This document shows positions 1 through 64,000 of a stretch of 64,000 nt of DNA, in pieces. The stretch covers positions 1 to 64,000 of IMG/VR virus record IMGVR_UViG_3300033121_000493. One strand, 5' to 3'. The notes beneath the pieces are model-generated. The model did not search any database. It worked only from the letters and a program-made list of their open reading frames with translations, and was not told the DNA's origin. The stretch's first letter is position 1, and each line of letters starts with the position of its first letter. Source of the DNA: a virus. Its lineage: Duplodnaviria; Caudoviricetes. Made by a program: the position numbers and the translations under genes.

Positions 1-76
1 TCTTCCCAATACCACAGTTGGCACGGTGGCAGCGGCGGCAGTTGCGATTGGATTACTTGGGCAGTTGCGTTGGCGT

Positions 77-346
77 TCATGGTTGCGATTCCTCTCTCGC
101 TTTGAGCATGGCGTCGGCGATTTCGTACGCTTGTCTGGCGACTCCCATCGGGTCGATCCACTTGCCACCGCCTTGCTGGTATTCGGTGCTCGTGTCCCTG
201 CCAGTCCATCGCGGGTCGTTTCCGTCAGCGCTCAGCATTCCCGCCAACGCCTGCCCAGCGAACCAATCGCGAAGCGACATGCCGGGAATGGTCGGGTAAA
301 TGCCGTTCATCTTGACAACCGGGAACGCTGGTCCACCGTCTTTCAT
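77..346 (-). CDS. Conserved small phage hypothetical protein (GGPAFP...GMSLRDWFAGQAL...AY.IADAML family)
   Basis: Recognisable widespread phage motif; start reassigned to ATG 346, which overlaps the upstream stop (ATGA). Confidence 0.8.
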   Translation of the reverse strand: MKDGGPAFPVVKMNGIYPTIPGMSLRDWFAGQALAGMLSADGNDPRWTGRDTSTEYQQGGGKWIDPMGVARQAYEIADAMLKAREESQP

Positions 347-564
347 GGTTGTTCCTTGGTTGTCGGTTGCGACTGCGCAACGTGCCTCGGATTGCGAGCA
401 CTGTAAATGACTGCGGTTGTCATAATCACAAGTATAATTGCACAAGTAACAGCGTATACGATAAATCCATATCGTTCTGCCACATAGAATAACGCAAACC
501 CACACCCGGCCAGCACTGCGAGTACCGCCGTCGCGATCGTCAGGCAGACTAAAGTCTCAATCAT
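343..564 (-). CDS. Small two-TM membrane protein
   Basis: Two hydrophobic stretches; ATGA overlaps at both ends. Confidence 0.7.
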   Translation of the reverse strand: MIETLVCLTIATAVLAVLAGCGFALFYVAERYGFIVYAVTCAIILVIMTTAVIYSARNPRHVAQSQPTTKEQP

Positions 565-1130
565 GTACGATCCTCATTCAGCCGCTTGGCTTCTTCCTCG
601 GCTCGCTTCTCGGCATCAGGGTAGTAGCTTAAACTCCATAGTGCTACATGTTTCATCTCTTCGGAATCCCAAACACCCCAATCTGAACTTGTTTGAATTA
701 GTTTATACCTCAGCGGCTTCTCCAGCGCCAACGGCACAAACTCGCCGTTTCGGCCGCACGTTCCAAGCTGGCTAACGCGTACGGCTTTGTAGGGCTGCTC
801 CGGTACGCGCGTATTAGCTCCTCCAGATACGCCAAGCGGGCCGTTGTATTCGTCCGATCGAATTTCTCCTTTTGCCCACGCCGTTCGCGGCGCACCGTCG
901 GGTAGGTACGCCATTGCGTCACGTGGGGTATCAGAAGCTAACTTAATAGCAGGCTCTTCTTTCGGTATGTCAAGAATCTTTTCCAATTTGTTCAGCCTGT
1001 TAGATAGAAGACATATGTAATCCCAGCAGTGCGTATCTCCGGCGTTTGGATATCCATGCGCCTTACACAGATCACGCAGGCCCGTTCGAATTTGTTCTAC
1101 ATCTTGCGTTCGATCAAGTTTTTCACTCAC
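561..1130 (-). CDS. Hypothetical protein
   Basis: ORF packed between neighbours; C-terminal A..EA.RLN motif shared with other accessory genes. Confidence 0.7.
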   Translation of the reverse strand: MSEKLDRTQDVEQIRTGLRDLCKAHGYPNAGDTHCWDYICLLSNRLNKLEKILDIPKEEPAIKLASDTPRDAMAYLPDGAPRTAWAKGEIRSDEYNGPLGVSGGANTRVPEQPYKAVRVSQLGTCGRNGEFVPLALEKPLRYKLIQTSSDWGVWDSEEMKHVALWSLSYYPDAEKRAEEEAKRLNEDRT

Positions 1131-1320
1131 GTTTGTTGTCCTTTGGTTGATGGCATAGACAATTGGTGCCGTAATCTGCGCGTGTAATGTTTGGATCAGC
1201 GTTGTTGGACAGTGACTTTATGCGCTCTGTAAGCCAAATTGGAACTGGAAAACGACAATGCCCCCACTGATGGCGGGATTCTTCAAAATGGCTACATGTC
1301 CCACAGCGCTTATCGTTCAT
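1123..1320 (-). CDS. Small Cys4 metal-binding protein
   Basis: DKRCGTC...GHC.FPVP...GTNC; homologous to the C-terminal half of 2581..2970. Confidence 0.7.
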   Translation of the reverse strand: MNDKRCGTCSHFEESRHQWGHCRFPVPIWLTERIKSLSNNADPNITRADYGTNCLCHQPKDNKRE

Positions 1321-1892
1321 CGCGCCGGTTCATAATTACATAGCGCAATGTCAGGGGCTGTTGGATAATATTTTCGAATAATGTTGGCACACTGCAATTG
1401 TAGCGCGTCAACATCTAACCTATCCGTTATACACACTAAGCTCCATACCACAGTATGCGCAATGGTTGTGTTTGACCAGTAAGCCGTGGCAATAGCACAA
1501 GACACCGCGTTATTTATACACGCTAATACTCGCGAGCGTGCTGTTCCGTATGCCATACATGTATCATTTGCTGCAGCGCGCAACATATCAAATGACACAT
1601 TTGTATCGCCGCGCGCCCAGCGTTCAGCCGTCTCAATAGCAATTAGTAATTGTATCTCTGGTATAGGTATGAGTTCGAATTTTAGCTTAATACACTCACA
1701 CAAGGCTAGAACTAGTGAACGCCTGATATCACTAAACGGTTCACTGGATACTCTTCCAGCTAGCCACAGCATCCAGCCGCCGTTACTACACGATTGCCAT
1801 GCATCTTCTAACGAATTGTATTTTTTCGCCCACGCAATAGCTTCGGCACATGCACCTAGGCGTAGTAACTCATCTATCCAGTATACTTTCAC
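1317..1892 (-). CDS. Imm5-like helical protein, paralog 1
   Basis: AW..C..G.WMLWLAGR...LVLA.CEC...AIETAERWARGD motif. Confidence 0.6.
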   Translation of the reverse strand: MKVYWIDELLRLGACAEAIAWAKKYNSLEDAWQSCSNGGWMLWLAGRVSSEPFSDIRRSLVLALCECIKLKFELIPIPEIQLLIAIETAERWARGDTNVSFDMLRAAANDTCMAYGTARSRVLACINNAVSCAIATAYWSNTTIAHTVVWSLVCITDRLDVDALQLQCANIIRKYYPTAPDIALCNYEPAR

Positions 1893-2599
1893 GTTGATTC
1901 ACCATTCCACAGCTTTGCCGTGGCTACGGCGATAGCTTCATCTAGCGGCGGTCCCCATATACTTTTATCAGCAGTATTCGTCAGCCTCCACTTTCCAGGT
2001 TCATGCGAGTCTGGCACTGGTTGATATTTTGGTGATTCTATAGGCTGTTTATCTTGTTCAGATTCATTCGCTGGCTTATCCCATACTAGCGGTGTAAGTC
2101 CAATCTCTGGGACTCTAGGAAAGTACTCTCGAATTAGATTTGCAGCTTGTTTATTATATTCCTGCACTAAACTTTCAACTTCAGACTTGTCTAGCTGTTT
2201 ACTATGATTGGCGATAGCAGTGTAGACTAGATCCGACGCGGCGGCTGCAATGCCCCACGTTACATCTTTTTTGCGATCTATCCAACACTTCATTGTTTCA
2301 ATAGCTACACGTAAACTATCGGTAAATGGTACTTCTAATACTTGAATTATTAGTTGTGTAATTTTACAGTCGATATGTGCTACTTTACGGCTATATGAGG
2401 TGTCCAGGTTAGCCATAGAATAGTTGGATATTGGCCACGTAAGCAACCACAACATTGCGCTAGCGTCAGTACATTCTTGCCACATAGCCTGTAGAGAATC
2501 ATATCTACGCGCGTTTTCATAAAAATTTTCTTTTATGTGCTCTACACTAACTTTGTACTTACCAATTTCTCTTAGCTGATCTACCCAGTGTTGTTGCAT
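1889..2599 (-). CDS. Imm5-like helical protein, divergent paralog 2
   Basis: HWVDQL...YDSLQAMWQEC...AMLWLL...AIETMKCW matches 1317..1892 and 7750..8346. Confidence 0.55.
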   Translation of the reverse strand: MQQHWVDQLREIGKYKVSVEHIKENFYENARRYDSLQAMWQECTDASAMLWLLTWPISNYSMANLDTSYSRKVAHIDCKITQLIIQVLEVPFTDSLRVAIETMKCWIDRKKDVTWGIAAAASDLVYTAIANHSKQLDKSEVESLVQEYNKQAANLIREYFPRVPEIGLTPLVWDKPANESEQDKQPIESPKYQPVPDSHEPGKWRLTNTADKSIWGPPLDEAIAVATAKLWNGEST

Positions 2600-2970
2600 T
2601 CGGCTTCAGCTACTCCTTTTGGCTTGTACCCAACACAATCTGCTCCTTCACTTTCGTGTGTCCAGCGTCTTTCAAAATTAGGCTCTATTGAATTTGGAAC
2701 AGGAGCTCCGCAAGAGCCATAGACTACACCGTATTGAAGATGTTGTTCGCGCTGCCACCAGTCACATGTCGCGCACCGCTTATCGGTAACTTGTACGTTA
2801 AGCTTTACGCGGTGATTCCATCTTTTACCGTGATCCCGCTCCTCGCCGGTCTCTAGCCGACATCCGCAATAAGTGCAGGTGTAGATCGTGCTGTGTTTGC
2901 CGTTACCGTAGCGTTCAATTTTAGCTTTATTGCCGCAAAACGGGCATGGGTCTAGCTGCTCATTTGACAT
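2581..2970 (-). CDS. Lar-family (restriction alleviation) zinc ribbon fused to a second Cys4 domain
   Basis: LDPCPFCG...CTYCG...WNHR Lar-type pattern; start reassigned to MSNEQ at 2970. Confidence 0.65.
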   Translation of the reverse strand: MSNEQLDPCPFCGNKAKIERYGNGKHSTIYTCTYCGCRLETGEERDHGKRWNHRVKLNVQVTDKRCATCDWWQREQHLQYGVVYGSCGAPVPNSIEPNFERRWTHESEGADCVGYKPKGVAEAECNNTG

Positions 2971-3211
2971 TGGCGATGAGATCTTTGCGGGCTTTGTCCA
3001 GCAGTTCTTGTAGCTTATTTTGGATCGCAGCAAATGTCTCGGCATCCTCGCGCGAGTTAAACCCACCACTAAACCGACGCGGTTCTTTTGTGTCGATTAC
3101 TCGCCAGTGGAACTCTCGTCGCCAAAACAGATAGTTGCCACGATACTCCACAACGAACTGTTGCGGTTTGTCATTATTCGTAATCCCGTAAAACTCAACG
3201 GTTCCCATCAC
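2960..3211 (-). CDS. Hypothetical protein
   Basis: Fills the gap with short overlaps to both neighbours. Confidence 0.65.
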   Translation of the reverse strand: MMGTVEFYGITNNDKPQQFVVEYRGNYLFWRREFHWRVIDTKEPRRFSGGFNSREDAETFAAIQNKLQELLDKARKDLIANVK

Positions 3212-3551
3212 CCGTCTCCATACACGTATTTACCAACTCTACAAAATGTGCTTGTGCGGCAACAATAACTTCAGCTTCAGTTGCGCCATACCATTCTGGC
3301 CGTATGGTCGATGTGAGTAGTAGCCACGGTGTAAATTTGCACTTCCAAAGATTCTGCTTGACTTCATGAGTGGTGTAGCGCCCAAACAACGTACTACACT
3401 CACCGCAGTCAAATGCTAACTGTTTAACTTTAGGTATATGCTTCTCAATAATGTTAGCCATTTTGTCTGCAGATATTTCGGGGTCGCCCAAATGCTCGCC
3501 TGATATCTCATCTGCGGCTCTAACTGCGTAATCTGATGGTTTGTTAGTCAT
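3195..3551 (-). CDS. Hypothetical protein
   Basis: Start reassigned to MTNKPS (3551), overlapping the stop of the upstream zinc-finger ORF. Confidence 0.65.
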   Translation of the reverse strand: MTNKPSDYAVRAADEISGEHLGDPEISADKMANIIEKHIPKVKQLAFDCGECSTLFGRYTTHEVKQNLWKCKFTPWLLLTSTIRPEWYGATEAEVIVAAQAHFVELVNTCMETGDGNR

Positions 3552-3714
3552 CTTGCTTCGCACAAAAGGGACACCCATGTTTATGTCTTGAACACCGTAC
3601 GCTTTTACAATCACTACAAGTTATTGCAACAGCCTTAGATAGTTTTATATGACAAGCCTGGCATTCAATTATGATATCATGATCTTTGTTTTTTTCCTGT
3701 TGTGGTTTGTCCAT
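3544..3714 (-). CDS. 56-aa two-zinc finger protein (absent from the ORF track)
   Basis: Hand translation MDKPQQEKNKDHDIIIECQACHIKLSKAVAITCSDCKSVRCSRHKHGCPFCAKQDD; fills the gap exactly. Confidence 0.75.
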   Translation of the reverse strand: MDKPQQEKNKDHDIIIECQACHIKLSKAVAITCSDCKSVRCSRHKHGCPFCAKQDD

Positions 3715-3729
3715 GTTCTCACGCTTTTG

Positions 3730-4032
3730 CTAGGAGACAATGTTATTAGACTTGGTATCTGGGAACGGACACCACTTAGTCAGCGGGTACGGATATGTAG
3801 CTTCACTACTGTACCACCCGTCAGTAGCGATGTCATATACTTCTGACGAGCGCCATTGAACTACTACAGGAATTGTTGCACGGTCCCAAGTTCCAAGAAT
3901 CCACGTTCCGTCTTTTGGCGCTGTATCTATAGGCTGCCAGCGATATGGGTAATGCTTATTAATTATCGCTCTGAGCCAATCTGGATCTAGGTAATCTACA
4001 TCATTTGTTATTTTTGTAATCCAATCACTCAT
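3730..4032 (-). CDS. DUF551-like phage protein
   Basis: WQPIDTAPKDGTWIL...W...TKWCPFP motif; start reassigned to 4032 (ATGA overlap). Confidence 0.7.
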   Translation of the reverse strand: MSDWITKITNDVDYLDPDWLRAIINKHYPYRWQPIDTAPKDGTWILGTWDRATIPVVVQWRSSEVYDIATDGWYSSEATYPYPLTKWCPFPDTKSNNIVS

Positions 4033-4547
4033 GCCTTGCCCTCCAGTGCAGCGTCTAAGCCACACGAACAAAGTACGTTTGATCCAGCGTTTGCCTTTGC
4101 AGTTGCTTGTTTTTGCTCGCAGGTATCGCTATGCCGCCCATATTTCTGCAACGCCTCCCGCAACCGCTCGTTGTCGGCCCACCGCTTAATTACGATCTCC
4201 GCCGCATCGAGACACGCCTGCTTCCAGCCGTAATTGGCGATGTAGTGCCCACCGTCACCATGAATGACTGCCAAGAGGTTTCCTGCGTCCTGCTGCAACC
4301 GCCCCGCTTCCTCGGCGGCGGTGAGGAGTTCGTCTAGATCATTGACGACGGCAGCAATTAGGGCAGCGTTGGGACGGCACAAAGAACCTTGGCCCCGAGC
4401 AACAACTTCAACGTCCGTGTAGATGTTCTTGTACGGTCCATTACCATTTCCATCGTACGACTCGGTATCCATCCGTCCGGGCTGCCATTCGCCCTGATCT
4501 GCCGCCGCGCGCAACTCTCGCAATTTCTTCAACCGTTCCGCCGTCAT
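4029..4547 (-). CDS. Ead/Ea22-like phage protein
   Basis: LRELRAAA..GEW...NAALIAA..N.L.ELL motif; start reassigned to MTAER (4547). Confidence 0.6.
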   Translation of the reverse strand: MTAERLKKLRELRAAADQGEWQPGRMDTESYDGNGNGPYKNIYTDVEVVARGQGSLCRPNAALIAAVVNDLDELLTAAEEAGRLQQDAGNLLAVIHGDGGHYIANYGWKQACLDAAEIVIKRWADNERLREALQKYGRHSDTCEQKQATAKANAGSNVLCSCGLDAALEGKA

Positions 4548-4837
4548 TACGCGCCCGCCTTTTGTGTTGTTCGAAGCATTCGCGCCTGATTCAACATGGT
4601 CTCGGCATCCTTTCGAGACTCGGCCATTGCCGCGACGGATTGCAGCAGGCGAAGCTCGGAATCCGCATTGACCCACGCGCGAATCGCCGTGCCGATTACG
4701 TCGCCGATTGTGGTGATTTCGTCGAGCGTGATGTTGTGCCCTGCCAACCAAGTGCTGTCGTCTAGCTTGCAGCACCCGTTCTCGAATCCTTCGGCAAGCT
4801 CCCGAAGGATTTGCTGGTTGCGTGAGTATTCAGCCAT
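4547..4837 (-). CDS. Hypothetical protein
   Basis: Coupled to neighbours; start reassigned to MAEYS. Confidence 0.65.
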   Translation of the reverse strand: MAEYSRNQQILRELAEGFENGCCKLDDSTWLAGHNITLDEITTIGDVIGTAIRAWVNADSELRLLQSVAAMAESRKDAETMLNQARMLRTTQKAGA

Positions 4838-5160
4838 CACGCACCGCCTTTCGCCGCAAGCTCGCAGTGCAGGCGGTTGAGTTCGGCGGCGAACCACTCG
4901 GCGCTTAGAGGGTTGAGGCCGTGAACACTCGTACCGTTCGGGAATCGCACTGCGGCTCCGACCACCTTGTACGCCTCCGGCTCCGGCGCTACCGTCACGC
5001 GGGCGGGATCGACGGGGCGCACGATGTCGTGTATTCCGCCAGACTGGCGATGGTAATCATCCCAAGAAACGACGTTTCCATTTTTGTCGATGTATCGCTC
5101 ACCGTACCGAACTTGCCGCCGGTCGATGATCTCGTACGTTATGTACCTGCTCTCAGACAC
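4837..5160 (-). CDS. Hypothetical protein, paralog of 5571..5882
   Basis: YG..Y.D.NG.V..W...PAR..V.P..Y.V.G...A.ELNRL shared. Confidence 0.7.
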   Translation of the reverse strand: MSESRYITYEIIDRRQVRYGERYIDKNGNVVSWDDYHRQSGGIHDIVRPVDPARVTVAPEPEAYKVVGAAVRFPNGTSVHGLNPLSAEWFAAELNRLHCELAAKGGA

Positions 5161-5578
5161 CGCTAGACTCCTTGTAAGTTTTAATTGCCAGTGCTAGCAC
5201 TTCGGCGTGTTTGTGTACCGGTGCTGTTACAAACGCCTTTATCCAGTTGGGGTGTTTTGACATCCATTCGCCGTCACCCTCAGCTTGAATGGAAACAAGA
5301 TCACGAGCCGCGTTGTCACCGATTGGCGCAAGACCCATTAGCTTACACCATACCCGCATTACATCAGCGTGACTTGTGAGGTACGATGGTAGTAGTGGGT
5401 GCAGGCTACCGCCACCGCCCTGCGGGCCTGGCAGATCGCCAAGAAGCTGCCCACGACAATGACAATCTTGGTGACACTGTCGAATATTCCGATATCCTTC
5501 AAATATCGCCAGTTCCTTGACGATCTCGTCAGCAGTCATTATGTTTTCTACCGGCTGTAATTTAATCTGCTTAGGCAT
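5153..5578 (-). CDS. Phage ABA-sandwich/NinX-like hypothetical protein
   Basis: ELA..EG...LPSYLTS.A.V..V motif; weak. Confidence 0.45.
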   Translation of the reverse strand: MPKQIKLQPVENIMTADEIVKELAIFEGYRNIRQCHQDCHCRGQLLGDLPGPQGGGGSLHPLLPSYLTSHADVMRVWCKLMGLAPIGDNAARDLVSIQAEGDGEWMSKHPNWIKAFVTAPVHKHAEVLALAIKTYKESSGV

Positions 5579-5882
5579 TTTCTAGGTTATCCCAGTAAAG
5601 CCTGTTTAATTCTTCAGCCACCGCTTTTGCTGTATGAGTATCGGGCATAAGCCACCACTTATTGTCGCTACGCCGATATATAGTACCACCAATAACGTAG
5701 TACGCGTCTGGTACCACGCTGATACGCGCAGGATTGATTCGAACCAGAGCAAGTTGTTCCGTAACCGATTCTGCATTCGTCCACACAGCAACTTTACCGT
5801 TACCATCAAGATACTGACCACCATACCCAATATGTTTAATTCCATCTTGTCGAAACACAATGATTTTGTCGTCTTTTGACAT
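5571..5882 (-). CDS. Hypothetical protein, paralog of 4837..5160
   Basis: Shared motifs; start reassigned to MSKDD (5882). Confidence 0.7.
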   Translation of the reverse strand: MSKDDKIIVFRQDGIKHIGYGGQYLDGNGKVAVWTNAESVTEQLALVRINPARISVVPDAYYVIGGTIYRRSDNKWWLMPDTHTAKAVAEELNRLYWDNLENA

Positions 5883-5889
5883 GGCTTTC

Positions 5890-6420
5890 CTAACCGGGTT
5901 TCCCTTCTTTTGCTGCGTCAAAACCGCATTCGCACGCAGAGTCATCATCTTCAAAATGACACGGACAATCTATTCCGTGATCGCCGTACTTACTCAGCGC
6001 AGCTTCCAGCCGAGCAATTTCGGCGCGCAGGAACTCAACTTCGCTTTTCGCGATAGATTCAGCTTCAAGAATCAACAACTCAATAGCAACACCGGGGCTG
6101 CTAGGTTCTTTAAGCTCAGGATTACTAGCACGCATATCTTCGTCGTACCCGTTGTGCCGTGACTTAATTGCAACTTCATATTTACGTAGTCTATCAATCT
6201 CTCTGCGCATGGCACTTACGGTTGGATAGTCGCTGTAGTCTTCTGTATCGACGAATTTCCGTAATAGTTTTTGATCTTCATACGCAGCCAATAACTCATC
6301 TAGTTCATCTTTAGGAATTCCAATATATCCAGGTGGAGATAATGGGCACTGCATCATTACTAGTTGCGGCTGTTTAGCCTGTAATTCTTTGATGCGTTCT
6401 GGTGTAAGCTCAGTAGCCAC
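5890..6420 (-). CDS. Coiled-coil protein with C-terminal H/C metal knuckle
   Basis: AL.KYG.H..DC...C.CG.DAA also ends 4029..4547. Confidence 0.65.
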   Translation of the reverse strand: MATELTPERIKELQAKQPQLVMMQCPLSPPGYIGIPKDELDELLAAYEDQKLLRKFVDTEDYSDYPTVSAMRREIDRLRKYEVAIKSRHNGYDEDMRASNPELKEPSSPGVAIELLILEAESIAKSEVEFLRAEIARLEAALSKYGDHGIDCPCHFEDDDSACECGFDAAKEGKPG

Positions 6421-6640
6421 TGCTGGTATCTCCTGGTTCGTTGTTGCGCGTATACGCTAACCTATCAATTTGAACAACGTATTTACGTTTTGTTTTTGGT
6501 GTTATCAACGTAGCTAATCCGTTTTCTACTTTAGCTAGCCGAAACACAGCGCCGGTTTCCCAGCCTAGTACGTGCACCATATTGTTTACCATTGCACTTA
6601 CTTTTTCAGCCGGTATAGGTACTAGTGGTCGCTGGGGCAT
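6410..6640 (-). CDS. Small SH3/KOW-like hypothetical protein
   Basis: Beta-rich 76-aa ORF packed between neighbours. Confidence 0.55.
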   Translation of the reverse strand: MPQRPLVPIPAEKVSAMVNNMVHVLGWETGAVFRLAKVENGLATLITPKTKRKYVVQIDRLAYTRNNEPGDTSSGY

Positions 6641-7277
6641 GACTTTTCAAATCTCTCCAAATCTGAATGCTGTTTTTTGGCGACCACACACCTGTATCGC
6701 GGTATTCCATATCGCACTTCGCCCACGGAATACGTTGAGGTACGCAGCATTCCATAGCCAGTACGCCCATACGGCTATAGTTTGTTGGAACACCAACCGC
6801 GTGAACAAGCTTAGCGTGAGAATGTACCGCGACGACTACGACTGGACCACCGAGACAGTCGATAAATTCAGGCATATCTTCTGCCTTGGCTTTGATAGCC
6901 GTTACTCGTCGACACCCTTCTGGCGTACCGCGTGTCAGAGGATCGACTGAGTAACAGTCCCACTTAGAGCGTACTGCAAAAGTAGCTGCTGTTCTTGGTG
7001 TCACACCGTCACCAACTACTACTAACTTAACGGCTGGATCATTACGGTGGTAGGCCTCCATATAGCGTACAACACCCCAGTATGCGGCAAATGACTCAGT
7101 AACTTCTTTAGCGTTTGGAAACACACGCCAGGCGAGAAGATCTGCGGCACATGCAGTTGACATGAAATCGTTCAAATAGCGTCGGCTTGCTTCGTTAAAT
7201 TCACGTCTATGGCGTTCGTATGCGGCGCTGAACGCATCAAATTCAGATACGGCACGTTTGCAGTTATGTGCCTTCAC
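6606..7277 (-). CDS. Rossmann-fold, class I SAM methyltransferase-like protein
   Basis: VVVGDGVTPRT (motif I-like), SVDP (motif II-like), AVHSH, MECC; fold inferred by eye. Confidence 0.45.
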   Translation of the reverse strand: MKAHNCKRAVSEFDAFSAAYERHRREFNEASRRYLNDFMSTACAADLLAWRVFPNAKEVTESFAAYWGVVRYMEAYHRNDPAVKLVVVGDGVTPRTAATFAVRSKWDCYSVDPLTRGTPEGCRRVTAIKAKAEDMPEFIDCLGGPVVVVAVHSHAKLVHAVGVPTNYSRMGVLAMECCVPQRIPWAKCDMEYRDTGVWSPKNSIQIWRDLKSHAPATTSTYTG

Positions 7278-7537
7278 GATTTTACATCTAGCGTTGTGGA
7301 CATGGAAGAAGTTGGTTGCTTATGTCTAGGATGTTCTCGCTCATAGTTATACTGTACACTAGCAAAAAACGCAGTTACCCATACAAACGCAAATATTACA
7401 AACATCACTAAATTAGATGTAGCAGGCCGCTCACTAGCTTCTATCACATATATGAGCCACAGAAATAGTATTATTCCGCCAAGAATAAGTCCCGATATCA
7501 GAGCACCCGTAAGTAATGAAGACGTTACAAGGTCCAA
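7274..7537 (-). CDS. Two-TM membrane protein
   Basis: Two hydrophobic helices; AAGGAG SD upstream of the TTG start. Confidence 0.7.
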   Translation of the reverse strand: MDLVTSSLLTGALISGLILGGIILFLWLIYVIEASERPATSNLVMFVIFAFVWVTAFFASVQYNYEREHPRHKQPTSSMSTTLDVKS

Positions 7538-7603
7538 AGGATTCTCCTTCTGGGTGTGCGGTTGTCGCCAATACCTAAAAATTAATACGTTACAAGCATG
7601 TCA

Positions 7604-7633
7604 ACGTACGGCAGGGTTTCCCCCACCGTACGT
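7604..7633 (-). promoter_or_regulatory. Intergenic RNA hairpin with a GAAA-containing loop
   Basis: Minus strand ACGTACGGTGGGGGAAACCCTGCCGTACGT; no U-tract immediately after. Confidence 0.5.
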
Positions 7634-7749
7634 CGATATGCAGAAGCTTTGACCAGCACAATTCAATTTGGTATAGCACTCGAATGAGTTCTATTTTTCC
7701 AGATTGAAATTGTTTTCTGATCGTATGGCCGAGCCGTGGTCGATTGGTG

Positions 7750-8346
7750 TCAGTCTCTTAATGGGTGTTGCCACGCGCGACTCTGCGGTGCGGTTGGATA
7801 GTACTTGTGCACGATGGCAGCTGATTTTTTCAGTGATGCCAAAAACGCCACAGACTTCATAACGGCCATCTGACGCTCCGCGTACGCCTCCGCCGCCCAC
7901 GCCGCTGCAGAGTATGCCTGGTCCGCCGGGCATAACAGATGCGCCGAGTGAGCTGCATTTGCCGCAGCCGCAGCAGCCCACTTAATAACATTATCCTCCG
8001 CCATATGTGCGGCATCCACCGCAAACTCTGCCGCCCTCGCGACGTCGCCGAGTGAGACGCTTTTGTCTTGCCTCGCCCACCGCTCTGCTAATTCGACCGC
8101 AATTCGTGGACGGTCTTCGCTTGGCGGAACAAAGCCTAGCGAAAGCCGAGCACATTCGCACGACGCCAGTACGATGGTTTTCCTTTCAGGGCCGATTGCA
8201 CAACGACCAGCGAGCCACAGCATCCAATCGCCTCGCTCGCGCGCCTGCCATGCGTCCTCTAGAGAGTCGTAACCCTGTGCCCATTTCACAGTATCTTCGT
8301 CCATCTGCTGTTTCAAAGCGTCAGACCAGTGCCGCTTGGTAGCCAT
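7750..8346 (-). CDS. Imm5-like helical protein, paralog 3
   Basis: VLASCECAR......P.EDRPRIAVELAERWAR...AAAAAA.AAH typical of Imm5-like domains; start reassigned to MATKR (8346). Confidence 0.65.
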   Translation of the reverse strand: MATKRHWSDALKQQMDEDTVKWAQGYDSLEDAWQARERGDWMLWLAGRCAIGPERKTIVLASCECARLSLGFVPPSEDRPRIAVELAERWARQDKSVSLGDVARAAEFAVDAAHMAEDNVIKWAAAAAANAAHSAHLLCPADQAYSAAAWAAEAYAERQMAVMKSVAFLASLKKSAAIVHKYYPTAPQSRAWQHPLRD

Positions 8347-8365
8347 TGTTTCCCTTTCACGGCTA

Positions 8366-8977
8366 TTACTTGTTGCTCGCTTTGACGGCGTCCAGTTCAC
8401 ACAGCGTAAGCTCGTACTTCTCGCGCAGATTAGACAGCGCAATTTCCAGCGAGCAGATCTCAGTATTCTTGGCCTGCAATCGTTCGATCTGCTTGCACAT
8501 TGATCCAAAGAACCAATAAACAGCAGCGTCGTCAGGCGTGCGGTACCCGGTGTAATTGCGGCGCACCATGATGGACGGACGGTACCCAGTACTATAGCTG
8601 GGCACTGAGGTATAAGGCGCAGTGTTGACAGTTGGAGCTGGAGTTGGCGCAGGCGCAGGTCTGGAAGCAGCAGCTGGAGCATAAGTCGGCTGTGACGTCG
8701 GTGACGCGTAGTACTTATGACGCCAAAACGCAGCGTCCTCCTTGGCTGCCTTCAGATCTACCATCGCTTGCGCAAGTTGCCGGTCCGCGCGTTCAATTGT
8801 GTTGCTGGCAGTGACGAGCATGGTGTTGGCAGCAGCAAGGCTGTCAATAGCGTAAAACTTCTCGCTGTAGGCGGCGAAAGCAAAGCACGCCAGCGCGACG
8901 ATCGCCGCCGCAACGCAGTAGTCGCTCCAGTGAAGTGAAGTTACATTGTTGATCGTCTTTTTCAGGAATGCCGACAT
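8366..8977 (-). CDS. Membrane-anchored coiled-coil protein with Pro/Ala linker
   Basis: N-terminal TM helix, heptad regions, PAPAPTPAP linker; strong AAGGAG SD. Confidence 0.75.
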   Translation of the reverse strand: MSAFLKKTINNVTSLHWSDYCVAAAIVALACFAFAAYSEKFYAIDSLAAANTMLVTASNTIERADRQLAQAMVDLKAAKEDAAFWRHKYYASPTSQPTYAPAAASRPAPAPTPAPTVNTAPYTSVPSYSTGYRPSIMVRRNYTGYRTPDDAAVYWFFGSMCKQIERLQAKNTEICSLEIALSNLREKYELTLCELDAVKASNK

Positions 8978-9041
8978 GGTGATCTCCTTTGGAGATAGTT
9001 GTTTTAGCGTCCGCTACATAGCGGAAGCGTGGATAGGTAAG

Positions 9042-9070
9042 AAAAGGGTGGCGGGTTTTACCCCGCCACC
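9042..9070 (-). terminator. Rho-independent terminator
   Basis: Minus strand GGTGGCGGG-GTAAAA-CCCGCCACC followed by CTTTTCTT, just after 9083..9304. Confidence 0.75.
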
Positions 9071-9082
9071 AACGAGCGCCGT

Positions 9083-9304
9083 TTAGACGCACGCCACAGC
9101 TGTCGCATATGCCAACCGCTGTGCGCGAGTCGGCGGGATGCAGCGTTTGAGGCGACGTGTACCATTGGCGCATTCGACGGCGAACAAACCATCAGAATCG
9201 ATTGCGATGATTTCACCGCAGAAGTCTCTGTTGACGGAAGAGACCACAGAGCCGACGCTGGGTTCAACCAGCCCAAGACCGTCCAGACTGAACTCTGCAA
9301 ACAT
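9083..9304 (-). CDS. Small hypothetical protein
   Basis: AGGGG SD upstream; followed by a terminator. Confidence 0.6.
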   Translation of the reverse strand: MFAEFSLDGLGLVEPSVGSVVSSVNRDFCGEIIAIDSDGLFAVECANGTRRLKRCIPPTRAQRLAYATAVACV

Positions 9305-9405
9305 AGAGAAACCCCTGTGAAGGTTTGCTTACTAGCGCGCGAGGGAAACCCCTCTAATACGCCTAGCCGCTACGTTAGCCGACAATCGTACGGACATGTA
9401 AGACA

Positions 9406-9432
9406 ATATAGCTATCAAAATGATAGCTATAT
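9406..9432. promoter_or_regulatory. Perfect 12-bp inverted repeat (operator-like)
   Basis: ATATAGCTATCA-AAA-TGATAGCTATAT in the intergenic gap between late and accessory modules. Confidence 0.55.
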
Positions 9433-9467
9433 ATCTACAGGTTATAATAACACAAAAACAGGGCTAA

Positions 9468-10193
9468 TTAAGGTACGGATAGGTCGCTGTCTGGGCTTAG
9501 TTTTTCACCTAGATCAGGTATAGATTTGATTACAGCTGTAACGTACTTTTCCCAGCTTTTATCGTTTCGATGGTTTAGGGGGACTTCGTTTAGCTCGGCC
9601 AGAAGAGCCTTTAGCTGGCTGTATAGATATGCTTTTAGGTCATAGCTGTCTGCGTCAGTTTTGTAGCGGATAGCGCTAAATAGCTCTGGATCATCTGCCC
9701 ATTGCTGGATGCCTGGATTATCGTCTGTAATGGCTACACGCAACGCGTCAGGCGGATTGGTAATACCGTCGTGCTTTAGCACAATGCCAAGATACCTTTG
9801 GATCTCGTCTGAAAACTCATCGCTATCGCCGTCTTGGGTATTTATGGCTACTTCATAAATACCCCAGAGGGCTTCTTCTGCTGTAACCGGATCTAGCGTT
9901 GTAAATGACGCCTCTGCGCCATTAAGGACATTGCATATGTGTGAAAACATCTCCCAGCTATGGTAAAACAAGTTTGTTGTATAACAGACTATTAAAGCCT
10001 GTAGCTTGTCTTTGTTAATAGCTGGCAAAATTACGTTGAAGTCTTCAAACAAGTAATTCCATAGTGTTTCCGGTTCCCACTCAAATATGTCAGTGCCGTA
10101 GTTGTCAATACAAATAGCCAGTAACGAAGTAGCAAAGGTGTCTTCGTTTAGTAGCAGCTGTTGTATTTTAGTTTGTTGCGCTTCTGTCAACAT
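9468..10193 (-). CDS. Acidic helical hypothetical protein
   Basis: 241-aa ORF (WEPETLW...KLQAL...F..IC.VLNG). Confidence 0.75.
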   Translation of the reverse strand: MLTEAQQTKIQQLLLNEDTFATSLLAICIDNYGTDIFEWEPETLWNYLFEDFNVILPAINKDKLQALIVCYTTNLFYHSWEMFSHICNVLNGAEASFTTLDPVTAEEALWGIYEVAINTQDGDSDEFSDEIQRYLGIVLKHDGITNPPDALRVAITDDNPGIQQWADDPELFSAIRYKTDADSYDLKAYLYSQLKALLAELNEVPLNHRNDKSWEKYVTAVIKSIPDLGEKLSPDSDLSVP

Positions 10194-10662
10194 TTAGCAC
10201 CGACATAACAAGTGGTAACAAGCAAATTCCAACCGATACAGTTACCAGTGGGTTTGTATTCCAAAACTCATTTTTATCAATCTCAGTTAAGGTACTGAGA
10301 TCAAGCAGAGTCTCTCCGCTGCCCAATCTTATCCACCGGCTGTCCATTATCTCAAAAACAGCTACGGGGACTGAGTCACGGCTAGACGAGTTAAACGATT
10401 TTACGTAACTTTTCAGCCTGTCCTCGAAAAACAGTACAGCCGCAACAGCCAAACTGCTTGTAAGAAATCTATACTCTTTTATCTTACTAAATAGCTTAAT
10501 CGCCAAAAGCATATGCGCCGGTATTTGACTAGTATCTGTCAACCTAATCCACAGGGAACTATTAGCGGACGGGTATAGCTGCATACCCATCCGCTTTAGC
10601 TGACCGATAGACAACCCGGCATTAGCAGCAGTAATCAGACATTCATTGGGGTCAATCGCCAC
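10168..10662 (-). CDS. Hypothetical protein
   Basis: Packed ORF. Confidence 0.65.
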   Translation of the reverse strand: MAIDPNECLITAANAGLSIGQLKRMGMQLYPSANSSLWIRLTDTSQIPAHMLLAIKLFSKIKEYRFLTSSLAVAAVLFFEDRLKSYVKSFNSSSRDSVPVAVFEIMDSRWIRLGSGETLLDLSTLTEIDKNEFWNTNPLVTVSVGICLLPLVMSVLNVDRSATN

Positions 10663-10973
10663 GTCTGTCTCACAAAATTGTAGCCGTCTTCTGATTCAAC
10701 CCGCTTATCTGTGTTAGCGACCTTCTCCATCAACGGGCCAGTTACAGCGTCAATACCACAGTCGCCAATATTTAAAAAAAGGCGTGCGTTATAAGCTGCA
10801 CGTTTAGCATCATGCTCGACAGCAGTTCCAACATCCTTAGTACGGGTAGTAATAAGAATGCCGTTTGTAGGCGATCCGCGAATCTCAACTACTTCTACAT
10901 TTTCGTTGCCTAGTGCAGATAGGTCAATGTGCTCAAAAGGATTTTTTGTCATTTCTACATTTCCAATTGTCAT
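10635..10973 (-). CDS. Hypothetical protein
   Basis: Packed ORF. Confidence 0.65.
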   Translation of the reverse strand: MTIGNVEMTKNPFEHIDLSALGNENVEVVEIRGSPTNGILITTRTKDVGTAVEHDAKRAAYNARLFLNIGDCGIDAVTGPLMEKVANTDKRVESEDGYNFVRQTWRLTPMNV

Positions 10974-10978
10974 GATAC

Positions 10979-11263
10979 TTAAAACTCCAAAAGTGTTTTA
11001 CCGACGTACATCTTAACTACGTCCGCCTTCAAGAATACTTTAACCGCCTCTTGAACGTCTGTCGAGGCGGCTATAACAGATTTTACTCCACTTACTATGT
11101 CTCTGCGCTTAGCTGCATTTTTACTGTTGCAGTTACAACCTTTAATTGATTTAGCCTGCGCGGCGTATGTCTCTAGCGCGCTAGACTTAGCCACTATACC
11201 AGCATTTTTAAGCAACGCCATCGCTGTCTGTTCTGTTAATGACACAACGCGCTTGCTGCTCAT
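10979..11263 (-). CDS. Small basic protein with CxC (KGCNCN)
   Basis: Packed ORF with ATGA overlap. Confidence 0.7.
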   Translation of the reverse strand: MSSKRVVSLTEQTAMALLKNAGIVAKSSALETYAAQAKSIKGCNCNSKNAAKRRDIVSGVKSVIAASTDVQEAVKVFLKADVVKMYVGKTLLEF

Positions 11264-12027
11264 ACTGTCTCCTCCGTAATGCTGGTCGGGCCGTTGGCAT
11301 AGGCTTTAAGAGAAGTTGTGTACTGTAAGAAGTCTGCTTTTAGGTTTACCCAGCCAGTATACAACTCTTCAAGATTAACTGATTTAACTTCAAACAAATC
11401 AGCTCTAAAGAACTTTGGAAATGAAACAACGTTAGCCGCGCCAACTGGATAGCTTTCCATATCCGCCAAGCTACAAACACCAATGGGTCTATACATAGCT
11501 TTCGGCTCTATACGGTGATAAAAGATGTCAGTGTCTACGCCAGCACCACCAGCACTAACGCTTAGTACAAAAGAACCACCAGTCATAGTAATAGCCTGGC
11601 GCGTAATGCTGATGTATTTACTATTCGAAGACGAGCTACCGGCTTCACTGTCTAAGTTAACACTAAGTGTTTCTGGTGATTGTAATTCTTCATAATACGT
11701 TAGTGACTGTTGTAATTTGTTTACATCATCTACAAGTAACTGCTGCGCCCGCGCCAGAACGATAGTTGAGCGAAACGACAATGTAGCAGTGTTACTTCTG
11801 TATAGGCCATTTTGGCTACTTGGCGAGGCTGGATACGTCAACATATCCTGCACACTACACACACCTATAAAGCCAGTACTGTCAAAAAGTAGAATGTTAG
11901 CGTCAGGTAGCGCGCTAGCACTACTGCTGCTACTAGCAGCGTTGTCGGTGTTTATTTCTATTTTGAGCTCTGGCCCCATGCTAGACAAGAGATTAGGGTC
12001 AGACACCTCAAACCTAATAATGTACAT
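11260..12027 (-). CDS. Putative virion protein with duplicated domain and two poly-Ser tags
   Basis: Two copies of IGVCS..DM..YP.....(Y/F)R; SSSSS and SSSS runs. Confidence 0.7.
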   Translation of the reverse strand: MYIIRFEVSDPNLLSSMGPELKIEINTDNAASSSSSASALPDANILLFDSTGFIGVCSVQDMLTYPASPSSQNGLYRSNTATLSFRSTIVLARAQQLLVDDVNKLQQSLTYYEELQSPETLSVNLDSEAGSSSSNSKYISITRQAITMTGGSFVLSVSAGGAGVDTDIFYHRIEPKAMYRPIGVCSLADMESYPVGAANVVSFPKFFRADLFEVKSVNLEELYTGWVNLKADFLQYTTSLKAYANGPTSITEETV

Positions 12028-12038
12028 ACTCTACCTCG

Positions 12039-14024
12039 TTAGTGGCTCGACGAGCAGTGACTGTCGGTACGATAACTGATAAACAATCTAGGCTCAGCAC
12101 CTTCTAGCTTTGTAGCGTCACGGCGTGCGCCAGCGTCAGACACGTACTCGCGTAGCCACAGACCAAAGTATTGGCCAGAATCGTAGTTAGACCGATTAAC
12201 GTAGTATTGCAGCAGATCTGTAACATCAAACTCAAACGGCGTCGATGTACCACTTGAAGCGGCTAAACGATCCCAGTTTCTGTTAAGAGTATAAGTCGGG
12301 TCACTGGTTCCAGAGAACGCGCTCATAGTAATTAGCGAGCCGTCGTCATATATGTTACGAACTTGTAGAACAACGTCATCGCCAGTTTCTGCTGTGTGCC
12401 CGCGTAGCTGTAACGACGCTCCAACAATTTCAGCGCAGCGTGGTAGGTCTATTGGGAAACGTAAGAAAGCATCCCAAGTAGTAGTTGCCAACTCGTCTCT
12501 ACCAAACCGTATAAAATCTAGGTCAGTAAATAACGTCAAAACACCATTAGCGTTACGCCTTGTAGCTGCGTCACTGGAATCTGCTAGCAGTACGGTTGTG
12601 GTAAACGCGTACGGATCAACATATGCAGATGACGATGAGCCTTGCGCCACATAATGAGAACTGGAATATTCAACAGGAATAGCGTACGAGCTGGATTGTT
12701 CAAGTACGCTATACGAGCTCGAAGACGACCCAGTAGTTACTGTAGTATTATTAGTTCCAATGACGCTAAACGTAGCACTGCCGCGAGTTATCAAACCCTG
12801 CCCACCGCCCAAATAGCTTAGTTGATTCCCCTCCAGAACAGGCAATCCATATGCTTGCATATCATTAGCAAACACAGCACATTGTCTCTGAACTTCTTGC
12901 CAGACACGGTCTAAGTCGCTCGGCGTACTCGCAGTTATTTCCGCTCTGTTAGTTCTATAGGCGTATGGAAATACGCTACCAGGCGCATCGACTGGTACGT
13001 TCACTAAATCAACTAATCTAGCAACGCGACGAAACGCGTGGTTACGCAGCGTAGATCCAATCACAGGCCTAGCTATCTCGTGCACAAATATTTTGTTATC
13101 GACGCCTGGGCTAGATACACACTCAACAATCATGCGGTGCAAGCCGCCTTGTAGCCCGGTGACAGCTAGCAAATTACCCTGATCTTGCCTCGTTATGGTA
13201 AGGAAGTTTTCAGGCGTAGGAATAACCAAAGACGACAACAATTCGATACACGTATTGCTACCTGGAACAGGCTGACTTACGTTAGCGCCGCCCCAGTAAA
13301 AATCTTGTAATGACGTAACTATTGTTATTGTGCCATGTCGGCCATTACCAGATACGTCTTGTACTAGTGCTGTTGGTGTATACGTACCAGGTAATTCAGT
13401 ACTACCGTCACCTATACGCCACCAACCTTGCAAAGCTCCACTACTGGTATACAGACCAGCGTCTTCGCCGTACAGCAATCCGTGCCCGCTAGCCCACAAC
13501 TCTGTCACTTCATCAGAAGATAGTGCGCTATTCCAAATACCTACTTCGTCTAGCTGGCCATCCCACGATAACGTAGCACCTGTGTTGCCGCTATTTCGTA
13601 TGCCACCTATGAGCAGGTCTGCAGCTACTAGCGATGTACCACTGTAGTTGTGCTGCGCCAACAGTACGCCGTCTACGTATGTAGTAACCTGCATTGGCGA
13701 CAGCTTTACAGACATAACAGCAAAGTGCCAATCGTCGTCGTCTATAAGGACAGCTGCTAGCGTTTCAGCGTTATCTGAAAACTGTTGATTACCGATATAC
13801 GATTTGATATATCTACCGACCGTACCAAGTCCATATTGAAGAATTGAATCTGTTCCACGACCTACGGCTATCTGCGTGCCGCTAGCTGTAGTTTTAAACC
13901 AGACGGCAATAGAGAACTCATTAAACGTTGGAGCAAAGTTAAACGCCGCATGGCTTCCACAAGTTATGTAGTCATGGTTGCTGCTGCTAAATGAGCCTGC
14001 CCAACAATTAGTTAATAGTGCCAT
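12039..14024 (-). CDS. LamG/concanavalin-A-like lectin domain virion protein with C-terminal DNRLRE-like beta-sandwich
   Basis: FSIAVWFKT...DDDWHFAV...YVDG...IGG...GQLDEVGIWNSALS.DEV; C-terminal AFLRF...I..ASLQL...FDVT.L...PRL.I.Y. Confidence 0.8.
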   Translation of the reverse strand: MALLTNCWAGSFSSSNHDYITCGSHAAFNFAPTFNEFSIAVWFKTTASGTQIAVGRGTDSILQYGLGTVGRYIKSYIGNQQFSDNAETLAAVLIDDDDWHFAVMSVKLSPMQVTTYVDGVLLAQHNYSGTSLVAADLLIGGIRNSGNTGATLSWDGQLDEVGIWNSALSSDEVTELWASGHGLLYGEDAGLYTSSGALQGWWRIGDGSTELPGTYTPTALVQDVSGNGRHGTITIVTSLQDFYWGGANVSQPVPGSNTCIELLSSLVIPTPENFLTITRQDQGNLLAVTGLQGGLHRMIVECVSSPGVDNKIFVHEIARPVIGSTLRNHAFRRVARLVDLVNVPVDAPGSVFPYAYRTNRAEITASTPSDLDRVWQEVQRQCAVFANDMQAYGLPVLEGNQLSYLGGGQGLITRGSATFSVIGTNNTTVTTGSSSSSYSVLEQSSSYAIPVEYSSSHYVAQGSSSSAYVDPYAFTTTVLLADSSDAATRRNANGVLTLFTDLDFIRFGRDELATTTWDAFLRFPIDLPRCAEIVGASLQLRGHTAETGDDVVLQVRNIYDDGSLITMSAFSGTSDPTYTLNRNWDRLAASSGTSTPFEFDVTDLLQYYVNRSNYDSGQYFGLWLREYVSDAGARRDATKLEGAEPRLFISYRTDSHCSSSH

Positions 14025-14415
14025 CTATGTTTACCACAACAGTTCGTTTTTGGTTATTAGCCGCTTTGCCTGCGTACACAAGTAACAATCTATTATACTG
14101 AATTTCGTAAATTTCTGTCACTGCCTTCAGTATAGCGGCTAATTCGTCAGTTTTGTTATTATCAGCGAGCCAAAACACTACGCGCGCAAAGTTGTCTATT
14201 ATTTGGCGTTTAGCGTTTTGTACTTTCGCGTACGTGCAGCCAGAGCACTTAGTCTGTGTTTTAACGAATTCTGCCACTTGGGCTAACTGTGCTTTTAGCG
14301 GATTAAACTTAGGGCACTTAGTGTAGAACACGTCCCGACCCAGTAAATCAAACACAGACTCCAGTGTGCACAGGAAGTCGTTACTTTCTACCTGGATGGT
14401 TTTCTGCGAATCCAC
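14008..14415 (-). CDS. Hypothetical protein with CxxC (KCSGCT)
   Basis: Packed ORF. Confidence 0.7.
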   Translation of the reverse strand: MDSQKTIQVESNDFLCTLESVFDLLGRDVFYTKCPKFNPLKAQLAQVAEFVKTQTKCSGCTYAKVQNAKRQIIDNFARVVFWLADNNKTDELAAILKAVTEIYEIQYNRLLLVYAGKAANNQKRTVVVNIDGTIN

Positions 14416-16198
14416 GTCTTGGTGCCTTGCTTATTTCTACGCCGTAGTAATGTTGTACCAAACCAAATCCGCCCTGATGCATAGCAGCGCCCAGCATTAT
14501 GTCGCCACCGTTGTGTCTTAGCCGTACGTCTGGCCAATTCAACGCCTGGATAGCCTCTTTTGTAATCAGCCAGAATCCACCAGTACAAAAATCACTTTTG
14601 GTCATCGGCGGCTTTTTACGGTAATCCAATGGAAACGGTACGCCTTTGTACCACGAAGCGGCTTTAACCCAGTCTTCCTGATTGTCTTTAAAGTGACTGT
14701 ACCAAATATGCCCGTACATATGATTGCCGTTAGGCGCTACGGGCGTAGTTTGTTTGTGCGTTTTGGTTACTACAGCCTCCAACTTATCCATCCAGTCTGG
14801 CTTAGTCACGTAGGAATCGTCATCAAACCACATAATCCAATCTGTAGTAATCGGCTTTTCTGCGTCATAGAACATTTCACGCATCATCGGATACTTAAAC
14901 CGCTGTGGGGTAGCCGTGTACAACTTCTCAAAATTTGGCCTACCAGTAAACCGCTCTGCCATCTTCAGCGTAGCCTGCGATGGCTCGTTAAGCGCTATTC
15001 TAAGCTTAAATTTAGACTCGTCTGTATTTGCGTATATACTCTCAACACAGCGATTAAGCAAAGAGGCGTGATCGCCGTAACCTAATACGCAGACAGTAAC
15101 AGGATATTTGAGCTCACTGCTAGACATAGTAATGACTTCTTTTTTTGGTAACTCTGGTATGACTAGTTTAGCTGTTTGTGGGGTTTCACGCTTTGTATCG
15201 AGGTAGTAGTTAACGGCGTTTACAACGTCATCTACCTTAATAACATCCATACACTTTGGTATTGGCTGTTTGGCAGGATGCTGGATAACGTTTAAACAAT
15301 TACTACGCTGGTCTTTGGGGTCATTTACTTTTGTTTTCCAGCAACCGCCGTGTCGACAGCAGTCTAGTCCGCCGATAGTGTGTAGATACGCATGTGGAGT
15401 AAATGGATGAGGTACGTACGCTGGATCTTTGTCTGCAGACCAGCTATTCCAATCTTTTAATCCCGCAGCGTACCCCATGTTACGTTTAAACGTTTCTTCA
15501 GTGTATGCTTCCCATGTGTAATGCTCCCGCCCGCCAGCTATAACAACCGCAGGCTTGTTTACGGCTGCGGCTAAATGCATAAAACACGTAACTGGAACTA
15601 TTAAACCTTCGGCGTGGAGACACAAGTGCATGGCTTCGCGAAATGACGTTTGTCCTACTAGATTTTTAACGCCGGATAAACTTGTATGTACGTGCTTAGC
15701 TCCACCTGCGTTTGTACCGCCACCAATCTGCACAAAGTTAATCTTATCTGACAGCCGATCAACAACTTCCTGGTAGCGCGCTACGTCCCACCATTTAGTG
15801 ACAAAATCAGTTTTACCACCGGATACAATAATCCAGTAAGGATCACTTATAGGCCGTTTTTGTATTTCGTCTTTAGACCAATGAATATCGGCTCGAAATT
15901 CAGTTAATCGTACCTTCAAGTCTAGACGCTTGTTTAGATCATCTATAAAACCTTGTACAAAATGCAAGCCAGACTGGTTGGACGACTTTATTAGTGGATA
16001 GCCTAACCTAACGTATTTAGATTTTTTCTGTGGGTTGAACTTAGTTACATATGGGTTGTAGTCCCATATAGAAGTAGCTGTCGTTTGTACATTTGTAACA
16101 AACCTATTTGGGTAACAGCGATGTAAATCGCGCAATGCGACTGACATCATCATAATGTCACCGGGAGCCTGATTATTAGACAGCGTTATGTATTCCAA
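14381..16198 (-). CDS. Fused glycosyltransferase: N-terminal GT9 (ADP-heptose heptosyltransferase-like, GT-B) plus C-terminal GT2 (GT-A)
   Basis: PGDIMM...LH..YP...NPYV; KWW; NLVGQTS.RE; MHLAAA..KP.VVI.G; Cys cluster then CM..I..D.V; then VTVCVLGY...L.RCVESI...WFDDD (DxD)...GGFWLI...GDI.L. Confidence 0.85.
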   Translation of the reverse strand: MEYITLSNNQAPGDIMMMSVALRDLHRCYPNRFVTNVQTTATSIWDYNPYVTKFNPQKKSKYVRLGYPLIKSSNQSGLHFVQGFIDDLNKRLDLKVRLTEFRADIHWSKDEIQKRPISDPYWIIVSGGKTDFVTKWWDVARYQEVVDRLSDKINFVQIGGGTNAGGAKHVHTSLSGVKNLVGQTSFREAMHLCLHAEGLIVPVTCFMHLAAAVNKPAVVIAGGREHYTWEAYTEETFKRNMGYAAGLKDWNSWSADKDPAYVPHPFTPHAYLHTIGGLDCCRHGGCWKTKVNDPKDQRSNCLNVIQHPAKQPIPKCMDVIKVDDVVNAVNYYLDTKRETPQTAKLVIPELPKKEVITMSSSELKYPVTVCVLGYGDHASLLNRCVESIYANTDESKFKLRIALNEPSQATLKMAERFTGRPNFEKLYTATPQRFKYPMMREMFYDAEKPITTDWIMWFDDDSYVTKPDWMDKLEAVVTKTHKQTTPVAPNGNHMYGHIWYSHFKDNQEDWVKAASWYKGVPFPLDYRKKPPMTKSDFCTGGFWLITKEAIQALNWPDVRLRHNGGDIMLGAAMHQGGFGLVQHYYGVEISKAPRRGFAENHPGRK

Positions 16199-16209
16199 AG
16201 TGCACCGCG

Positions 16210-16761
16210 TTATTTTTTACCACAAGAGCAGCTAGACGCATGATTACTCGGTGTTGACAGCACAGTGTTGGCGATTATCAGGTTGTTCAGCCACCAAGCC
16301 GACGTGGAGTACGCCAAAGCACTTAGCAGAATAGTTGCAATACTCGTTCCTGTTGGAGCAAAGATAGCCAGCAGTAAAATAGCAGACCAAAAACACTGAC
16401 ACCGGACACACGCAGAAAAATAATTGATAATGCGCGTAAGCCTAGTTGTGTCTGTCAGCTCTAAAAACTCAACTCGTTTATCTTCTAATACAGCTGGCTC
16501 TATAGCTCTGGCTGCCGCCGTTGGCACTTTATTGATTACGTCTTCGTCGTAATATACTTTGTGTTTGAGCTCCCAACTTAGTTCGTGCAGCTTGCGCTCG
16601 CGTCTAGCAGTTTCTTTGGGGTTACTATTGAAATAGTAATGGCGCAATTCCTGCATTAGAAATGAGCCGACTAGTGCGTACGCAAAAGTCATTACTGCTA
16701 ACGTCCACGCAAAAAAGGAAATCAGTCCACTAACACTGTTAACCATGTCAATCGTTATCAT
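16210..16761 (-). CDS. DUF1360-like membrane protein with CxxC
   Basis: N-terminal TM, then F.CVRCQCFW followed by two TM helices; C-terminal CSCGKK. Confidence 0.55.
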   Translation of the reverse strand: MITIDMVNSVSGLISFFAWTLAVMTFAYALVGSFLMQELRHYYFNSNPKETARRERKLHELSWELKHKVYYDEDVINKVPTAAARAIEPAVLEDKRVEFLELTDTTRLTRIINYFSACVRCQCFWSAILLLAIFAPTGTSIATILLSALAYSTSAWWLNNLIIANTVLSTPSNHASSCSCGKK

Positions 16762-16762
16762 T

Positions 16763-17062
16763 CTATTTTCTCATGTAAGATGCTATTGCTAAGTCTTGTT
16801 CCGCGTTAGCTGGCTCAATATACCACTTTTGTAGTTTTGGTAAAGTGCCGCCGCTGTCTAGCACATCGAATACTTGCTTGGCAGCTGTTGGGTTTTTGTT
16901 GAACATCCACGCGCGGACTTCATCTTCTGATACAGAGCCTATAAGTGACTGTATTTTTTCCAGTAAAAATTGTTCTGTAGCAAATCCTAACGCATCGTCT
17001 GGGCAATACGTACAAACTCCGACGCGCTTTCTACCTATATCGAACGTTGTAACTTGACTCAT
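16763..17062 (-). CDS. Small CxxC protein (VCTYCP)
   Basis: Abuts both neighbours. Confidence 0.7.
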   Translation of the reverse strand: MSQVTTFDIGRKRVGVCTYCPDDALGFATEQFLLEKIQSLIGSVSEDEVRAWMFNKNPTAAKQVFDVLDSGGTLPKLQKWYIEPANAEQDLAIASYMRK

Positions 17063-20000
17063 TTAGCACCTGGCTGCGCCTGTTAAAGTCTCGCACGGAC
17101 AATCGTGCATGTATATCGTTGGGTCTTTAGTCATATCGTAATCAACCAGCACGGGAATACCTTTCCCGTTGTAAACTGCATCTGTAAGCGTTCTACCACG
17201 GTACTCTGCATACGGCTTTCCAGTATTATCCAAGTTCAGATCAATAGCAAGCCAGCCGGAATTGCCGTTACACGGACCAAAATCTGATAGCGTACAGCTA
17301 CACGTTGTTTGCTCTACGCCGCTTGGGTTTGCCACCTTTATCTGACTACATAGCGAGCCGCCTTCTGTGTCATGTAATCCAATACCGGGTAAACCTGGTG
17401 GTAACTGAGTAGCCGGTACAGTTGGGCACGACAGTGGCGACGCGCTACAGTCACAACCACTAGCCCACGGCGAGGCTTGCCCACTAAATGATACACGTCT
17501 AACTTCTTGAAACCATGACGTTGGATACGTACCAATCTCTAAATTACCACATACCACAATATCGCCGTAGCAATTACCGGCTGCTTCACCTGTCAGCGGG
17601 CCAGTGGCTACTTCATAAAAATCTGGATTATGCCATACATGATCAAACCTGTGTTTCTTAATTTTTGTGCCGTGGTTGGCGTCCCAGCCGCCGGTGCAAC
17701 GTGGGCCAGTACAGTATCTGTACTCAAACCCAGCCACTGTGTAACTAGCAGATGCGCCACACCCCGGCGACGGGCTACCTAAAGAATTTCTACTAGTACA
17801 TGGTATCATTGTGTTAGTGAACACGTCGCGCCAGTAACAACTTTGTTGGCATACATAGATTCCGCAGTCTGTATCCGGCACACCAAACAATCCGCACGAT
17901 CCTGGAGGAGTCCCACATGCTACTTGTACGTTTTCTTCATAAGATGCGCATGGAGCTCTGTTTGTAGGTAGTACGCCGTCTGCCGTGCAGGTTTTTGTTT
18001 TGTTATACACGGTTGGACATTTTCCAGCGTCGCACGGCGATTCGCTATTCCAGCACTGCTCCCACGAAGGTGTTTCCCAATCATCACAGTGAATGCCTTC
18101 TGTGTAATCGTAACTTGTTATCACGGTTTCTGGTTGGCAAGTATCTGGATTAATCCTGACCTGCGAATCGTTGTACGCTACCCACTGGCAAATAGGATAC
18201 GGGCAATTAGACGTAGGCGCACAGCAATTAGCGCATGGTGCACTTTGCGTTGTAGATCTTTGATTAACACAATCCCAGCGGCAATCAAAATTGTTGTTTC
18301 GTACGGGCTCTGTTCCGCCAATAGTTCTTTGCCACGAGCCACAACTACTGCCCATCAATCCTGTAGCTTTTACTTTACAACTTTTAATAGTGTCGTCTGT
18401 CCACAGTCCATATCGAACGAGATAATTCATTGCGTCGATTATCTCTTGGATGTGAACTGCATCGATCACCATTTGAGACTTTAAACCTACATGTTCATAT
18501 TTCGCATATACTTGTGCGTCTTCACTACCAGTGTATTGCAACTTTTGTGCAAACGGCACCACGCCCCAAGAAGCTGTACCGCCGTACTTTTTGTTGTTTA
18601 ACGGATCACCGTCAAACGCGTACTCTACACCACCCCACGTTTTTCTAGCGGCTGCCGAGCCAAGACTTAATTCGGCTTGTCCGTTATGGAGCGGATATGT
18701 GTTGATACTAAACGCGCTGTCGCCCTTACCACCGCTAATATAGTGCGGGTAATAGTTAGATCCACTCCAGTAGAATTTAATAGGCCAGTACGCGCAACAC
18801 GCACCATCCGTTGTACTGCGCAATCTAGGATTATGGAAAAATCTACCAGGATGTCCTAGCCCAATTAAATCGTCGCAAGGACTGTCATCCCATGTACACG
18901 TTGTACCTACTAAATTACTTATCACGTTTCTTACAAACGTAATAAGGTTTGGCTGTATGGTTTCACTCTCGTCAAAGCTATAAAAGTCTGTACCGTGGCG
19001 TATATCCACCCCGTTGTAATTATCCAATACTTCTGGTAAGCCGCTACCGTACGGGTTGTAGTGCGTGAACCATGTAAATGTGTACTGCGCCGACGCGTCA
19101 GGAACACTAGCTCCACCAGGGCTGTAGCGCGCTACGTCGTTGTTAAGCGGCGTAGTATCATCAAAGAAATACTTTAAATACCATCTGCATTGCGTGCCAT
19201 GATCTTGTTCTGGGATTGTAGCTGTATACGTACTGCCGCTTCTGTCCATGTCCACTGTGGTATAGCCGCCCCATCCACCGCCTGGCGATTTAAGAGCATA
19301 TTTTAGTTGCACGTAAGTCGGTGTGGTAACACCACTTGGTTTAACGTACGTAATAGTAACGTTTTGCCCGTCTTTTTTTATGTATCCGTTAGCTTCAGTC
19401 AGCCAAGGCTGTACGTCATTGCGGCCAGGATTTGTTGCGCCAAACCACCCACGGCCTTCTGGAGAAAAAGGATAGTCGGCTCTATCTCGTGAGATACTGC
19501 CATCTGGAAAAATAGTATCTGCTGGTTGCTTAGAGAATTGTGCCGCTGGATCTTCACTACGTGGTCGAATAGGCACGGCTGGCGCTGAATAACCTAACCC
19601 ACCAGAATCACCGAACGCGGCGTACTCGCCATACTTTATGTACTCTACGCAACTACCATTACAAAATCCTGTTGTACCATCGACGCAACCAAACCCGCCT
19701 GCAAAGCACTGTGGCTTCCAGGATTCCGGCCCCCACAAACAGCGAGGATTTACTCTATCCCACCAATGGCATTTGTTAAACCCGCCGCCGCCCACAGGAT
19801 ACGCTGCAGGTCTCGATCCGTAGACTGCGTACAACATTCCCTCTAGGCGCTGAATAGCCAGCTTAAATTTGCCGCCCAGCGTATCTTCAAAGTTAATGTA
19901 TCCAGCTCCAGCTGGAGCAGAACCTTCTGGCAAAACTATTAAACCGGCCGGATGAATATCACGCCAGCGCATCTGGCTAGGTACAGTAGTAGACCTCGCA

Positions 20001-20122
20001 GCTAACGTCTCGTCGTAGTGAGAGCCTGCAGAATACAGCGCGGTATCCGTCATCTCCACGTTTACTTGATTACGCGATATGATCGTATCAACAAGATTTA
20101 ATAGCCAACTAGCAAAGCCCAT
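17063..20122 (-). CDS. Very Cys-rich 1019-aa putative fibre/receptor-binding protein
   Basis: About 48 Cys by hand count; IDAVHIQEIIDA fibre-type motif; position among fibre genes. Confidence 0.65.
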   Translation of the reverse strand: MGFASWLLNLVDTIISRNQVNVEMTDTALYSAGSHYDETLAARSTTVPSQMRWRDIHPAGLIVLPEGSAPAGAGYINFEDTLGGKFKLAIQRLEGMLYAVYGSRPAAYPVGGGGFNKCHWWDRVNPRCLWGPESWKPQCFAGGFGCVDGTTGFCNGSCVEYIKYGEYAAFGDSGGLGYSAPAVPIRPRSEDPAAQFSKQPADTIFPDGSISRDRADYPFSPEGRGWFGATNPGRNDVQPWLTEANGYIKKDGQNVTITYVKPSGVTTPTYVQLKYALKSPGGGWGGYTTVDMDRSGSTYTATIPEQDHGTQCRWYLKYFFDDTTPLNNDVARYSPGGASVPDASAQYTFTWFTHYNPYGSGLPEVLDNYNGVDIRHGTDFYSFDESETIQPNLITFVRNVISNLVGTTCTWDDSPCDDLIGLGHPGRFFHNPRLRSTTDGACCAYWPIKFYWSGSNYYPHYISGGKGDSAFSINTYPLHNGQAELSLGSAAARKTWGGVEYAFDGDPLNNKKYGGTASWGVVPFAQKLQYTGSEDAQVYAKYEHVGLKSQMVIDAVHIQEIIDAMNYLVRYGLWTDDTIKSCKVKATGLMGSSCGSWQRTIGGTEPVRNNNFDCRWDCVNQRSTTQSAPCANCCAPTSNCPYPICQWVAYNDSQVRINPDTCQPETVITSYDYTEGIHCDDWETPSWEQCWNSESPCDAGKCPTVYNKTKTCTADGVLPTNRAPCASYEENVQVACGTPPGSCGLFGVPDTDCGIYVCQQSCYWRDVFTNTMIPCTSRNSLGSPSPGCGASASYTVAGFEYRYCTGPRCTGGWDANHGTKIKKHRFDHVWHNPDFYEVATGPLTGEAAGNCYGDIVVCGNLEIGTYPTSWFQEVRRVSFSGQASPWASGCDCSASPLSCPTVPATQLPPGLPGIGLHDTEGGSLCSQIKVANPSGVEQTTCSCTLSDFGPCNGNSGWLAIDLNLDNTGKPYAEYRGRTLTDAVYNGKGIPVLVDYDMTKDPTIYMHDCPCETLTGAARC

Positions 20123-21213
20123 TATCCACCTATGTATCGTCCGCGAGGAATAACTCTCGACTCTATCAGCGCAATCGCAGGACTAACAGCTTTGTCGTCA
20201 GTCCACGTGTTAGACCCGCTATCAATCGTAGAATAGCACACATCAGTACCGCCGTAAAACTGATCAAATATAGATGAATAGGCTGAGTAGTTTTCTATTT
20301 GGATTACTTGCGGTACTTGCACGTTACCTGAAAAAGTCTGAACAAATCTGTACGCCTGACCTTCCTGTAGCACAACAGGCGTATCAAATTGTTTATACCC
20401 CATTACACCGTCCATAGTTTCTTTAGCGTCTGTACCACAAGCCCAAGATTGCAGCGGCGTATCATTGGGCACTTGAGACGCCGTAAACAACTGTAAACCG
20501 TTGCAGCTAGCAGTAGCTGCTATAGCGGCACCAACTATCTCTCGCGTCGCAAGCATAGGAGGAATATAAATACCACGTTTACGTGTATTGTTTGTGTAAT
20601 ACGTCGACGATGTAGTTGAGAATGGATTACCGTAGACTGAGCCGTCGGCGTGCTCTACAACTACTATTGGAGTTAAAATTGCTGTACCGTTTGCGCTAAA
20701 CCCAGCCGCACTCGTATATCCGGCCAGCGCTTTTAACGATGCGCCATAAATACCTTGCGCATACGCACCGTGAGTTAGCACGTTGGCATAGTCAGTAGCC
20801 GGAGCGCCTGCTGTGTTGTGCAAGCATAGCCACAATATTTCACCTACATTCGGCGTATAAGTACCAGCAAACGTTACTTTATTCCACTGATCAACCGCTG
20901 ACGCTTTAGTCCAGCCGGTAGACGATTCTCTCGTAGTAGTTCCAGCTCTACTGGCACTAGCCGTACTTTCGTTTTGTATTTTCATAGCAAACGTTAAGTT
21001 TGCGTATGTACCCGCAGACGTATCAAATATAAAGTAGACGTTTACTATAGGCGACGCTACTGGGCAAAAGTACCGCCACCCCATAACAGCGCCAGACGTA
21101 TTAACAACAAACGCACTGTTAATAGCAAAATTGCTTCTGGAGCCAGAGCTACGCCAGCCGCCGTTAACTCCACCGTTTTGTTCCCACAACCAAGTATTAG
21201 AATTGTTAGCCAT
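20122..21213 (-). CDS. Putative virion beta-sandwich protein
   Basis: G/T/S/N-rich, beta-propensity composition; translationally coupled. Confidence 0.6.
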   Translation of the reverse strand: MANNSNTWLWEQNGGVNGGWRSSGSRSNFAINSAFVVNTSGAVMGWRYFCPVASPIVNVYFIFDTSAGTYANLTFAMKIQNESTASASRAGTTTRESSTGWTKASAVDQWNKVTFAGTYTPNVGEILWLCLHNTAGAPATDYANVLTHGAYAQGIYGASLKALAGYTSAAGFSANGTAILTPIVVVEHADGSVYGNPFSTTSSTYYTNNTRKRGIYIPPMLATREIVGAAIAATASCNGLQLFTASQVPNDTPLQSWACGTDAKETMDGVMGYKQFDTPVVLQEGQAYRFVQTFSGNVQVPQVIQIENYSAYSSIFDQFYGGTDVCYSTIDSGSNTWTDDKAVSPAIALIESRVIPRGRYIGG

Positions 21214-22595
21214 TAAACGTATCCCAGATTAAGAACTACGTCACCGGCAGTACACACAGCGGTACTGTTGTCTGCTTGACCAGTTACAATGACAAAGCCT
21301 AACCCAGTACCGAGAGTAATCGGCTCAGGAAATGGAATACTGATACCGCTTGAGTTAGGTGGAATAGGTATACGCAAAACTGGCGTATCCGTACTAGGGT
21401 CAGGCGCTGACGCTTTGTTGTATATCTTTACATAACGCAATGTAGTAGCAGTATTAAACGCCATTATCCAATGTAATCTAGCTGCTGCATTTTTTACATT
21501 AGTAGCATTAGACGACGACGCGCATATCAATGAATATGCTGTTATACCGTCGTTACTGGCTGTTATAGATTTAGCTGTCCATACCGCGCCAACAGAATTT
21601 GTTCGTAATTGGACATTATCGCCATTAGCCGGTGTAAGTGTAGCTAACGTATCTGTACGTGTGGCTAAAGCTAATACACCTGTGTCTGTTGAACCAGTAG
21701 CTGTATCTATAGCTTTACCTAGATTTGTAGCGCCAGTACCGGGGATTACAGAATCTGCTTGTACAGCAAAAGTGCCAGCGTTTGTAACTGCGTGAGACGG
21801 CACAGACGCTAAAGATACTGGTAGTGTAGTGATTGCAGAAGATCCGTCAGATAATCTGACAAACACCGGCGTGCCTACTGGAGCGTCTACAGTGAGAGAT
21901 CCTGAATTATCAGTTACAGCTACAGCGGCCGCAATACTAACTGGCTGCGTAGCTTGCCAGAACGTACCAGTAACAGCTACAGAGCCTGTAATACCTACCG
22001 AGCCGTCTATAGTAAATGTTCCGCCGTCGGCCCTAACTGTAAAAACAGTGTCAGCTCCTGGCTGCACAGGAAGAGCATATGAGGCACTAACAGGTCTAAG
22101 CGTATCACTGACGTCTTCCCACAATACGGCAACGCCAGTAATAGAAGAATCAGTATCACCTTCTGTGTATTGCGTGCCGCCACCAAATGAAGTTATTTGA
22201 TTTCCAGAGCCATCACAAATAGCAACGTTTAGTGCGTCATTAGACGATAGGTCTCTAACTGTAGCTTTAGTAGTACCGTCGTGAATAGAGGTTAGCCAAG
22301 GTGTTGTATTGGCTGTGTTGCCAGGCTGTATTGTCCACGTACCAGACTGGGCTGCCTGCGTCGCAAACGTACCGGCATTCGTAACTGCTACAGAGCCTGT
22401 AATACCTACCGACCCGTCTACAGTCAGTGATCCACCACTGTCCGATATTGGTAGTGGGTTTGATGTATTAACGTCGCCATAAGCGCCGTCAGCGCCTATA
22501 CCTATTTTTACTCGCTGATGCTGCACGCCGCCTATGTCATCGGTTGCTAATATAGCACCACCTGAGCCGTCATTAAGTTCAATATTGTCAGCCAT
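21213..22595 (-). CDS. Putative fibre/decoration protein with internal repeats
   Basis: MADN...ATDDIGGVQHQRVK...SNPLP N-terminus, repeated DGSVGITGSVAVT and VTNAGTFA, C-terminal RYVKIYNKASAP...DTP domain common in phage proteins. Confidence 0.7.
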   Translation of the reverse strand: MADNIELNDGSGGAILATDDIGGVQHQRVKIGIGADGAYGDVNTSNPLPISDSGGSLTVDGSVGITGSVAVTNAGTFATQAAQSGTWTIQPGNTANTTPWLTSIHDGTTKATVRDLSSNDALNVAICDGSGNQITSFGGGTQYTEGDTDSSITGVAVLWEDVSDTLRPVSASYALPVQPGADTVFTVRADGGTFTIDGSVGITGSVAVTGTFWQATQPVSIAAAVAVTDNSGSLTVDAPVGTPVFVRLSDGSSAITTLPVSLASVPSHAVTNAGTFAVQADSVIPGTGATNLGKAIDTATGSTDTGVLALATRTDTLATLTPANGDNVQLRTNSVGAVWTAKSITASNDGITAYSLICASSSNATNVKNAAARLHWIMAFNTATTLRYVKIYNKASAPDPSTDTPVLRIPIPPNSSGISIPFPEPITLGTGLGFVIVTGQADNSTAVCTAGDVVLNLGYV

Positions 22596-23776
22596 TATTC
22601 GGTCTCCAGGTAAAACCGTATACCGCCGGTTACCTTTATAGAATCAGTATCGTCTAGTGCTATTAACTCGTCAAAAGTATGTACCCACATTAATTCATTA
22701 GTAGAACCTGATACACCATAAATAGCTATATGCTTTATGCCACTAATAGGTTGCCCAGATGTATTGGTTAACTTTGGCTCACCGGCGGTACGAATATACG
22801 GTAGCACTTCCATAGGCGGCGGATTATATGGCACGTATGTCCAGTTATTTAACGATATGGGCGTTACGCCAGATAAGTGTGGAACTATATCTGAATACTC
22901 CATTTCTCTTGTAGGCACAAACGTATCTTTTAGCGGCACAGCTTTAATTGTCGTGTAGTCTGAGGATGCGCCAGAAAAACAATTATCAGCAAACCTCTTT
23001 AAAAACTTCTGTGCCATACCTATTTTGATAGAGTTAAACCTAGCGCGGTACGTTATGTGTATACTTAAACCTGGCCAAATTACTATTGGTGCTCTGAAAA
23101 ACGATATAGCTACGAGCTTAGGTGACGGCTCACTAGTAGCTAGCCAAACACACGTAACTGGAAAGCCACCCATCTTTCTAAAGTCACCAAGCCAGTTTAA
23201 TGATCCAGTAACGTCCCACGTCTCCATATAAGCTGGAGCACCGTCACTAATGTGAGTTAATACTTTGCGAGGCCATTGCCACGGAAATCCAACTACGGCT
23301 TCTGGGTCTCTAAGTCCGTACCAAGGCGGTGGAGCTTGCTCAACGTCTGCGGGTGTATCTGGATTATCCCACGCCTCGGCTGGCTGCGGCGTCCATACAT
23401 GGTTATTTGGAAATATACATTCCTGCGTTTCGACAGTGCCGCCGTAGACTAAATCGTACGTGTTAAATTCAGCAGATATGCGCGCATACCCATAACTGTT
23501 GCGCATTTGCCAATCTATACAACCACCCTCGACTGCTGAATCTGCTGTTATCTGATCGTACGTAATCGTCTTGTCAATTAGAACAGGATCATTCGTCAAA
23601 GCATTTGGTATCTCGGGTGCGGATATGCCAAGGAACATAGCTTTTCGGCTATTTCTAGTGGGAAACATTCTACGCAACATATACTCCAATCCTTCGTACG
23701 GAACGAAGTTTGGAGACACGAAAGAGTAGAGCTCGCGATTAGTGCTATCGCGAACAGATAGTATAAATTCACCCAT
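22595..23776 (-). CDS. Putative baseplate/fibre-attachment protein
   Basis: N-terminal N.V..EG...L motif like 34873..35400; start uncertain (23776 vs 23815/23830). Confidence 0.5.
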   Translation of the reverse strand: MGEFILSVRDSTNRELYSFVSPNFVPYEGLEYMLRRMFPTRNSRKAMFLGISAPEIPNALTNDPVLIDKTITYDQITADSAVEGGCIDWQMRNSYGYARISAEFNTYDLVYGGTVETQECIFPNNHVWTPQPAEAWDNPDTPADVEQAPPPWYGLRDPEAVVGFPWQWPRKVLTHISDGAPAYMETWDVTGSLNWLGDFRKMGGFPVTCVWLATSEPSPKLVAISFFRAPIVIWPGLSIHITYRARFNSIKIGMAQKFLKRFADNCFSGASSDYTTIKAVPLKDTFVPTREMEYSDIVPHLSGVTPISLNNWTYVPYNPPPMEVLPYIRTAGEPKLTNTSGQPISGIKHIAIYGVSGSTNELMWVHTFDELIALDDTDSIKVTGGIRFYLETE

Positions 23777-23777
23777 A

Positions 23778-25850
23778 CTAGAAAGTTCCACGGTAATGCG
23801 AGCGTTCACCGACATACGCGTCAGCGCCACCTGGTGCGCGTTTAACGCTTATGACGTCACCTACATTAAGTGGGTTAACGTATTGTCCGCCAGTGCCCTG
23901 CTCTTCTTTATTATAGACAGGCTCGTACAGCTTGCTCGACACAGCCGACCATACGCCATTGATATCCATCACAGCGCCCCATGCAGCATATCTGTACGGC
24001 GGCGTAGTACCGGCTCTAGCTTTAATCATACCAAAATCACCGCCGCCACTACCGTTAGGATTTACGTATAGTTTTAGCGTCTCATCAAACGCGCAGTCTC
24101 CGGCGTCTGGGCCGTCTGTCCAGTCCTGTATAGCTTCAGCTCTATACTCTGTTGACGGCAGTGGATCAGCTAGCGCGTTACCAAAATCAGCAATATCAAA
24201 GAACTCTACTTTGGGCGACCGCTTACCGCACGGTATGTACAAACTCATCTGCAAATCTAATTGACAACTTTCGTCAAACTCAGATTTAGTAACACGCCCA
24301 GCCGCATATTTTGCAAAGTCCTCTTTACCAGGAGTAGCAAAGTATCCCAGGTTTTGATTTACAACTATAGTGCCAGTTGGTAACTGGTCGTAGTAAGGAT
24401 GTAGCGACGCGTCTTCAGTGCCATACTTGTCTTTGTACTGTTGGTTTCTATCTTTTAGTACCAAGCTATCTTGTTCGTATAGAAACAAGCTACGTCCAGT
24501 AAACGCTGGATCAAACGACAGTGAGCTATGTGCGCCACCAGTAGGACACGGTAGGTTCAGCGCTAAATCCAAAATAGGCACGCACGGCGTAGCGTTTCCA
24601 CGATCATTTTTACCGTATTCCAATACTATTTGTGCTGTCGGCTGGCCAAATGCCCACTGCCTGACTGGCGTCGAAGTTACGCTTAGCGATCCCTTAAAGA
24701 AATTGTTATCCACAAACGTTACGTTTGCATCATCAGAGCTAGATCCTTGTACGCCGATACGTATCTGAATAGGACACGGCAAGTCTAAACTAATATCCAG
24801 GTTAGGCGCGCACGTATCTATATTAGACGACGAGTCGCGCTTGTAGGTAACAGCTAATCCGGCAGTCGGCGTAATAGCCCACTCATATCTGTTCGACGCG
24901 CCGTATGTAATGTTGTCGTTACTGGAATCCGTGCCCGATGTAATATTGAGTGGGCATCCAGTCTGTAACTCTAGTACTAACTCGGGATTACAATCCAAAG
25001 CACACGAAGACGACGTTGTATTAACGCCAAACGTACCTGTTACAGTTTGTCTGTATTCTGGTATGTACTTTGTCTTTAATACTGGCTGCCGCCATACAAC
25101 AGGACAAGGAATATCAAGATTGAGTTTTATGTTGGTTTGGCAGCCAGCGCCGCTAGAGCTTCCTTCACTGGAGGTAATAGCAAACGCTAACTTTGGTAGT
25201 CGCGAGTCTGGTATAGCGGCATTACAAGCTATACCGTTACTGCTGCTACTCCCTAGCGGCTGATTAACTGTAGCTTTAGCAGTAACGACCGTTGGACACG
25301 GTAATTCAAGATCAAACGACAAAGCCAAGTCACACGAATCTGGCACCTTTGACGCTTGTACGCCCAGCGATCCGGACGTGCCTGGAGAAAATTTAACGCG
25401 ACCGCCAGACCCTACAATATCCGTAGGACATGGAATACCAATACTTAGGCTAAGCCCAAGATCGCACGAGTTATTTGTAGCCGCTATATTCGCCGTCGTA
25501 CTAGTCAGTAATGGGTCAAAATTAACGTCGGCATGGGCCGTAGTAAACGACACAAAGCAAGGCACAAATATATCAAGTTGAATGTCTGGTTCACACGGAT
25601 CGCCCGACGGGTAAGTTACAGAAACGCCGACAGAGCCGTCTACTGGAGTTTCTGGATCATCTGGACCGTGGAATGAGCCAGTAACATTTAGCGGATAACA
25701 GCCCTGATCTACGGGCGGTATAGGTATAGGAATATCTAGCGGCGTAACAATAGGGCTTGGCGGTTGTGGTATCTCACAATCGTCAACGAAGTTATACGAG
25801 CCTATAGCCGCTACGCTTGGCGCACATGATTTTTCAAATGCTCTACTCAT
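23778..25850 (-). CDS. C-x11-C repeat fibre-like protein
   Basis: Eight C-x11-C repeats with alternating hydrophobics; five SSS runs. Confidence 0.7.
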   Translation of the reverse strand: MSRAFEKSCAPSVAAIGSYNFVDDCEIPQPPSPIVTPLDIPIPIPPVDQGCYPLNVTGSFHGPDDPETPVDGSVGVSVTYPSGDPCEPDIQLDIFVPCFVSFTTAHADVNFDPLLTSTTANIAATNNSCDLGLSLSIGIPCPTDIVGSGGRVKFSPGTSGSLGVQASKVPDSCDLALSFDLELPCPTVVTAKATVNQPLGSSSSNGIACNAAIPDSRLPKLAFAITSSEGSSSGAGCQTNIKLNLDIPCPVVWRQPVLKTKYIPEYRQTVTGTFGVNTTSSSCALDCNPELVLELQTGCPLNITSGTDSSNDNITYGASNRYEWAITPTAGLAVTYKRDSSSNIDTCAPNLDISLDLPCPIQIRIGVQGSSSDDANVTFVDNNFFKGSLSVTSTPVRQWAFGQPTAQIVLEYGKNDRGNATPCVPILDLALNLPCPTGGAHSSLSFDPAFTGRSLFLYEQDSLVLKDRNQQYKDKYGTEDASLHPYYDQLPTGTIVVNQNLGYFATPGKEDFAKYAAGRVTKSEFDESCQLDLQMSLYIPCGKRSPKVEFFDIADFGNALADPLPSTEYRAEAIQDWTDGPDAGDCAFDETLKLYVNPNGSGGGDFGMIKARAGTTPPYRYAAWGAVMDINGVWSAVSSKLYEPVYNKEEQGTGGQYVNPLNVGDVISVKRAPGGADAYVGERSHYRGTF

Positions 25851-25878
25851 GCGCGTATTTTACCAAGTAAGGGCCAAT

Positions 25879-26835
25879 TTATGAACTTGAACTTGACTGC
25901 TGCTGAACTGTATTACACGCGTCTAGCTCTGGTCGACTACGTATAGTTATGGTGTTCAATCCACTAACAATCTCTACACCACGCCCTGCGATTAGATTAA
26001 ACACACCAGTTGTAGTCGGCTCAACGCCGTTTATGTTTGATATGACTTCGTTACATCTGACCGCGCAGTCCAAAGGTTCACCGTTTGCCAGCTTGGCGAC
26101 TTCAGCAGCGGTACGCGGTATCTCGGTGCACGCTTCACCGGCACCAGATCCTTTTATTGCTGAAAACCGTAAAGCGTTGCTACCTACTAGCGTAGCAATA
26201 GTACAGTTGTAACCTTCGCTAAATGCTATATCGCCTATTATGTTTTCGCCGTGTGGGGCTATGATATAGCTACCGTCATTGCTCACGCCGACGCCGCTGC
26301 TACTAGTTTGGCACGCCGTTGATAGCGTTCGCGGCTCGTTGGCTATAGTCACGTTTTCTACGTAGTGGCCTTTTAGTACCTGCACACATCGCCGTTCAAT
26401 CCAAGGATAATTATCCGGCGTAGAATCAATGCTTGATTTATTAGAAACTAGATTACTGTTCAGCGCGTAATTTGAACTTAAGCCAAATACAACAAACCCA
26501 TAACCAAGAACTTTACCGGCTTTAATCAATTGGAATGATTTTATAGAGAAGTCTGCGGTTGAATCTGCGCGCACTACATACGTCCCATCTACTAGAGACC
26601 CAGGCGCTTTGACGTACAACTCAATGTTTGGCACGTTTGTATCGTACCCAAATCCGCTTATGTAAACTCTATGAGTGTTATTGTCTGGGTCATATCCAGA
26701 TTTGGCCAATAGAACAACAGTAATATCAACTAGCATATCAGTGTACGGCAGTACACTAGAAGAAAACGTGTACCGCTCATCCAGTAAAGGATAGCGCCGG
26801 TACAGATTTAGATTGTAAAAATCAGTATCAGCCAT
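25879..26835 (-). CDS. Fibre/baseplate paralog array member (N.N..R.YP family)
   Basis: DFYNLNLYRRYPL; GDIAFSEGYN; ISNINGVEP...G.F.L; C-terminal SSSSS. Confidence 0.7.
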   Translation of the reverse strand: MADTDFYNLNLYRRYPLLDERYTFSSSVLPYTDMLVDITVVLLAKSGYDPDNNTHRVYISGFGYDTNVPNIELYVKAPGSLVDGTYVVRADSTADFSIKSFQLIKAGKVLGYGFVVFGLSSNYALNSNLVSNKSSIDSTPDNYPWIERRCVQVLKGHYVENVTIANEPRTLSTACQTSSSGVGVSNDGSYIIAPHGENIIGDIAFSEGYNCTIATLVGSNALRFSAIKGSGAGEACTEIPRTAAEVAKLANGEPLDCAVRCNEVISNINGVEPTTTGVFNLIAGRGVEIVSGLNTITIRSRPELDACNTVQQQSSSSS

Positions 26836-27658
26836 TGATAAACCCAACAATCAAGCCGTTGTCTGTAACAGTAATACGTAACGCCGGGCGCGCAGGTGAG
26901 TCAGCGTCTTTTTTCACTGACAACTTTATACCGCCAACAGCGTTAGGTCTAACAATATCGCCATCAAATTTTAAGCCAAGCAGCTGGTTATTGGCGTAAC
27001 TTAGTACGCCCTCAGCTTCACACGCTCTTCTTACAAACAGTGGATCGCCGACTATATCTACACGTATTGTTGTTGTGCCTATTTCGTTACTAGACGAGCT
27101 CTCTGTGTCGACGACAGTCAACTGTACTCCACGCTCACCTACCAGCACAACCTCGTCATTAACGCCTGTACCGTCACTTAGTATAAATTTTCTTACGCCG
27201 CTTTGTGGCTGTGGTACTACAACAGTTGCAGCCAATCGTGTCTGTGTTGGTAAAAAGCTGTAAGTCCCATCTGGCCATGAACATAGCTTAGCCAGTCCTA
27301 TATTGTCACTGACGCTTTCGCCACTTGTCAAACTTGTTCCAGCTGTACCTGGGTTGGCTTGCATCAAACCTAAATACGTATTAGACTGCCAAAAATGAAT
27401 GGTGTCAGGTGGGTTAGAGCGTTCGAAAGTTGCATATCCTAGATCGCCGCGACTGCTGGCAAGCACTATCTGAACAGTCGCGGCGATCGTTATTTTACTG
27501 ATGTAAACATCTAGTGTCCCATTTGGAACAAACACCCTAGCGTCAACAAATACGTCATTATCAATAGTTACCGTATTGTTTGTACGCGCCACGCTGGCGT
27601 CAAACGGATACGCCTGATTAATAGCGTCATCATAATAGCTAGGGTGAATTACAAGCAT
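26828..27658 (-). CDS. Fibre/baseplate paralog array member
   Basis: YYDDAINQAYPFD; FVDARV; RL.ATVV.P; VVLVGERGVQL. Confidence 0.7.
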   Translation of the reverse strand: MLVIHPSYYDDAINQAYPFDASVARTNNTVTIDNDVFVDARVFVPNGTLDVYISKITIAATVQIVLASSRGDLGYATFERSNPPDTIHFWQSNTYLGLMQANPGTAGTSLTSGESVSDNIGLAKLCSWPDGTYSFLPTQTRLAATVVVPQPQSGVRKFILSDGTGVNDEVVLVGERGVQLTVVDTESSSSNEIGTTTIRVDIVGDPLFVRRACEAEGVLSYANNQLLGLKFDGDIVRPNAVGGIKLSVKKDADSPARPALRITVTDNGLIVGFING

Positions 27659-28089
27659 TACTTATTACCTGTTGCGCTGCTAGTTTGAGTTTCGATAACT
27701 GTACTCGCCTTAACGTACTTGCGTCCAACTACATACGCAGACTGCATAGCTAATGCGCCAAGTATTAGATTTTTAGTAGAGTCTGATAGCTGCAGATTGT
27801 ATGCACTGTCTGCCACTGTCAAACCTACCACACCAATCACAGTTACAAGAACACTGATAAATTCAGTAGACTTCCAGTTTGAGATAGGATTCATACCGCC
27901 CAACTTAGCCTGTAGCCAAGTATGCGCACTCACGTATACAGCCTGTAAGCCTACAGCGCCAAGCAGCGCCGTTTTGGTGTTGTCGTCAATGTGAATGCCA
28001 AAACCAAGTTCAGCCACAAGCAGACCTGCTACGAGCAGCCCGCCAAGCACCATTTGAAGAAACGCAGTTGTCTTTACGCCAGGAATCAT
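27658..28089 (-). CDS. Four-TM holin-like membrane protein built from a tandem duplication
   Basis: Halves KTTAF...TK..LLGA...QAVYV and KSTEF...TK.LILGA...QSAYV; AGGAG SD. Confidence 0.55.
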   Translation of the reverse strand: MIPGVKTTAFLQMVLGGLLVAGLLVAELGFGIHIDDNTKTALLGAVGLQAVYVSAHTWLQAKLGGMNPISNWKSTEFISVLVTVIGVVGLTVADSAYNLQLSDSTKNLILGALAMQSAYVVGRKYVKASTVIETQTSSATGNK

Positions 28090-28102
28090 TGGTTACATTC
28101 TC

Positions 28103-28201
28103 CTAATAATAAGTCGTGTACAGACAAACAACCAGAACTATGACAGTAAGTGTTACGTAGAATATGTTGCTTTCAAATATATCAAACTTCTGTTTATCCA
28201 T
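28103..28201 (-). CDS. 32-aa single-TM peptide (absent from the ORF track)
   Basis: Hand translation MDKQKFDIFESNIFYVTLTVIVLVVCLYTTYY; AGGTG SD; fills the gap. Confidence 0.55.
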   Translation of the reverse strand: MDKQKFDIFESNIFYVTLTVIVLVVCLYTTYY

Positions 28202-28210
28202 GTTTTGCAC

Positions 28211-30778
28211 CTATACGTCGAGCCAGTGACACTTGTCAGGTACAACTATATCACTGTCTACAGGCGAGACAGTTAGTTCTGCTGCCAGTGCTTCACCTCC
28301 ATATACGTATAGTCCAGGCGGTCCATCGGCAAACTGAGACGTAGATACTGATACACCATTCCACTCACTCTTGCCGACAACAGTATAGTCTGGCGACATA
28401 GCGTCTACATAAATGCGTTTGTGAGCTGTCTGCGACGACGAAGACAATTCAACAGCCGTAGGATCAATCCACGATTTTACTGAATACGGCGCTGGTCCAC
28501 TTACCTGTACAACTAGCCTGTGCCAGTTGTATGACCAGTCCGGATCTGTAATACCAGATATAGGTATCCAACTCTGGATTTGAAAGTTATGCCCTATATA
28601 GTGCATACCGTAAGAAATACGGCGGTTCAGTAAGTCAATCATTATAGCCCAGAACTTGTCTCCAGAATCTTCCTGCCAGCCTAGCATTAATCCAACTTTA
28701 GGGCTGCCACTGACATACCTAAACGCAGCAGATATCAAATAGTTGTTTACAACACTGTTCTCACATTTCAGTATTGCGTACTTGTGATCAACCGTGTTCA
28801 GAAATTGTAGATACTGGTGGGTATATACTAGTGAGCCGTTAACGTCAGCAGATACTTGTTTAGGTACTATTGCGTCTACACTACCAGCATATCTAAGTTG
28901 GTTAATCGCCCGCGTTACACCAAAATCATTAGACCACCCGTCGGCTGGTACGTAGTCTAATTTGTACGGTGCGCGGTTGTCAGTTGTAAAGTTATCGTCA
29001 TTGCACTCCTGCTCTACTAAATCTCCAGTTAAGGCAACGGACTTAAAGTACGCTGTAACAACTGGCATCGCAGCCACTGGTGCCGCAGTATTGTCTGTAC
29101 GTACGCCAAAGCCAATAAACGTTATGTTGGCAAAGTCAACCGGCTGGCCCGTGTACGCGCTGGTATCAAAACTAACCGTAGCCGTTGTACCATTGTAGCG
29201 CGCTACGATGTCATATAGGTCTGGGCCAGTTCCCGTTTTAGTTATTGTAATGCCTAATTGCTCTTGCAACTCAACAGCGCCGCTTGACGAGTGGTGCGTA
29301 GTAACTGAAGACGATTGCAACGTAAGCACATCGCCAAAGTAGCTGGTACTAATTGGGAAAGACGACCACGCACTTCCATATAGCACGTCAAACGACAACA
29401 CAACTTTAAATTGCCCGCTCTCTTCACGCGAGTAATTGGCACGTATACGCCATTTAGTTGTGTCTGCGTCTTCTGATTCTTTTGCAGATGCTTCCAGTAT
29501 TACGTTGTAACTAGCCGAATCACCATACTCTAATTGTTCTAAGTCTGTAATAAGTAAGTCGTAATACGTGTCCATACTTACAGAGTTACCAACTGCGGAC
29601 AAATCTGCTCTGTACTTATTGGACTTAAACAATCTAATGTTATCCGTTACGCTATTACGCGGAAACGGCACTTCAAACTGGCTGTTACGTAATTTCAGCG
29701 CTGTTGTACTATTGAATGCGTCTAGCGCCGTAACATTCCAGTTTTGTATGTACGTGCTGCCTGTACCGGCAAATGCAACCCAGTCATTTAACTCAAGAGC
29801 ATCGTCGAACATGTAAGTTTTACTTACAGGTACGCTTGACGACATACCAACCGCAGACGAGCTATACCCAACAGCAGATGAACTTGTGTGCGGCTGGGGT
29901 TCAGGGTGAGTTTGCGGATAACACAAATCGTCATACGTAGTTGGGAACGCGGCTGTCTTAGTACATATGTCATCAAAACTTACAGGCGTATCCAGCTGAA
30001 CACCAACCAACTCCGACGATACAATTTCAGTACTGCCTGTAATGATGCCAGAAGAGTCATCTACAATTAGTGTAATAATGCCATACAGGTCTGGATCTAC
30101 GTCATTTATTCTTCTTATTGGTTGGCGGTCACAAGTATTACTTTCAGGTCTATTACCGCATGGACCAGCAAACGTAGCGTACAGATCTGGCAAATTACTT
30201 TTAGCTAATCCAAACACTATACAGTCTTTTACAGTGCCCTCTATATTACGCTTCTCGTATGTGATTTCTATATTCTGACCACCCAGCAGCCCAACGTTGT
30301 TCACTAGCTTAGTTACTGCATTTGCTTTGCTTATAGATGAAACAGGCAATGACTCGTACGCTTGAGCTACTCGCGGTAATAGAGTGCTATTGCTTGCAGT
30401 ACTAAACAGCCACGTACTTACTGGTTGTGCAACGTTTGTTACATCGCCAAAGGCTACCCAGCCACTCGCACCAGGAACTATGGGAATAAGCGGATAGCTG
30501 GCATATTTAGTATACGGCCTAGTTACAGTGAACACGCCAATGGGCGTTACGTCATTTGTGTCCGAGACAGCGCATACGGTCAATGTTATGTAGTACTGAC
30601 TAATAGTCAGCGCGGATAGATAAGCCTTTTTTCCGTAATGATCTGGCCACCATATATGTATATCGTTAATTACAAACTCAGGCAATCTGTTTCCAGAGTC
30701 TGCAATTAAAGACGCTGTATCCACAAACGGATAAGCTCTTGTTTCGTTTAAGTTACCTGGCGTATTGTTTAAACTCAT
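28211..30778 (-). CDS. Fibre/baseplate paralog array member with C-terminal lectin-like domains
   Basis: NLNETRAYPF; VGLLGGQNIEI; IRRINDVDP..YG.I.L; SSSAVGYSSSAVGMSSS linker. Confidence 0.7.
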   Translation of the reverse strand: MSLNNTPGNLNETRAYPFVDTASLIADSGNRLPEFVINDIHIWWPDHYGKKAYLSALTISQYYITLTVCAVSDTNDVTPIGVFTVTRPYTKYASYPLIPIVPGASGWVAFGDVTNVAQPVSTWLFSTASNSTLLPRVAQAYESLPVSSISKANAVTKLVNNVGLLGGQNIEITYEKRNIEGTVKDCIVFGLAKSNLPDLYATFAGPCGNRPESNTCDRQPIRRINDVDPDLYGIITLIVDDSSGIITGSTEIVSSELVGVQLDTPVSFDDICTKTAAFPTTYDDLCYPQTHPEPQPHTSSSAVGYSSSAVGMSSSVPVSKTYMFDDALELNDWVAFAGTGSTYIQNWNVTALDAFNSTTALKLRNSQFEVPFPRNSVTDNIRLFKSNKYRADLSAVGNSVSMDTYYDLLITDLEQLEYGDSASYNVILEASAKESEDADTTKWRIRANYSREESGQFKVVLSFDVLYGSAWSSFPISTSYFGDVLTLQSSSVTTHHSSSGAVELQEQLGITITKTGTGPDLYDIVARYNGTTATVSFDTSAYTGQPVDFANITFIGFGVRTDNTAAPVAAMPVVTAYFKSVALTGDLVEQECNDDNFTTDNRAPYKLDYVPADGWSNDFGVTRAINQLRYAGSVDAIVPKQVSADVNGSLVYTHQYLQFLNTVDHKYAILKCENSVVNNYLISAAFRYVSGSPKVGLMLGWQEDSGDKFWAIMIDLLNRRISYGMHYIGHNFQIQSWIPISGITDPDWSYNWHRLVVQVSGPAPYSVKSWIDPTAVELSSSSQTAHKRIYVDAMSPDYTVVGKSEWNGVSVSTSQFADGPPGLYVYGGEALAAELTVSPVDSDIVVPDKCHWLDV

Positions 30779-32154
30779 GGTTTGACCGTGTTAGATTTAA
30801 GCTGAGCGCTACTCACTATAGTGTGCGACGTGTCACCACAGCCAGTCACTGTAACAGTAATAGGCACCGTAGCGCCATCTACTCTAGCGTCGCTGGGGTG
30901 CATTCTAACAGCCATAACAAATAATTTGTAACTACCAGCGCTGGTACCAGAGTTATCACTCATCAAAAACACTCTTGACGATATCTGGTTTGGGTTTAAT
31001 TGCTGGTAATTGTCTTGCTCATTATATAACATGCCAGAGCCAGGTACGTACATAGGATTAAATCCAGTACCAAACTCTACACGTACTGACGCCCCAGTGT
31101 TCGCACAGTTAGCTGCATTACCTACCCACACCTGTACACTTACAAGCCAACCAGTAAAAGAATACACAAAAGCCTGGGCTTGGCATCCGTCACCAATGCA
31201 CGCTAACCGCTCTTGCCATATAGCGTTAATTTCGTTGTATATGGATATGACGCTATTAAGTAGTCCTTTAGTAGATAGCCCCTCATCTTTTAAAGCGCGT
31301 ATACCGTTTAGGATACTTACGTGCTCATCGCAAGAACAGCACGCTTCACAGTCATTACCTAGCTGCAAAGCATTGTCTACGGGCACATTAGAGTTATCAA
31401 CAGGCGTTGTGACTCTGTAGCATGAATCACCAGCTAGTACAAATCTACCTCGTGTTGTTTCTACTTTGTTAATACGCACTATTTCGTCAGTTGTATTAGC
31501 ACAACCACCTGTATCGGCTTTGCCAGCACCAAGCCCAGGACTAGCTGTAATAACAATTTGTTTTGCCTGCGGTCGCACTTTGCTACGTTTAAGATTTAAA
31601 GCGCGCGTAAACGCCGTGTCGGGGTTAACCGCCAATCCCACGTTAAACCCTTCTTCTAATCCAAACGCTTGATCTGTTGTGGCGACTGTTACATTGCCCG
31701 GCGTTTTTACTTTGGTTACCCGCTTAGGTTGTCTATCCAACACTCTAGGTGAAAACAAAGCCGGTCGGTCAAACACAAGAGTGGATGTAGAGCCATATAG
31801 TGGATGGTCTGCCCATCGTAACATTACAACCAGAACTAAATCATAAGTTGTATTAACCCACTTTATAGTTCTGTAATTACCTGTTGATGTATCTTGCGTG
31901 GGCGTTACTACTATTTCCTGTGCAGAGTAAACGTTCTTCAGTGTTACGGCTACTGTGCTTAAATTCAACTGCTTTATATACCACGAATCATTAACATCGT
32001 TTGAAGCTAGCAACGCGGCATATGTCAGATACGCGTCTACAAAAAAATTCTTAGCTAAGTGCTCAGTAGTATCACCTGTAATTAACAAATCACTATCCAT
32101 GAATGGATATGAGTTGTTTCTATTTGCTTCAAGCCAATCTATTCCAATTGCCAT
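30775..32154 (-). CDS. Fibre/baseplate paralog array member
   Basis: DWLEANRNNSYPF; LEEGFNV; IVRINKV...G.F.L; NDCEACCSC followed by coiled coil. Confidence 0.7.
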   Translation of the reverse strand: MAIGIDWLEANRNNSYPFMDSDLLITGDTTEHLAKNFFVDAYLTYAALLASNDVNDSWYIKQLNLSTVAVTLKNVYSAQEIVVTPTQDTSTGNYRTIKWVNTTYDLVLVVMLRWADHPLYGSTSTLVFDRPALFSPRVLDRQPKRVTKVKTPGNVTVATTDQAFGLEEGFNVGLAVNPDTAFTRALNLKRSKVRPQAKQIVITASPGLGAGKADTGGCANTTDEIVRINKVETTRGRFVLAGDSCYRVTTPVDNSNVPVDNALQLGNDCEACCSCDEHVSILNGIRALKDEGLSTKGLLNSVISIYNEINAIWQERLACIGDGCQAQAFVYSFTGWLVSVQVWVGNAANCANTGASVRVEFGTGFNPMYVPGSGMLYNEQDNYQQLNPNQISSRVFLMSDNSGTSAGSYKLFVMAVRMHPSDARVDGATVPITVTVTGCGDTSHTIVSSAQLKSNTVKP

Positions 32155-32164
32155 ATGGAGCTCA

Positions 32165-33088
32165 TTAGTTACATGGAACGATAGTACCAATCTTAGAAGT
32201 AAGGATAACGTCTCTAAGCTGCTGAACAGTACCTAGCAGAGCCTCAGCTTGCGCACGCTGTGTAGCGGATTGCGCACCAAGCCTATTGAGCTCTTGGCGT
32301 AGTACGTCTGTCTCAGCGCAGCCACAGCACGGTTCAGCACAAGTGTCAGTTAGTTTCAGACCATTAGTAATGGCCTCTATAGTTAAACAACCTTCGTCGG
32401 CAAGAGTAAAGTTGCCCGCATTATCAGGCGGTACGTTATTTATGGTTTTGATACACGGTGCCGGAGAAGCATCTGGACAATTACACCCAACTTCAAAATC
32501 AGGATTACTAACAGCGGATATCTTAATCTTGTTTGGCGATCCGCTTATTACTTCAAACTGTATATTAGCGCCAGGTATGAGCTCTATATCGCCTTGTAGA
32601 TAATCACTGAATTCGCCATCTGCGTTGACTACTCTAACCGACGTTACACCACGTAGACTAGGGCGCATGACTGTTGGGAGCAATCTTGCGTTAGCTGTAG
32701 AGAACGTATAAGCGCCGCCGTACTTTTTGATATTGGCTAGATTGCCGATTGATATACGCCCCACACTATCAGCAAAATCACCGCGCCCTTCAATATAGTA
32801 AGTAGCGTATGGCGTATGTTCTGCATCTGTAATTGTCCTAGTTGCTATGGCCGTTCCGTTATACCCTATAGTAATAATAACGCCGCTATTGAACACTGTG
32901 ATTTGCTGTACGTGAAACAGCGTAACATCGTACGACAAAGCGTGCACGGGAAATATCAAATCAACAATTAGGTCGTTAGGTATTGTCATAGTACCAGAAG
33001 CATCCACCAATGACGCTTCGTCAAAGAATGGATACTTTCTGTTACTATTTTCATTTAGCCAGTCATCGTGGATGATTGTGTTGGCCAT
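32165..33088 (-). CDS. Fibre/baseplate paralog array member
   Basis: DWLNENSNRKYPF; GDIELIPGANI; CIKTINNVPPDNAGNFTL; DTCAEPCCGC followed by coiled coil. Confidence 0.7.
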   Translation of the reverse strand: MANTIIHDDWLNENSNRKYPFFDEASLVDASGTMTIPNDLIVDLIFPVHALSYDVTLFHVQQITVFNSGVIITIGYNGTAIATRTITDAEHTPYATYYIEGRGDFADSVGRISIGNLANIKKYGGAYTFSTANARLLPTVMRPSLRGVTSVRVVNADGEFSDYLQGDIELIPGANIQFEVISGSPNKIKISAVSNPDFEVGCNCPDASPAPCIKTINNVPPDNAGNFTLADEGCLTIEAITNGLKLTDTCAEPCCGCAETDVLRQELNRLGAQSATQRAQAEALLGTVQQLRDVILTSKIGTIVPCN

Positions 33089-33089
33089 G

Positions 33090-34868
33090 TTAGCTCGCTC
33101 GTATTGTTCCGTATATGTTCACAATAGCCAACTCGCCAGCGTAGGAGTCTGAAGCACTTCTACCAATCTTAGCTAATACAATCTGGTTGCTATCAATACT
33201 TATGGTACTAGCCAGCACAGAGAAGTATGCTCCAGCGTCTTTTGCACCTAGCGTTTCCAAAGACAGATTTTCGTTGGAGCTCCAAGACGTTGGTAGTATG
33301 CGATCACCACCGCTGGACGACGACAGCCCATCAGCCGAGTCAATAATCATGTTGGCTATATATGTGTTTGCTGGTGGCGTGCCTGCGCCTGGAGTTGCAA
33401 CCCATAGAACTATATCCAGCACTGGGTTTGGAATCGATATATCAGGTATTCTAAATTTGACTGTGAAAGAAGTATTTCTTCCTTTTGGCAACCCGATATA
33501 CGGCAGAGCATACGCATACAGACTTTCAGTAGCCCCATCCAGCGCTACAACTTCTGGACTGATTTTTCTTGTTACTGCTGTAGGATCAACGCCAGTAACA
33601 GTAACTCTTCCAGCTTTATAGCCGGACGTAAGACTACGCGTACCAGTTACTTCAATAAGTCCATCGCCTTTAATACCCTCTACAACATAGCCGCGCTGTA
33701 ATGCGGAATTACCAGTCACGCTTTTTACTACAGCGTCGCCTTCATTGTTTTCAGCGTTAGTCCAGTTAAGGTCTAGATCAAGCGTAACACGTGATGCGCA
33801 ATAGCCACTAACGTCAGGATCTGTACAACCAGTAACAACAATTGGAGAATCCGTCGCTGGACGAATACCAGTCACGGCCGCTTGACTAGTCTTGGCTACC
33901 ATTTTGGTAAACCATATAGTCATTGTTCTTGCTATATCAGGGCAGTTAGCCACAGAGGACGAATCGTACGGTAGCGCGCTAGAGCTGCCACAAGACGTTC
34001 TCCACGGCGTGTGATCAATACAACTGGACAACCACCATATACCGTTTTCATCTACAAGCATTAGTTCTGGCGAGACGCCAACACCATTGAGCTCTACGTA
34101 TGCTGAGCCAACCGGCTGTGGTGGCCACACAGAAGCCAACGTTGCGTCTTTAGTCCAGTTGTAGCCGAACACTGCACCTCTAGGAGCTAAGCTTTGGAAT
34201 ATGGAATCATTAGCAGGTAGCCAGCCAAGTTTAGTGTTGTCTGCGTTAGAAATAGTAACCGTATCGCCCACACAAGCAGTATCACCTGCAGGGTTGGTCG
34301 CTAGATCAAACTTGTAATGGATATGTTCTTCCAGTACTTCACGTGGCGTAGGGGATACAAAGACGTCTGTTCCCATAACGGCGCAGACGTATATACCTAC
34401 GGCTGGTCTGCTCTTCGTTAGCTTACCCGCGTGCGTAGACGACAAGTAATAGTGGCCTGCTGTTAATGGGGTATTGGATTCGTCGTTAATCGTCAGGTTT
34501 CTAAAGAACCCATTAACCAATATATCTGCCGTGGATGTCGACAGTTTGCGTATGACAATACCACGTACGTACGCAGAATCTGCCGTACGCAGTTGACCCG
34601 TGTCGGAATCTACAGCCGACGCTATGGCTTGCTTGTACAGCTCTTTACTGAAATTCCAGTAAACCGCGTCACCAACATTGACAGCAGAGTCAATAGGTGC
34701 AGCGTAGACAACAACGCCCTCACCACGCGCATCGTTGTCTAGCCGTTCTTTCAGATACTCTGTACGTTCAGCCAACTCCTGTAGTGGCTTGTTAGTAACA
34801 ATAGCATCTACGGAGTCTGTTACATTTTTGATTAACGTTATATGTTTTCGCCAGTTAGCGCTCATCAT
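33090..34868 (-). CDS. Tail fibre-like protein
   Basis: NKPLQELAERTEYLK fibre N-terminal motif; VGDAVY...GIV...YYLS...G.LT..RP beta module. Confidence 0.65.
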   Translation of the reverse strand: MMSANWRKHITLIKNVTDSVDAIVTNKPLQELAERTEYLKERLDNDARGEGVVVYAAPIDSAVNVGDAVYWNFSKELYKQAIASAVDSDTGQLRTADSAYVRGIVIRKLSTSTADILVNGFFRNLTINDESNTPLTAGHYYLSSTHAGKLTKSRPAVGIYVCAVMGTDVFVSPTPREVLEEHIHYKFDLATNPAGDTACVGDTVTISNADNTKLGWLPANDSIFQSLAPRGAVFGYNWTKDATLASVWPPQPVGSAYVELNGVGVSPELMLVDENGIWWLSSCIDHTPWRTSCGSSSALPYDSSSVANCPDIARTMTIWFTKMVAKTSQAAVTGIRPATDSPIVVTGCTDPDVSGYCASRVTLDLDLNWTNAENNEGDAVVKSVTGNSALQRGYVVEGIKGDGLIEVTGTRSLTSGYKAGRVTVTGVDPTAVTRKISPEVVALDGATESLYAYALPYIGLPKGRNTSFTVKFRIPDISIPNPVLDIVLWVATPGAGTPPANTYIANMIIDSADGLSSSSGGDRILPTSWSSNENLSLETLGAKDAGAYFSVLASTISIDSNQIVLAKIGRSASDSYAGELAIVNIYGTIRAS

Positions 34869-34872
34869 TCAC

Positions 34873-35400
34873 CTAGTTGCTGAATTGTGTCTGCCACCGC
34901 ATTGCGATTCCACTAGCTGAAACGTCTTGTGGAGATCCAGGCGCAAAGGACGCGTACAACATATCCTTTGTATGATCATCCCAGTCTGGCGCTACTACCA
35001 AACCAAGTTTTTCAACATACGACGAATCGGAGAATGCAAGGTCGGACACAACGCCCGTCAACCCAACAGTAGCTATACAGTCAAACGAAGCTTTGTTTGT
35101 CGTAAAGTTAGCGCCACTAGATCCTGTAGTGCCGCCACGCATCTTTACACGCAAAAAATCTACAGTTCCATTAAGCGACAGATAGTCAGCCGCTGTATCC
35201 GTCAGTGCCGCAGTTCTCGCTACGCCTGCGCCGTCATTATTGAATTGGAAGTAGACGCAATTAATGCCACCCGCCAATTCGCCTGCTAGAATTTTACCTA
35301 GCGCGTCATAGCCTTCATACGTAACAAGATTGTGGCCCACAAGAAACGGCATTAAATCTTCTGGGCGGTATAGCTCAACTGTTCCTATGATTTTACTCAT
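34873..35400 (-). CDS. Putative baseplate wedge/fibre-attachment protein
   Basis: HNLVT.EG...L..ILAG motif; synteny downstream of J. Confidence 0.5.
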   Translation of the reverse strand: MSKIIGTVELYRPEDLMPFLVGHNLVTYEGYDALGKILAGELAGGINCVYFQFNNDGAGVARTAALTDTAADYLSLNGTVDFLRVKMRGGTTGSSGANFTTNKASFDCIATVGLTGVVSDLAFSDSSYVEKLGLVVAPDWDDHTKDMLYASFAPGSPQDVSASGIAMRWQTQFSN

Positions 35401-35408
35401 TGCATCCT

Positions 35409-37085
35409 CTATGAGCAGTCGTTAATCGAGAATATGATTGCGCCACCATCCGTAGCCGCTACAGTTTCAAGTCTGTTCCCAGCAATAGGGAAAGTGGTTA
35501 CGGTAGTTGTTGTAGCGAGCGGTAACGTCTCTTCTGCTTCCATATCAATAATAACCAGCAATAACTTATCAGGCTGGTAGACGCGGCGTACTACATCTAA
35601 GAACGTTAATCCCACAGCATCATGGCTAAATTTAGACGTACGCAAATGCAACACTACTGTATTGTTACGTAAAAACGCGTCTATTACAAATCCGGCCGGA
35701 TTAATTTTAGATAGTCCAGTGCCGTATAACTCTAGCCATGTTTTAGTAAGTACACCGTTTGTATGCACGTTAGTCCAGAATTTGTCTATGTCTTCTTGAG
35801 CTCCGTACACCTCGGTTATGGTGCCTTTAAGCCGTCCACTGGCATCCATCGTAGAAGTAATATTGCCCTCTATGTTAGCGTATAGCAATGATCCAGTGTA
35901 ACCATCGCCTAACAGGGACTTAGGTAAAACCATAGCACGTAACAGCGGACGCCCACTAGACTTAGGATACATCTTTGCCGTAGCGCGGTACGTAGCGTGT
36001 ACGTTAGCAGCGCCAGCCGATGAGCTATCTTGTGTGATATCACTATCCAACAGCAAACTTGTTACCAGGCTCTCTGCGTCTTTGTTATTTGCCAAATCAA
36101 ACACGCGCACAGTGTCTACCAATACATCGCCAGCAAATACTTCCTGCCCTACAACAACAGACGCTACAGCGTTCACAGGATAAATATAGCTATGTGAATT
36201 AGTAACTATGACTAGTCTGTCATTGTGTTTAAGAATTTTTTCTACTGTCTCTTTAGCGTCGACAACTACAGGAAGACCGGCAGCTGCAGCTGCAACCAGC
36301 AGTAAATCCCTATTGGACAAACCACCGACTATGCCGTTAAGCATAGCGTTGACCATACTTTTGTAGCTATCCGACGACCTTAGTCTTTTCCTGATAGCAA
36401 AAGCATAATGCTGGTATATGTACTCCCAGTCTTCCTGTGTGTTGTAGGCCCATAAAACGCATTCTCTATCAATTACTTTCCCGTTGCTGTCTACTACGTT
36501 TCTTAAAGGCACCCTCGTATCTGAAAACGGATTTAATCTCAGCGTTAGTAAATGGTCGCTGATACTGAAGTCTGTCCCCTGCACCAGGGTTAGGCTTGGT
36601 GCTAATATGTTGTTCATTAGCACGCTTACATTCTGTATCTCGTCTATCTTTACTGTGTGCAGCGAACTTTTTATCGGAACGCCATACCGATATCCTTCGC
36701 CGTATGTCGCGAACCCATCGTATTTCAGTATTGCCGGACCACTTGTGTTCATCGTACTTTCGCGGATTACAAGCGCGTACCAAACTCTTCGATGACTCAC
36801 CGGAACTGAAAAACGATTTACGCACGATACTGCCTCCAAATAATCAAGGTACGTCTGGACAGATAGCAACGCGCTACCTTCTATAAACGCTTCCAAGATA
36901 TCTTTAGATGAGAATTGCTGAGACCAGAAAGATCCTAGAGCGTAGACTACAGCTCTGGCAGTGTGGTCAGCCGGAGGACTTGTAAAATACAATTCATCAT
37001 TAAGCTCCGTAAATCCATCAGGCACCACAACAGCGCCAGAGGCTGATTTATCCAACGGTATCAGAGTATCAGATGCAAAAGACAA
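35409..37085 (-). CDS. Putative baseplate wedge protein (I-like position)
   Basis: Directly downstream of J; synteny only. Confidence 0.5.
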   Translation of the reverse strand: MSFASDTLIPLDKSASGAVVVPDGFTELNDELYFTSPPADHTARAVVYALGSFWSQQFSSKDILEAFIEGSALLSVQTYLDYLEAVSCVNRFSVPVSHRRVWYALVIRESTMNTSGPAILKYDGFATYGEGYRYGVPIKSSLHTVKIDEIQNVSVLMNNILAPSLTLVQGTDFSISDHLLTLRLNPFSDTRVPLRNVVDSNGKVIDRECVLWAYNTQEDWEYIYQHYAFAIRKRLRSSDSYKSMVNAMLNGIVGGLSNRDLLLVAAAAAGLPVVVDAKETVEKILKHNDRLVIVTNSHSYIYPVNAVASVVVGQEVFAGDVLVDTVRVFDLANNKDAESLVTSLLLDSDITQDSSSAGAANVHATYRATAKMYPKSSGRPLLRAMVLPKSLLGDGYTGSLLYANIEGNITSTMDASGRLKGTITEVYGAQEDIDKFWTNVHTNGVLTKTWLELYGTGLSKINPAGFVIDAFLRNNTVVLHLRTSKFSHDAVGLTFLDVVRRVYQPDKLLLVIIDMEAEETLPLATTTTVTTFPIAGNRLETVAATDGGAIIFSINDCS

Positions 37086-37086
37086 A

Positions 37087-38745
37087 TTACACCTCTGGCG
37101 TATTAGCTTTTGTTACAGCCACATCAATGTCAGACGGTCGAACAAAGAATGCTACGGTACGTGTAGACACAGACTCTTCCATAGTTTTAGGTATCTCTAG
37201 TTCATCAGTACCGCTGACTATTTTTGTAGCACCGCTTGGCAGCGTAATCTTTGCCAACATACTAATTGGCATATTGATAATAGCCTGCTTATCCAATTGG
37301 CCTTGAGCTGCGTCCACTATAACAGATGCCGGTAAGTTACCTGTTGTAAACCCCAGGCTGTTTACACGGTTAGCCACAGCATTCTTGATAGCAGCTACGT
37401 CCACATTGCCAATGTCTTTTGTCACTACTTCAATACCTATATTGCACATAGCAGGAATAGGCGCTTTAACCAAGTAGTCACCAGCTGGGTTGCGCACAGA
37501 GCGCTCATTAATAGAATCCTGGATAGCCGCTATGTCAGGCATACGCAGTACGTATATATCAAACTCAGCCGTATCATTAATAGTTGTAAGCGCTGTGCCT
37601 TCTTCGATCACTTGGATACTAACCGTGCTGTAACGTGTAAACGCGGCTTCTGCATTGTTAGTTATGTCTGGAACAAATTCACCATTACTAGCCACGTTGT
37701 TATACGACCACGTAACATTCTCTATGCCTAAAGAATCTACAAACGTCGGTTCACTATTAGTTGAATCAACAAACGGTGTTTCGCCGCTTTTGTAAACGCC
37801 GAGTATCACGTATACACCGGCGGCTTGATCACGCGTCAGATTAATAGTAAATATCTTGTTTACTGTATCCGTCAACGCGCCAGCAACAGTAATCATCTCT
37901 TTAACCGGCGCATATTCAGACCTAACATATATATCTACTTTGCCGCCCTGACTGACGTTAAAGATATTATGTGCGTCTCTACGCATCTCAGGATCGCCAA
38001 ACCCAATAATCGATACAGCGCGTACATTAGGAAACTTGGACTTTATGAACGACTCAATGTGAACACGGCCACTCATTACTTTAGGCGCTAGCCCTAGCTG
38101 AGCCTTAGCAGCCAACGTAGCGTTATCGTCACCCGGTCTGCCATTGATAAAGTCACTGGCAGCCCATATATCTACTAGGCGCGGAATAGTCTCGTCTGTA
38201 GTAAATCGTGTGCCCTCTGCTACGTTGTACTCAGACCCTATAGCCTCAGCCTCAACATCGATAATAAACTCATATGTATTATCTGATCTGGCCACAATCA
38301 AACGTGAGCTGTCATTTACTACGTTGCCAGCACTGGTAACGCCAACAAAAGCACGCGTTGTTACAAACGTTAGTCCGTTGGCAAAGAACTTAGCTCCAGC
38401 ATCAATAGGCGTTACTACGTTAGACGAGATAATGATACGAAGACTACCATCGGCCACGGAACCAGCATCTCGCTCTAGCAGCAAGTTAGACAGTACGCCA
38501 GATACTATTGTGTCGTCGGCAAGTGTTGGATCTTGGCTTATCTGTTGCAATGACATACTACGCCGCAGTCTATCCATGTTGTCAGACGCATAGGCGTAAA
38601 ATAACGCAGCTGGACGTATCAATATATCGCGCAGAACGCGACCACGTGATAAATCCAAACTAGGATAAGAATCTTTTAGTAACTGCACCAAAAGATTCTC
38701 TGCCTGGTCTATTTCAGCTTTTGTTAAGTCTTTGATGCTAAGCAT
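37087..38745 (-). CDS. Baseplate J-like wedge protein
   Basis: DLS.G.VLRDILIRP...G..F...GLTF.T...VEAEAIGSEYNV...F.NG...D...GGKVDIYV. Confidence 0.85.
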   Translation of the reverse strand: MLSIKDLTKAEIDQAENLLVQLLKDSYPSLDLSRGRVLRDILIRPAALFYAYASDNMDRLRRSMSLQQISQDPTLADDTIVSGVLSNLLLERDAGSVADGSLRIIISSNVVTPIDAGAKFFANGLTFVTTRAFVGVTSAGNVVNDSSRLIVARSDNTYEFIIDVEAEAIGSEYNVAEGTRFTTDETIPRLVDIWAASDFINGRPGDDNATLAAKAQLGLAPKVMSGRVHIESFIKSKFPNVRAVSIIGFGDPEMRRDAHNIFNVSQGGKVDIYVRSEYAPVKEMITVAGALTDTVNKIFTINLTRDQAAGVYVILGVYKSGETPFVDSTNSEPTFVDSLGIENVTWSYNNVASNGEFVPDITNNAEAAFTRYSTVSIQVIEEGTALTTINDTAEFDIYVLRMPDIAAIQDSINERSVRNPAGDYLVKAPIPAMCNIGIEVVTKDIGNVDVAAIKNAVANRVNSLGFTTGNLPASVIVDAAQGQLDKQAIINMPISMLAKITLPSGATKIVSGTDELEIPKTMEESVSTRTVAFFVRPSDIDVAVTKANTPEV

Positions 38746-38760
38746 TAATTGGTACCTGTT

Positions 38761-39222
38761 TTACTTAATAGCCAGTGACACAGGAAGGATTATATCACGT
38801 GAATCGCCAGCTAGCGTTGTTAGCTTGACTGAAAGTTTTACGTTTGTCTTATCCACAACAGAAAAGTCAAGCAACTCAACGGTATCTATAGTTTCGTCAT
38901 CCACAGCTGTGATATATAACCGCTGCTGGTCCAGTATGGTTTCAACGGCAACTCTGAACGAAATAGGTATAGCGCCACTTGTTATATTCGCCTGCCGAAG
39001 CTCAGTGAGAAACGTGGTACCAAAGTTACTGTCACCTTGGCGTGTTCCACTTTCCGTTAACAACAGCATAACAAACGTCTGAATAGCCTTCTGAATACCT
39101 GTTGTTAGTTGCCCTGCGTTATCGACAAACGACAGCGCTATATCTTGTTGGCCTTGGGGTTTAGCACCACCAAATATAAACAAGTCAACTGAGCGGCCTG
39201 TGTAATCAGTTTTAACTGCCAT
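38761..39222 (-). CDS. gp25/GpW-like baseplate wedge subunit
   Basis: GIQKAIQ.F..LLLTE.G......FGT.F motif; precedes J. Confidence 0.8.
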   Translation of the reverse strand: MAVKTDYTGRSVDLFIFGGAKPQGQQDIALSFVDNAGQLTTGIQKAIQTFVMLLLTESGTRQGDSNFGTTFLTELRQANITSGAIPISFRVAVETILDQQRLYITAVDDETIDTVELLDFSVVDKTNVKLSVKLTTLAGDSRDIILPVSLAIK

Positions 39223-39224
39223 AG

Positions 39225-39653
39225 TTATTTCCCAGCTGACTCACGTTGAATTTGATACTGCATATACTGGAGTAACCCAGCGACAAAGATACCCACGTCA
39301 GACCCAGCATGTGACTTAGCTACGCTCTCATGTGCTAATCTGCGTATACGTGTTCTGTGCCGCATTCTGTAGTCGCGCTCGAACGAGCTCAACAGATCAC
39401 TAGCCAGCTTAGCTATAGCAGTTGTTTGTCTTTTGCCACTTGGGTTTTTAGCGTTAGCGTATTGCGCGGCAGCTTCAGCCCTATCAAACAACTCTTTGAT
39501 TTTGCTAAACTCAAACTTGCCAGGCGCGCCAGCTATTTCACTAAGTAGCCAGTGAAGCTGCACTTTACCTTTTAGATAGTCTCCCTGATTAGCACAATCT
39601 TTTTGTAGCTCGTCCAACAGTCTTTGTAGTTTTTCAGGGATAGCATTAGCCAT
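39225..39653 (-). CDS. Hypothetical protein
   Basis: Packed ORF. Confidence 0.65.
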   Translation of the reverse strand: MANAIPEKLQRLLDELQKDCANQGDYLKGKVQLHWLLSEIAGAPGKFEFSKIKELFDRAEAAAQYANAKNPSGKRQTTAIAKLASDLLSSFERDYRMRHRTRIRRLAHESVAKSHAGSDVGIFVAGLLQYMQYQIQRESAGK

Positions 39654-40395
39654 ATTTAAGCGCCATACCTTGTAGTAGTTTGTTTTGAAGCTTAGTAGCG
39701 CGCTGCGTCACAGCCGACGACGATATGCGTAGCGCGCTAGCGATTTCATTGTTGGATTTAACCGGCCTTCCACCCAAACCAAATTTCCACTCCATAATCT
39801 TTTTATCAGTTGGGTCTGCGTCGTGATATACGTACTCCATCCACATCTTTGATCTATCTTGTCCACCTACAGCCGGATCACTGGAGTCTTCATTATCTAT
39901 GTCGTTGTACGCACCTACTATTGGTCTGCTGTACGCTCTGACTTTACCTATGGCTTTACGACTCCATCCCAACGTATCCGCCAGTTCTATGTCGCTTGGC
40001 TCTCTGCCGTATTTGTCATAAAAGTTACGCTCGGCTTCGTTGAGAAATTTAAGCTGCATCAGTTTACGCTCTGACATTTTTAAGGGCTGCGTAGACTGAT
40101 TCGAATAGCGCATTAACGGCTGCAGCTGCAACATAACGTGTGATCTGAGAGACGCTTTATTATTCCTGTCATACGACTGAATAGCTTTAGCCGCAAGTAC
40201 TTTAGCCCTGCCACGTATTATCGGTGAATCGCCCGTACCATATGTGTTAATAGCCGAGTTGATAGTGGGCTTCAGCTTGTCTACAACTTTGTATAAATAT
40301 TGAGGCGTCTTAGCCTTAGACCACATGTCATACGTAGACATTAAGTCTTTGTCATCATCACTCTTTGTTGGGTCTGGTAATACATTACGTAACAT
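39646..40395 (-). CDS. Sigma-70 family RNA polymerase sigma factor (group 3-like, regions 2-3-4)
   Basis: A.KAI.SYD....ASL.SHV (region 2), GREPSDIELADTLG.S (region 3), KFGL.G...KSNNEIA..L.IS.S.V.Q (region 4 HTH); start reassigned to 40395. Confidence 0.85.
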   Translation of the reverse strand: MLRNVLPDPTKSDDDKDLMSTYDMWSKAKTPQYLYKVVDKLKPTINSAINTYGTGDSPIIRGRAKVLAAKAIQSYDRNNKASLRSHVMLQLQPLMRYSNQSTQPLKMSERKLMQLKFLNEAERNFYDKYGREPSDIELADTLGWSRKAIGKVRAYSRPIVGAYNDIDNEDSSDPAVGGQDRSKMWMEYVYHDADPTDKKIMEWKFGLGGRPVKSNNEIASALRISSSAVTQRATKLQNKLLQGMALKYG

Positions 40396-40396
40396 A

Positions 40397-42073
40397 TTAA
40401 ATCCCAATATCTTGTAGAACAGTACCACGCCACACGTCGGTATACATAGGATGCTTCTCTGATCCGTTCTCCCTTTCGTGCTCTCTGCGTATGTGCGATA
40501 GAGAAAACATAGTAGAAGCCGTAGCTGTGCTTGTGTCTACAAAGAACTCAACAGCTGTTACAGTTCCATATAAGTAACTATACTGCGCGGGGCTATCATA
40601 CAACTTACCGTCTAAATCTTCTAATGAAACAAATGATCCAGGGCCAATATCAAAGCGCAATTTGCCAGTCACGTTAGCTGTGTTGCCTTTGTACTGGTTC
40701 ATCCAGTACAGCCATTCAGCGTATTTTTTACCTATCGAGGAAGCTGTAGCGTACGCTTGGCCGTAGCTGGGCTGTAAGTTTTTGTTATTTACAGTGCTTG
40801 CGGTCTGCATGGTGTTATTAGGCTTGTCCAGTATGTCTTTAACTCTTAGTGCCTCAATAAGCAGCGAGTAGTAAGCTTGTGAGGCATACGGCGGCGCTGG
40901 AGCAAATTGTATAACACCTTTACTAGCGAGATCTCTTATATCGGCATCTAGTCTCAAATCCTCAGATGGAAAATAGCACCCAGCTGAACCAACAAAAGCC
41001 TTAGAGTCGTCTTGCGCTTGTGGGTTTAAATCCAGAGTTGCGTAGTTAGTTTGCCACTCGCTAACTATAACCATACCACGCCACATTCTGAACAGCGACT
41101 CACCTACGCTTATAGAGAAGCAATCATTAGCTTCTATTATTTTGTGTGTATTACCACCATTACCAACAGGGCAAAACGCTATAGGTGCGCACGTGGCACT
41201 TTCGACGGTTGGGACAATGGCAAAGCCAAGTAGCCCACCTAGCTGCTTCAGTCTGTCCCAGTATGTATTGCCAACAGACGCTGCGCCATTAGACATATAC
41301 GAGCCAATAGTCTGCTTTACTATGTCATTAAGCGTAACAGTAGCAGCCTTGGCATCATCTATGATTTTTAACTTACCGACTTCCACTTTCTTAGGTATAT
41401 CAAACGCATTCTCTGTGCCGTTGAATCTCTTGAGAGCTAAGTCGTTCTTTACCTTACCAGCGCCAAATCCTTTAATACATTCAATAGACGTTCCAGAGAA
41501 TGACTCATTACACAACTGGATAAACTTAGCCTTTATACCGCCTTGCCATATATCTTTGTCTATGTCTTTCATAGCTGGGTCATTGACAAAGCCAGCCAAA
41601 GTATCATACGCCAAGTTATATGGTAAAAACGCTGTTACAGGCGAGCCAGGCACTAATGATTCGCTAAAGGCTGAACTGCTGTCTAGGTCAATAAGCCAGT
41701 GTGTAGCCTGCACAACAAGGCCTATGCCACCTGCAGTTCTCTTTGTTGACGACGCTGTCACATAGCCAGAGAACACTTTGAATGGCTCTGTTGGCCAATC
41801 AGTATCTGCTTCAAATTTGCCTTCTAGCTGCAGCCACACATCTATTTGTCTATAGCGCCTAAACTCTTTGGCCAAATCTTTTATACGTAGCGTTTTTGTT
41901 TCAGTATCGCTATTAACGGGCGAACCTATTGGTATAACTATCTGGGCTGTGGGGATGGAGTTAAGAGCAAATGACGCGGCTATCGACGTAAGGGGCAATT
42001 TAGTATCGCCAATCATTACGTAGCCACGTACTTTAGTGTTTAGTATCGTCGCTGTTTTATTAACGGGCGTCAT
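40397..42073 (-). CDS. Baseplate hub protein (gp27/GpD-like)
   Basis: F.LNSIPTA.I...VFSGYV at N-terminus; G.LRFDIGPG...G.V..V at C-terminus; synteny. Confidence 0.65.
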   Translation of the reverse strand: MTPVNKTATILNTKVRGYVMIGDTKLPLTSIAASFALNSIPTAQIVIPIGSPVNSDTETKTLRIKDLAKEFRRYRQIDVWLQLEGKFEADTDWPTEPFKVFSGYVTASSTKRTAGGIGLVVQATHWLIDLDSSSAFSESLVPGSPVTAFLPYNLAYDTLAGFVNDPAMKDIDKDIWQGGIKAKFIQLCNESFSGTSIECIKGFGAGKVKNDLALKRFNGTENAFDIPKKVEVGKLKIIDDAKAATVTLNDIVKQTIGSYMSNGAASVGNTYWDRLKQLGGLLGFAIVPTVESATCAPIAFCPVGNGGNTHKIIEANDCFSISVGESLFRMWRGMVIVSEWQTNYATLDLNPQAQDDSKAFVGSAGCYFPSEDLRLDADIRDLASKGVIQFAPAPPYASQAYYSLLIEALRVKDILDKPNNTMQTASTVNNKNLQPSYGQAYATASSIGKKYAEWLYWMNQYKGNTANVTGKLRFDIGPGSFVSLEDLDGKLYDSPAQYSYLYGTVTAVEFFVDTSTATASTMFSLSHIRREHERENGSEKHPMYTDVWRGTVLQDIGI

Positions 42074-42857
42074 TTATGTAACTTTCGTGAAGCTTAAAGA
42101 TCAAAGCCAAAACTAACCCAGCTGTCTTTTCTGGAAGTGTTTTCTTGCTCCATAGATCTGCAAACGTTCTATATGGCTCTTTGTTACCAGCGCCGAATAG
42201 CCGCATGTCGTGCCCGGAGCTATTACCTATTGCGTAGATAACAGTAGATATGTCATCCGTTGGTCTGCCAAGGCCAGTGAGATTTATTACACCATTCCAA
42301 TCTCCAACATCTGTAGACGGCCCCTGTATGACAATCTCTGATAATTCTTTGGCTGGCAACTTAAACGGGTATGACACTGTACTAGCAGGATTACGTATAG
42401 TACCAGAATAACTGTTACCAGACACGAGCTCTTCTATAACTACATCTCCATTAGTTACTGTTATCTTCCACTGCCATTTCATACGGCCTTGCTTAGGATC
42501 TGCGTCTAGTTCACCAGCGCCAACAACGCGTAGCGCGCTAGAGGTGTTTTGTTCAAAGCCATATGTCTGCAGCGCAAAATCGCACGCCATGTTTGGAGCG
42601 TACGTTATGCGTTTATCGTGGTAGAACAAATACTTTTCATATGACGTAGCGTGAATTATTTGTAACAGACGCCGTGCTTGAAAGTTTAACCACGTGTTAT
42701 CTGGCTTGCTGCCAAACAGCAAAGTCCAGTAATGCTTAAGGTTGTTATCAAGAACTTGCCCCGCAAATGTCTCCGGTATGTACTCTTCACCTAATTCTGT
42801 TAATGCCTGCCCACCACCACGGCGATTCAGTAATAGTGTTCTAGCGTGGTTAATCAT
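42060..42857 (-). CDS. Putative baseplate protein
   Basis: Synteny only. Confidence 0.5.
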   Translation of the reverse strand: MINHARTLLLNRRGGGQALTELGEEYIPETFAGQVLDNNLKHYWTLLFGSKPDNTWLNFQARRLLQIIHATSYEKYLFYHDKRITYAPNMACDFALQTYGFEQNTSSALRVVGAGELDADPKQGRMKWQWKITVTNGDVVIEELVSGNSYSGTIRNPASTVSYPFKLPAKELSEIVIQGPSTDVGDWNGVINLTGLGRPTDDISTVIYAIGNSSGHDMRLFGAGNKEPYRTFADLWSKKTLPEKTAGLVLALIFKLHESYINDAR

Positions 42858-42868
42858 GGGACTTTCCT

Positions 42869-43357
42869 TTATCTAAACGCTGCTGGAAGCGTTTTCAGTA
42901 ATAGTGAAAAGCTATGTATACCCGCTGACGGATCAGATGTATTAAGCGTCATAGCTATCAAATAGCCGTTAATTACTTCATCAGCCAACGTAACAGTTAT
43001 CTTATCAAAGTTATTGGATATACGCTTATCTTTGTAGAACTTAAGCAGATTAGATATACCATTACCAGAATCACACGTCCTAAAGAAAGCAAAGCCACTT
43101 ATAGTTAAGTCGCCAGGCTGATCGCCAAAAGAATACGCGTAGATAATATTCTCAAGACTCTGTTGGAATTGCGTATTGGTTCTCTGGCTGTAGGCTATGT
43201 TAGTGATTAGCACGCCGTCTATAACAGTTCTACTTTTAGATCCTACATTGTTAAACACCAACAGTTTAGCAGACCCTCTAATAGGCGGTAGCGCTACCAC
43301 CTTTAGCGCGCCAGCAGCAACACTGTCTTTGTAAAATATATCCATAGCGTATATCAA
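42869..43357 (-). CDS. Tail-tube initiator-like baseplate protein
   Basis: QF.QSL...IY.YSFGD.PG.LTISG motif; directly after tape measure. Confidence 0.6.
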   Translation of the reverse strand: MIYAMDIFYKDSVAAGALKVVALPPIRGSAKLLVFNNVGSKSRTVIDGVLITNIAYSQRTNTQFQQSLENIIYAYSFGDQPGDLTISGFAFFRTCDSGNGISNLLKFYKDKRISNNFDKITVTLADEVINGYLIAMTLNTSDPSAGIHSFSLLLKTLPAAFR

Positions 43358-43360
43358 CCT

Positions 43361-46300
43361 TTATACCGGCGGTACTGTGTTGTCGTTGTAGTTACGTGTA
43401 GCTGAGGTTGCAGCGGCTTTACCACCGTCACTCTTGCCAGACATAACCTTGATAATAACAGATCCAGATAACTTCTCACCTGTATCGCCATCAACAAATT
43501 CAACTTTCTGTTGCGACGCTTGTTCTTTAGCTTTATCACTCTCTGCCTTTTTAGCGTCTGCGTCTTTGAGCTTATCTGTTGTTTCTTCAAGTATCTTTGA
43601 ATAATCAAAATCTTTAAGATCCATACCGGCTTTAGCCATCGTATCAAACAAGGCTTTGAGATCTGACGCGCCGTCCAAACTCTCATCGCCTTCAGTGGCC
43701 ATGAATAGCTTGAGAGCGTCAGGATCAACGCGGTTATTCTTAAAGACGCCGCCTTTATCGTTTTGAATAATAGCTTTAAGGCTATTGATCAGCTCTGCTG
43801 TAGGCGCGTCTTTACGACTCTTGGATAACACAGCCTGTAGGCGCGTCATCGTGGTACGTACTTGCTGAGCACGTAGTCTAGGATCGTTAGCGCCTAAACC
43901 ACCTGGCACAGTGCCGTTGCGGATATTTAGTTTCTCTTCGTCAGTAAAGCTATACGGATTAGTTAGCGCATCAGTATTAAGCAACGCATTAGTTGAGATG
44001 CTCTTTTGGGCGTCGTCTACTTGCTCAGCCTTGTCTTCGTCACTGATCATTACAGCGCCAATATCATCACGCTGATTGAGCAAACTTTTCTGGATAGCGC
44101 TATTCTGACTGAGTATCTCGTCAGTACTTACACCTGCTAACATTTGGCCGTGAGCTATATCTTTTAACAACTCTTTACGTGGAGTAAACACACCACCTGG
44201 CCCCTTTTCATACAGGAGTTCAGTGTTTTGAGCTATTAGGTCTTTGAGCTCAATCAGCTTGGCTTTCTTCTCTTCTGGCGTTTGGGCGTTGGCAAACTCT
44301 CTCTTCTTCATTTCTATAGCGTTAAATGCTTCTGCAGCACTCTTGTACGAATATTCTTTGCCAGCACGTATCGCTGTCATGTAACTACTACGAGCGCGCT
44401 TAGTGATAAACTCAAGGTTACTAAACTGTGTCTTATACGGCAGCTCATTAAACTCTTTGCGTATGCTTTCACGCTCTTCAGGCGTAGATGCCATGTTGAA
44501 CTTAGCTTGTAGAGTTCTAAACTTTTCAGCCGTCTCTCTAGCTTCGCTCATGGCTACGTTGATAATTTCACCACTCTTACCCAATGGCTTAGTCGCCATA
44601 TCAATGTCATGCTGAGACATACTGGTTAGTCTGCCAGCTATTCTGCCTGCTGCCTCTATTCCAGTATCTGTGCCAGGTATATCGCGCATTGTGGCGATGT
44701 CTTTAAACATATCTCCCTGGTACATCTTGTTGATCATTTCGCCAGTAGCACCCATACCGCCTATGTTTGGCATTTGGCTGGCAATCTTACCTACAGCTTC
44801 GACAGCATTACCTAATTGCTCTTGATACTCAGCGTGCAGCGCCGGATCACTGGTCGTGTTCAAGAGGTTCATTAAGTTGGATATGCGCTCAATCCCACCA
44901 GTACCAAAAGCTTTCTCTACGTCTGCCGTCATAACAAAACCAGCGCCAGACATTACAGACTGCAGTGTCGTGTTGCCTCGCCCAATAGACCCCATAATCC
45001 TGGATATGACGTCTCCACGTGTTTTGAGATTAAGGCCACTTAGAATGGTTTGGCCTTCAACGCCTATTGCCACATTCTTTTGCTGCTCATCAATAGCTTT
45101 TTGCCTACCAGACGAAAACAATTGCATAAAGCCAGCAGCGTCTTTTACGTTGGCGGAATTAAATACTCTGGATACACCTTGATTAGTGTCCACAGTCTGC
45201 AGCAAACTATTAAGCTGATTAGTGTTTAGATTAAGGCCATTATTCTGTAACCACTCAGCACGTCCACCAGGTGTATTAGCTTCACTGAAAGATCTGGCTA
45301 CAAGCCCAGATACATCTTCAGCGCTCATTCCAGTATTGCGTAGCGCGCTACCGATAGCATCATTGGGGTCAGCCATGATAGACGACAGAACACCACGTGA
45401 TACCTGGCCTAGACGCGCTATGGCTTCGCCAGAGCTGGCACGCTGGATAGCAGAGATCATGTTTGGGTTTTGGGATATAAACTGCTGCACACCTGTATCA
45501 CTCATTAGAGCACTCATAGCTCTATTTTCACCAATACCAAGTGACGCTAGCTTTTGCTTTACTTCTGCCATACGGGCTGGTGTTATCTCTGCATTCTTAC
45601 CAGCAGCCATTAGCTCGTTGTATGTATTACGCTGATCGCCAGATAGCGACGCTAAATCTACGTTAGACAACAGCATTTGTGTCTGCGCCGACATACGCAT
45701 AGCCGGTGACATTACGTTACGTGCAAGAGTTTGGAATCTCAGATTACTTTCCTCGTCGGGGGACAGACGGCCAATGTATGCGCCAGGAAATGCTGTCTGG
45801 GATACAACTGTCGACATAGATGCTTGTTGGGCAATAGTAGATCCTATGTCCCCACGCATACCCATCTGCCTGGCCATGTTGGCACCAGACTTGGATATCT
45901 CCATCATCATTTCCATAGAGATGTTGGAGGCTTTAGCCATCTCCTTTACTTTGATAAGAGTGTTCTGCAGTGTGCTGGCACTAAACTCTTGGAATGCACC
46001 ACCTGTAAACTTTTGTATCTCAGCAATAAGTTGATCCACAGGCGCATCAGGCGAGCCAACAATCTCGCGCATTGTGGCGATTACTTCAGAGTAGCTTTTT
46101 AGCTGTTTACCTATGTTGGATGTTTGTGCTGTTCTACGTAGACCGGGCAACTCAGCTTCTTCTATTTTTACATCACCAAACACACCGCGCGAGTATTCAC
46201 GTGCGCCTGCATCTGATATAGGCCTAACGTCCAATAAGCCAGATGACGTTAGTCTAGACGCTAAACTACCTATATCTCCCAGCTTTAATCCACGTGTTAA

Positions 46301-46948
46301 TTCCATGCTGGGCATACCAGACGGCGCAAAGTAGTCCAGCATTCTATTTGTCATGGACAACGCGTCGCGTGACTGCATGCCCAGTGAATATCTATCACTT
46401 GTATAGTCGCGTACGTTTTGTGTTGCCATATACATGTTGCGGGCAAAGTCTATAGCAGACCCACCTGGCAACGTCATCCCAGCCATACCACTCATCCAAA
46501 GCGGCATCATGGCGCTTTCAGCTGTTGCGCGTGATACGCCGCCAGATAAGCCAGTTAGATTATGTATTACACCTGCCAATCTATTTTGATCTGACGAGAA
46601 ACCTATTGACATGGCTTGGCGTAAATTCTGCTCCATATTGCGGCCACGTAGAACATCAGCAACATTTACGCCAGCTGGAAAATACTGGTAGCCGTTATTA
46701 GCAGCAACCATTTCCATACCGTAGCCAAGTAGTCCACCTAATGGGCTGTTGCCAATAGAGAAGTGATATGGGCTATATAGCTGCGGTTGGAAGAAAGAGC
46801 CATTGGATAGAAAAGACGAACCAGGCTGCATAGCGTACATTTGTGGCAAATTGCCAAATGACGGGCCATATCCAGGAGTACCAAACGCGCTCGGAATACC
46901 TGACGCATTTAGCATTTGGTTGATTGCAGCCTGGTCCATTGGATTCAT
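43361..46948 (-). CDS. Tape measure protein
   Basis: 1195 aa, helical, G/A/M-rich; immediately after the frameshifted chaperone pair. Confidence 0.8.
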   Translation of the reverse strand: MNPMDQAAINQMLNASGIPSAFGTPGYGPSFGNLPQMYAMQPGSSFLSNGSFFQPQLYSPYHFSIGNSPLGGLLGYGMEMVAANNGYQYFPAGVNVADVLRGRNMEQNLRQAMSIGFSSDQNRLAGVIHNLTGLSGGVSRATAESAMMPLWMSGMAGMTLPGGSAIDFARNMYMATQNVRDYTSDRYSLGMQSRDALSMTNRMLDYFAPSGMPSMELTRGLKLGDIGSLASRLTSSGLLDVRPISDAGAREYSRGVFGDVKIEEAELPGLRRTAQTSNIGKQLKSYSEVIATMREIVGSPDAPVDQLIAEIQKFTGGAFQEFSASTLQNTLIKVKEMAKASNISMEMMMEISKSGANMARQMGMRGDIGSTIAQQASMSTVVSQTAFPGAYIGRLSPDEESNLRFQTLARNVMSPAMRMSAQTQMLLSNVDLASLSGDQRNTYNELMAAGKNAEITPARMAEVKQKLASLGIGENRAMSALMSDTGVQQFISQNPNMISAIQRASSGEAIARLGQVSRGVLSSIMADPNDAIGSALRNTGMSAEDVSGLVARSFSEANTPGGRAEWLQNNGLNLNTNQLNSLLQTVDTNQGVSRVFNSANVKDAAGFMQLFSSGRQKAIDEQQKNVAIGVEGQTILSGLNLKTRGDVISRIMGSIGRGNTTLQSVMSGAGFVMTADVEKAFGTGGIERISNLMNLLNTTSDPALHAEYQEQLGNAVEAVGKIASQMPNIGGMGATGEMINKMYQGDMFKDIATMRDIPGTDTGIEAAGRIAGRLTSMSQHDIDMATKPLGKSGEIINVAMSEARETAEKFRTLQAKFNMASTPEERESIRKEFNELPYKTQFSNLEFITKRARSSYMTAIRAGKEYSYKSAAEAFNAIEMKKREFANAQTPEEKKAKLIELKDLIAQNTELLYEKGPGGVFTPRKELLKDIAHGQMLAGVSTDEILSQNSAIQKSLLNQRDDIGAVMISDEDKAEQVDDAQKSISTNALLNTDALTNPYSFTDEEKLNIRNGTVPGGLGANDPRLRAQQVRTTMTRLQAVLSKSRKDAPTAELINSLKAIIQNDKGGVFKNNRVDPDALKLFMATEGDESLDGASDLKALFDTMAKAGMDLKDFDYSKILEETTDKLKDADAKKAESDKAKEQASQQKVEFVDGDTGEKLSGSVIIKVMSGKSDGGKAAATSATRNYNDNTVPPV

Positions 46949-47403
46949 GTAGTTCTCTTTTGCTGACGTCGCTTCTTTTCTTCTTCGTAAGCGCGAACCA
47001 TTTTAACTAAACCACTGGGCGTAATACCAGTATCGCCTATCTCTTCGCCCTTATCTGCTATAACGTTACGCAATTCATTAAGTTGTTTGATTATATTAGG
47101 ACTGTCCCACGGCTCACGTAGCAATTTGAGTAGCTCTAAACTGTACTGCATACGAAGTTGACTAGCTTCAAACATCTTTGTTTGGACTGTTTCTCCCATA
47201 CCTGTTGTAAATATCTGGGCAGCGGCTTCGTCCAACTTCATTTTGTCCAGTGTTGTTTTTTCATCGTCCTGTCGCATTAGCTCTTTTAGAACATACGCTT
47301 CACGTATCAAATATATGGCGTTGATTGGACAGCCTGCACTTGTATCAAGCAGCCCACTGGCGGCTGCCCGTACTAAGAGGTGTGCCCAGCGGCTGCTGCC
47401 CAA
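46945..47403 (-). CDS. Tail assembly chaperone, frameshifted (T) portion
   Basis: No ATG or SD at its 5' end; the frame opens at the slippery site in the -1 frame of 47373..48275. Confidence 0.75.
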   Translation of the reverse strand: MGSSRWAHLLVRAAASGLLDTSAGCPINAIYLIREAYVLKELMRQDDEKTTLDKMKLDEAAAQIFTTGMGETVQTKMFEASQLRMQYSLELLKLLREPWDSPNIIKQLNELRNVIADKGEEIGDTGITPSGLVKMVRAYEEEKKRRQQKRTT

Positions 47404-48275
47404 AAATTTGCGTCATGCGCCATTGACGTAAACCAATCATACAGCCTATCAAACTCAAGAAAGGCAGAAAACACGATACTATACATGGCACTAGCCGTGC
47501 CGTTGCCAAACACAGCTGCATGAACAGCGTCTGGGCTACTATCTGCTACTGCTATATATTTGGTAGTTGTGTTGTTAGTTTCTATGGAGTCAATAGCATT
47601 AGCACACATATACTTTTGGGCTAGAGCCGTAGCGTCAGCCGCACCAAGCTTATCTTTACCTGCTACCAACAATTCGCGTATGTGCTCAATAATCTTTGTC
47701 GTCTCGTCGATAGTTCTGGATCTGAGAGTTACTTTGACGGAACCATTGAACATTTCATACGTCTTGTAGAACCTACTACCTGGCGCGAATACATGGCGCA
47801 CAAACGCCAACTTGTCATCTTCTGTATATGGCGGCTCTTTGAATTGGTTACGTATGTCATACTTACAATGGTCGCATACAACAGGAAAGCTGCATGACTT
47901 AATAACTGTTGTAACTTGGCTTGGATTAAGATTGGTTAAATCCGTGCCACTTACAGTGTTAGGAGGATCTAGCGGCTTACCTATTTGTAGGCTTGGGTCT
48001 ACGTTGGTCTCGCTGCCGTGTACTTCTTGTTTAACAGCTTCCAGCTTACTGGCAATACCATCAGGATCATCCACCAACTCATCTATAGGAATAATGTTGG
48101 TTACTTTGTCTGGCGTAATCTTCTCTACGGCTTCATCTGTCAATTTGCCGTCAGGGCCAATTAATCCTTGGTAGCGCGCTACAGCGATCTCATACTCTGT
48201 TAGGCGTACGTCTTTATTAGCAAACTTACCCTTCATTGACGGGCAGCTCTTAATCTGTTCTTCTGTAAAACTCAC
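47373..48275 (-). CDS. Tail assembly chaperone (G portion)
   Basis: Upstream of tape measure; ends just past the slippery site (...DANF). Confidence 0.75.
   Translation of the reverse strand: MSFTEEQIKSCPSMKGKFANKDVRLTEYEIAVARYQGLIGPDGKLTDEAVEKITPDKVTNIIPIDELVDDPDGIASKLEAVKQEVHGSETNVDPSLQIGKPLDPPNTVSGTDLTNLNPSQVTTVIKSCSFPVVCDHCKYDIRNQFKEPPYTEDDKLAFVRHVFAPGSRFYKTYEMFNGSVKVTLRSRTIDETTKIIEHIRELLVAGKDKLGAADATALAQKYMCANAIDSIETNNTTTKYIAVADSSPDAVHAAVFGNGTASAMYSIVFSAFLEFDRLYDWFTSMAHDANFWAAAAGHTS
47403..47409 (-). promoter_or_regulatory. -1 programmed ribosomal frameshift site A AAU UUU
   Basis: Codons GCA AAT TTT TGG give an X XXY YYZ heptamer; -1 frame continues TTG GGC AGC; stem-loop 6 nt downstream. 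Confidence 0.8.
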
Positions 48276-51040
48276 TTGTTCACCTTTCTTTGCAACGTGA
48301 CGTTATATCCGTCCTTCATATTCACAAACTTAGTCTTAGCCGGGCGAGTAACTGTCGTATCAAATGCTGTGCCTGTCACATGATCATAATTCTGCTGTTC
48401 CACAATAGTCATACTACTGGCGTTTACCCACGTGTCATAGCCAGGATACGGCATAGTTTTACGTATATCAGTTTCCTCCCACACAGCTGTAGACAAATCA
48501 TATGCTTTATTAGTCTCTTGCCAACGTGACTCGTACCATACAAAATCTTTATTAGTCCCATACTCTGTTGGCACACGGAATGAGAATGACGCGTTCTTAA
48601 CAATATCCGTGCTGGCGTATTGGCTGCCGTCGCCATATAGAGAGAAAATAATGTCTGTGACTATACTGTTATCTTCTAGTCTTTGCGACTGCAATGTAGA
48701 TTTAACTCTAACTTTATCACTATCCAACTGATCTTTACCTTGTGGCGGCTGTGCGGGTGGCGTTTGGTCTTTAGCTCTAAAGTCATCAGCTGTCTTGCCA
48801 ATAAACCCGTTGTTGTCATCAGACGCTATAGCTCGGCAAATAATAGAGCCAGCAAATATAGCCGAACCGCCTGTTTGCATATTGTGTTGAACAACCAAAC
48901 TACCACCAGCTAAAACAGACTCATCAAATATACCGTTCTTTGTTGCCAACACAGATCCATCTACATACAGATCGCCAAGTACTTCAACAGCTGTATTAAA
49001 GTCTTCATGCCCAAACGCAATTACAGATGCCCCAATAGTGGCGTAGTTAAGAGACTTACCGCCCAACACAAACTCATTAGGCCTAAAGTCCAATGACGCC
49101 GTATTCTCATCATTATTACCCGACGACCCAGTTATCACTTGGAAACTTCTGCTACATCTATGTACAGCGTCACCACCGTGTAAGAATAGATCGCCACCGC
49201 CACCGCCAGCATCTATATGAAATTCACTATTTATCTCAGTGCCTTCTTTTACACCAGATCTAAGGTATGCATTTTTGGATAGCGTAACTATGTTGGAATC
49301 CTTAGCCGCGATTAAAACACCACGGCTTTGTACCTGCTCCCCAACATTACTCCAGTCTGGTTTAGTATCATTTGTGGATTGTGATTCTATTAGAACACCA
49401 CGCTCAACAGCCACAGCCATTAGATTGCCTTGGGCTTTTATGCGTACATCACCAGTGCTGGCAGATAGATCCATAGAGCTACCAGCCTTTAGCACAATAT
49501 CATTTGGTGCCCAAATATGCCCAGATCTACCAGGCTGCATAATCACATCCAACCTAGCTGCCAGGATTATATTTCCATTCTCCATACGTATCTGTGAGCC
49601 AAAAGCATCCTCGATAAGAATGCTGCCATTATCCGACATCTTTATACAAGAGCGCCCACAGTAATATTTAACTTCTTGTTGTCTGTGATCTACTTTGATA
49701 GAACTGTGTTTTGGCATAGGCATCCAAAACGACGTAGGATCAAACTTCTTCTCTGGCTCATACCGAGCTTTATCCAACTTAAGCGTATGCATGTTGGAAT
49801 ATTCACTGGGTATAAACCAATCTCTCGTATGTCGTATAAACGGCATGTTTCTATACACGCTATACATAGCTGCGTGCATTTCCCAAGCCAACATAGCTGT
49901 TGAGCCTGGTTCATTAATTTCATATTCAGTTACGTCGTGTGTATCGCCAGATCCAAAAGTTCCAGCTGCTTTGTAATTTTGGTCATTATCCCCTGTTGGG
50001 TCATCAGGCAGCTTACGCTCAACAGGCAACCGTATACCCACTGACTTTTCAAGTACTATTTCTTTAGCAGCCCTTACAAAATATCCACCCCTGGAATCAT
50101 ACCCAACATCCAACACGCCAGGTTGTTTAGCTGCTCCATATGTATTTACTGCGCCTGTAATAGTGTCGTCATTGACTAAACCAACAAACGTTCTATTTAG
50201 ATTACCCAGATAGCCCTTAAACTCTTTTACTCTCCACAGACCATCCTGATCATCACGTACTGGCTCTCTAGCCGCTTTATCCGTATCCGTCGAGTTGCTA
50301 AATGTCTCTTTAGTAAAATCAGAAGACGACCTAACAACACCCCTCGTCTCCCACGGATAACAGCTCCACTTATACGTTTCGTTATATTCTCCCTCATCAT
50401 CCACATATCTATCTTCCCTACCAGCCGTATCTATTTCCATGTTGTAGCCGGTAAGTCTTAATAAATTATCTGCCCAAAAAGCCTCCACGCCACAAAAATG
50501 ACTGGCTCTAAGCCACGCCATCATTTTGCCTATACCATAAGAAACACCAAGCTCATTAATAACTCCATGATCACCAGGCAACTCATCACATGGTCTACCG
50601 TGTGTAAAAGCAGGTAATACATTCTTACCCCCTTTACTCTCAGTCATCATTTGGTGAACACGGTCAAAGAAATAGCCAGAATTACACCCAGGCACAATCC
50701 AATCAGGTTGTAGATTGAATTTAGGAGAGTGTGCTACTTCAGGAATACCATTAATAACAAAACAGAAATGGCTATTAGCAGGCTGATAGCACAACACTTT
50801 ACTGTGTATAGGATAAGCAGCACCTATATTACGTGCACCAATAATCCCATTTCCTATATTCGAAATAGGAATACCCTGCATAACTCCTTTAAGTGTTCCA
50901 CCCACATGCACAACACCTAAATGAGCAACATTATCTATCACTTCACCTATAAATAAAGAACCAGACGGTAATCCAATAACAGGATTTTGAACTCTATCTG
51001 CTGCTTCTGCTTTTACTAATTCTGGTATTCTGCCTAGCAT
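48272..51040 (-). CDS. gp5/VgrG-like baseplate spike protein
   Basis: N-terminal OB-fold-like region (P..S.VL), beta-helix-type repeats (I.M..NGSI.IED.FGSQI.M.NGNI); start reassigned to MLGRI (51040) behind GGAG. Confidence 0.65.
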   Translation of the reverse strand: MLGRIPELVKAEAADRVQNPVIGLPSGSLFIGEVIDNVAHLGVVHVGGTLKGVMQGIPISNIGNGIIGARNIGAAYPIHSKVLCYQPANSHFCFVINGIPEVAHSPKFNLQPDWIVPGCNSGYFFDRVHQMMTESKGGKNVLPAFTHGRPCDELPGDHGVINELGVSYGIGKMMAWLRASHFCGVEAFWADNLLRLTGYNMEIDTAGREDRYVDDEGEYNETYKWSCYPWETRGVVRSSSDFTKETFSNSTDTDKAAREPVRDDQDGLWRVKEFKGYLGNLNRTFVGLVNDDTITGAVNTYGAAKQPGVLDVGYDSRGGYFVRAAKEIVLEKSVGIRLPVERKLPDDPTGDNDQNYKAAGTFGSGDTHDVTEYEINEPGSTAMLAWEMHAAMYSVYRNMPFIRHTRDWFIPSEYSNMHTLKLDKARYEPEKKFDPTSFWMPMPKHSSIKVDHRQQEVKYYCGRSCIKMSDNGSILIEDAFGSQIRMENGNIILAARLDVIMQPGRSGHIWAPNDIVLKAGSSMDLSASTGDVRIKAQGNLMAVAVERGVLIESQSTNDTKPDWSNVGEQVQSRGVLIAAKDSNIVTLSKNAYLRSGVKEGTEINSEFHIDAGGGGGDLFLHGGDAVHRCSRSFQVITGSSGNNDENTASLDFRPNEFVLGGKSLNYATIGASVIAFGHEDFNTAVEVLGDLYVDGSVLATKNGIFDESVLAGGSLVVQHNMQTGGSAIFAGSIICRAIASDDNNGFIGKTADDFRAKDQTPPAQPPQGKDQLDSDKVRVKSTLQSQRLEDNSIVTDIIFSLYGDGSQYASTDIVKNASFSFRVPTEYGTNKDFVWYESRWQETNKAYDLSTAVWEETDIRKTMPYPGYDTWVNASSMTIVEQQNYDHVTGTAFDTTVTRPAKTKFVNMKDGYNVTLQRKVNK

Positions 51041-51051
51041 GTTGTCTCCAC

Positions 51052-51088
51052 AAAAAATGGGTGGCATAACTTTACGCTATACCACCCA
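51052..51088 (-). terminator. Rho-independent terminator after the tail tube gene
   Basis: Minus strand TGGGTGGTATA-GCGTAAAGT-TATGCCACCCA-TTTTTT. Confidence 0.85.
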
Positions 51089-51117
51089 CCGATCGCAAGG
51101 TGTTGAGCAAGTTTATT

Positions 51118-51615
51118 TTACGAACCTGTAGTGTTTCCACCATAGCTCGCCGAAGCGAAGATAAATGCCATGTTGTTACTGACAAGATAATCAGCAACAC
51201 TCATAGACACACTGGCAGATACCAAAACAGGTTGCGAAAAAGAGATAGACCCACCTTGCTTTTGGCACAGGCCTGTTTGGCCTTTACCTTCAATACTAAC
51301 CGTAATGTTCTTACCAGTTTCGGCAGAACACACATCGCCGTATTGCTGGGTGAAATCTACCATACCACCCAAATCTGTAATAACATTGCTTATTGTCATC
51401 TGGCCCTGTGGACGAGCAGCCACATAAGCCTGATAATCAGCATTCTCCAAATCAAACAATCTGGATACTTGCTGGGCGTAGTTAAATCCAATTTGCTGGA
51501 CCAACATAAACGTGTTATCACGTCCAGAGATAGCAATTTGGAAATTATCAGCGCTATAAGCTCTACGCACGCTTTGTGGTCTGCGTCCTAGAATATCATT
51601 AGCTGAACTTGGCAT
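51118..51615 (-). CDS. Tail tube protein
   Basis: 165 aa directly after sheath; LVQQI.FNY.QQV.RLFDL.....AYV..RP.G.M. Confidence 0.8.
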   Translation of the reverse strand: MPSSANDILGRRPQSVRRAYSADNFQIAISGRDNTFMLVQQIGFNYAQQVSRLFDLENADYQAYVAARPQGQMTISNVITDLGGMVDFTQQYGDVCSAETGKNITVSIEGKGQTGLCQKQGGSISFSQPVLVSASVSMSVADYLVSNNMAFIFASASYGGNTTGS

Positions 51616-51635
51616 GTTTTATCCCCTTTTTAAAC

Positions 51636-54428
51636 TTACGCCACAAGCGTTAGATCAATCACATTCAACGGATATGGGATCGTCAACGCTATGTTAATTA
51701 CAACTTGATCAGGATTTACGCTGTGGGCGCGTAGTTCTGTAATCTCAGCTGAAATTAACTGTGGGCCTAAATTAGGCGTAACACCTTGTGATTTTAGATA
51801 ATCGATCGATCCGAATATCTGACGTCTTAGCAGTACAAACAATCTTGGCTGAACATTAGCTCTACCAATATATGGCTTAAGCTGGTTGTAGAACGTATAG
51901 CTGATAGAGTCAACATTCTTCGTAACCATCAACTCGCGTGTATTAACATCTGTGCCCAGTGTGCTGAGCTCGTGACGCGAGTAGATAACACCAGTCGTCG
52001 GCTCTTGAGCAAGAATCCACACACCAGACTCTGCCATCGTATTCAGCTGATCAGACGAGAAGTATTGAGTGGTGCGGCTTACTTCGCTGAATCCACCAAT
52101 CTCTACATTCGTCAAACCTTGCTGTGGTACAACGCCAGAAACCAAACCAGCCAACGCAGCACAGGCAAAGTAACCTGGGATCTGGATACCAGCGCCGTCT
52201 TCAATAACATCTGGCCACACATAGAAAACTCTTCGGCTGGCAAAGCTGGCAGCCTTGGTTCCATATAGAGCAGCCTCTTCGTCCTTAGTAAGGCTACGTT
52301 GGATAGAGAACTTACGAGCTACGTTAATAGCCGCTGATGGACCAGATAGCAGCTTAAGGCGTTGATTAGATACAACACTATCAACAACATACTCATCATA
52401 CGACGAGTTACCAAAGCCATCGCCAGCGTAGTTGATTCTAAATATGTCACCAGCACGTACGCCTAGGTCATTAAAGCCACCACCAAATGGAGGCGTCCAG
52501 TCTACTAGTGTGTACTGCGTGCCAGAAGCATCTGGGTCATCAGTTACCGTGGCTACCAGATCATCTTCCGTATACTCTGTCGTACCGCCCAGTGGGTATA
52601 CCTCACCAAGATCCAACAGAGGATCAACCGAGCTCGACAGACCATTCAGGAACGTAATACGCCACTTATTAACTTCTGGAGCTGACATATTAGCTACGTG
52701 GCCAGCTACAGTATTCTGAATAGTTGCATCGCGCGTAAGAGGCACAATCGTATATACATCATCTCTTAGACTCGCTTTATCCAAAGCTGTGCTATAACCA
52801 GCATTGTCATTAGTAGGCACAGCCATAAACAACACTTCTGCACCAGCAGAATTACGCAGGGCATACCACACACCAAGCGCCAGTGGGTTATCCGTGGTTA
52901 CTGGACCTAGGGTGCTTTCAACGTCATCTATATTAGTAAGGCTGTGGATCGACGTAGCGTACGTCTGTAGCAAGCTTCTATACGTAACGTATACGATGCT
53001 CCACAGACCGCCTGAATCAGCACCAAGAGTAAGGACGCGCTTGTTGCCGCTGTTATCAAGGAATTCACTGTCATAAACAGTTACACCAGACTTCAGCGTA
53101 ATCTGCGTAGTACCCTGGTCCCAATTAGTATTAGGCGGATTAGTAACTCTGTCGGACGGCAGGCTGATTGTCTTCTTAACGTATAGCTCCAGATTCAAAT
53201 CTGCGCCGAAGAACGCCGAAGACGAATTCAAATTCTGCCCAACAGCCTGTAGCTCAGCAGGGAGGTTGTCAGCCAGGACCAAAGTTCTATACGCTTGCTC
53301 AGTCTTACCCGTGCAGGCAATATACCACTTTTCACCTTTAATGAGCTTAAGAGTTCCACCCGGCTCGTTGAAGTTGACAGTCACTCCCTTACTACCTATA
53401 GCTACGTCAGATAGCTCAGTAACTATATGTGGGCCGCTGATATCAATACCGTTCGTAGTGGAAATCGAAATTTCTGCAGACGTCGACGTACCGCCTTTTG
53501 TCACCTCAACAATATATGTAGTGTTGCTGTTACTAACAAAGCTACCACCGGCTGTAACCGTTGGCACAACGTAGTGAGTACGACAAGTTAGAACAAACTT
53601 GTCTCCCACATTCCACTCGCCGCTACCGCTCCAGTTAAACGTTGTACCGCGTGTGCCAATTGTTTGACCGCTGGCTGTCAGAGCTACATCTACGGCGTCA
53701 TCAGTACCGCTAGCGCTCGTCACTTTCGCTAAGCCGCCCACGCCGCTAACAGAAGCTGTAGTCACTTCAATAGTGTACGTCTCTGTTACGTGGCCAGACG
53801 CCAAACCGTTGTATGTGCTGGCTGTCGTAGCACCAATAGCGTTTGACCCTATCGAACGTGAACCGCCGCCTGTACCAGTATTGGATACGGCAGGGTTACC
53901 GCCTGATACGCCACCACTGTTATCTACGTCAGAGGCTGGCGACGTATCAATCGACGTAGACGATAGATCAGGAACAAGGTCTACGATACGCGACCACAGG
54001 TGATACGTAGTGCCGTCTACGTTAGCGTACACGTGGGCAATATCACCCACCTTTACATCGCGGTCATAAAAACCAGCGCTGCGGTCATAGCCATTGGCTG
54101 TTTTGAACACAACGCTGTTGGCGCGAATACGGTTGGGCTTGTAGTGGACAGCAGAAATATCATCTGCGCCACCAGACGCATTGCTGTAATACTTAAGCAA
54201 CGCATCTTTAACAGTAACACTGGTAAAGGTTTGGTCTACGACTCCACCAGCTGGACGGCCTGGCCAGTTGTAGGCAGCATCGCTAAGTGGGTTATACTGC
54301 CCAAGCTTACTTTGCGTTACAACATTGAAGTGTGGACCAACGACAAAAGCCCGCAGCGGATTAGCCACCGCAGCAGGTGTCGCAGCAAATTCTTGATGTA
54401 CTTTAACTTGTGGGACAGTATATGCCAT
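51636..54428 (-). CDS. Tail sheath protein
   Basis: P.V.V.QEF N-terminus; C-terminal PGYF.CAALAG..SG..PQQGLTN..I.GF...RH.LST...RE....KN.D...YIGR.N...PYPLN.I.L. Confidence 0.92.
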   Translation of the reverse strand: MAYTVPQVKVHQEFAATPAAVANPLRAFVVGPHFNVVTQSKLGQYNPLSDAAYNWPGRPAGGVVDQTFTSVTVKDALLKYYSNASGGADDISAVHYKPNRIRANSVVFKTANGYDRSAGFYDRDVKVGDIAHVYANVDGTTYHLWSRIVDLVPDLSSTSIDTSPASDVDNSGGVSGGNPAVSNTGTGGGSRSIGSNAIGATTASTYNGLASGHVTETYTIEVTTASVSGVGGLAKVTSASGTDDAVDVALTASGQTIGTRGTTFNWSGSGEWNVGDKFVLTCRTHYVVPTVTAGGSFVSNSNTTYIVEVTKGGTSTSAEISISTTNGIDISGPHIVTELSDVAIGSKGVTVNFNEPGGTLKLIKGEKWYIACTGKTEQAYRTLVLADNLPAELQAVGQNLNSSSAFFGADLNLELYVKKTISLPSDRVTNPPNTNWDQGTTQITLKSGVTVYDSEFLDNSGNKRVLTLGADSGGLWSIVYVTYRSLLQTYATSIHSLTNIDDVESTLGPVTTDNPLALGVWYALRNSAGAEVLFMAVPTNDNAGYSTALDKASLRDDVYTIVPLTRDATIQNTVAGHVANMSAPEVNKWRITFLNGLSSSVDPLLDLGEVYPLGGTTEYTEDDLVATVTDDPDASGTQYTLVDWTPPFGGGFNDLGVRAGDIFRINYAGDGFGNSSYDEYVVDSVVSNQRLKLLSGPSAAINVARKFSIQRSLTKDEEAALYGTKAASFASRRVFYVWPDVIEDGAGIQIPGYFACAALAGLVSGVVPQQGLTNVEIGGFSEVSRTTQYFSSDQLNTMAESGVWILAQEPTTGVIYSRHELSTLGTDVNTRELMVTKNVDSISYTFYNQLKPYIGRANVQPRLFVLLRRQIFGSIDYLKSQGVTPNLGPQLISAEITELRAHSVNPDQVVINIALTIPYPLNVIDLTLVA

Positions 54429-54441
54429 GACAAATCCTCAT

Positions 54442-55086
54442 TTATATTTTAGTGCCAAAAGCAAACCGCTTTAAGAACGGCCCTTCCGACTCTACTAACC
54501 ACGCTTCTGCATAGCGGTAGGCCAAGGTTATTGGAACGCCGAAATAGCCCGACGCTTCTTCCACCGAGAATATCTCGCCAATCGTAGTCAAGTTGAACTT
54601 TGAAAACCCAAGCTCCTGACGTATTGCCTGACCAAATTGTACAAGTTTTGTAGCTATCTCTCCCGCGAGTATCTCGGCCTCTCCCGGTATCATGGATAAA
54701 GCAAATATCGTATGACTGCCTGCACAACTTAATTGCATCTCCGTTTGGCCAGTCAAAGGTAACGTATCGTCGTCAAGATCCGTCACTGTGGCAGCTCCAT
54801 CACCAATAGCTACAGATTCATAGTTCAGTGCGTTTCGTTTAACAAGTATGGCAGGCCGTTTCTCACCGGTTTGTATTTTCCATTGCCACACATGTTGCAA
54901 CAAAATTTTACTTAGCTTGACGTCATTATTCCAAATATAGCCTTTTAATTGTGGATGCTGCACACTATCTGGATTGCTAAAATGAAACTGCAATATACCC
55001 ATTACTGCGCCTGTTAGACCTAAAGCTTGCTTGTCTACAGAGCACAAAGTACTTAGCTGGTCATCTACGTCGAATGGTCCATCCAC
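54442..55086 (-). CDS. Tail terminator/completion protein
   Basis: KRPAILVKR motif; directly upstream of sheath. Confidence 0.6.
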   Translation of the reverse strand: MDGPFDVDDQLSTLCSVDKQALGLTGAVMGILQFHFSNPDSVQHPQLKGYIWNNDVKLSKILLQHVWQWKIQTGEKRPAILVKRNALNYESVAIGDGAATVTDLDDDTLPLTGQTEMQLSCAGSHTIFALSMIPGEAEILAGEIATKLVQFGQAIRQELGFSKFNLTTIGEIFSVEEASGYFGVPITLAYRYAEAWLVESEGPFLKRFAFGTKI

Positions 55087-55225
55087 GATTTATCTCCGTG
55101 TCTTTACTAAGCATCTTATTGATGTCTTCTAGTGTAGGCGCAGGAAAATTAACCAAGCTTAAAGAAGGTATTAGCTTCTTTTTTTTAGGCGTCAGAGATT
55201 TCTTTGGTGCGCTTTCTTCTAGCAC
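55061..55225 (-). CDS. 54-aa basic peptide (absent from the ORF track)
   Basis: GTG start; MLEESAPKKSLTPKKKKLIPSLSLVNFPAPTLEDINKMLSKDTEINRGWTIRRR; fills the gap. Confidence 0.45.
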   Translation of the reverse strand: MLEESAPKKSLTPKKKKLIPSLSLVNFPAPTLEDINKMLSKDTEINRGWTIRRR

Positions 55226-55449
55226 AGTTCGTCCTTTGTCACTTCTATAAACGCTGGAGCTACTTCGGTCGCTTCTACAGCTACAGACTCGTATGCCAGC
55301 AACCTACCAGTGATACGCACGGGACGGTTATTGTCTACTTCATTTAGATCAGTTGTAAACATCTTTAGATCAGTTATTTCCAGCTGCGTCTCTACGCCAT
55401 CTGGAGCTACGATAATAACACTATAGATTTCTGGGCTGGTCTGGTCCAT
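55219..55449 (-). CDS. Small acidic hypothetical protein
   Basis: AGGA SD; packed. Confidence 0.65.
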   Translation of the reverse strand: MDQTSPEIYSVIIVAPDGVETQLEITDLKMFTTDLNEVDNNRPVRITGRLLAYESVAVEATEVAPAFIEVTKDELC

Positions 55450-55459
55450 TGTAATTTCC

Positions 55460-56302
55460 TTAACTGCTAGACGACTCGTCCGTAAGAGGCACGTTATAAA
55501 CAGAGTTATCCGGCTCTATGAGCTTTAGCTCTACCATCCATACAAGGGGTTTTCCTCTAACAGATGCCATCTCTTTCTTACCTTGTATAAACCACCGTTC
55601 GCCTGTCTCTGGAGCTACCCACACATCTCGTGATGTTAGATATGGGCAAGCTACGCCTTTCGCGTATATAGATCTGTCTGCAATAGTTCCTCTAGGCTCA
55701 ACGACAGTTTCTTTATGCTCACGTGGGGCTAGCTCAAGTAACAAAGGCATCGCCGGATAATAACCACCGACAAAACCAGTACCGTAACACACAGTACAGT
55801 TACTGTTTGTCGGCTCGCCAGTACCAAAATCTATGCAGTTAGTACACTCCGTTCCCCACGTTTTTCTGATCAGCAATTTTCCTTGGCTACCTACATATCT
55901 ATTCAATAGCATGAACTCTCTACGTACTATTTCTTTAGCTAGCAAATAGTCGTGTCTATTTAAGCTTCCAGTGCCTTCGACGTATGAGCTGTAGTACATG
56001 TTGGTATCTACTACAAGCTTAACTCTATACACGCTGTGCTTTGTTTTAGAGTAGATACGCCGCGCTGAATCCACTAATAAGTTTCCAGCAGTAGGGCCAG
56101 CAACTTGAATGAATGTAGCTGTGGGACTTTCAGCCCACTCTAAATAGAATTGAGGCGTAGTATTAAACTTCATGTAACGACGATCAATTTTCCAGGATAC
56201 TACAGAACCTCCCAATATGTCTACGTCAACAAGAACACGTTCAAACACACGATCGTGTTCATTAACACCTATTGGTTGTTTTGTAAGCCCGCCTGATGCC
56301 AT
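55460..56302 (-). CDS. Neck/head-closure protein with zinc ribbon
   Basis: G.ECTNC.D......NCTVCYGTGFVGGY; synteny; C-terminal DESSSS. Confidence 0.65.
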   Translation of the reverse strand: MASGGLTKQPIGVNEHDRVFERVLVDVDILGGSVVSWKIDRRYMKFNTTPQFYLEWAESPTATFIQVAGPTAGNLLVDSARRIYSKTKHSVYRVKLVVDTNMYYSSYVEGTGSLNRHDYLLAKEIVRREFMLLNRYVGSQGKLLIRKTWGTECTNCIDFGTGEPTNSNCTVCYGTGFVGGYYPAMPLLLELAPREHKETVVEPRGTIADRSIYAKGVACPYLTSRDVWVAPETGERWFIQGKKEMASVRGKPLVWMVELKLIEPDNSVYNVPLTDESSSS

Positions 56303-56304
56303 TG

Positions 56305-56484
56305 TTAAAGCCCTGGTTTTTGAACTTCCATTGTGTTAGTAGCAAGCTCTTTACTTTCCTGCCGCTGCTTTCGCTTTAACATAAAGCGTCTGTATTTTTC
56401 AGCGGCAGCTTGCTCTGGTGTCATTAGATCAGCTTTCTTCTCTTCGTGCGTAGCTATATAGCGACCATAATCAAACGGGTTCAT
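56305..56484 (-). CDS. 59-aa peptide (absent from the ORF track)
   Basis: MNPFDYGRYIATHEEKKADLMTPEQAAAEKYRRFMLKRKQRQESKELATNTMEVQKPGL; abuts both neighbours. Confidence 0.7.
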   Translation of the reverse strand: MNPFDYGRYIATHEEKKADLMTPEQAAAEKYRRFMLKRKQRQESKELATNTMEVQKPGL

Positions 56485-57348
56485 TTACCACATCCTCCAT
56501 CTATATGCGGATCTGCCAACAGACTTGAATCCGGCTTTCATATTCATACCGATTCTAGTTTGTTGCGCCCATAGTCTATACTGCTCTTCCAATCTGATAC
56601 CAATTTCAGCGTACTCTCTTGCTTTCTCTTGATCAGCAATAGTAACGCCACCACTAGAGTATTGTAGCGCGTTACGTCTGTATCTAAAAGCTATCATCTG
56701 CAGAAGAATACCAACTGTACCATTTATCCAATTAGCTCTATACGGAAAATTGTTATACGCATATGCGCCAACAGGCGGTGGCATTTCATTGTACATATCA
56801 ACAGCTTTTCGCATAGCGTGTACTATCTCATTGTCAGTAAACTCTAGTTCATCCAACAAGTAGTTGGCCCCTGGGCATACGTCCATGAGCTCCATTCTTA
56901 CTTCTGGCACTGTCAACGTAGCGTTCGAGTCCAGTGCGCTGAAGTTGTTTGGCATTATTTCCAAATATACTAGCTGCTGGAATACTAACTTATCACCTCT
57001 GAATATACCGATAGATCCTGTAAACATCCCAGAGTTGGTTGTTTCTGCTGTAGTGAACTTTATTTCTACCGTGCCCTCAGTGCCGTCTATGATAGTGCAG
57101 TCAATTGTGAATATGTTCTGTGACCCTAGCGTATTAGCAACTGCAAATTTAACTGATACTGTGTTGTCTGCTGACGATGAAGACCCAAGCCCATCAACAT
57201 CTGCACCTATTGAAGTTATGTCTATAGCTTCATTATCGTCATTTTTTATCTGATACTGGTACAGCACTGTTTGGCCCTGTGACAACCGTACAACAGGCGT
57301 GCCAGCATTACACGATGTTCTGTAGTATTGGCTATTGTCGAAAGGCAT
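56485..57348 (-). CDS. Head-tail adaptor with N-terminal BppU-like beta-sandwich
   Basis: VR..L.D....N.LLD..EF.D.EI...YN..PP...RN.LQYS.GG.TI; start reassigned to MPFDN (57348) behind GGAG. Confidence 0.6.
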   Translation of the reverse strand: MPFDNSQYYRTSCNAGTPVVRLSQGQTVLYQYQIKNDDNEAIDITSIGADVDGLGSSSSADNTVSVKFAVANTLGSQNIFTIDCTIIDGTEGTVEIKFTTAETTNSGMFTGSIGIFRGDKLVFQQLVYLEIMPNNFSALDSNATLTVPEVRMELMDVCPGANYLLDELEFTDNEIVHAMRKAVDMYNEMPPPVGAYAYNNFPYRANWINGTVGILLQMIAFRYRRNALQYSSGGVTIADQEKAREYAEIGIRLEEQYRLWAQQTRIGMNMKAGFKSVGRSAYRWRMW

Positions 57349-57361
57349 ACGATTCTCCAAT

Positions 57362-57399
57362 AAAAAAGGGGCGGCGGTATCAATATACCAACCGCCCCT
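57362..57399 (-). terminator. Rho-independent terminator
   Basis: Minus strand GGGGCGG..GGTAT-ATTG-ATACC.CCGCCCC-TTTTTT. Confidence 0.85.
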
Positions 57400-57423
57400 C
57401 CCCCGGAACGAATAGCCCTTAGC

Positions 57424-57699
57424 TTACACGTAAGCAGACGACGATTCATCATACGTCTGGCCACACGTGGCATCCGGCGAATCAATGACTGCCAGATAGC
57501 CGTTGTCTACCAGCGCGTTAAAAGTATTGATAGCGCGAATGCCACCAATACCAGGATACTTCGCTGTCAGATAAGCGTAAACATTACCTGGAATATCGTA
57601 GGTCTCATTCTTATCGAGCGTGACACCAAACAACGCCAGAGTAAATTCGCTGTCCGACGCATTAGCGATGCGCGTAACATTACAGGCAGCAGCTGCCAT
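57424..57699 (-). CDS. Small putative head decoration protein
   Basis: Strong SD; followed by a terminator; ends DESSSAYV. Confidence 0.6.
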   Translation of the reverse strand: MAAAACNVTRIANASDSEFTLALFGVTLDKNETYDIPGNVYAYLTAKYPGIGGIRAINTFNALVDNGYLAVIDSPDATCGQTYDESSSAYV

Positions 57700-57711
57700 A
57701 TTAAATCCCCT

Positions 57712-58248
57712 TTATGACGAGTGCCTTTCGGCGATAATTACTTTTGAACCACTACCTAACCCAGTGTACACCGCAGCTTTATACCGACCGGCTGGTAGAT
57801 CAGTAAACATATATGCTATGGACTTATTGTCCACCTTATACGACGCTCCAGTTACAACCGGCCCTTCTAACTTCAGCAATGCCCAAGTCGAAGCTTGTGG
57901 GTAGCTTAGCGTACTATCAGGATCGCTAGGGGAATTAAGACTATTGCTGGAGCTAGAGTCGGTAAAAGAATTTAATTCCCCACCTAGCGTAACTTCCAGC
58001 CACAATGCAATCTTTGCGTCACCAGCGAGTGTTCCAGACTGTAATATTGCCACAATCAAAAGATCTTGGCCTCTTCCAATCTCAGTTTCACTTTCACCGA
58101 TACCAATAGTGGTGTCGAGAATAGCACCGTCGGCAACGCTACTGGCGTCAGTAATATTGCTGGTTTGTACATGAAGACCGCGTAGGCCGCTCATGTATCC
58201 CCAGTTATTAGGTGACTGCTTGCCATAACCCTTAACGATATTAGACAT
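57712..58248 (-). CDS. Putative virion beta-sandwich protein
   Basis: Downstream of MCP; internal DSSSSNS loop. Confidence 0.6.
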   Translation of the reverse strand: MSNIVKGYGKQSPNNWGYMSGLRGLHVQTSNITDASSVADGAILDTTIGIGESETEIGRGQDLLIVAILQSGTLAGDAKIALWLEVTLGGELNSFTDSSSSNSLNSPSDPDSTLSYPQASTWALLKLEGPVVTGASYKVDNKSIAYMFTDLPAGRYKAAVYTGLGSGSKVIIAERHSS

Positions 58249-58592
58249 TACTGATTACTCATTGTTCCAATAAACTCAGCGGCAGCGAGAGCATCTGCAT
58301 CCAGATTTAGTGTGCCAGCCAGCTTTACAATCTCATTAACGTTGCTAGCTTGGCTAGTACGCGTATTACCCAACGCAGCAGCGGCTACTTTATGAATACT
58401 CTTGGTAGCTTCATCCTTAGCTTGAGCTTGCTTCAAGACAGCTGCATTCTCAAGCGCGCTCCGCACATCTTCCTCAGAGCTAAACGTAATGCCATGCGCA
58501 GCGCACTTGTTAAGAAACGCAGGAACATATATATCCGCAAACAATTTATCTTGCGCTTGCTTAGCCAGAACCTGCAGATCGTTCGTTTCCAT
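58248..58592 (-). CDS. KxA-rich small head-associated protein
   Basis: GGAG SD; KQA, KCA, KQA, KVA, KLA. Confidence 0.65.
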   Translation of the reverse strand: METNDLQVLAKQAQDKLFADIYVPAFLNKCAAHGITFSSEEDVRSALENAAVLKQAQAKDEATKSIHKVAAAALGNTRTSQASNVNEIVKLAGTLNLDADALAAAEFIGTMSNQ

Positions 58593-58603
58593 TTTATAGC
58601 TCC

Positions 58604-58642
58604 ATAAACCACAGCGGTATTTATTACACCGCTGTGGTTTAT
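58604..58642 (-). terminator. Perfect 15-bp hairpin after the major capsid gene (terminator/stabiliser)
   Basis: ATAAACCACAGCGGT-9 nt-ACCGCTGTGGTTTAT. Confidence 0.75.
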
Positions 58643-58654
58643 ATATTCAGTAAG

Positions 58655-59590
58655 TTAGATAAAGTTAGCCTTGCAGACCGCAGCGAGATTCGCGATCGCA
58701 GCGCCAACCGACTCCCAAGCGAAGAACTTGAGCATGAACGCCTTACGCTCGATGTACATCGTCACATCGGTGAGCGTGCAGAACTTGCCGAAGAACTTAG
58801 GCTCAGCAAACATATACATCGTGTTATCAGGCACCAGGCGACGCTTGATGGTGATAATCCAACGCATGTTCATCATGTTACGCTCGGTAAAGCCATCTCG
58901 CAGAATGTCTTCTGAAAGATCGCCACCGACCTCATCGCGGCCCCACTTCTCGATATCCTTAGCCGTAACAGCATTAATCAAGCAGGTAGCCGCCTCAAGG
59001 CTCGACGGCGTCGATGGAAGGATCTTACGAGCTTCGGCGATCGACGCACGCGAGATACCACCGGCAATACTCTTATTCTGAACTGTACCAGTCTCACTGA
59101 CCGTCGAGTTCGCCGCGCCAAGCAGAGTATTGATCGTGGCAATAAACTTGCCATCCTCTTCTGCCTGAATATCCTTAATGGCATTATCGCTAGTTACCTG
59201 GCGAATGTCCATCTGATACGTACGCAGCTTATCAACGTCCTGCACGAACGCTGGCGACATAATACGATCGAAAGCAATCGAGTAGCGCGGACCTTCGATG
59301 ATCTTCGCTGTCGGTGCAGTACCAAAACCGATGGATACCGCAGCCGGGATGTTGTTTTCCTTATCGAGGATGATTATCGGCAAATCATGATCGATAGCAC
59401 GGGTCAGATCGCTGTTCTCAACCTGAATAGGAGGAAGAATCGAGCGAAGAAATCCGCGCTCGCGTAGACGCATACGCGTATACTCGGTAAGTGCGTCAGC
59501 AGCGTTTTTTTGCAGAACAGGATTGCCGCTTTCGATTTGCGACCAAAACTGCTCATTCGCTACTTTATCCATTGGGTTTTGTGTCAGCAT
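58655..59590 (-). CDS. Major capsid protein (HK97 fold)
   Basis: YTR.RLRE.GF.R.ILPP...DI...ED..FI...VP.N..Y.FAEP.F.GKF...WE..G..I.N; C-ending codon bias; followed by hairpin. Confidence 0.88.
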   Translation of the reverse strand: MLTQNPMDKVANEQFWSQIESGNPVLQKNAADALTEYTRMRLRERGFLRSILPPIQVENSDLTRAIDHDLPIIILDKENNIPAAVSIGFGTAPTAKIIEGPRYSIAFDRIMSPAFVQDVDKLRTYQMDIRQVTSDNAIKDIQAEEDGKFIATINTLLGAANSTVSETGTVQNKSIAGGISRASIAEARKILPSTPSSLEAATCLINAVTAKDIEKWGRDEVGGDLSEDILRDGFTERNMMNMRWIITIKRRLVPDNTMYMFAEPKFFGKFCTLTDVTMYIERKAFMLKFFAWESVGAAIANLAAVCKANFI

Positions 59591-59623
59591 TATTTTACCC
59601 TTTTGTTTAAGTTACTTAGTTAA

Positions 59624-60187
59624 TTAGTGAACCTGGATCTTACTCGGCAAAAACCAAGTAACAAATCTAATAAGCTTCTGGCCGTGTTCACCTTCAAACG
59701 AACCGTTCGCCTGCTCACCCTTTTCAGAGATAATACCGACGATAGTATCCGTAGCTAGCGCGCCAGTTTTAATCACGCCGGTACCGCTCGAACCCGAGCC
59801 ATCATCCGATGTCAGATACGATCCGCAATCGTAGGTACCGTTAGCGTCAAACTCAGTCGATTCAAGCTCAAACGTACCAATCGCAAGCAGCGCGTTCAAT
59901 ACGCCACCAGAGATGTTACCCAGGTTTGGGTTAACGTCTGGGTCATTCTCGTTGGCAAACGCAAACGCAGGAATGCGGCAACGCGATGTGCTGTTGGCGT
60001 TGTTTACGCCGAGCTTATAGGTGTTGCTGTCAATATGAACTACGCGACCGCGATAAACGCGATTGCTTAGACCACTAGCAATAGGCAGAGCTTTCTCAAG
60101 AGGCAGGTCAAGACCAAGCGCCCAGCCCTTACGAGCATTCAGCGTGTGGTCATACACTTGGCCATAGTCTGTACGTGTTCCTGGCAT
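59624..60187 (-). CDS. Capsid cement/decoration protein
   Basis: Directly upstream of MCP; E.E.TEFD....Y..G..LT...G motif. Confidence 0.6.
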   Translation of the reverse strand: MPGTRTDYGQVYDHTLNARKGWALGLDLPLEKALPIASGLSNRVYRGRVVHIDSNTYKLGVNNANSTSRCRIPAFAFANENDPDVNPNLGNISGGVLNALLAIGTFELESTEFDANGTYDCGSYLTSDDGSGSSGTGVIKTGALATDTIVGIISEKGEQANGSFEGEHGQKLIRFVTWFLPSKIQVH

Positions 60188-60200
60188 TTTATTTCCTCAC

Positions 60201-60551
60201 TTAGTTTACACTGTTAAGTTTATTGTAGAAAGCGGTATCAGCTGCACTCGTATCGCTACGTTGGCTGCTGGCTTCCTTAGTAGCCGCCCGACCAAGACGA
60301 GGACGCGTGGCTAGTTGGTTAGAAAGCGAACTTACAAGCAACTGAAGATCAGCTACCGAAGCAAGCTTTTTCAGACTAGCGCCTTTGTCACTCGCATCAC
60401 AATGACCATTCTTTTGTAGTGTTTCAAAAAGCATCTCCGCGCTGGCTTCGGCCGCAGCGGCCTCTTTGGCAATAGCTTCACCAAGTTTACCAGCTTTAGC
60501 GATGCAATCTGTGGCTTCGCGTAAAACATCATCTGGAATAACGACGTTCAT
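60201..60551 (-). CDS. Small helical head-assembly protein
   Basis: KxA-rich; between scaffold and cement. Confidence 0.6.
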   Translation of the reverse strand: MNVVIPDDVLREATDCIAKAGKLGEAIAKEAAAAEASAEMLFETLQKNGHCDASDKGASLKKLASVADLQLLVSSLSNQLATRPRLGRAATKEASSQRSDTSAADTAFYNKLNSVN

Positions 60552-60561
60552 ATATCACCCT

Positions 60562-61701
60562 TTACATGGTTGGAGGAGCATCCGCGCCCGCGCCAGCCGG
60601 TAGTCCAGCGGGCATACCTGCGTCAGCTGGCATCGCAGGAGCACCGCCACCAGCGGCATCTGCGCCGCTAGGCATACCACCACCGCCGCCTTGCAGCAGC
60701 GGCAACAGTTGTTTCAGCAATTCCATAAGCTGCGCTTCATCAAGGCCACCCAAACTTACACCGGCGTTCTCATCGTCCTGTGTCGGCATACCGCCGCTTG
60801 GCTTGCCTTCATCGCCGTCGCCATCACCACCAGCTAACTTATCTGCGCTATCCTCAGTCTTTTCCGACGGCTTATCGTCGGGCATCTGTGGCATGTCTTC
60901 AGCTTTCTTACGGGTATTTTTAATTACCTCGCTGGCGATAGCTTTGGCAAGTTTGCTAATGCTGGTCTTTGGTTTAGCGGGAGCTGGCTTTGGAGCAGAA
61001 GCCTTTTTGGCTTCATCGGCTAGACCGGCATAAAAGCTGATAAGCCGGTCAGCATCGTCTGACGCTTCTTTAACGACTTGGAAAACTACACTGTTAATAG
61101 CGTCAACATTTGGCTGGCTATTGGCTTGAGAAATTACAGCTTCAGCCGCAGCTTTACCCATTTCTACATCCTTATTCGTGTCAGGAGTAGTCACAGGTTG
61201 AGGCGCAGGAGTAGGAGCTGCAGCCGCTTTAGCAGGAGTTGGCTGTTCAGCTTTGATAGTCAAAGCAGCAAGCTTAGTAAGTACCATGTTTGCCGACTTA
61301 ACTACTTCGCTAGCCGCGCGAGCACGCGAATACTTTTCACCGAAAGCAGCACTAGCAGGATGCGACGTGTCGTCATCCTCCGGCTTGTCTTTAACCGAAG
61401 AAGTTTCAACCGACGGATCTTCACCAACAGCCGAAGCTGTTGTAAGAGGATTCACCGATTTGTTTTCCATATTCTCCGGCTTAGCGTTATCAGTGGAATT
61501 AGGACCAATCTGCGATTTCACATCCGACGTATTTTCAGCCGAACGCGCGCCTTCCGAAGCTGGCTGGGTACCGTCATCAACACTCTTAGATGGATGCGTT
61601 GTATCCGACGATCCCATATCATCTTCCGCACGCTTAGCGCTCGCTTGCTTAAGCAGTGCGTTAAGGCTTTCTAGTACAGTTTTAGCTCTTGTCTGACTCA
61701 T
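60562..61701 (-). CDS. Scaffolding-like, low-complexity head protein
   Basis: A/K/D/P-rich disordered sequence between protease and MCP; start reassigned to MSQTR (61701) behind GGAG. Confidence 0.65.
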   Translation of the reverse strand: MSQTRAKTVLESLNALLKQASAKRAEDDMGSSDTTHPSKSVDDGTQPASEGARSAENTSDVKSQIGPNSTDNAKPENMENKSVNPLTTASAVGEDPSVETSSVKDKPEDDDTSHPASAAFGEKYSRARAASEVVKSANMVLTKLAALTIKAEQPTPAKAAAAPTPAPQPVTTPDTNKDVEMGKAAAEAVISQANSQPNVDAINSVVFQVVKEASDDADRLISFYAGLADEAKKASAPKPAPAKPKTSISKLAKAIASEVIKNTRKKAEDMPQMPDDKPSEKTEDSADKLAGGDGDGDEGKPSGGMPTQDDENAGVSLGGLDEAQLMELLKQLLPLLQGGGGGMPSGADAAGGGAPAMPADAGMPAGLPAGAGADAPPTM

Positions 61702-61746
61702 TAGTAAACTCCAATTCACTGTGGTTCAGTGTTTGTAACGTAAAAT

Positions 61747-63081
61747 TTACGCCAATGCTCGAAGCGATGTCAAATTTTGCACGAATTCACTACGGCTATT
61801 ATTTGTTCGACTAGCACTTGTAGCGAAGGAAACAAGATACGCGGCATACTCTGCCGCTACACTATCAGCCTTATACTCGTCGAGTGCTGAGGCTGATTTC
61901 ACTACTTGTTGAACTGGAGCAGGCGTAACTATAGCCTTACCTAGATCAACTCTATACAGACTACATCGTGCCGCTAACGAATCGATCGCGCTGGCCAGCT
62001 TAGGTGTTGGGATATCTTTGGATTTCCCATCGTAGCTACCATTGTTCATAACCTTACTGTCTTTGTTCTTTAGATACGCAACTATTTTTTTACGTATTGC
62101 AGATGTCTTTACATCTGCCTTTTTACCTAGACCAGCGATCTCTACAAAGTCACCAAGCGATAAACAGATACCAGCTTTATGTAACCGATCAAACAGACTA
62201 TCTTTGTCATCACAGGCTTTTAACATTTCAAGTTCGTTATCTGTGGCGTCTAATCCGTGTAGCGCGCTACAGTAGCCAGCCAGGTCTAGAGCTTTACTAA
62301 TCTTTTCCATAACTGGCGCTTTTAGATATACCACACTAGATATAGGCGTCGGGTATAGTGCAGCGCTTATAGCAAATGTTTCGGCTAGCTCAGCACCACT
62401 AATAACTTTACCAGCAGACGCAGCTTTATCCAATCGTCTGATAGTGTACGCTACTCTATCAGCAGGACGCCACACCTTAGATATGTCAAAGAAGTCTGGA
62501 TCTGGGTTAGCTACATAAACCTGACGCCCGTCATCCAGGATACTACCTAGCATATCACTGGCATGTTTGCAGTAATCTTTTCTGGTCTTAGCTTTGTTGT
62601 CACAGATAGAGCATATATCATGACTAACCAAGCAAGACATAGATACTGGAAAACTTCCATTCTTTTCCAGTTCGGCTAAGTCCTTAGCGCACTTGTTGTT
62701 ATCTAGTGCAACAATCAGCTCTACGCGACCCATTGGCCCGTTGTGGGCCGATGCCACTACTCTGCCTAAAGCTTTAGATTTATCTTTATTTTCATGATTG
62801 TGAAAATAGCCAGCCTTTAGAAACGTATTGTGCCGCGTTTGATTTACATTGCGGCTGAAGTAATCGCCGTTTCTATTAGCACCAGTAGTTTCACCGTCGC
62901 CCAAAGCCAGCAGGTGAATTAAAGTTTCTTTGTCGTCTGAAGCGTACTTGCTGAAATCAAATAAATGTGAGGCAGCCCGCTTAACTAGCCAAGATGAGTC
63001 TACGCCACGACGATGCATAGGCACGAGAGCAGCTTCTGCTTCGTTAAAGCCGAAAGACCCAGATAGAATACTCTTAAACAT
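61747..63081 (-). CDS. Prohead (capsid maturation) protease with zinc-binding insertion
   Basis: N.NGD.F...NH.N...G.V...VSM.C....D.CSIC.N.A....YC.H...FFDIS.V..PAD. Confidence 0.75.
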   Translation of the reverse strand: MFKSILSGSFGFNEAEAALVPMHRRGVDSSWLVKRAASHLFDFSKYASDDKETLIHLLALGDGETTGANRNGDYFSRNVNQTRHNTFLKAGYFHNHENKDKSKALGRVVASAHNGPMGRVELIVALDNNKCAKDLAELEKNGSFPVSMSCLVSHDICSICDNKAKTRKDYCKHASDMLGSILDDGRQVYVANPDPDFFDISKVWRPADRVAYTIRRLDKAASAGKVISGAELAETFAISAALYPTPISSVVYLKAPVMEKISKALDLAGYCSALHGLDATDNELEMLKACDDKDSLFDRLHKAGICLSLGDFVEIAGLGKKADVKTSAIRKKIVAYLKNKDSKVMNNGSYDGKSKDIPTPKLASAIDSLAARCSLYRVDLGKAIVTPAPVQQVVKSASALDEYKADSVAAEYAAYLVSFATSASRTNNSRSEFVQNLTSLRALA

Positions 63082-63099
63082 TACACACCTTAGCTGTTA

Positions 63100-63996
63100 T
63101 TACTGATCCTGCCCTAGTCCATGTTCCAAAATACTACTGATGTACGGCCATACATGTGGACCAACAGTCGTTAGTGCCGCGCCGGTTGCAGCCGCTGGAC
63201 CAATCCACTTCAACTTTGGAGCGCCAAATCTAGGCGGTGACATATGCGCATCCAGCGCCCTATCTATCATACCATTCCAGTTTACTTCTATTGGTGGTAT
63301 TGGTTCGCCGACTGGAATCACACGACGTTGTGTTTTTGGTAACAGCGTTTCTGGTAACATGTCAACCATATGCTTGTGGGGGTTTACGTCAGCTTCACGC
63401 AACGTATTGTCTAAAATTTTACGAATACCGGCGGTCGGCGTACTAAATCCATCGCCCATTAGGCCAAGGCGGCTAAACCAATTAGCTCCCGGCGGTGCAT
63501 TAACCTTTACTGGGGGGGTTTTGCCGCCAAGAAACCGACGAGCTATACGCGATGTATTGTCTAAAATCTTACGCATACCGGTGATCGGTGCGCTCAACTC
63601 ATCGCCCATCAGGCCGTGGCGTCTGAACCAATTAGCTTCTGGCAGCGCTTTGCCGTCTATTGTGGTTGTACCGCCACGAAACCAGCGCGCGATAGAATCG
63701 TCGACGACATTATTTGCTAGGACGGGAGTATTAGCTCTTAACTTGGTCCGTAACGCGCCGAGTTGTTCATCTACCTTAGACAATTGGTTTGCAGCATTTT
63801 CGTTACCTGCATTCATTAAGGCACTTAGCCTCGAACGGGTAGTTGTCAAGTTTTCCAATGAATTTAGATCAGCTTTATGCTGAGCTAAACTAGTATATAT
63901 TGCATTTGGATTTTTATGGAATTCAGCTGCAAGTTCTTGTAGTTTAGGTATACGACCCGCCGTCATGTTATGCATACCTTGCGCGGCATATCCCAA
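63100..63996 (-). CDS. Putative internal head protein (5' end probably outside the window)
   Basis: ORF runs to the window edge; internal duplication; hydrophobic C-terminus. Confidence 0.55.
   Translation of the reverse strand: MGYAAQGMHNMTAGRIPKLQELAAEFHKNPNAIYTSLAQHKADLNSLENLTTTRSRLSALMNAGNENAANQLSKVDEQLGALRTKLRANTPVLANNVVDDSIARWFRGGTTTIDGKALPEANWFRRHGLMGDELSAPITGMRKILDNTSRIARRFLGGKTPPVKVNAPPGANWFSRLGLMGDGFSTPTAGIRKILDNTLREADVNPHKHMVDMLPETLLPKTQRRVIPVGEPIPPIEVNWNGMIDRALDAHMSPPRFGAPKLKWIGPAAATGAALTTVGPHVWPYISSILEHGLGQDQ
63404..63637. repeat. Two 84-bp direct repeats, 150 bp apart (63404-63487 and 63554-63637)
   Basis: 69/84 identical by hand alignment; in frame. Confidence 0.85.
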
Positions 63997-64000
63997 CCCA

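Follow-up and report, generated by a model that had tools for sequence, protein, structure and literature searches.

Conserved serine runs on tail-side virion proteins and a module-embedded GT9-fold glycosyltransferase: a plausible O-glycosylation system in an uncultured phage

Introduction

In the 202.6-kb genome of an uncultured phage, short serine runs occur across many tail, baseplate and neck proteins, and a glycosyltransferase (GT) gene is embedded in the same late module; hence the question of whether the runs are acceptors for this enzyme. The original prediction, made from the window (the whole 64,000-nucleotide stretch analysed here), answered with a virion-wide glycosylation tag. 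Part of it stands, as the runs are enriched, virion-specific and selected and the module contains a genuine GT, but the proposed TibC/Aah kinship and the co-occurrence of tag and enzyme are unsupported or weakened. A literature search found no paper describing such serine tags paired with heptosyltransferase-like enzymes in phages.

Serine runs in the late structural module

Between 10168 and 58248, 39 runs of three or more serines are distributed over 20 of the 44 minus-strand ORFs, close to an earlier hand count of 35–40 runs in about 18 proteins; every example quoted then is present at its site with mixed TCN/AGY codons. Per-protein shuffles (n = 500) yield 9.6 ± 3.0 runs for these 44 ORFs (z 9.8), and none of the 500 reaches 39, so the predicted enrichment over shuffled controls is borne out. 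In the same ORFs, runs of other residues stay near expectation (observed/expected: A 13/9.6, T 7/7.5, G 10/8.2). Furthermore, the coding frame holds the 39 runs against 9.0 expected, and the remaining five reading frames are no higher than expectation. Confined to the coding frame, the excess is therefore a protein-level and not a DNA-level feature, and together with the mixed codons this agrees with the earlier statement that the runs are not DNA microsatellites.

The run lengths in the window are three (n = 29), four (n = 9) and five residues (n = 3), and many runs are terminal. As first noted for the MCP, protease, tube, tape measure and early accessory genes, zero runs are found in the ORFs at 1–10.1 kb, in the region 58.2–64 kb including the MCP (58655-59590) and the protease (61747-63081), and in the tube and the 1195-aa tape-measure protein. 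The genome outside the late module is at background level, with ~20 runs per ~45,000 aa. The excess is limited to serine, to the coding frame and to the structural module. About 6–10 of the 39 runs are background, including those at position 359 of the GT linker, in the sigma-like ORF 39646-40428, and at p931 247, p558b 132, sheath 598 and p323 30; none of these is kept in close relatives, in line with an initial caveat on the sigma-factor and GT-linker runs.

The tagged proteins and their GT neighbourhood are given below, with conservation relative to G001, an equally tag-rich relative of ~40% identity, and other members of the clade.

11260..12027, minus strand: protein with two tandem GT-adjacent domains (GAD; about 48–137 and 136–245, from the GAD HMM and the family alignment); an S5 run (32–36) precedes the first GAD and an S4 run (131–134) lies at the GAD–GAD junction, both kept in G001.
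12039..14024, minus strand: fibre-like protein with a LamG/ConA-like domain (16–173; Pfam PF13385, E 1.4e-14) and one GAD copy (about 270–398; GAD HMM i-E 1e-8); four runs clustered at 433–466 plus a C-terminal CSSSH, 5/6 runs kept in G001.
14008..14415, minus strand: 135-aa ORF that separates the GT gene from that of the LamG protein, overlapping the GT stop and without a Ser run; a member of a small, conserved family, it clusters with same-position ORFs in G016, G025, G027 and G031.
14381..16198, minus strand: fusion glycosyltransferase with a GT9-fold (1–337) and a GT-A/GT2-like domain (362–605), joined by a linker (338–358) predicted to be disordered.
23778..25850, minus strand: 690-aa fibre-like protein; five runs, 4/5 followed by Cys within 0–5 residues.
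25879..26850, minus strand: 323-aa protein; C-terminal QQQSSSSS and an internal run at 183, the latter kept in G031; C-terminal Ser tails in 3/9 tag-rich relatives.
26828..27658, minus strand: 276-aa protein; SSSS at 187, present in G001 and G031 too; tag-poor orthologues are half gap here.
28211..30778, minus strand: 855-aa tail/baseplate protein; six runs (299, 306, 313, 489, 497, 779); G001 keeps those at 489, 497 and 779, and the one at 306 recurs in 5/10 tag-rich relatives.
33090..34868, minus strand: 592-aa conserved baseplate/tail protein; tags at 295–297 and 303–305 (interdomain linker) and 516–519 (loop), 3/3 kept in G001 and G031.
35409..37085, minus strand: 558-aa baseplate protein, a distant homologue of the Arash structural protein gp14; SSS at 354, kept in G001 and G031.
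51636..54428, minus strand: 930-aa tail sheath (PHROG 279, E 4e-12); SSS at 402 and 598.
55460..56302, minus strand: 280-aa neck-region protein ending DESSSS, a homologue of the Arash structural protein gp234; Ser C-tails likewise in G001, G031, G023, G022, G017 and G019, a different tail or none in other relatives.
56485..57360, minus strand: 291-aa neck-region protein; SSSS at 60 in a variable-length loop, with a Ser run there in 8/9 tag-rich and 3/8 tag-poor relatives.
57424..58248, minus strand: two small proteins, one of 91 aa with DESSSAYV as its C-terminus and one of 178 aa with an SSSS run at 98; G001 keeps both runs.

Location of the runs

According to the AF2 model and the alignments, the mapped tags fall in low-confidence linkers, loops and C-termini, and the frequency with which they align to gaps in tag-poor orthologues is double that of other residues. 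The initial expectation of exposed loops and insertions relative to homologues is thereby matched wherever mapping is possible: flexible linkers, loops and termini, often insertions. In the 592-aa protein, residues 295–311 have pLDDT <50 and residues 510–532 form a coil with pLDDT of about 56; the 516 loop is inserted in the close trio only, and the linker grows to S13–S15 in G017, G022 and G024. In the 558-aa protein, the SSS at 354 belongs to inserted sequence, where tag-poor orthologues have a gap fraction of 0.89. In the case of the sheath, the SSS at 402 is a lineage-specific insertion, kept in G001, G031 and 3/10 tag-rich relatives and replaced by a gap in all tag-poor orthologues.

Such positions would also suit unmodified, flexible, hydrophilic spacers that aid the mobility or solubility of multi-domain tail proteins, with the GT acting on something unrelated. 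Polyserine linkers occur in bacterial carbohydrate-active enzymes and glycoside hydrolases, the runs lie in indel-rich segments whose length varies between relatives (SxSxSS to S15 in the 592-aa protein), and nine GT-bearing genomes manage without runs. Nevertheless, serine alone is enriched and the usual linker residues Gly, Thr and Ala are not, C-terminal tails of 3–5 residues join nothing, and runs are absent from multi-domain proteins of this genome that are not structural. Typical polyserine linkers are long, near-pure tracts between two folded domains; the phage has runs of 3–5 residues, many terminal, and the linker of the 592-aa protein is the single PSL-like case, in relatives alone. 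With the adjacency of the GT to a gene for a serine-ended protein (below) also left unexplained, a pure spacer role is rather doubtful.

Selection on the runs

Relative to G001, run serines are conserved in 67% of cases versus 26.5% for other serines, and the flanks of the runs are just 34% identical. Among SSS triplets, 20/47 are kept, compared with 11.3% of all triplets and 0/8 SSS triplets in non-structural proteins. Simultaneously, the codon family has switched between TCN and AGY in 23/77 kept serines (30%). Judged by this comparison, the serine runs are under purifying selection at the protein level. The five runs of 23778..25850, one of which is kept in G001, are accordingly weakly constrained. 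These four unkept runs, together with an over-use of TCG inside runs (30% vs 13%) that could hint at a mutational origin, are what a functionless by-product of mutation, slippage or composition has in its favour. It is opposed by positional conservation at ~40% identity, by switches of codon family, by the restriction of the excess to one frame and to structural genes, and by mixed codons, which exclude microsatellites; the conservation and frame tests largely refute a neutral origin, which is left as very improbable.

The glycosyltransferase of the module

The product of 14381..16198 is a bona fide cytoplasmic GT9-fold and GT-A enzyme fixed in the tail-fibre module, which confirms the GT9+GT2 gene first noticed there. 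Its model (pLDDT 91.7) has a two-lobed GT-B fold that superposes on solved GT9 enzymes, and residues 75–235 match Pfam PF01075 Glyco_transf_9 (52.5 bits, cut-off 22; E 5.5e-14; 54.4 bits in a six-frame search). The enzyme keeps the G-D motif and DDD; G13-D14, a candidate counterpart of the catalytic Asp of WaaC (D13) and TibC (D110), is ≥90% conserved among 35 homologues. In bacterial autotransporter heptosyltransferases (BAHT: TibC, Aah), a four-Cys iron finger is inserted after or within the C-lobe; past the C-lobe of the phage enzyme, sequence conservation reveals invariant or near-invariant H269, H273, C280, C281, C286, C301 and C316. Neither a signal peptide nor a TM helix was noted in the enzyme. 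Among relatives, only the GT9 half is constant; the second GT domain may be exchanged for another, encoded separately or missing, a pattern to be expected if the first domain primes and a variable one extends.

TibC is a GT-B enzyme that O-heptosylates serine (PDB 4RAP/4RB4) and requires an N-terminal β-barrel, residues 1–97, for activity (PMC4358343). The phage enzyme had been read as TibC/Aah-like, but with the BAHT equivalog NCBIfam TIGR04414 (hepto_Aah_TibC) it reaches 20 bits where the cut-off is 200, ranking under four LPS heptosyltransferase models. The β-barrel is absent: the model opens with the GT-B N-lobe, and its residue 1 aligns near TibC 96. In structure comparison the GT9 fold ties among TibC, WaaF, WaaC and 3tov; on these grounds membership in the TibC/Aah family is not supported. 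BAHT enzymes, which form ring dodecamers, differ further in lacking the GT-A fusion and in modifying serines of a folded autotransporter β-helix, whereas the presumed phage acceptors are disordered runs on particle proteins. Compared with WaaC, WaaF and WaaQ, the GT9 enzymes of the LPS core, the phage enzyme is encoded in a late fibre module, carries the GT-A fusion and the Cys/His cluster, and scores far under the equivalog cut-offs (37 bits vs 467); late LPS core synthesis would be of no obvious use to a lytic jumbo phage.

The GT-adjacent domain

GAD is a previously unnamed domain of ~150 aa, encoded directly downstream of the GT in 73/79 GT loci and here present in 11260-12027 and, fused, in the LamG fibre protein 12039-14024. 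GAD proteins lie ≤2.5 kb from the GT in 59 of 60 distinct cases, many within 50 bp. In statistics drawn from related, hence not independent, sequences, SSS occurs ≤15 aa from a terminus in 62% of GAD proteins versus 3.2% of 1231 other neighbouring ORFs (Fisher p 1e-34), and at least four serines occupy a terminal 15-mer in 77% versus 9.6%; the N-terminal tails depend on the chosen start codon. Tag-poor genomes also keep the tail (G005/G010 end ...STSSSN/I, G025 ...ESSSEVL). In relatives, the fibre proteins richest in serine are encoded next to the GT (G008, 667 aa with 46% Ser; G030, 568 aa; G029, 802 aa). A Ser tail is absent from Arash gp16, a weak GAD homologue with a structural-protein annotation.

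An enzyme gene beside its substrate gene is a BAHT-type arrangement, reproduced here if GAD is the substrate, and the GT and GAD gene look like a conserved enzyme–substrate cassette. This adjacency is the new and strongest link, and better enzyme–substrate evidence than the genome-wide tag count.

Distribution in the clade and other glycosyltransferases

The GT occupies the same position beside fibre genes in 25/25 clade genomes examined, although their sheaths are just 35–60% identical. In 23/27 mapped genomes it lies between fibre genes, 17–47 kb from the sheath, and in the other four the linear record is cut between GT and sheath; a GT gene within or beside the structural operon, as known for virion glycosylation of the mycobacteriophage type, is therefore a trait of this clade. 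GT-less Arash and D181 show no Ser-run excess (observed/expected 9/6.8 and 5/4.8), as co-occurrence of tag and enzyme would require, but 9/25 genomes with an intact GT also have no genome-wide excess. GT presence alone does not predict tags, and this test does not discriminate. Nor does the number of GT genes track the excess among clade genomes. Both observations count against glycosylation of the runs by the module enzyme, as do a GT9 domain no closer to TibC than to LPS heptosyltransferases and the want of a clear ADP-heptose pathway: no HldE-type domain was found in the phage, and the GmhA-like match is weak (NF001628, E 1.1e-4, far under the cut-off of 265 bits).

At least seven additional GT genes lie elsewhere in the genome, and they may be the real actors or serve DNA modification. 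Outside the window, three GT2-like, three GT4-like and one further GT9-like gene accompany the GmhA-like gene. The serines may accordingly be modified by the GT island at 137.5–149 kb, by host enzymes or by other chemistry (phosphorylation, acylation), leaving the module GT to its neighbour protein or a non-protein acceptor. The island is common to this phage and G001, and tag-poor genomes have the module GT too; yet other tag-rich clade members lack the island genes, a search of the phage for protein kinase domains was negative, and the adjoining ThyX and dTMP-kinase-like gene make the island equally apt for nucleotide or DNA modification. Modification by such other means appears improbable.

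Discussion

Serine-rich repeat adhesins, with GtfA/GtfB, contain long Ser repeats of tens to hundreds of residues in secreted bacterial proteins. Like these and polyserine linkers (mentioned in PMC2386152), the phage tags are Ser-dominated low-complexity segments of the kind used as O-glycosylation substrates or interdomain spacers. However, the known segments are long, secreted and served by GT4-type or no known enzymes, whereas the phage runs are mostly 3–5 residues on many cytoplasmically assembled proteins.

Another parallel is phage-encoded O-glycosylation of mycobacteriophage virions, namely the capsid of Che8 and relatives (Freeman 2023, pmid 37329881, as cited in PMC13445384 and PMC12582341). 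In both systems, phage-encoded GTs act, or here would act, within the host cell on structural proteins of the phage itself. For the mycobacteriophages there is experimental proof, and the capsid is the part concerned; the present reading comes from sequence and models, capsid and tube are untagged, and the runs lie on tail, baseplate, sheath, neck and fibre proteins beside a GT9-type enzyme. The mycobacteriophage tail tube is reportedly glycosylated as well.

On balance, the evidence leans modestly towards the view that phage-encoded GTs O-glycosylate virion proteins in the cytoplasm and that the serine runs are their acceptor sites, with GT9 priming and GAD as ancestral substrate. The GT9-fold N-terminal domain (14381-16198) would place the first sugar on serines of disordered tails, loops and linkers, using a host-supplied nucleotide sugar, possibly ADP-heptose, and the C-terminal GT-A domain, exchangeable among relatives, would elongate the glycan. 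The downstream-encoded GAD protein with its Ser-rich termini would be the ancestral substrate throughout the clade, from which, in this lineage, the short tag may have spread to about ten more tail, baseplate, sheath and neck proteins. Glycosylation is thus a plausible reading: since the runs are conserved and the GT is followed clade-wide by a Ser-ended protein, the phage probably sugar-coats its own particle, and the glycan coat would lie on the tail side.

Serine runs in the late module

The virus record is one contig of 202,582 bp with the window as its first 64 kb, and the minus strand carries all long ORFs of the window. Megablast of 20 kb of the phage DNA found no match among cultured phages, and the sheath shares 28–31% identity over half its length with Salmonella phage Arash and Vibrio phages D181, D148 and D69; the phage has no close cultured relative. 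PHROGs and Pfam returned nothing for most late proteins, and Arash proteins annotated as structural are distant homologues of several of them. The sigma-factor-like gene sits in the middle of the tail/baseplate module.

Landmarks of the window
12039–14024, LamG-domain protein
14381–16198, minus strand, glycosyltransferase (GT)
39646–40428, minus strand, sigma-factor-like gene (PHROG 351; homologue of Arash gp10)
51636–54428, minus strand, tail sheath (PHROG 279)
58655–59590, major capsid protein
61747–63081, prohead protease

Runs were counted as maximal stretches of at least three identical residues in mechanically called ORFs. In the 44 ORFs of the late module (10168–58248), 39 serine runs were observed versus 9.6 ± 3.0 expected from per-protein shuffles, a control that ignores local disorder (z 9.8), and the enrichment announced in the original prediction is thereby confirmed; all of its example runs and codon strings were also correct. 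The tag-poor relatives, in whose orthologous modules observed and expected runs are about equal, provide a good empirical baseline for the shuffle control. Residues other than serine had run counts at expectation in the same 44 ORFs, the ORFs at 1–10 kb and at 58–64 kb contained zero serine runs, and the remaining 140 kb of the genome was at background. Furthermore, the coding frame alone shows the excess, and the other five frames are at expectation. Since the excess is limited to the coding frame and the examples were confirmed, it is real and acts at the protein level; a DNA-level or microsatellite origin is ruled out by the frame test together with the mixed codons.

Around the runs, G/D/E are slightly over-represented at −1 and A/N at +1; apart from this, the flanking residues show no consensus. 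Among serine codons at 10168–58248, TCG accounts for 30% (40/132) within runs versus 13% outside, and AGT for 11% versus 23%. No phage-encoded tRNA-Ser was found in the genome, and no protein kinase was found in the phage. A plus-strand ORF with two SSS motifs (55074–55250, 58 aa) is almost certainly a spurious antisense ORF and does not belong among the tags.

Conservation and position of the runs

The phage was compared with G001, a 216.5-kb IMG/VR relative fetched whole, whose GT is 50% identical and which shares 86 reciprocal best hits with it. The numbers of runs per orthologue nearly match (6/6, 6/7, 3/3, 2/2, 1/1 and so on), and 21 of 33 late-module runs have a serine run at the aligned place in G001, mostly at C-termini or within indel-rich segments that do not align otherwise; for the runs of non-structural proteins the figure is 0/7. 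Serines within runs are conserved at 67% (77/115) versus 26.5% for the other serines of the same proteins, the run flanks are 34% identical, and 20 of 47 SSS triplets are kept versus 11.3% of all triplets. Of the 77 conserved run serines, 23 have switched codon family between TCN and AGY, a change out of reach of one single synonymous step. With the second close relative (G031) added, 12 of 22 core-protein runs prove to be shared by every close relative available. About 6–10 runs are not retained, a number that matches the chance expectation. An origin of the excess as a neutral by-product is largely excluded and retains a very slim probability.

The positions of the runs were followed in the conserved 592-aa protein at 33090–34868, with an AF2 model built from a 20-row alignment. 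The runs at residues 295–305 fall in an interdomain linker (pLDDT < 50), which is serine-rich throughout 25 genomes and ranges from SxSxSS up to S13–S15, and the run at 516–519 falls in a long coil, the loop at 516 occurring as an insertion in the close trio only. Run residues face a gap in the tag-poor orthologues in 27% of cases, other residues in 13%. In addition, four window proteins carry a serine tail at the C-terminal end. Linkers and coils of this kind would also accommodate unmodified, flexible serine spacers, a reading that we regard as unlikely though worth keeping in view; it leaves unexplained why the serine-tailed family described below adjoins the GT.

In the 690-aa protein at 23778–25850 (minus strand), a Cys follows four of the five serine runs within 0–5 residues (SSSSNGIAC, SSSGAGC, SSSCALDC and SSSNIDTC), which suggests repeated Cys-containing modules. 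Just one of these five runs is kept in G001.

The glycosyltransferase

The GT scores above threshold for Pfam Glyco_transf_9 and under it for Glycos_transf_2. Its AF2 model (pLDDT 91.7) comprises a complete GT-B domain (residues 1–337), a disordered linker (338–358) and a GT-A domain (362–605), with a conserved His/Cys cluster after the C-lobe of the GT9-fold half (H269, H273, C280, C281, C286, C301 and C316) and an invariant DDD at 459–461. A close kinship with the protein O-heptosyltransferases TibC/Aah (BAHT) is not demonstrable: the NCBIfam TibC/Aah model scores 20 bits versus a cut-off of 200 and ranks under LPS heptosyltransferase models, and the N-terminal beta-barrel of TibC is absent, so the enzyme cannot be filed as a BAHT. 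Foldseek and VIA do not separate TibC from the LPS enzymes as its nearest kin. The GT9-fold enzyme may nevertheless work like a protein O-glycosyltransferase.

Across relatives, the enzyme is constant only in its GT9 half, Cys/His cluster included; many relatives have the C-terminal GT domain replaced or split off, or lack it. In seven clade genomes (G017, G019, G021, G023, G025, G027 and G028), the GT-A domain is swapped for unrelated sequence, separately encoded or absent, and the orthologues measure 323–721 aa.

A serine-tailed protein beside the GT

Directly downstream of the GT lies a family of about 150 aa, here called the GT-adjacent domain (GAD), for which Pfam, PHROG and PDB sequences yielded no match; a PDB-sequence profile search gave nothing credible. 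More than 500 GT homologues occur in metagenomes, many on contigs of about 200 kb, and from IMG/VR 154 confirmed GT hits were obtained and 80 loci kept. The GAD HMM is positive in 73 of 79 GT loci, the six misses being mostly short contigs, and adjacency statistics drawn from related sequences place 59 of 60 distinct GAD proteins within 2.5 kb of the GT, many within 50 bp. An SSS no more than 15 residues from a terminus is found in 37/60 GAD proteins versus 39/1231 of the remaining ORFs at these loci (odds ratio 49, p 1e-34); N-terminal tails depend on the choice of start codon, and the C-terminal-side runs, in 23/60 members, do not. At least four serines in a terminal 15-mer occur in 46/60 GAD proteins versus 9.6% of other ORFs. 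The tail is N-terminal, C-terminal or both according to lineage, and in most members that lack SSS the tail alternates as S-x-S.

In the window, GAD is confined to a pair of proteins encoded shortly downstream of the GT. The protein at 11260–12027 contains two GAD copies; a serine run immediately precedes the first, and another lies where the two copies meet. The LamG protein (12039–14024) contains one copy followed by a four-run serine cluster. Among the fibre proteins of relatives, too, those most extreme in poly-Ser adjoin the GT, such as one of 667 aa and 46% Ser in G008. In the module fetched for that genome (L112, ORFs 8442–13584), three consecutive GT-adjoining proteins have 22–46% Ser, and the 667-aa protein consists mostly of SSSVP/SSSAP/SSSxS repeats with 85 runs; the sister genome G029 has a single 802-aa protein with 10 runs in their place. 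Arash gp16 (OQ632216.1 17713–18075, L171), annotated as structural, gives a weak GAD-like match (E 7.6e-4); it occupies the corresponding end of the tail module and lacks Ser-rich termini, in a phage without a GT9 gene.

Distribution of the enzyme and of the excess

The GT and the sheath share a strand and lie 17–47 kb apart, with conserved gene order between them, in 23 of 27 mapped clade genomes; in the remaining four, the break of the linear record falls between these two genes. Modules were compared in 25 genomes, the whole module being fetched for 23 and the same stretch taken from this phage (G000) and G001. A strong serine-run excess (z 7–15) is present in G000, G001, G031, G008, G023, G021 and G022, a moderate one in nine others, and none in G005, G006, G010, G012, G015, G018, G019, G025 and G028 (9/25). 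Runs of Thr and Gly show no consistent enrichment (z exceeds 3 for Gly alone, in two genomes), and Ala runs are mildly enriched in some genomes. On the sheath tree the excess is patchy across both major branches.

Arash and D181, which lack any GT9 gene, have 9 and 5 runs versus 6.8 and 4.8 expected, with no excess. Tags were never seen without the GT, but this comparison includes two outgroups only, and the GT is often present without a genome-wide excess. The co-occurrence test first proposed for linking tags to the GT does not discriminate, because the GT is universal in the clade. Retention of the GT in tag-poor genomes would be explained by their kept GAD serine tail, as in G005/G010 (ending STSSSN/I) and G025 (ending ESSSEVL). 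Among the genes of the clade modules, none tracks the excess beyond close kinship; a small second GT9-like gene and the GT2/GT4 gene counts were considered as drivers, and neither tracks it.

A further group of candidate enzymes lies outside the window, in a GT island at 137.5–149 kb.

The GT island (137500–149000; L098, L099) and adjoining genes in G000
136715–137539, ThyX, beside the island
137567–138337, 138826–139719 and 145514–146227, GT2-like genes
139812–140453, GmhA-like SIS protein (weak)
140915–141655, dTMP-kinase-like gene, beside the island
142154–143017, GT9-like gene
143837–144877, 146246–147184 and 147821–148753, GT4-like genes

The island may serve glycan synthesis or DNA modification, and its presence favours the alternative that enzymes other than the GT modify the runs, or that the GT has another role. 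Its GT genes are common to G000 and G001 only and were rejected as a general explanation; we consider this alternative improbable.

Interpretation and significance

The best-supported reading, to which we give somewhat better than even chances, is a conserved enzyme–substrate cassette of the GT and the neighbouring virion protein. The GT9-fold priming transferase would act on serines in the disordered termini of this protein, the variable second transferase would extend the glycan, and in this lineage the tag would have spread to about ten further tail-side proteins. The step from adjacency to catalysis is inferred, as are the donor sugar and the biological role. The fuller proposal is more tentative, at slightly under even chances: that a large clade of ~200-kb phages carries a conserved two-gene cassette, in which a GT9-fold priming GT whose second GT domain is exchangeable precedes a small Ser-tailed acceptor protein of the virion, and that a minimal tag of at least three serines in a disordered segment, copied in several lineages including this one to a dozen proteins of the tail, sheath, baseplate and neck, constitutes a portable glycosylation tag and yields a glycan-coated tail.

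The finding would belong with phage virion glycosylation, which is known, to our knowledge, from very few cases; full-text literature searches found no description of serine-run tags paired with phage glycosyltransferases. The GT–GAD cassette is the most testable element, as the enzyme and its neighbour could be co-expressed without phage culture. Neither a portable tag of such minimal sequence nor a phage tail coated with glycan is known to have been described. If short serine runs are a general acceptor tag of a cytoplasmic GT9-type enzyme, this would account for a conserved and otherwise puzzling compositional signal and supply a minimal pair of tag and enzyme for testing and reuse in bacterial protein glycosylation. 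Tail-side glycan coats would then be widespread in a large uncultured clade, with a bearing on protease resistance, surface sticking and evasion of recognition by these phages.
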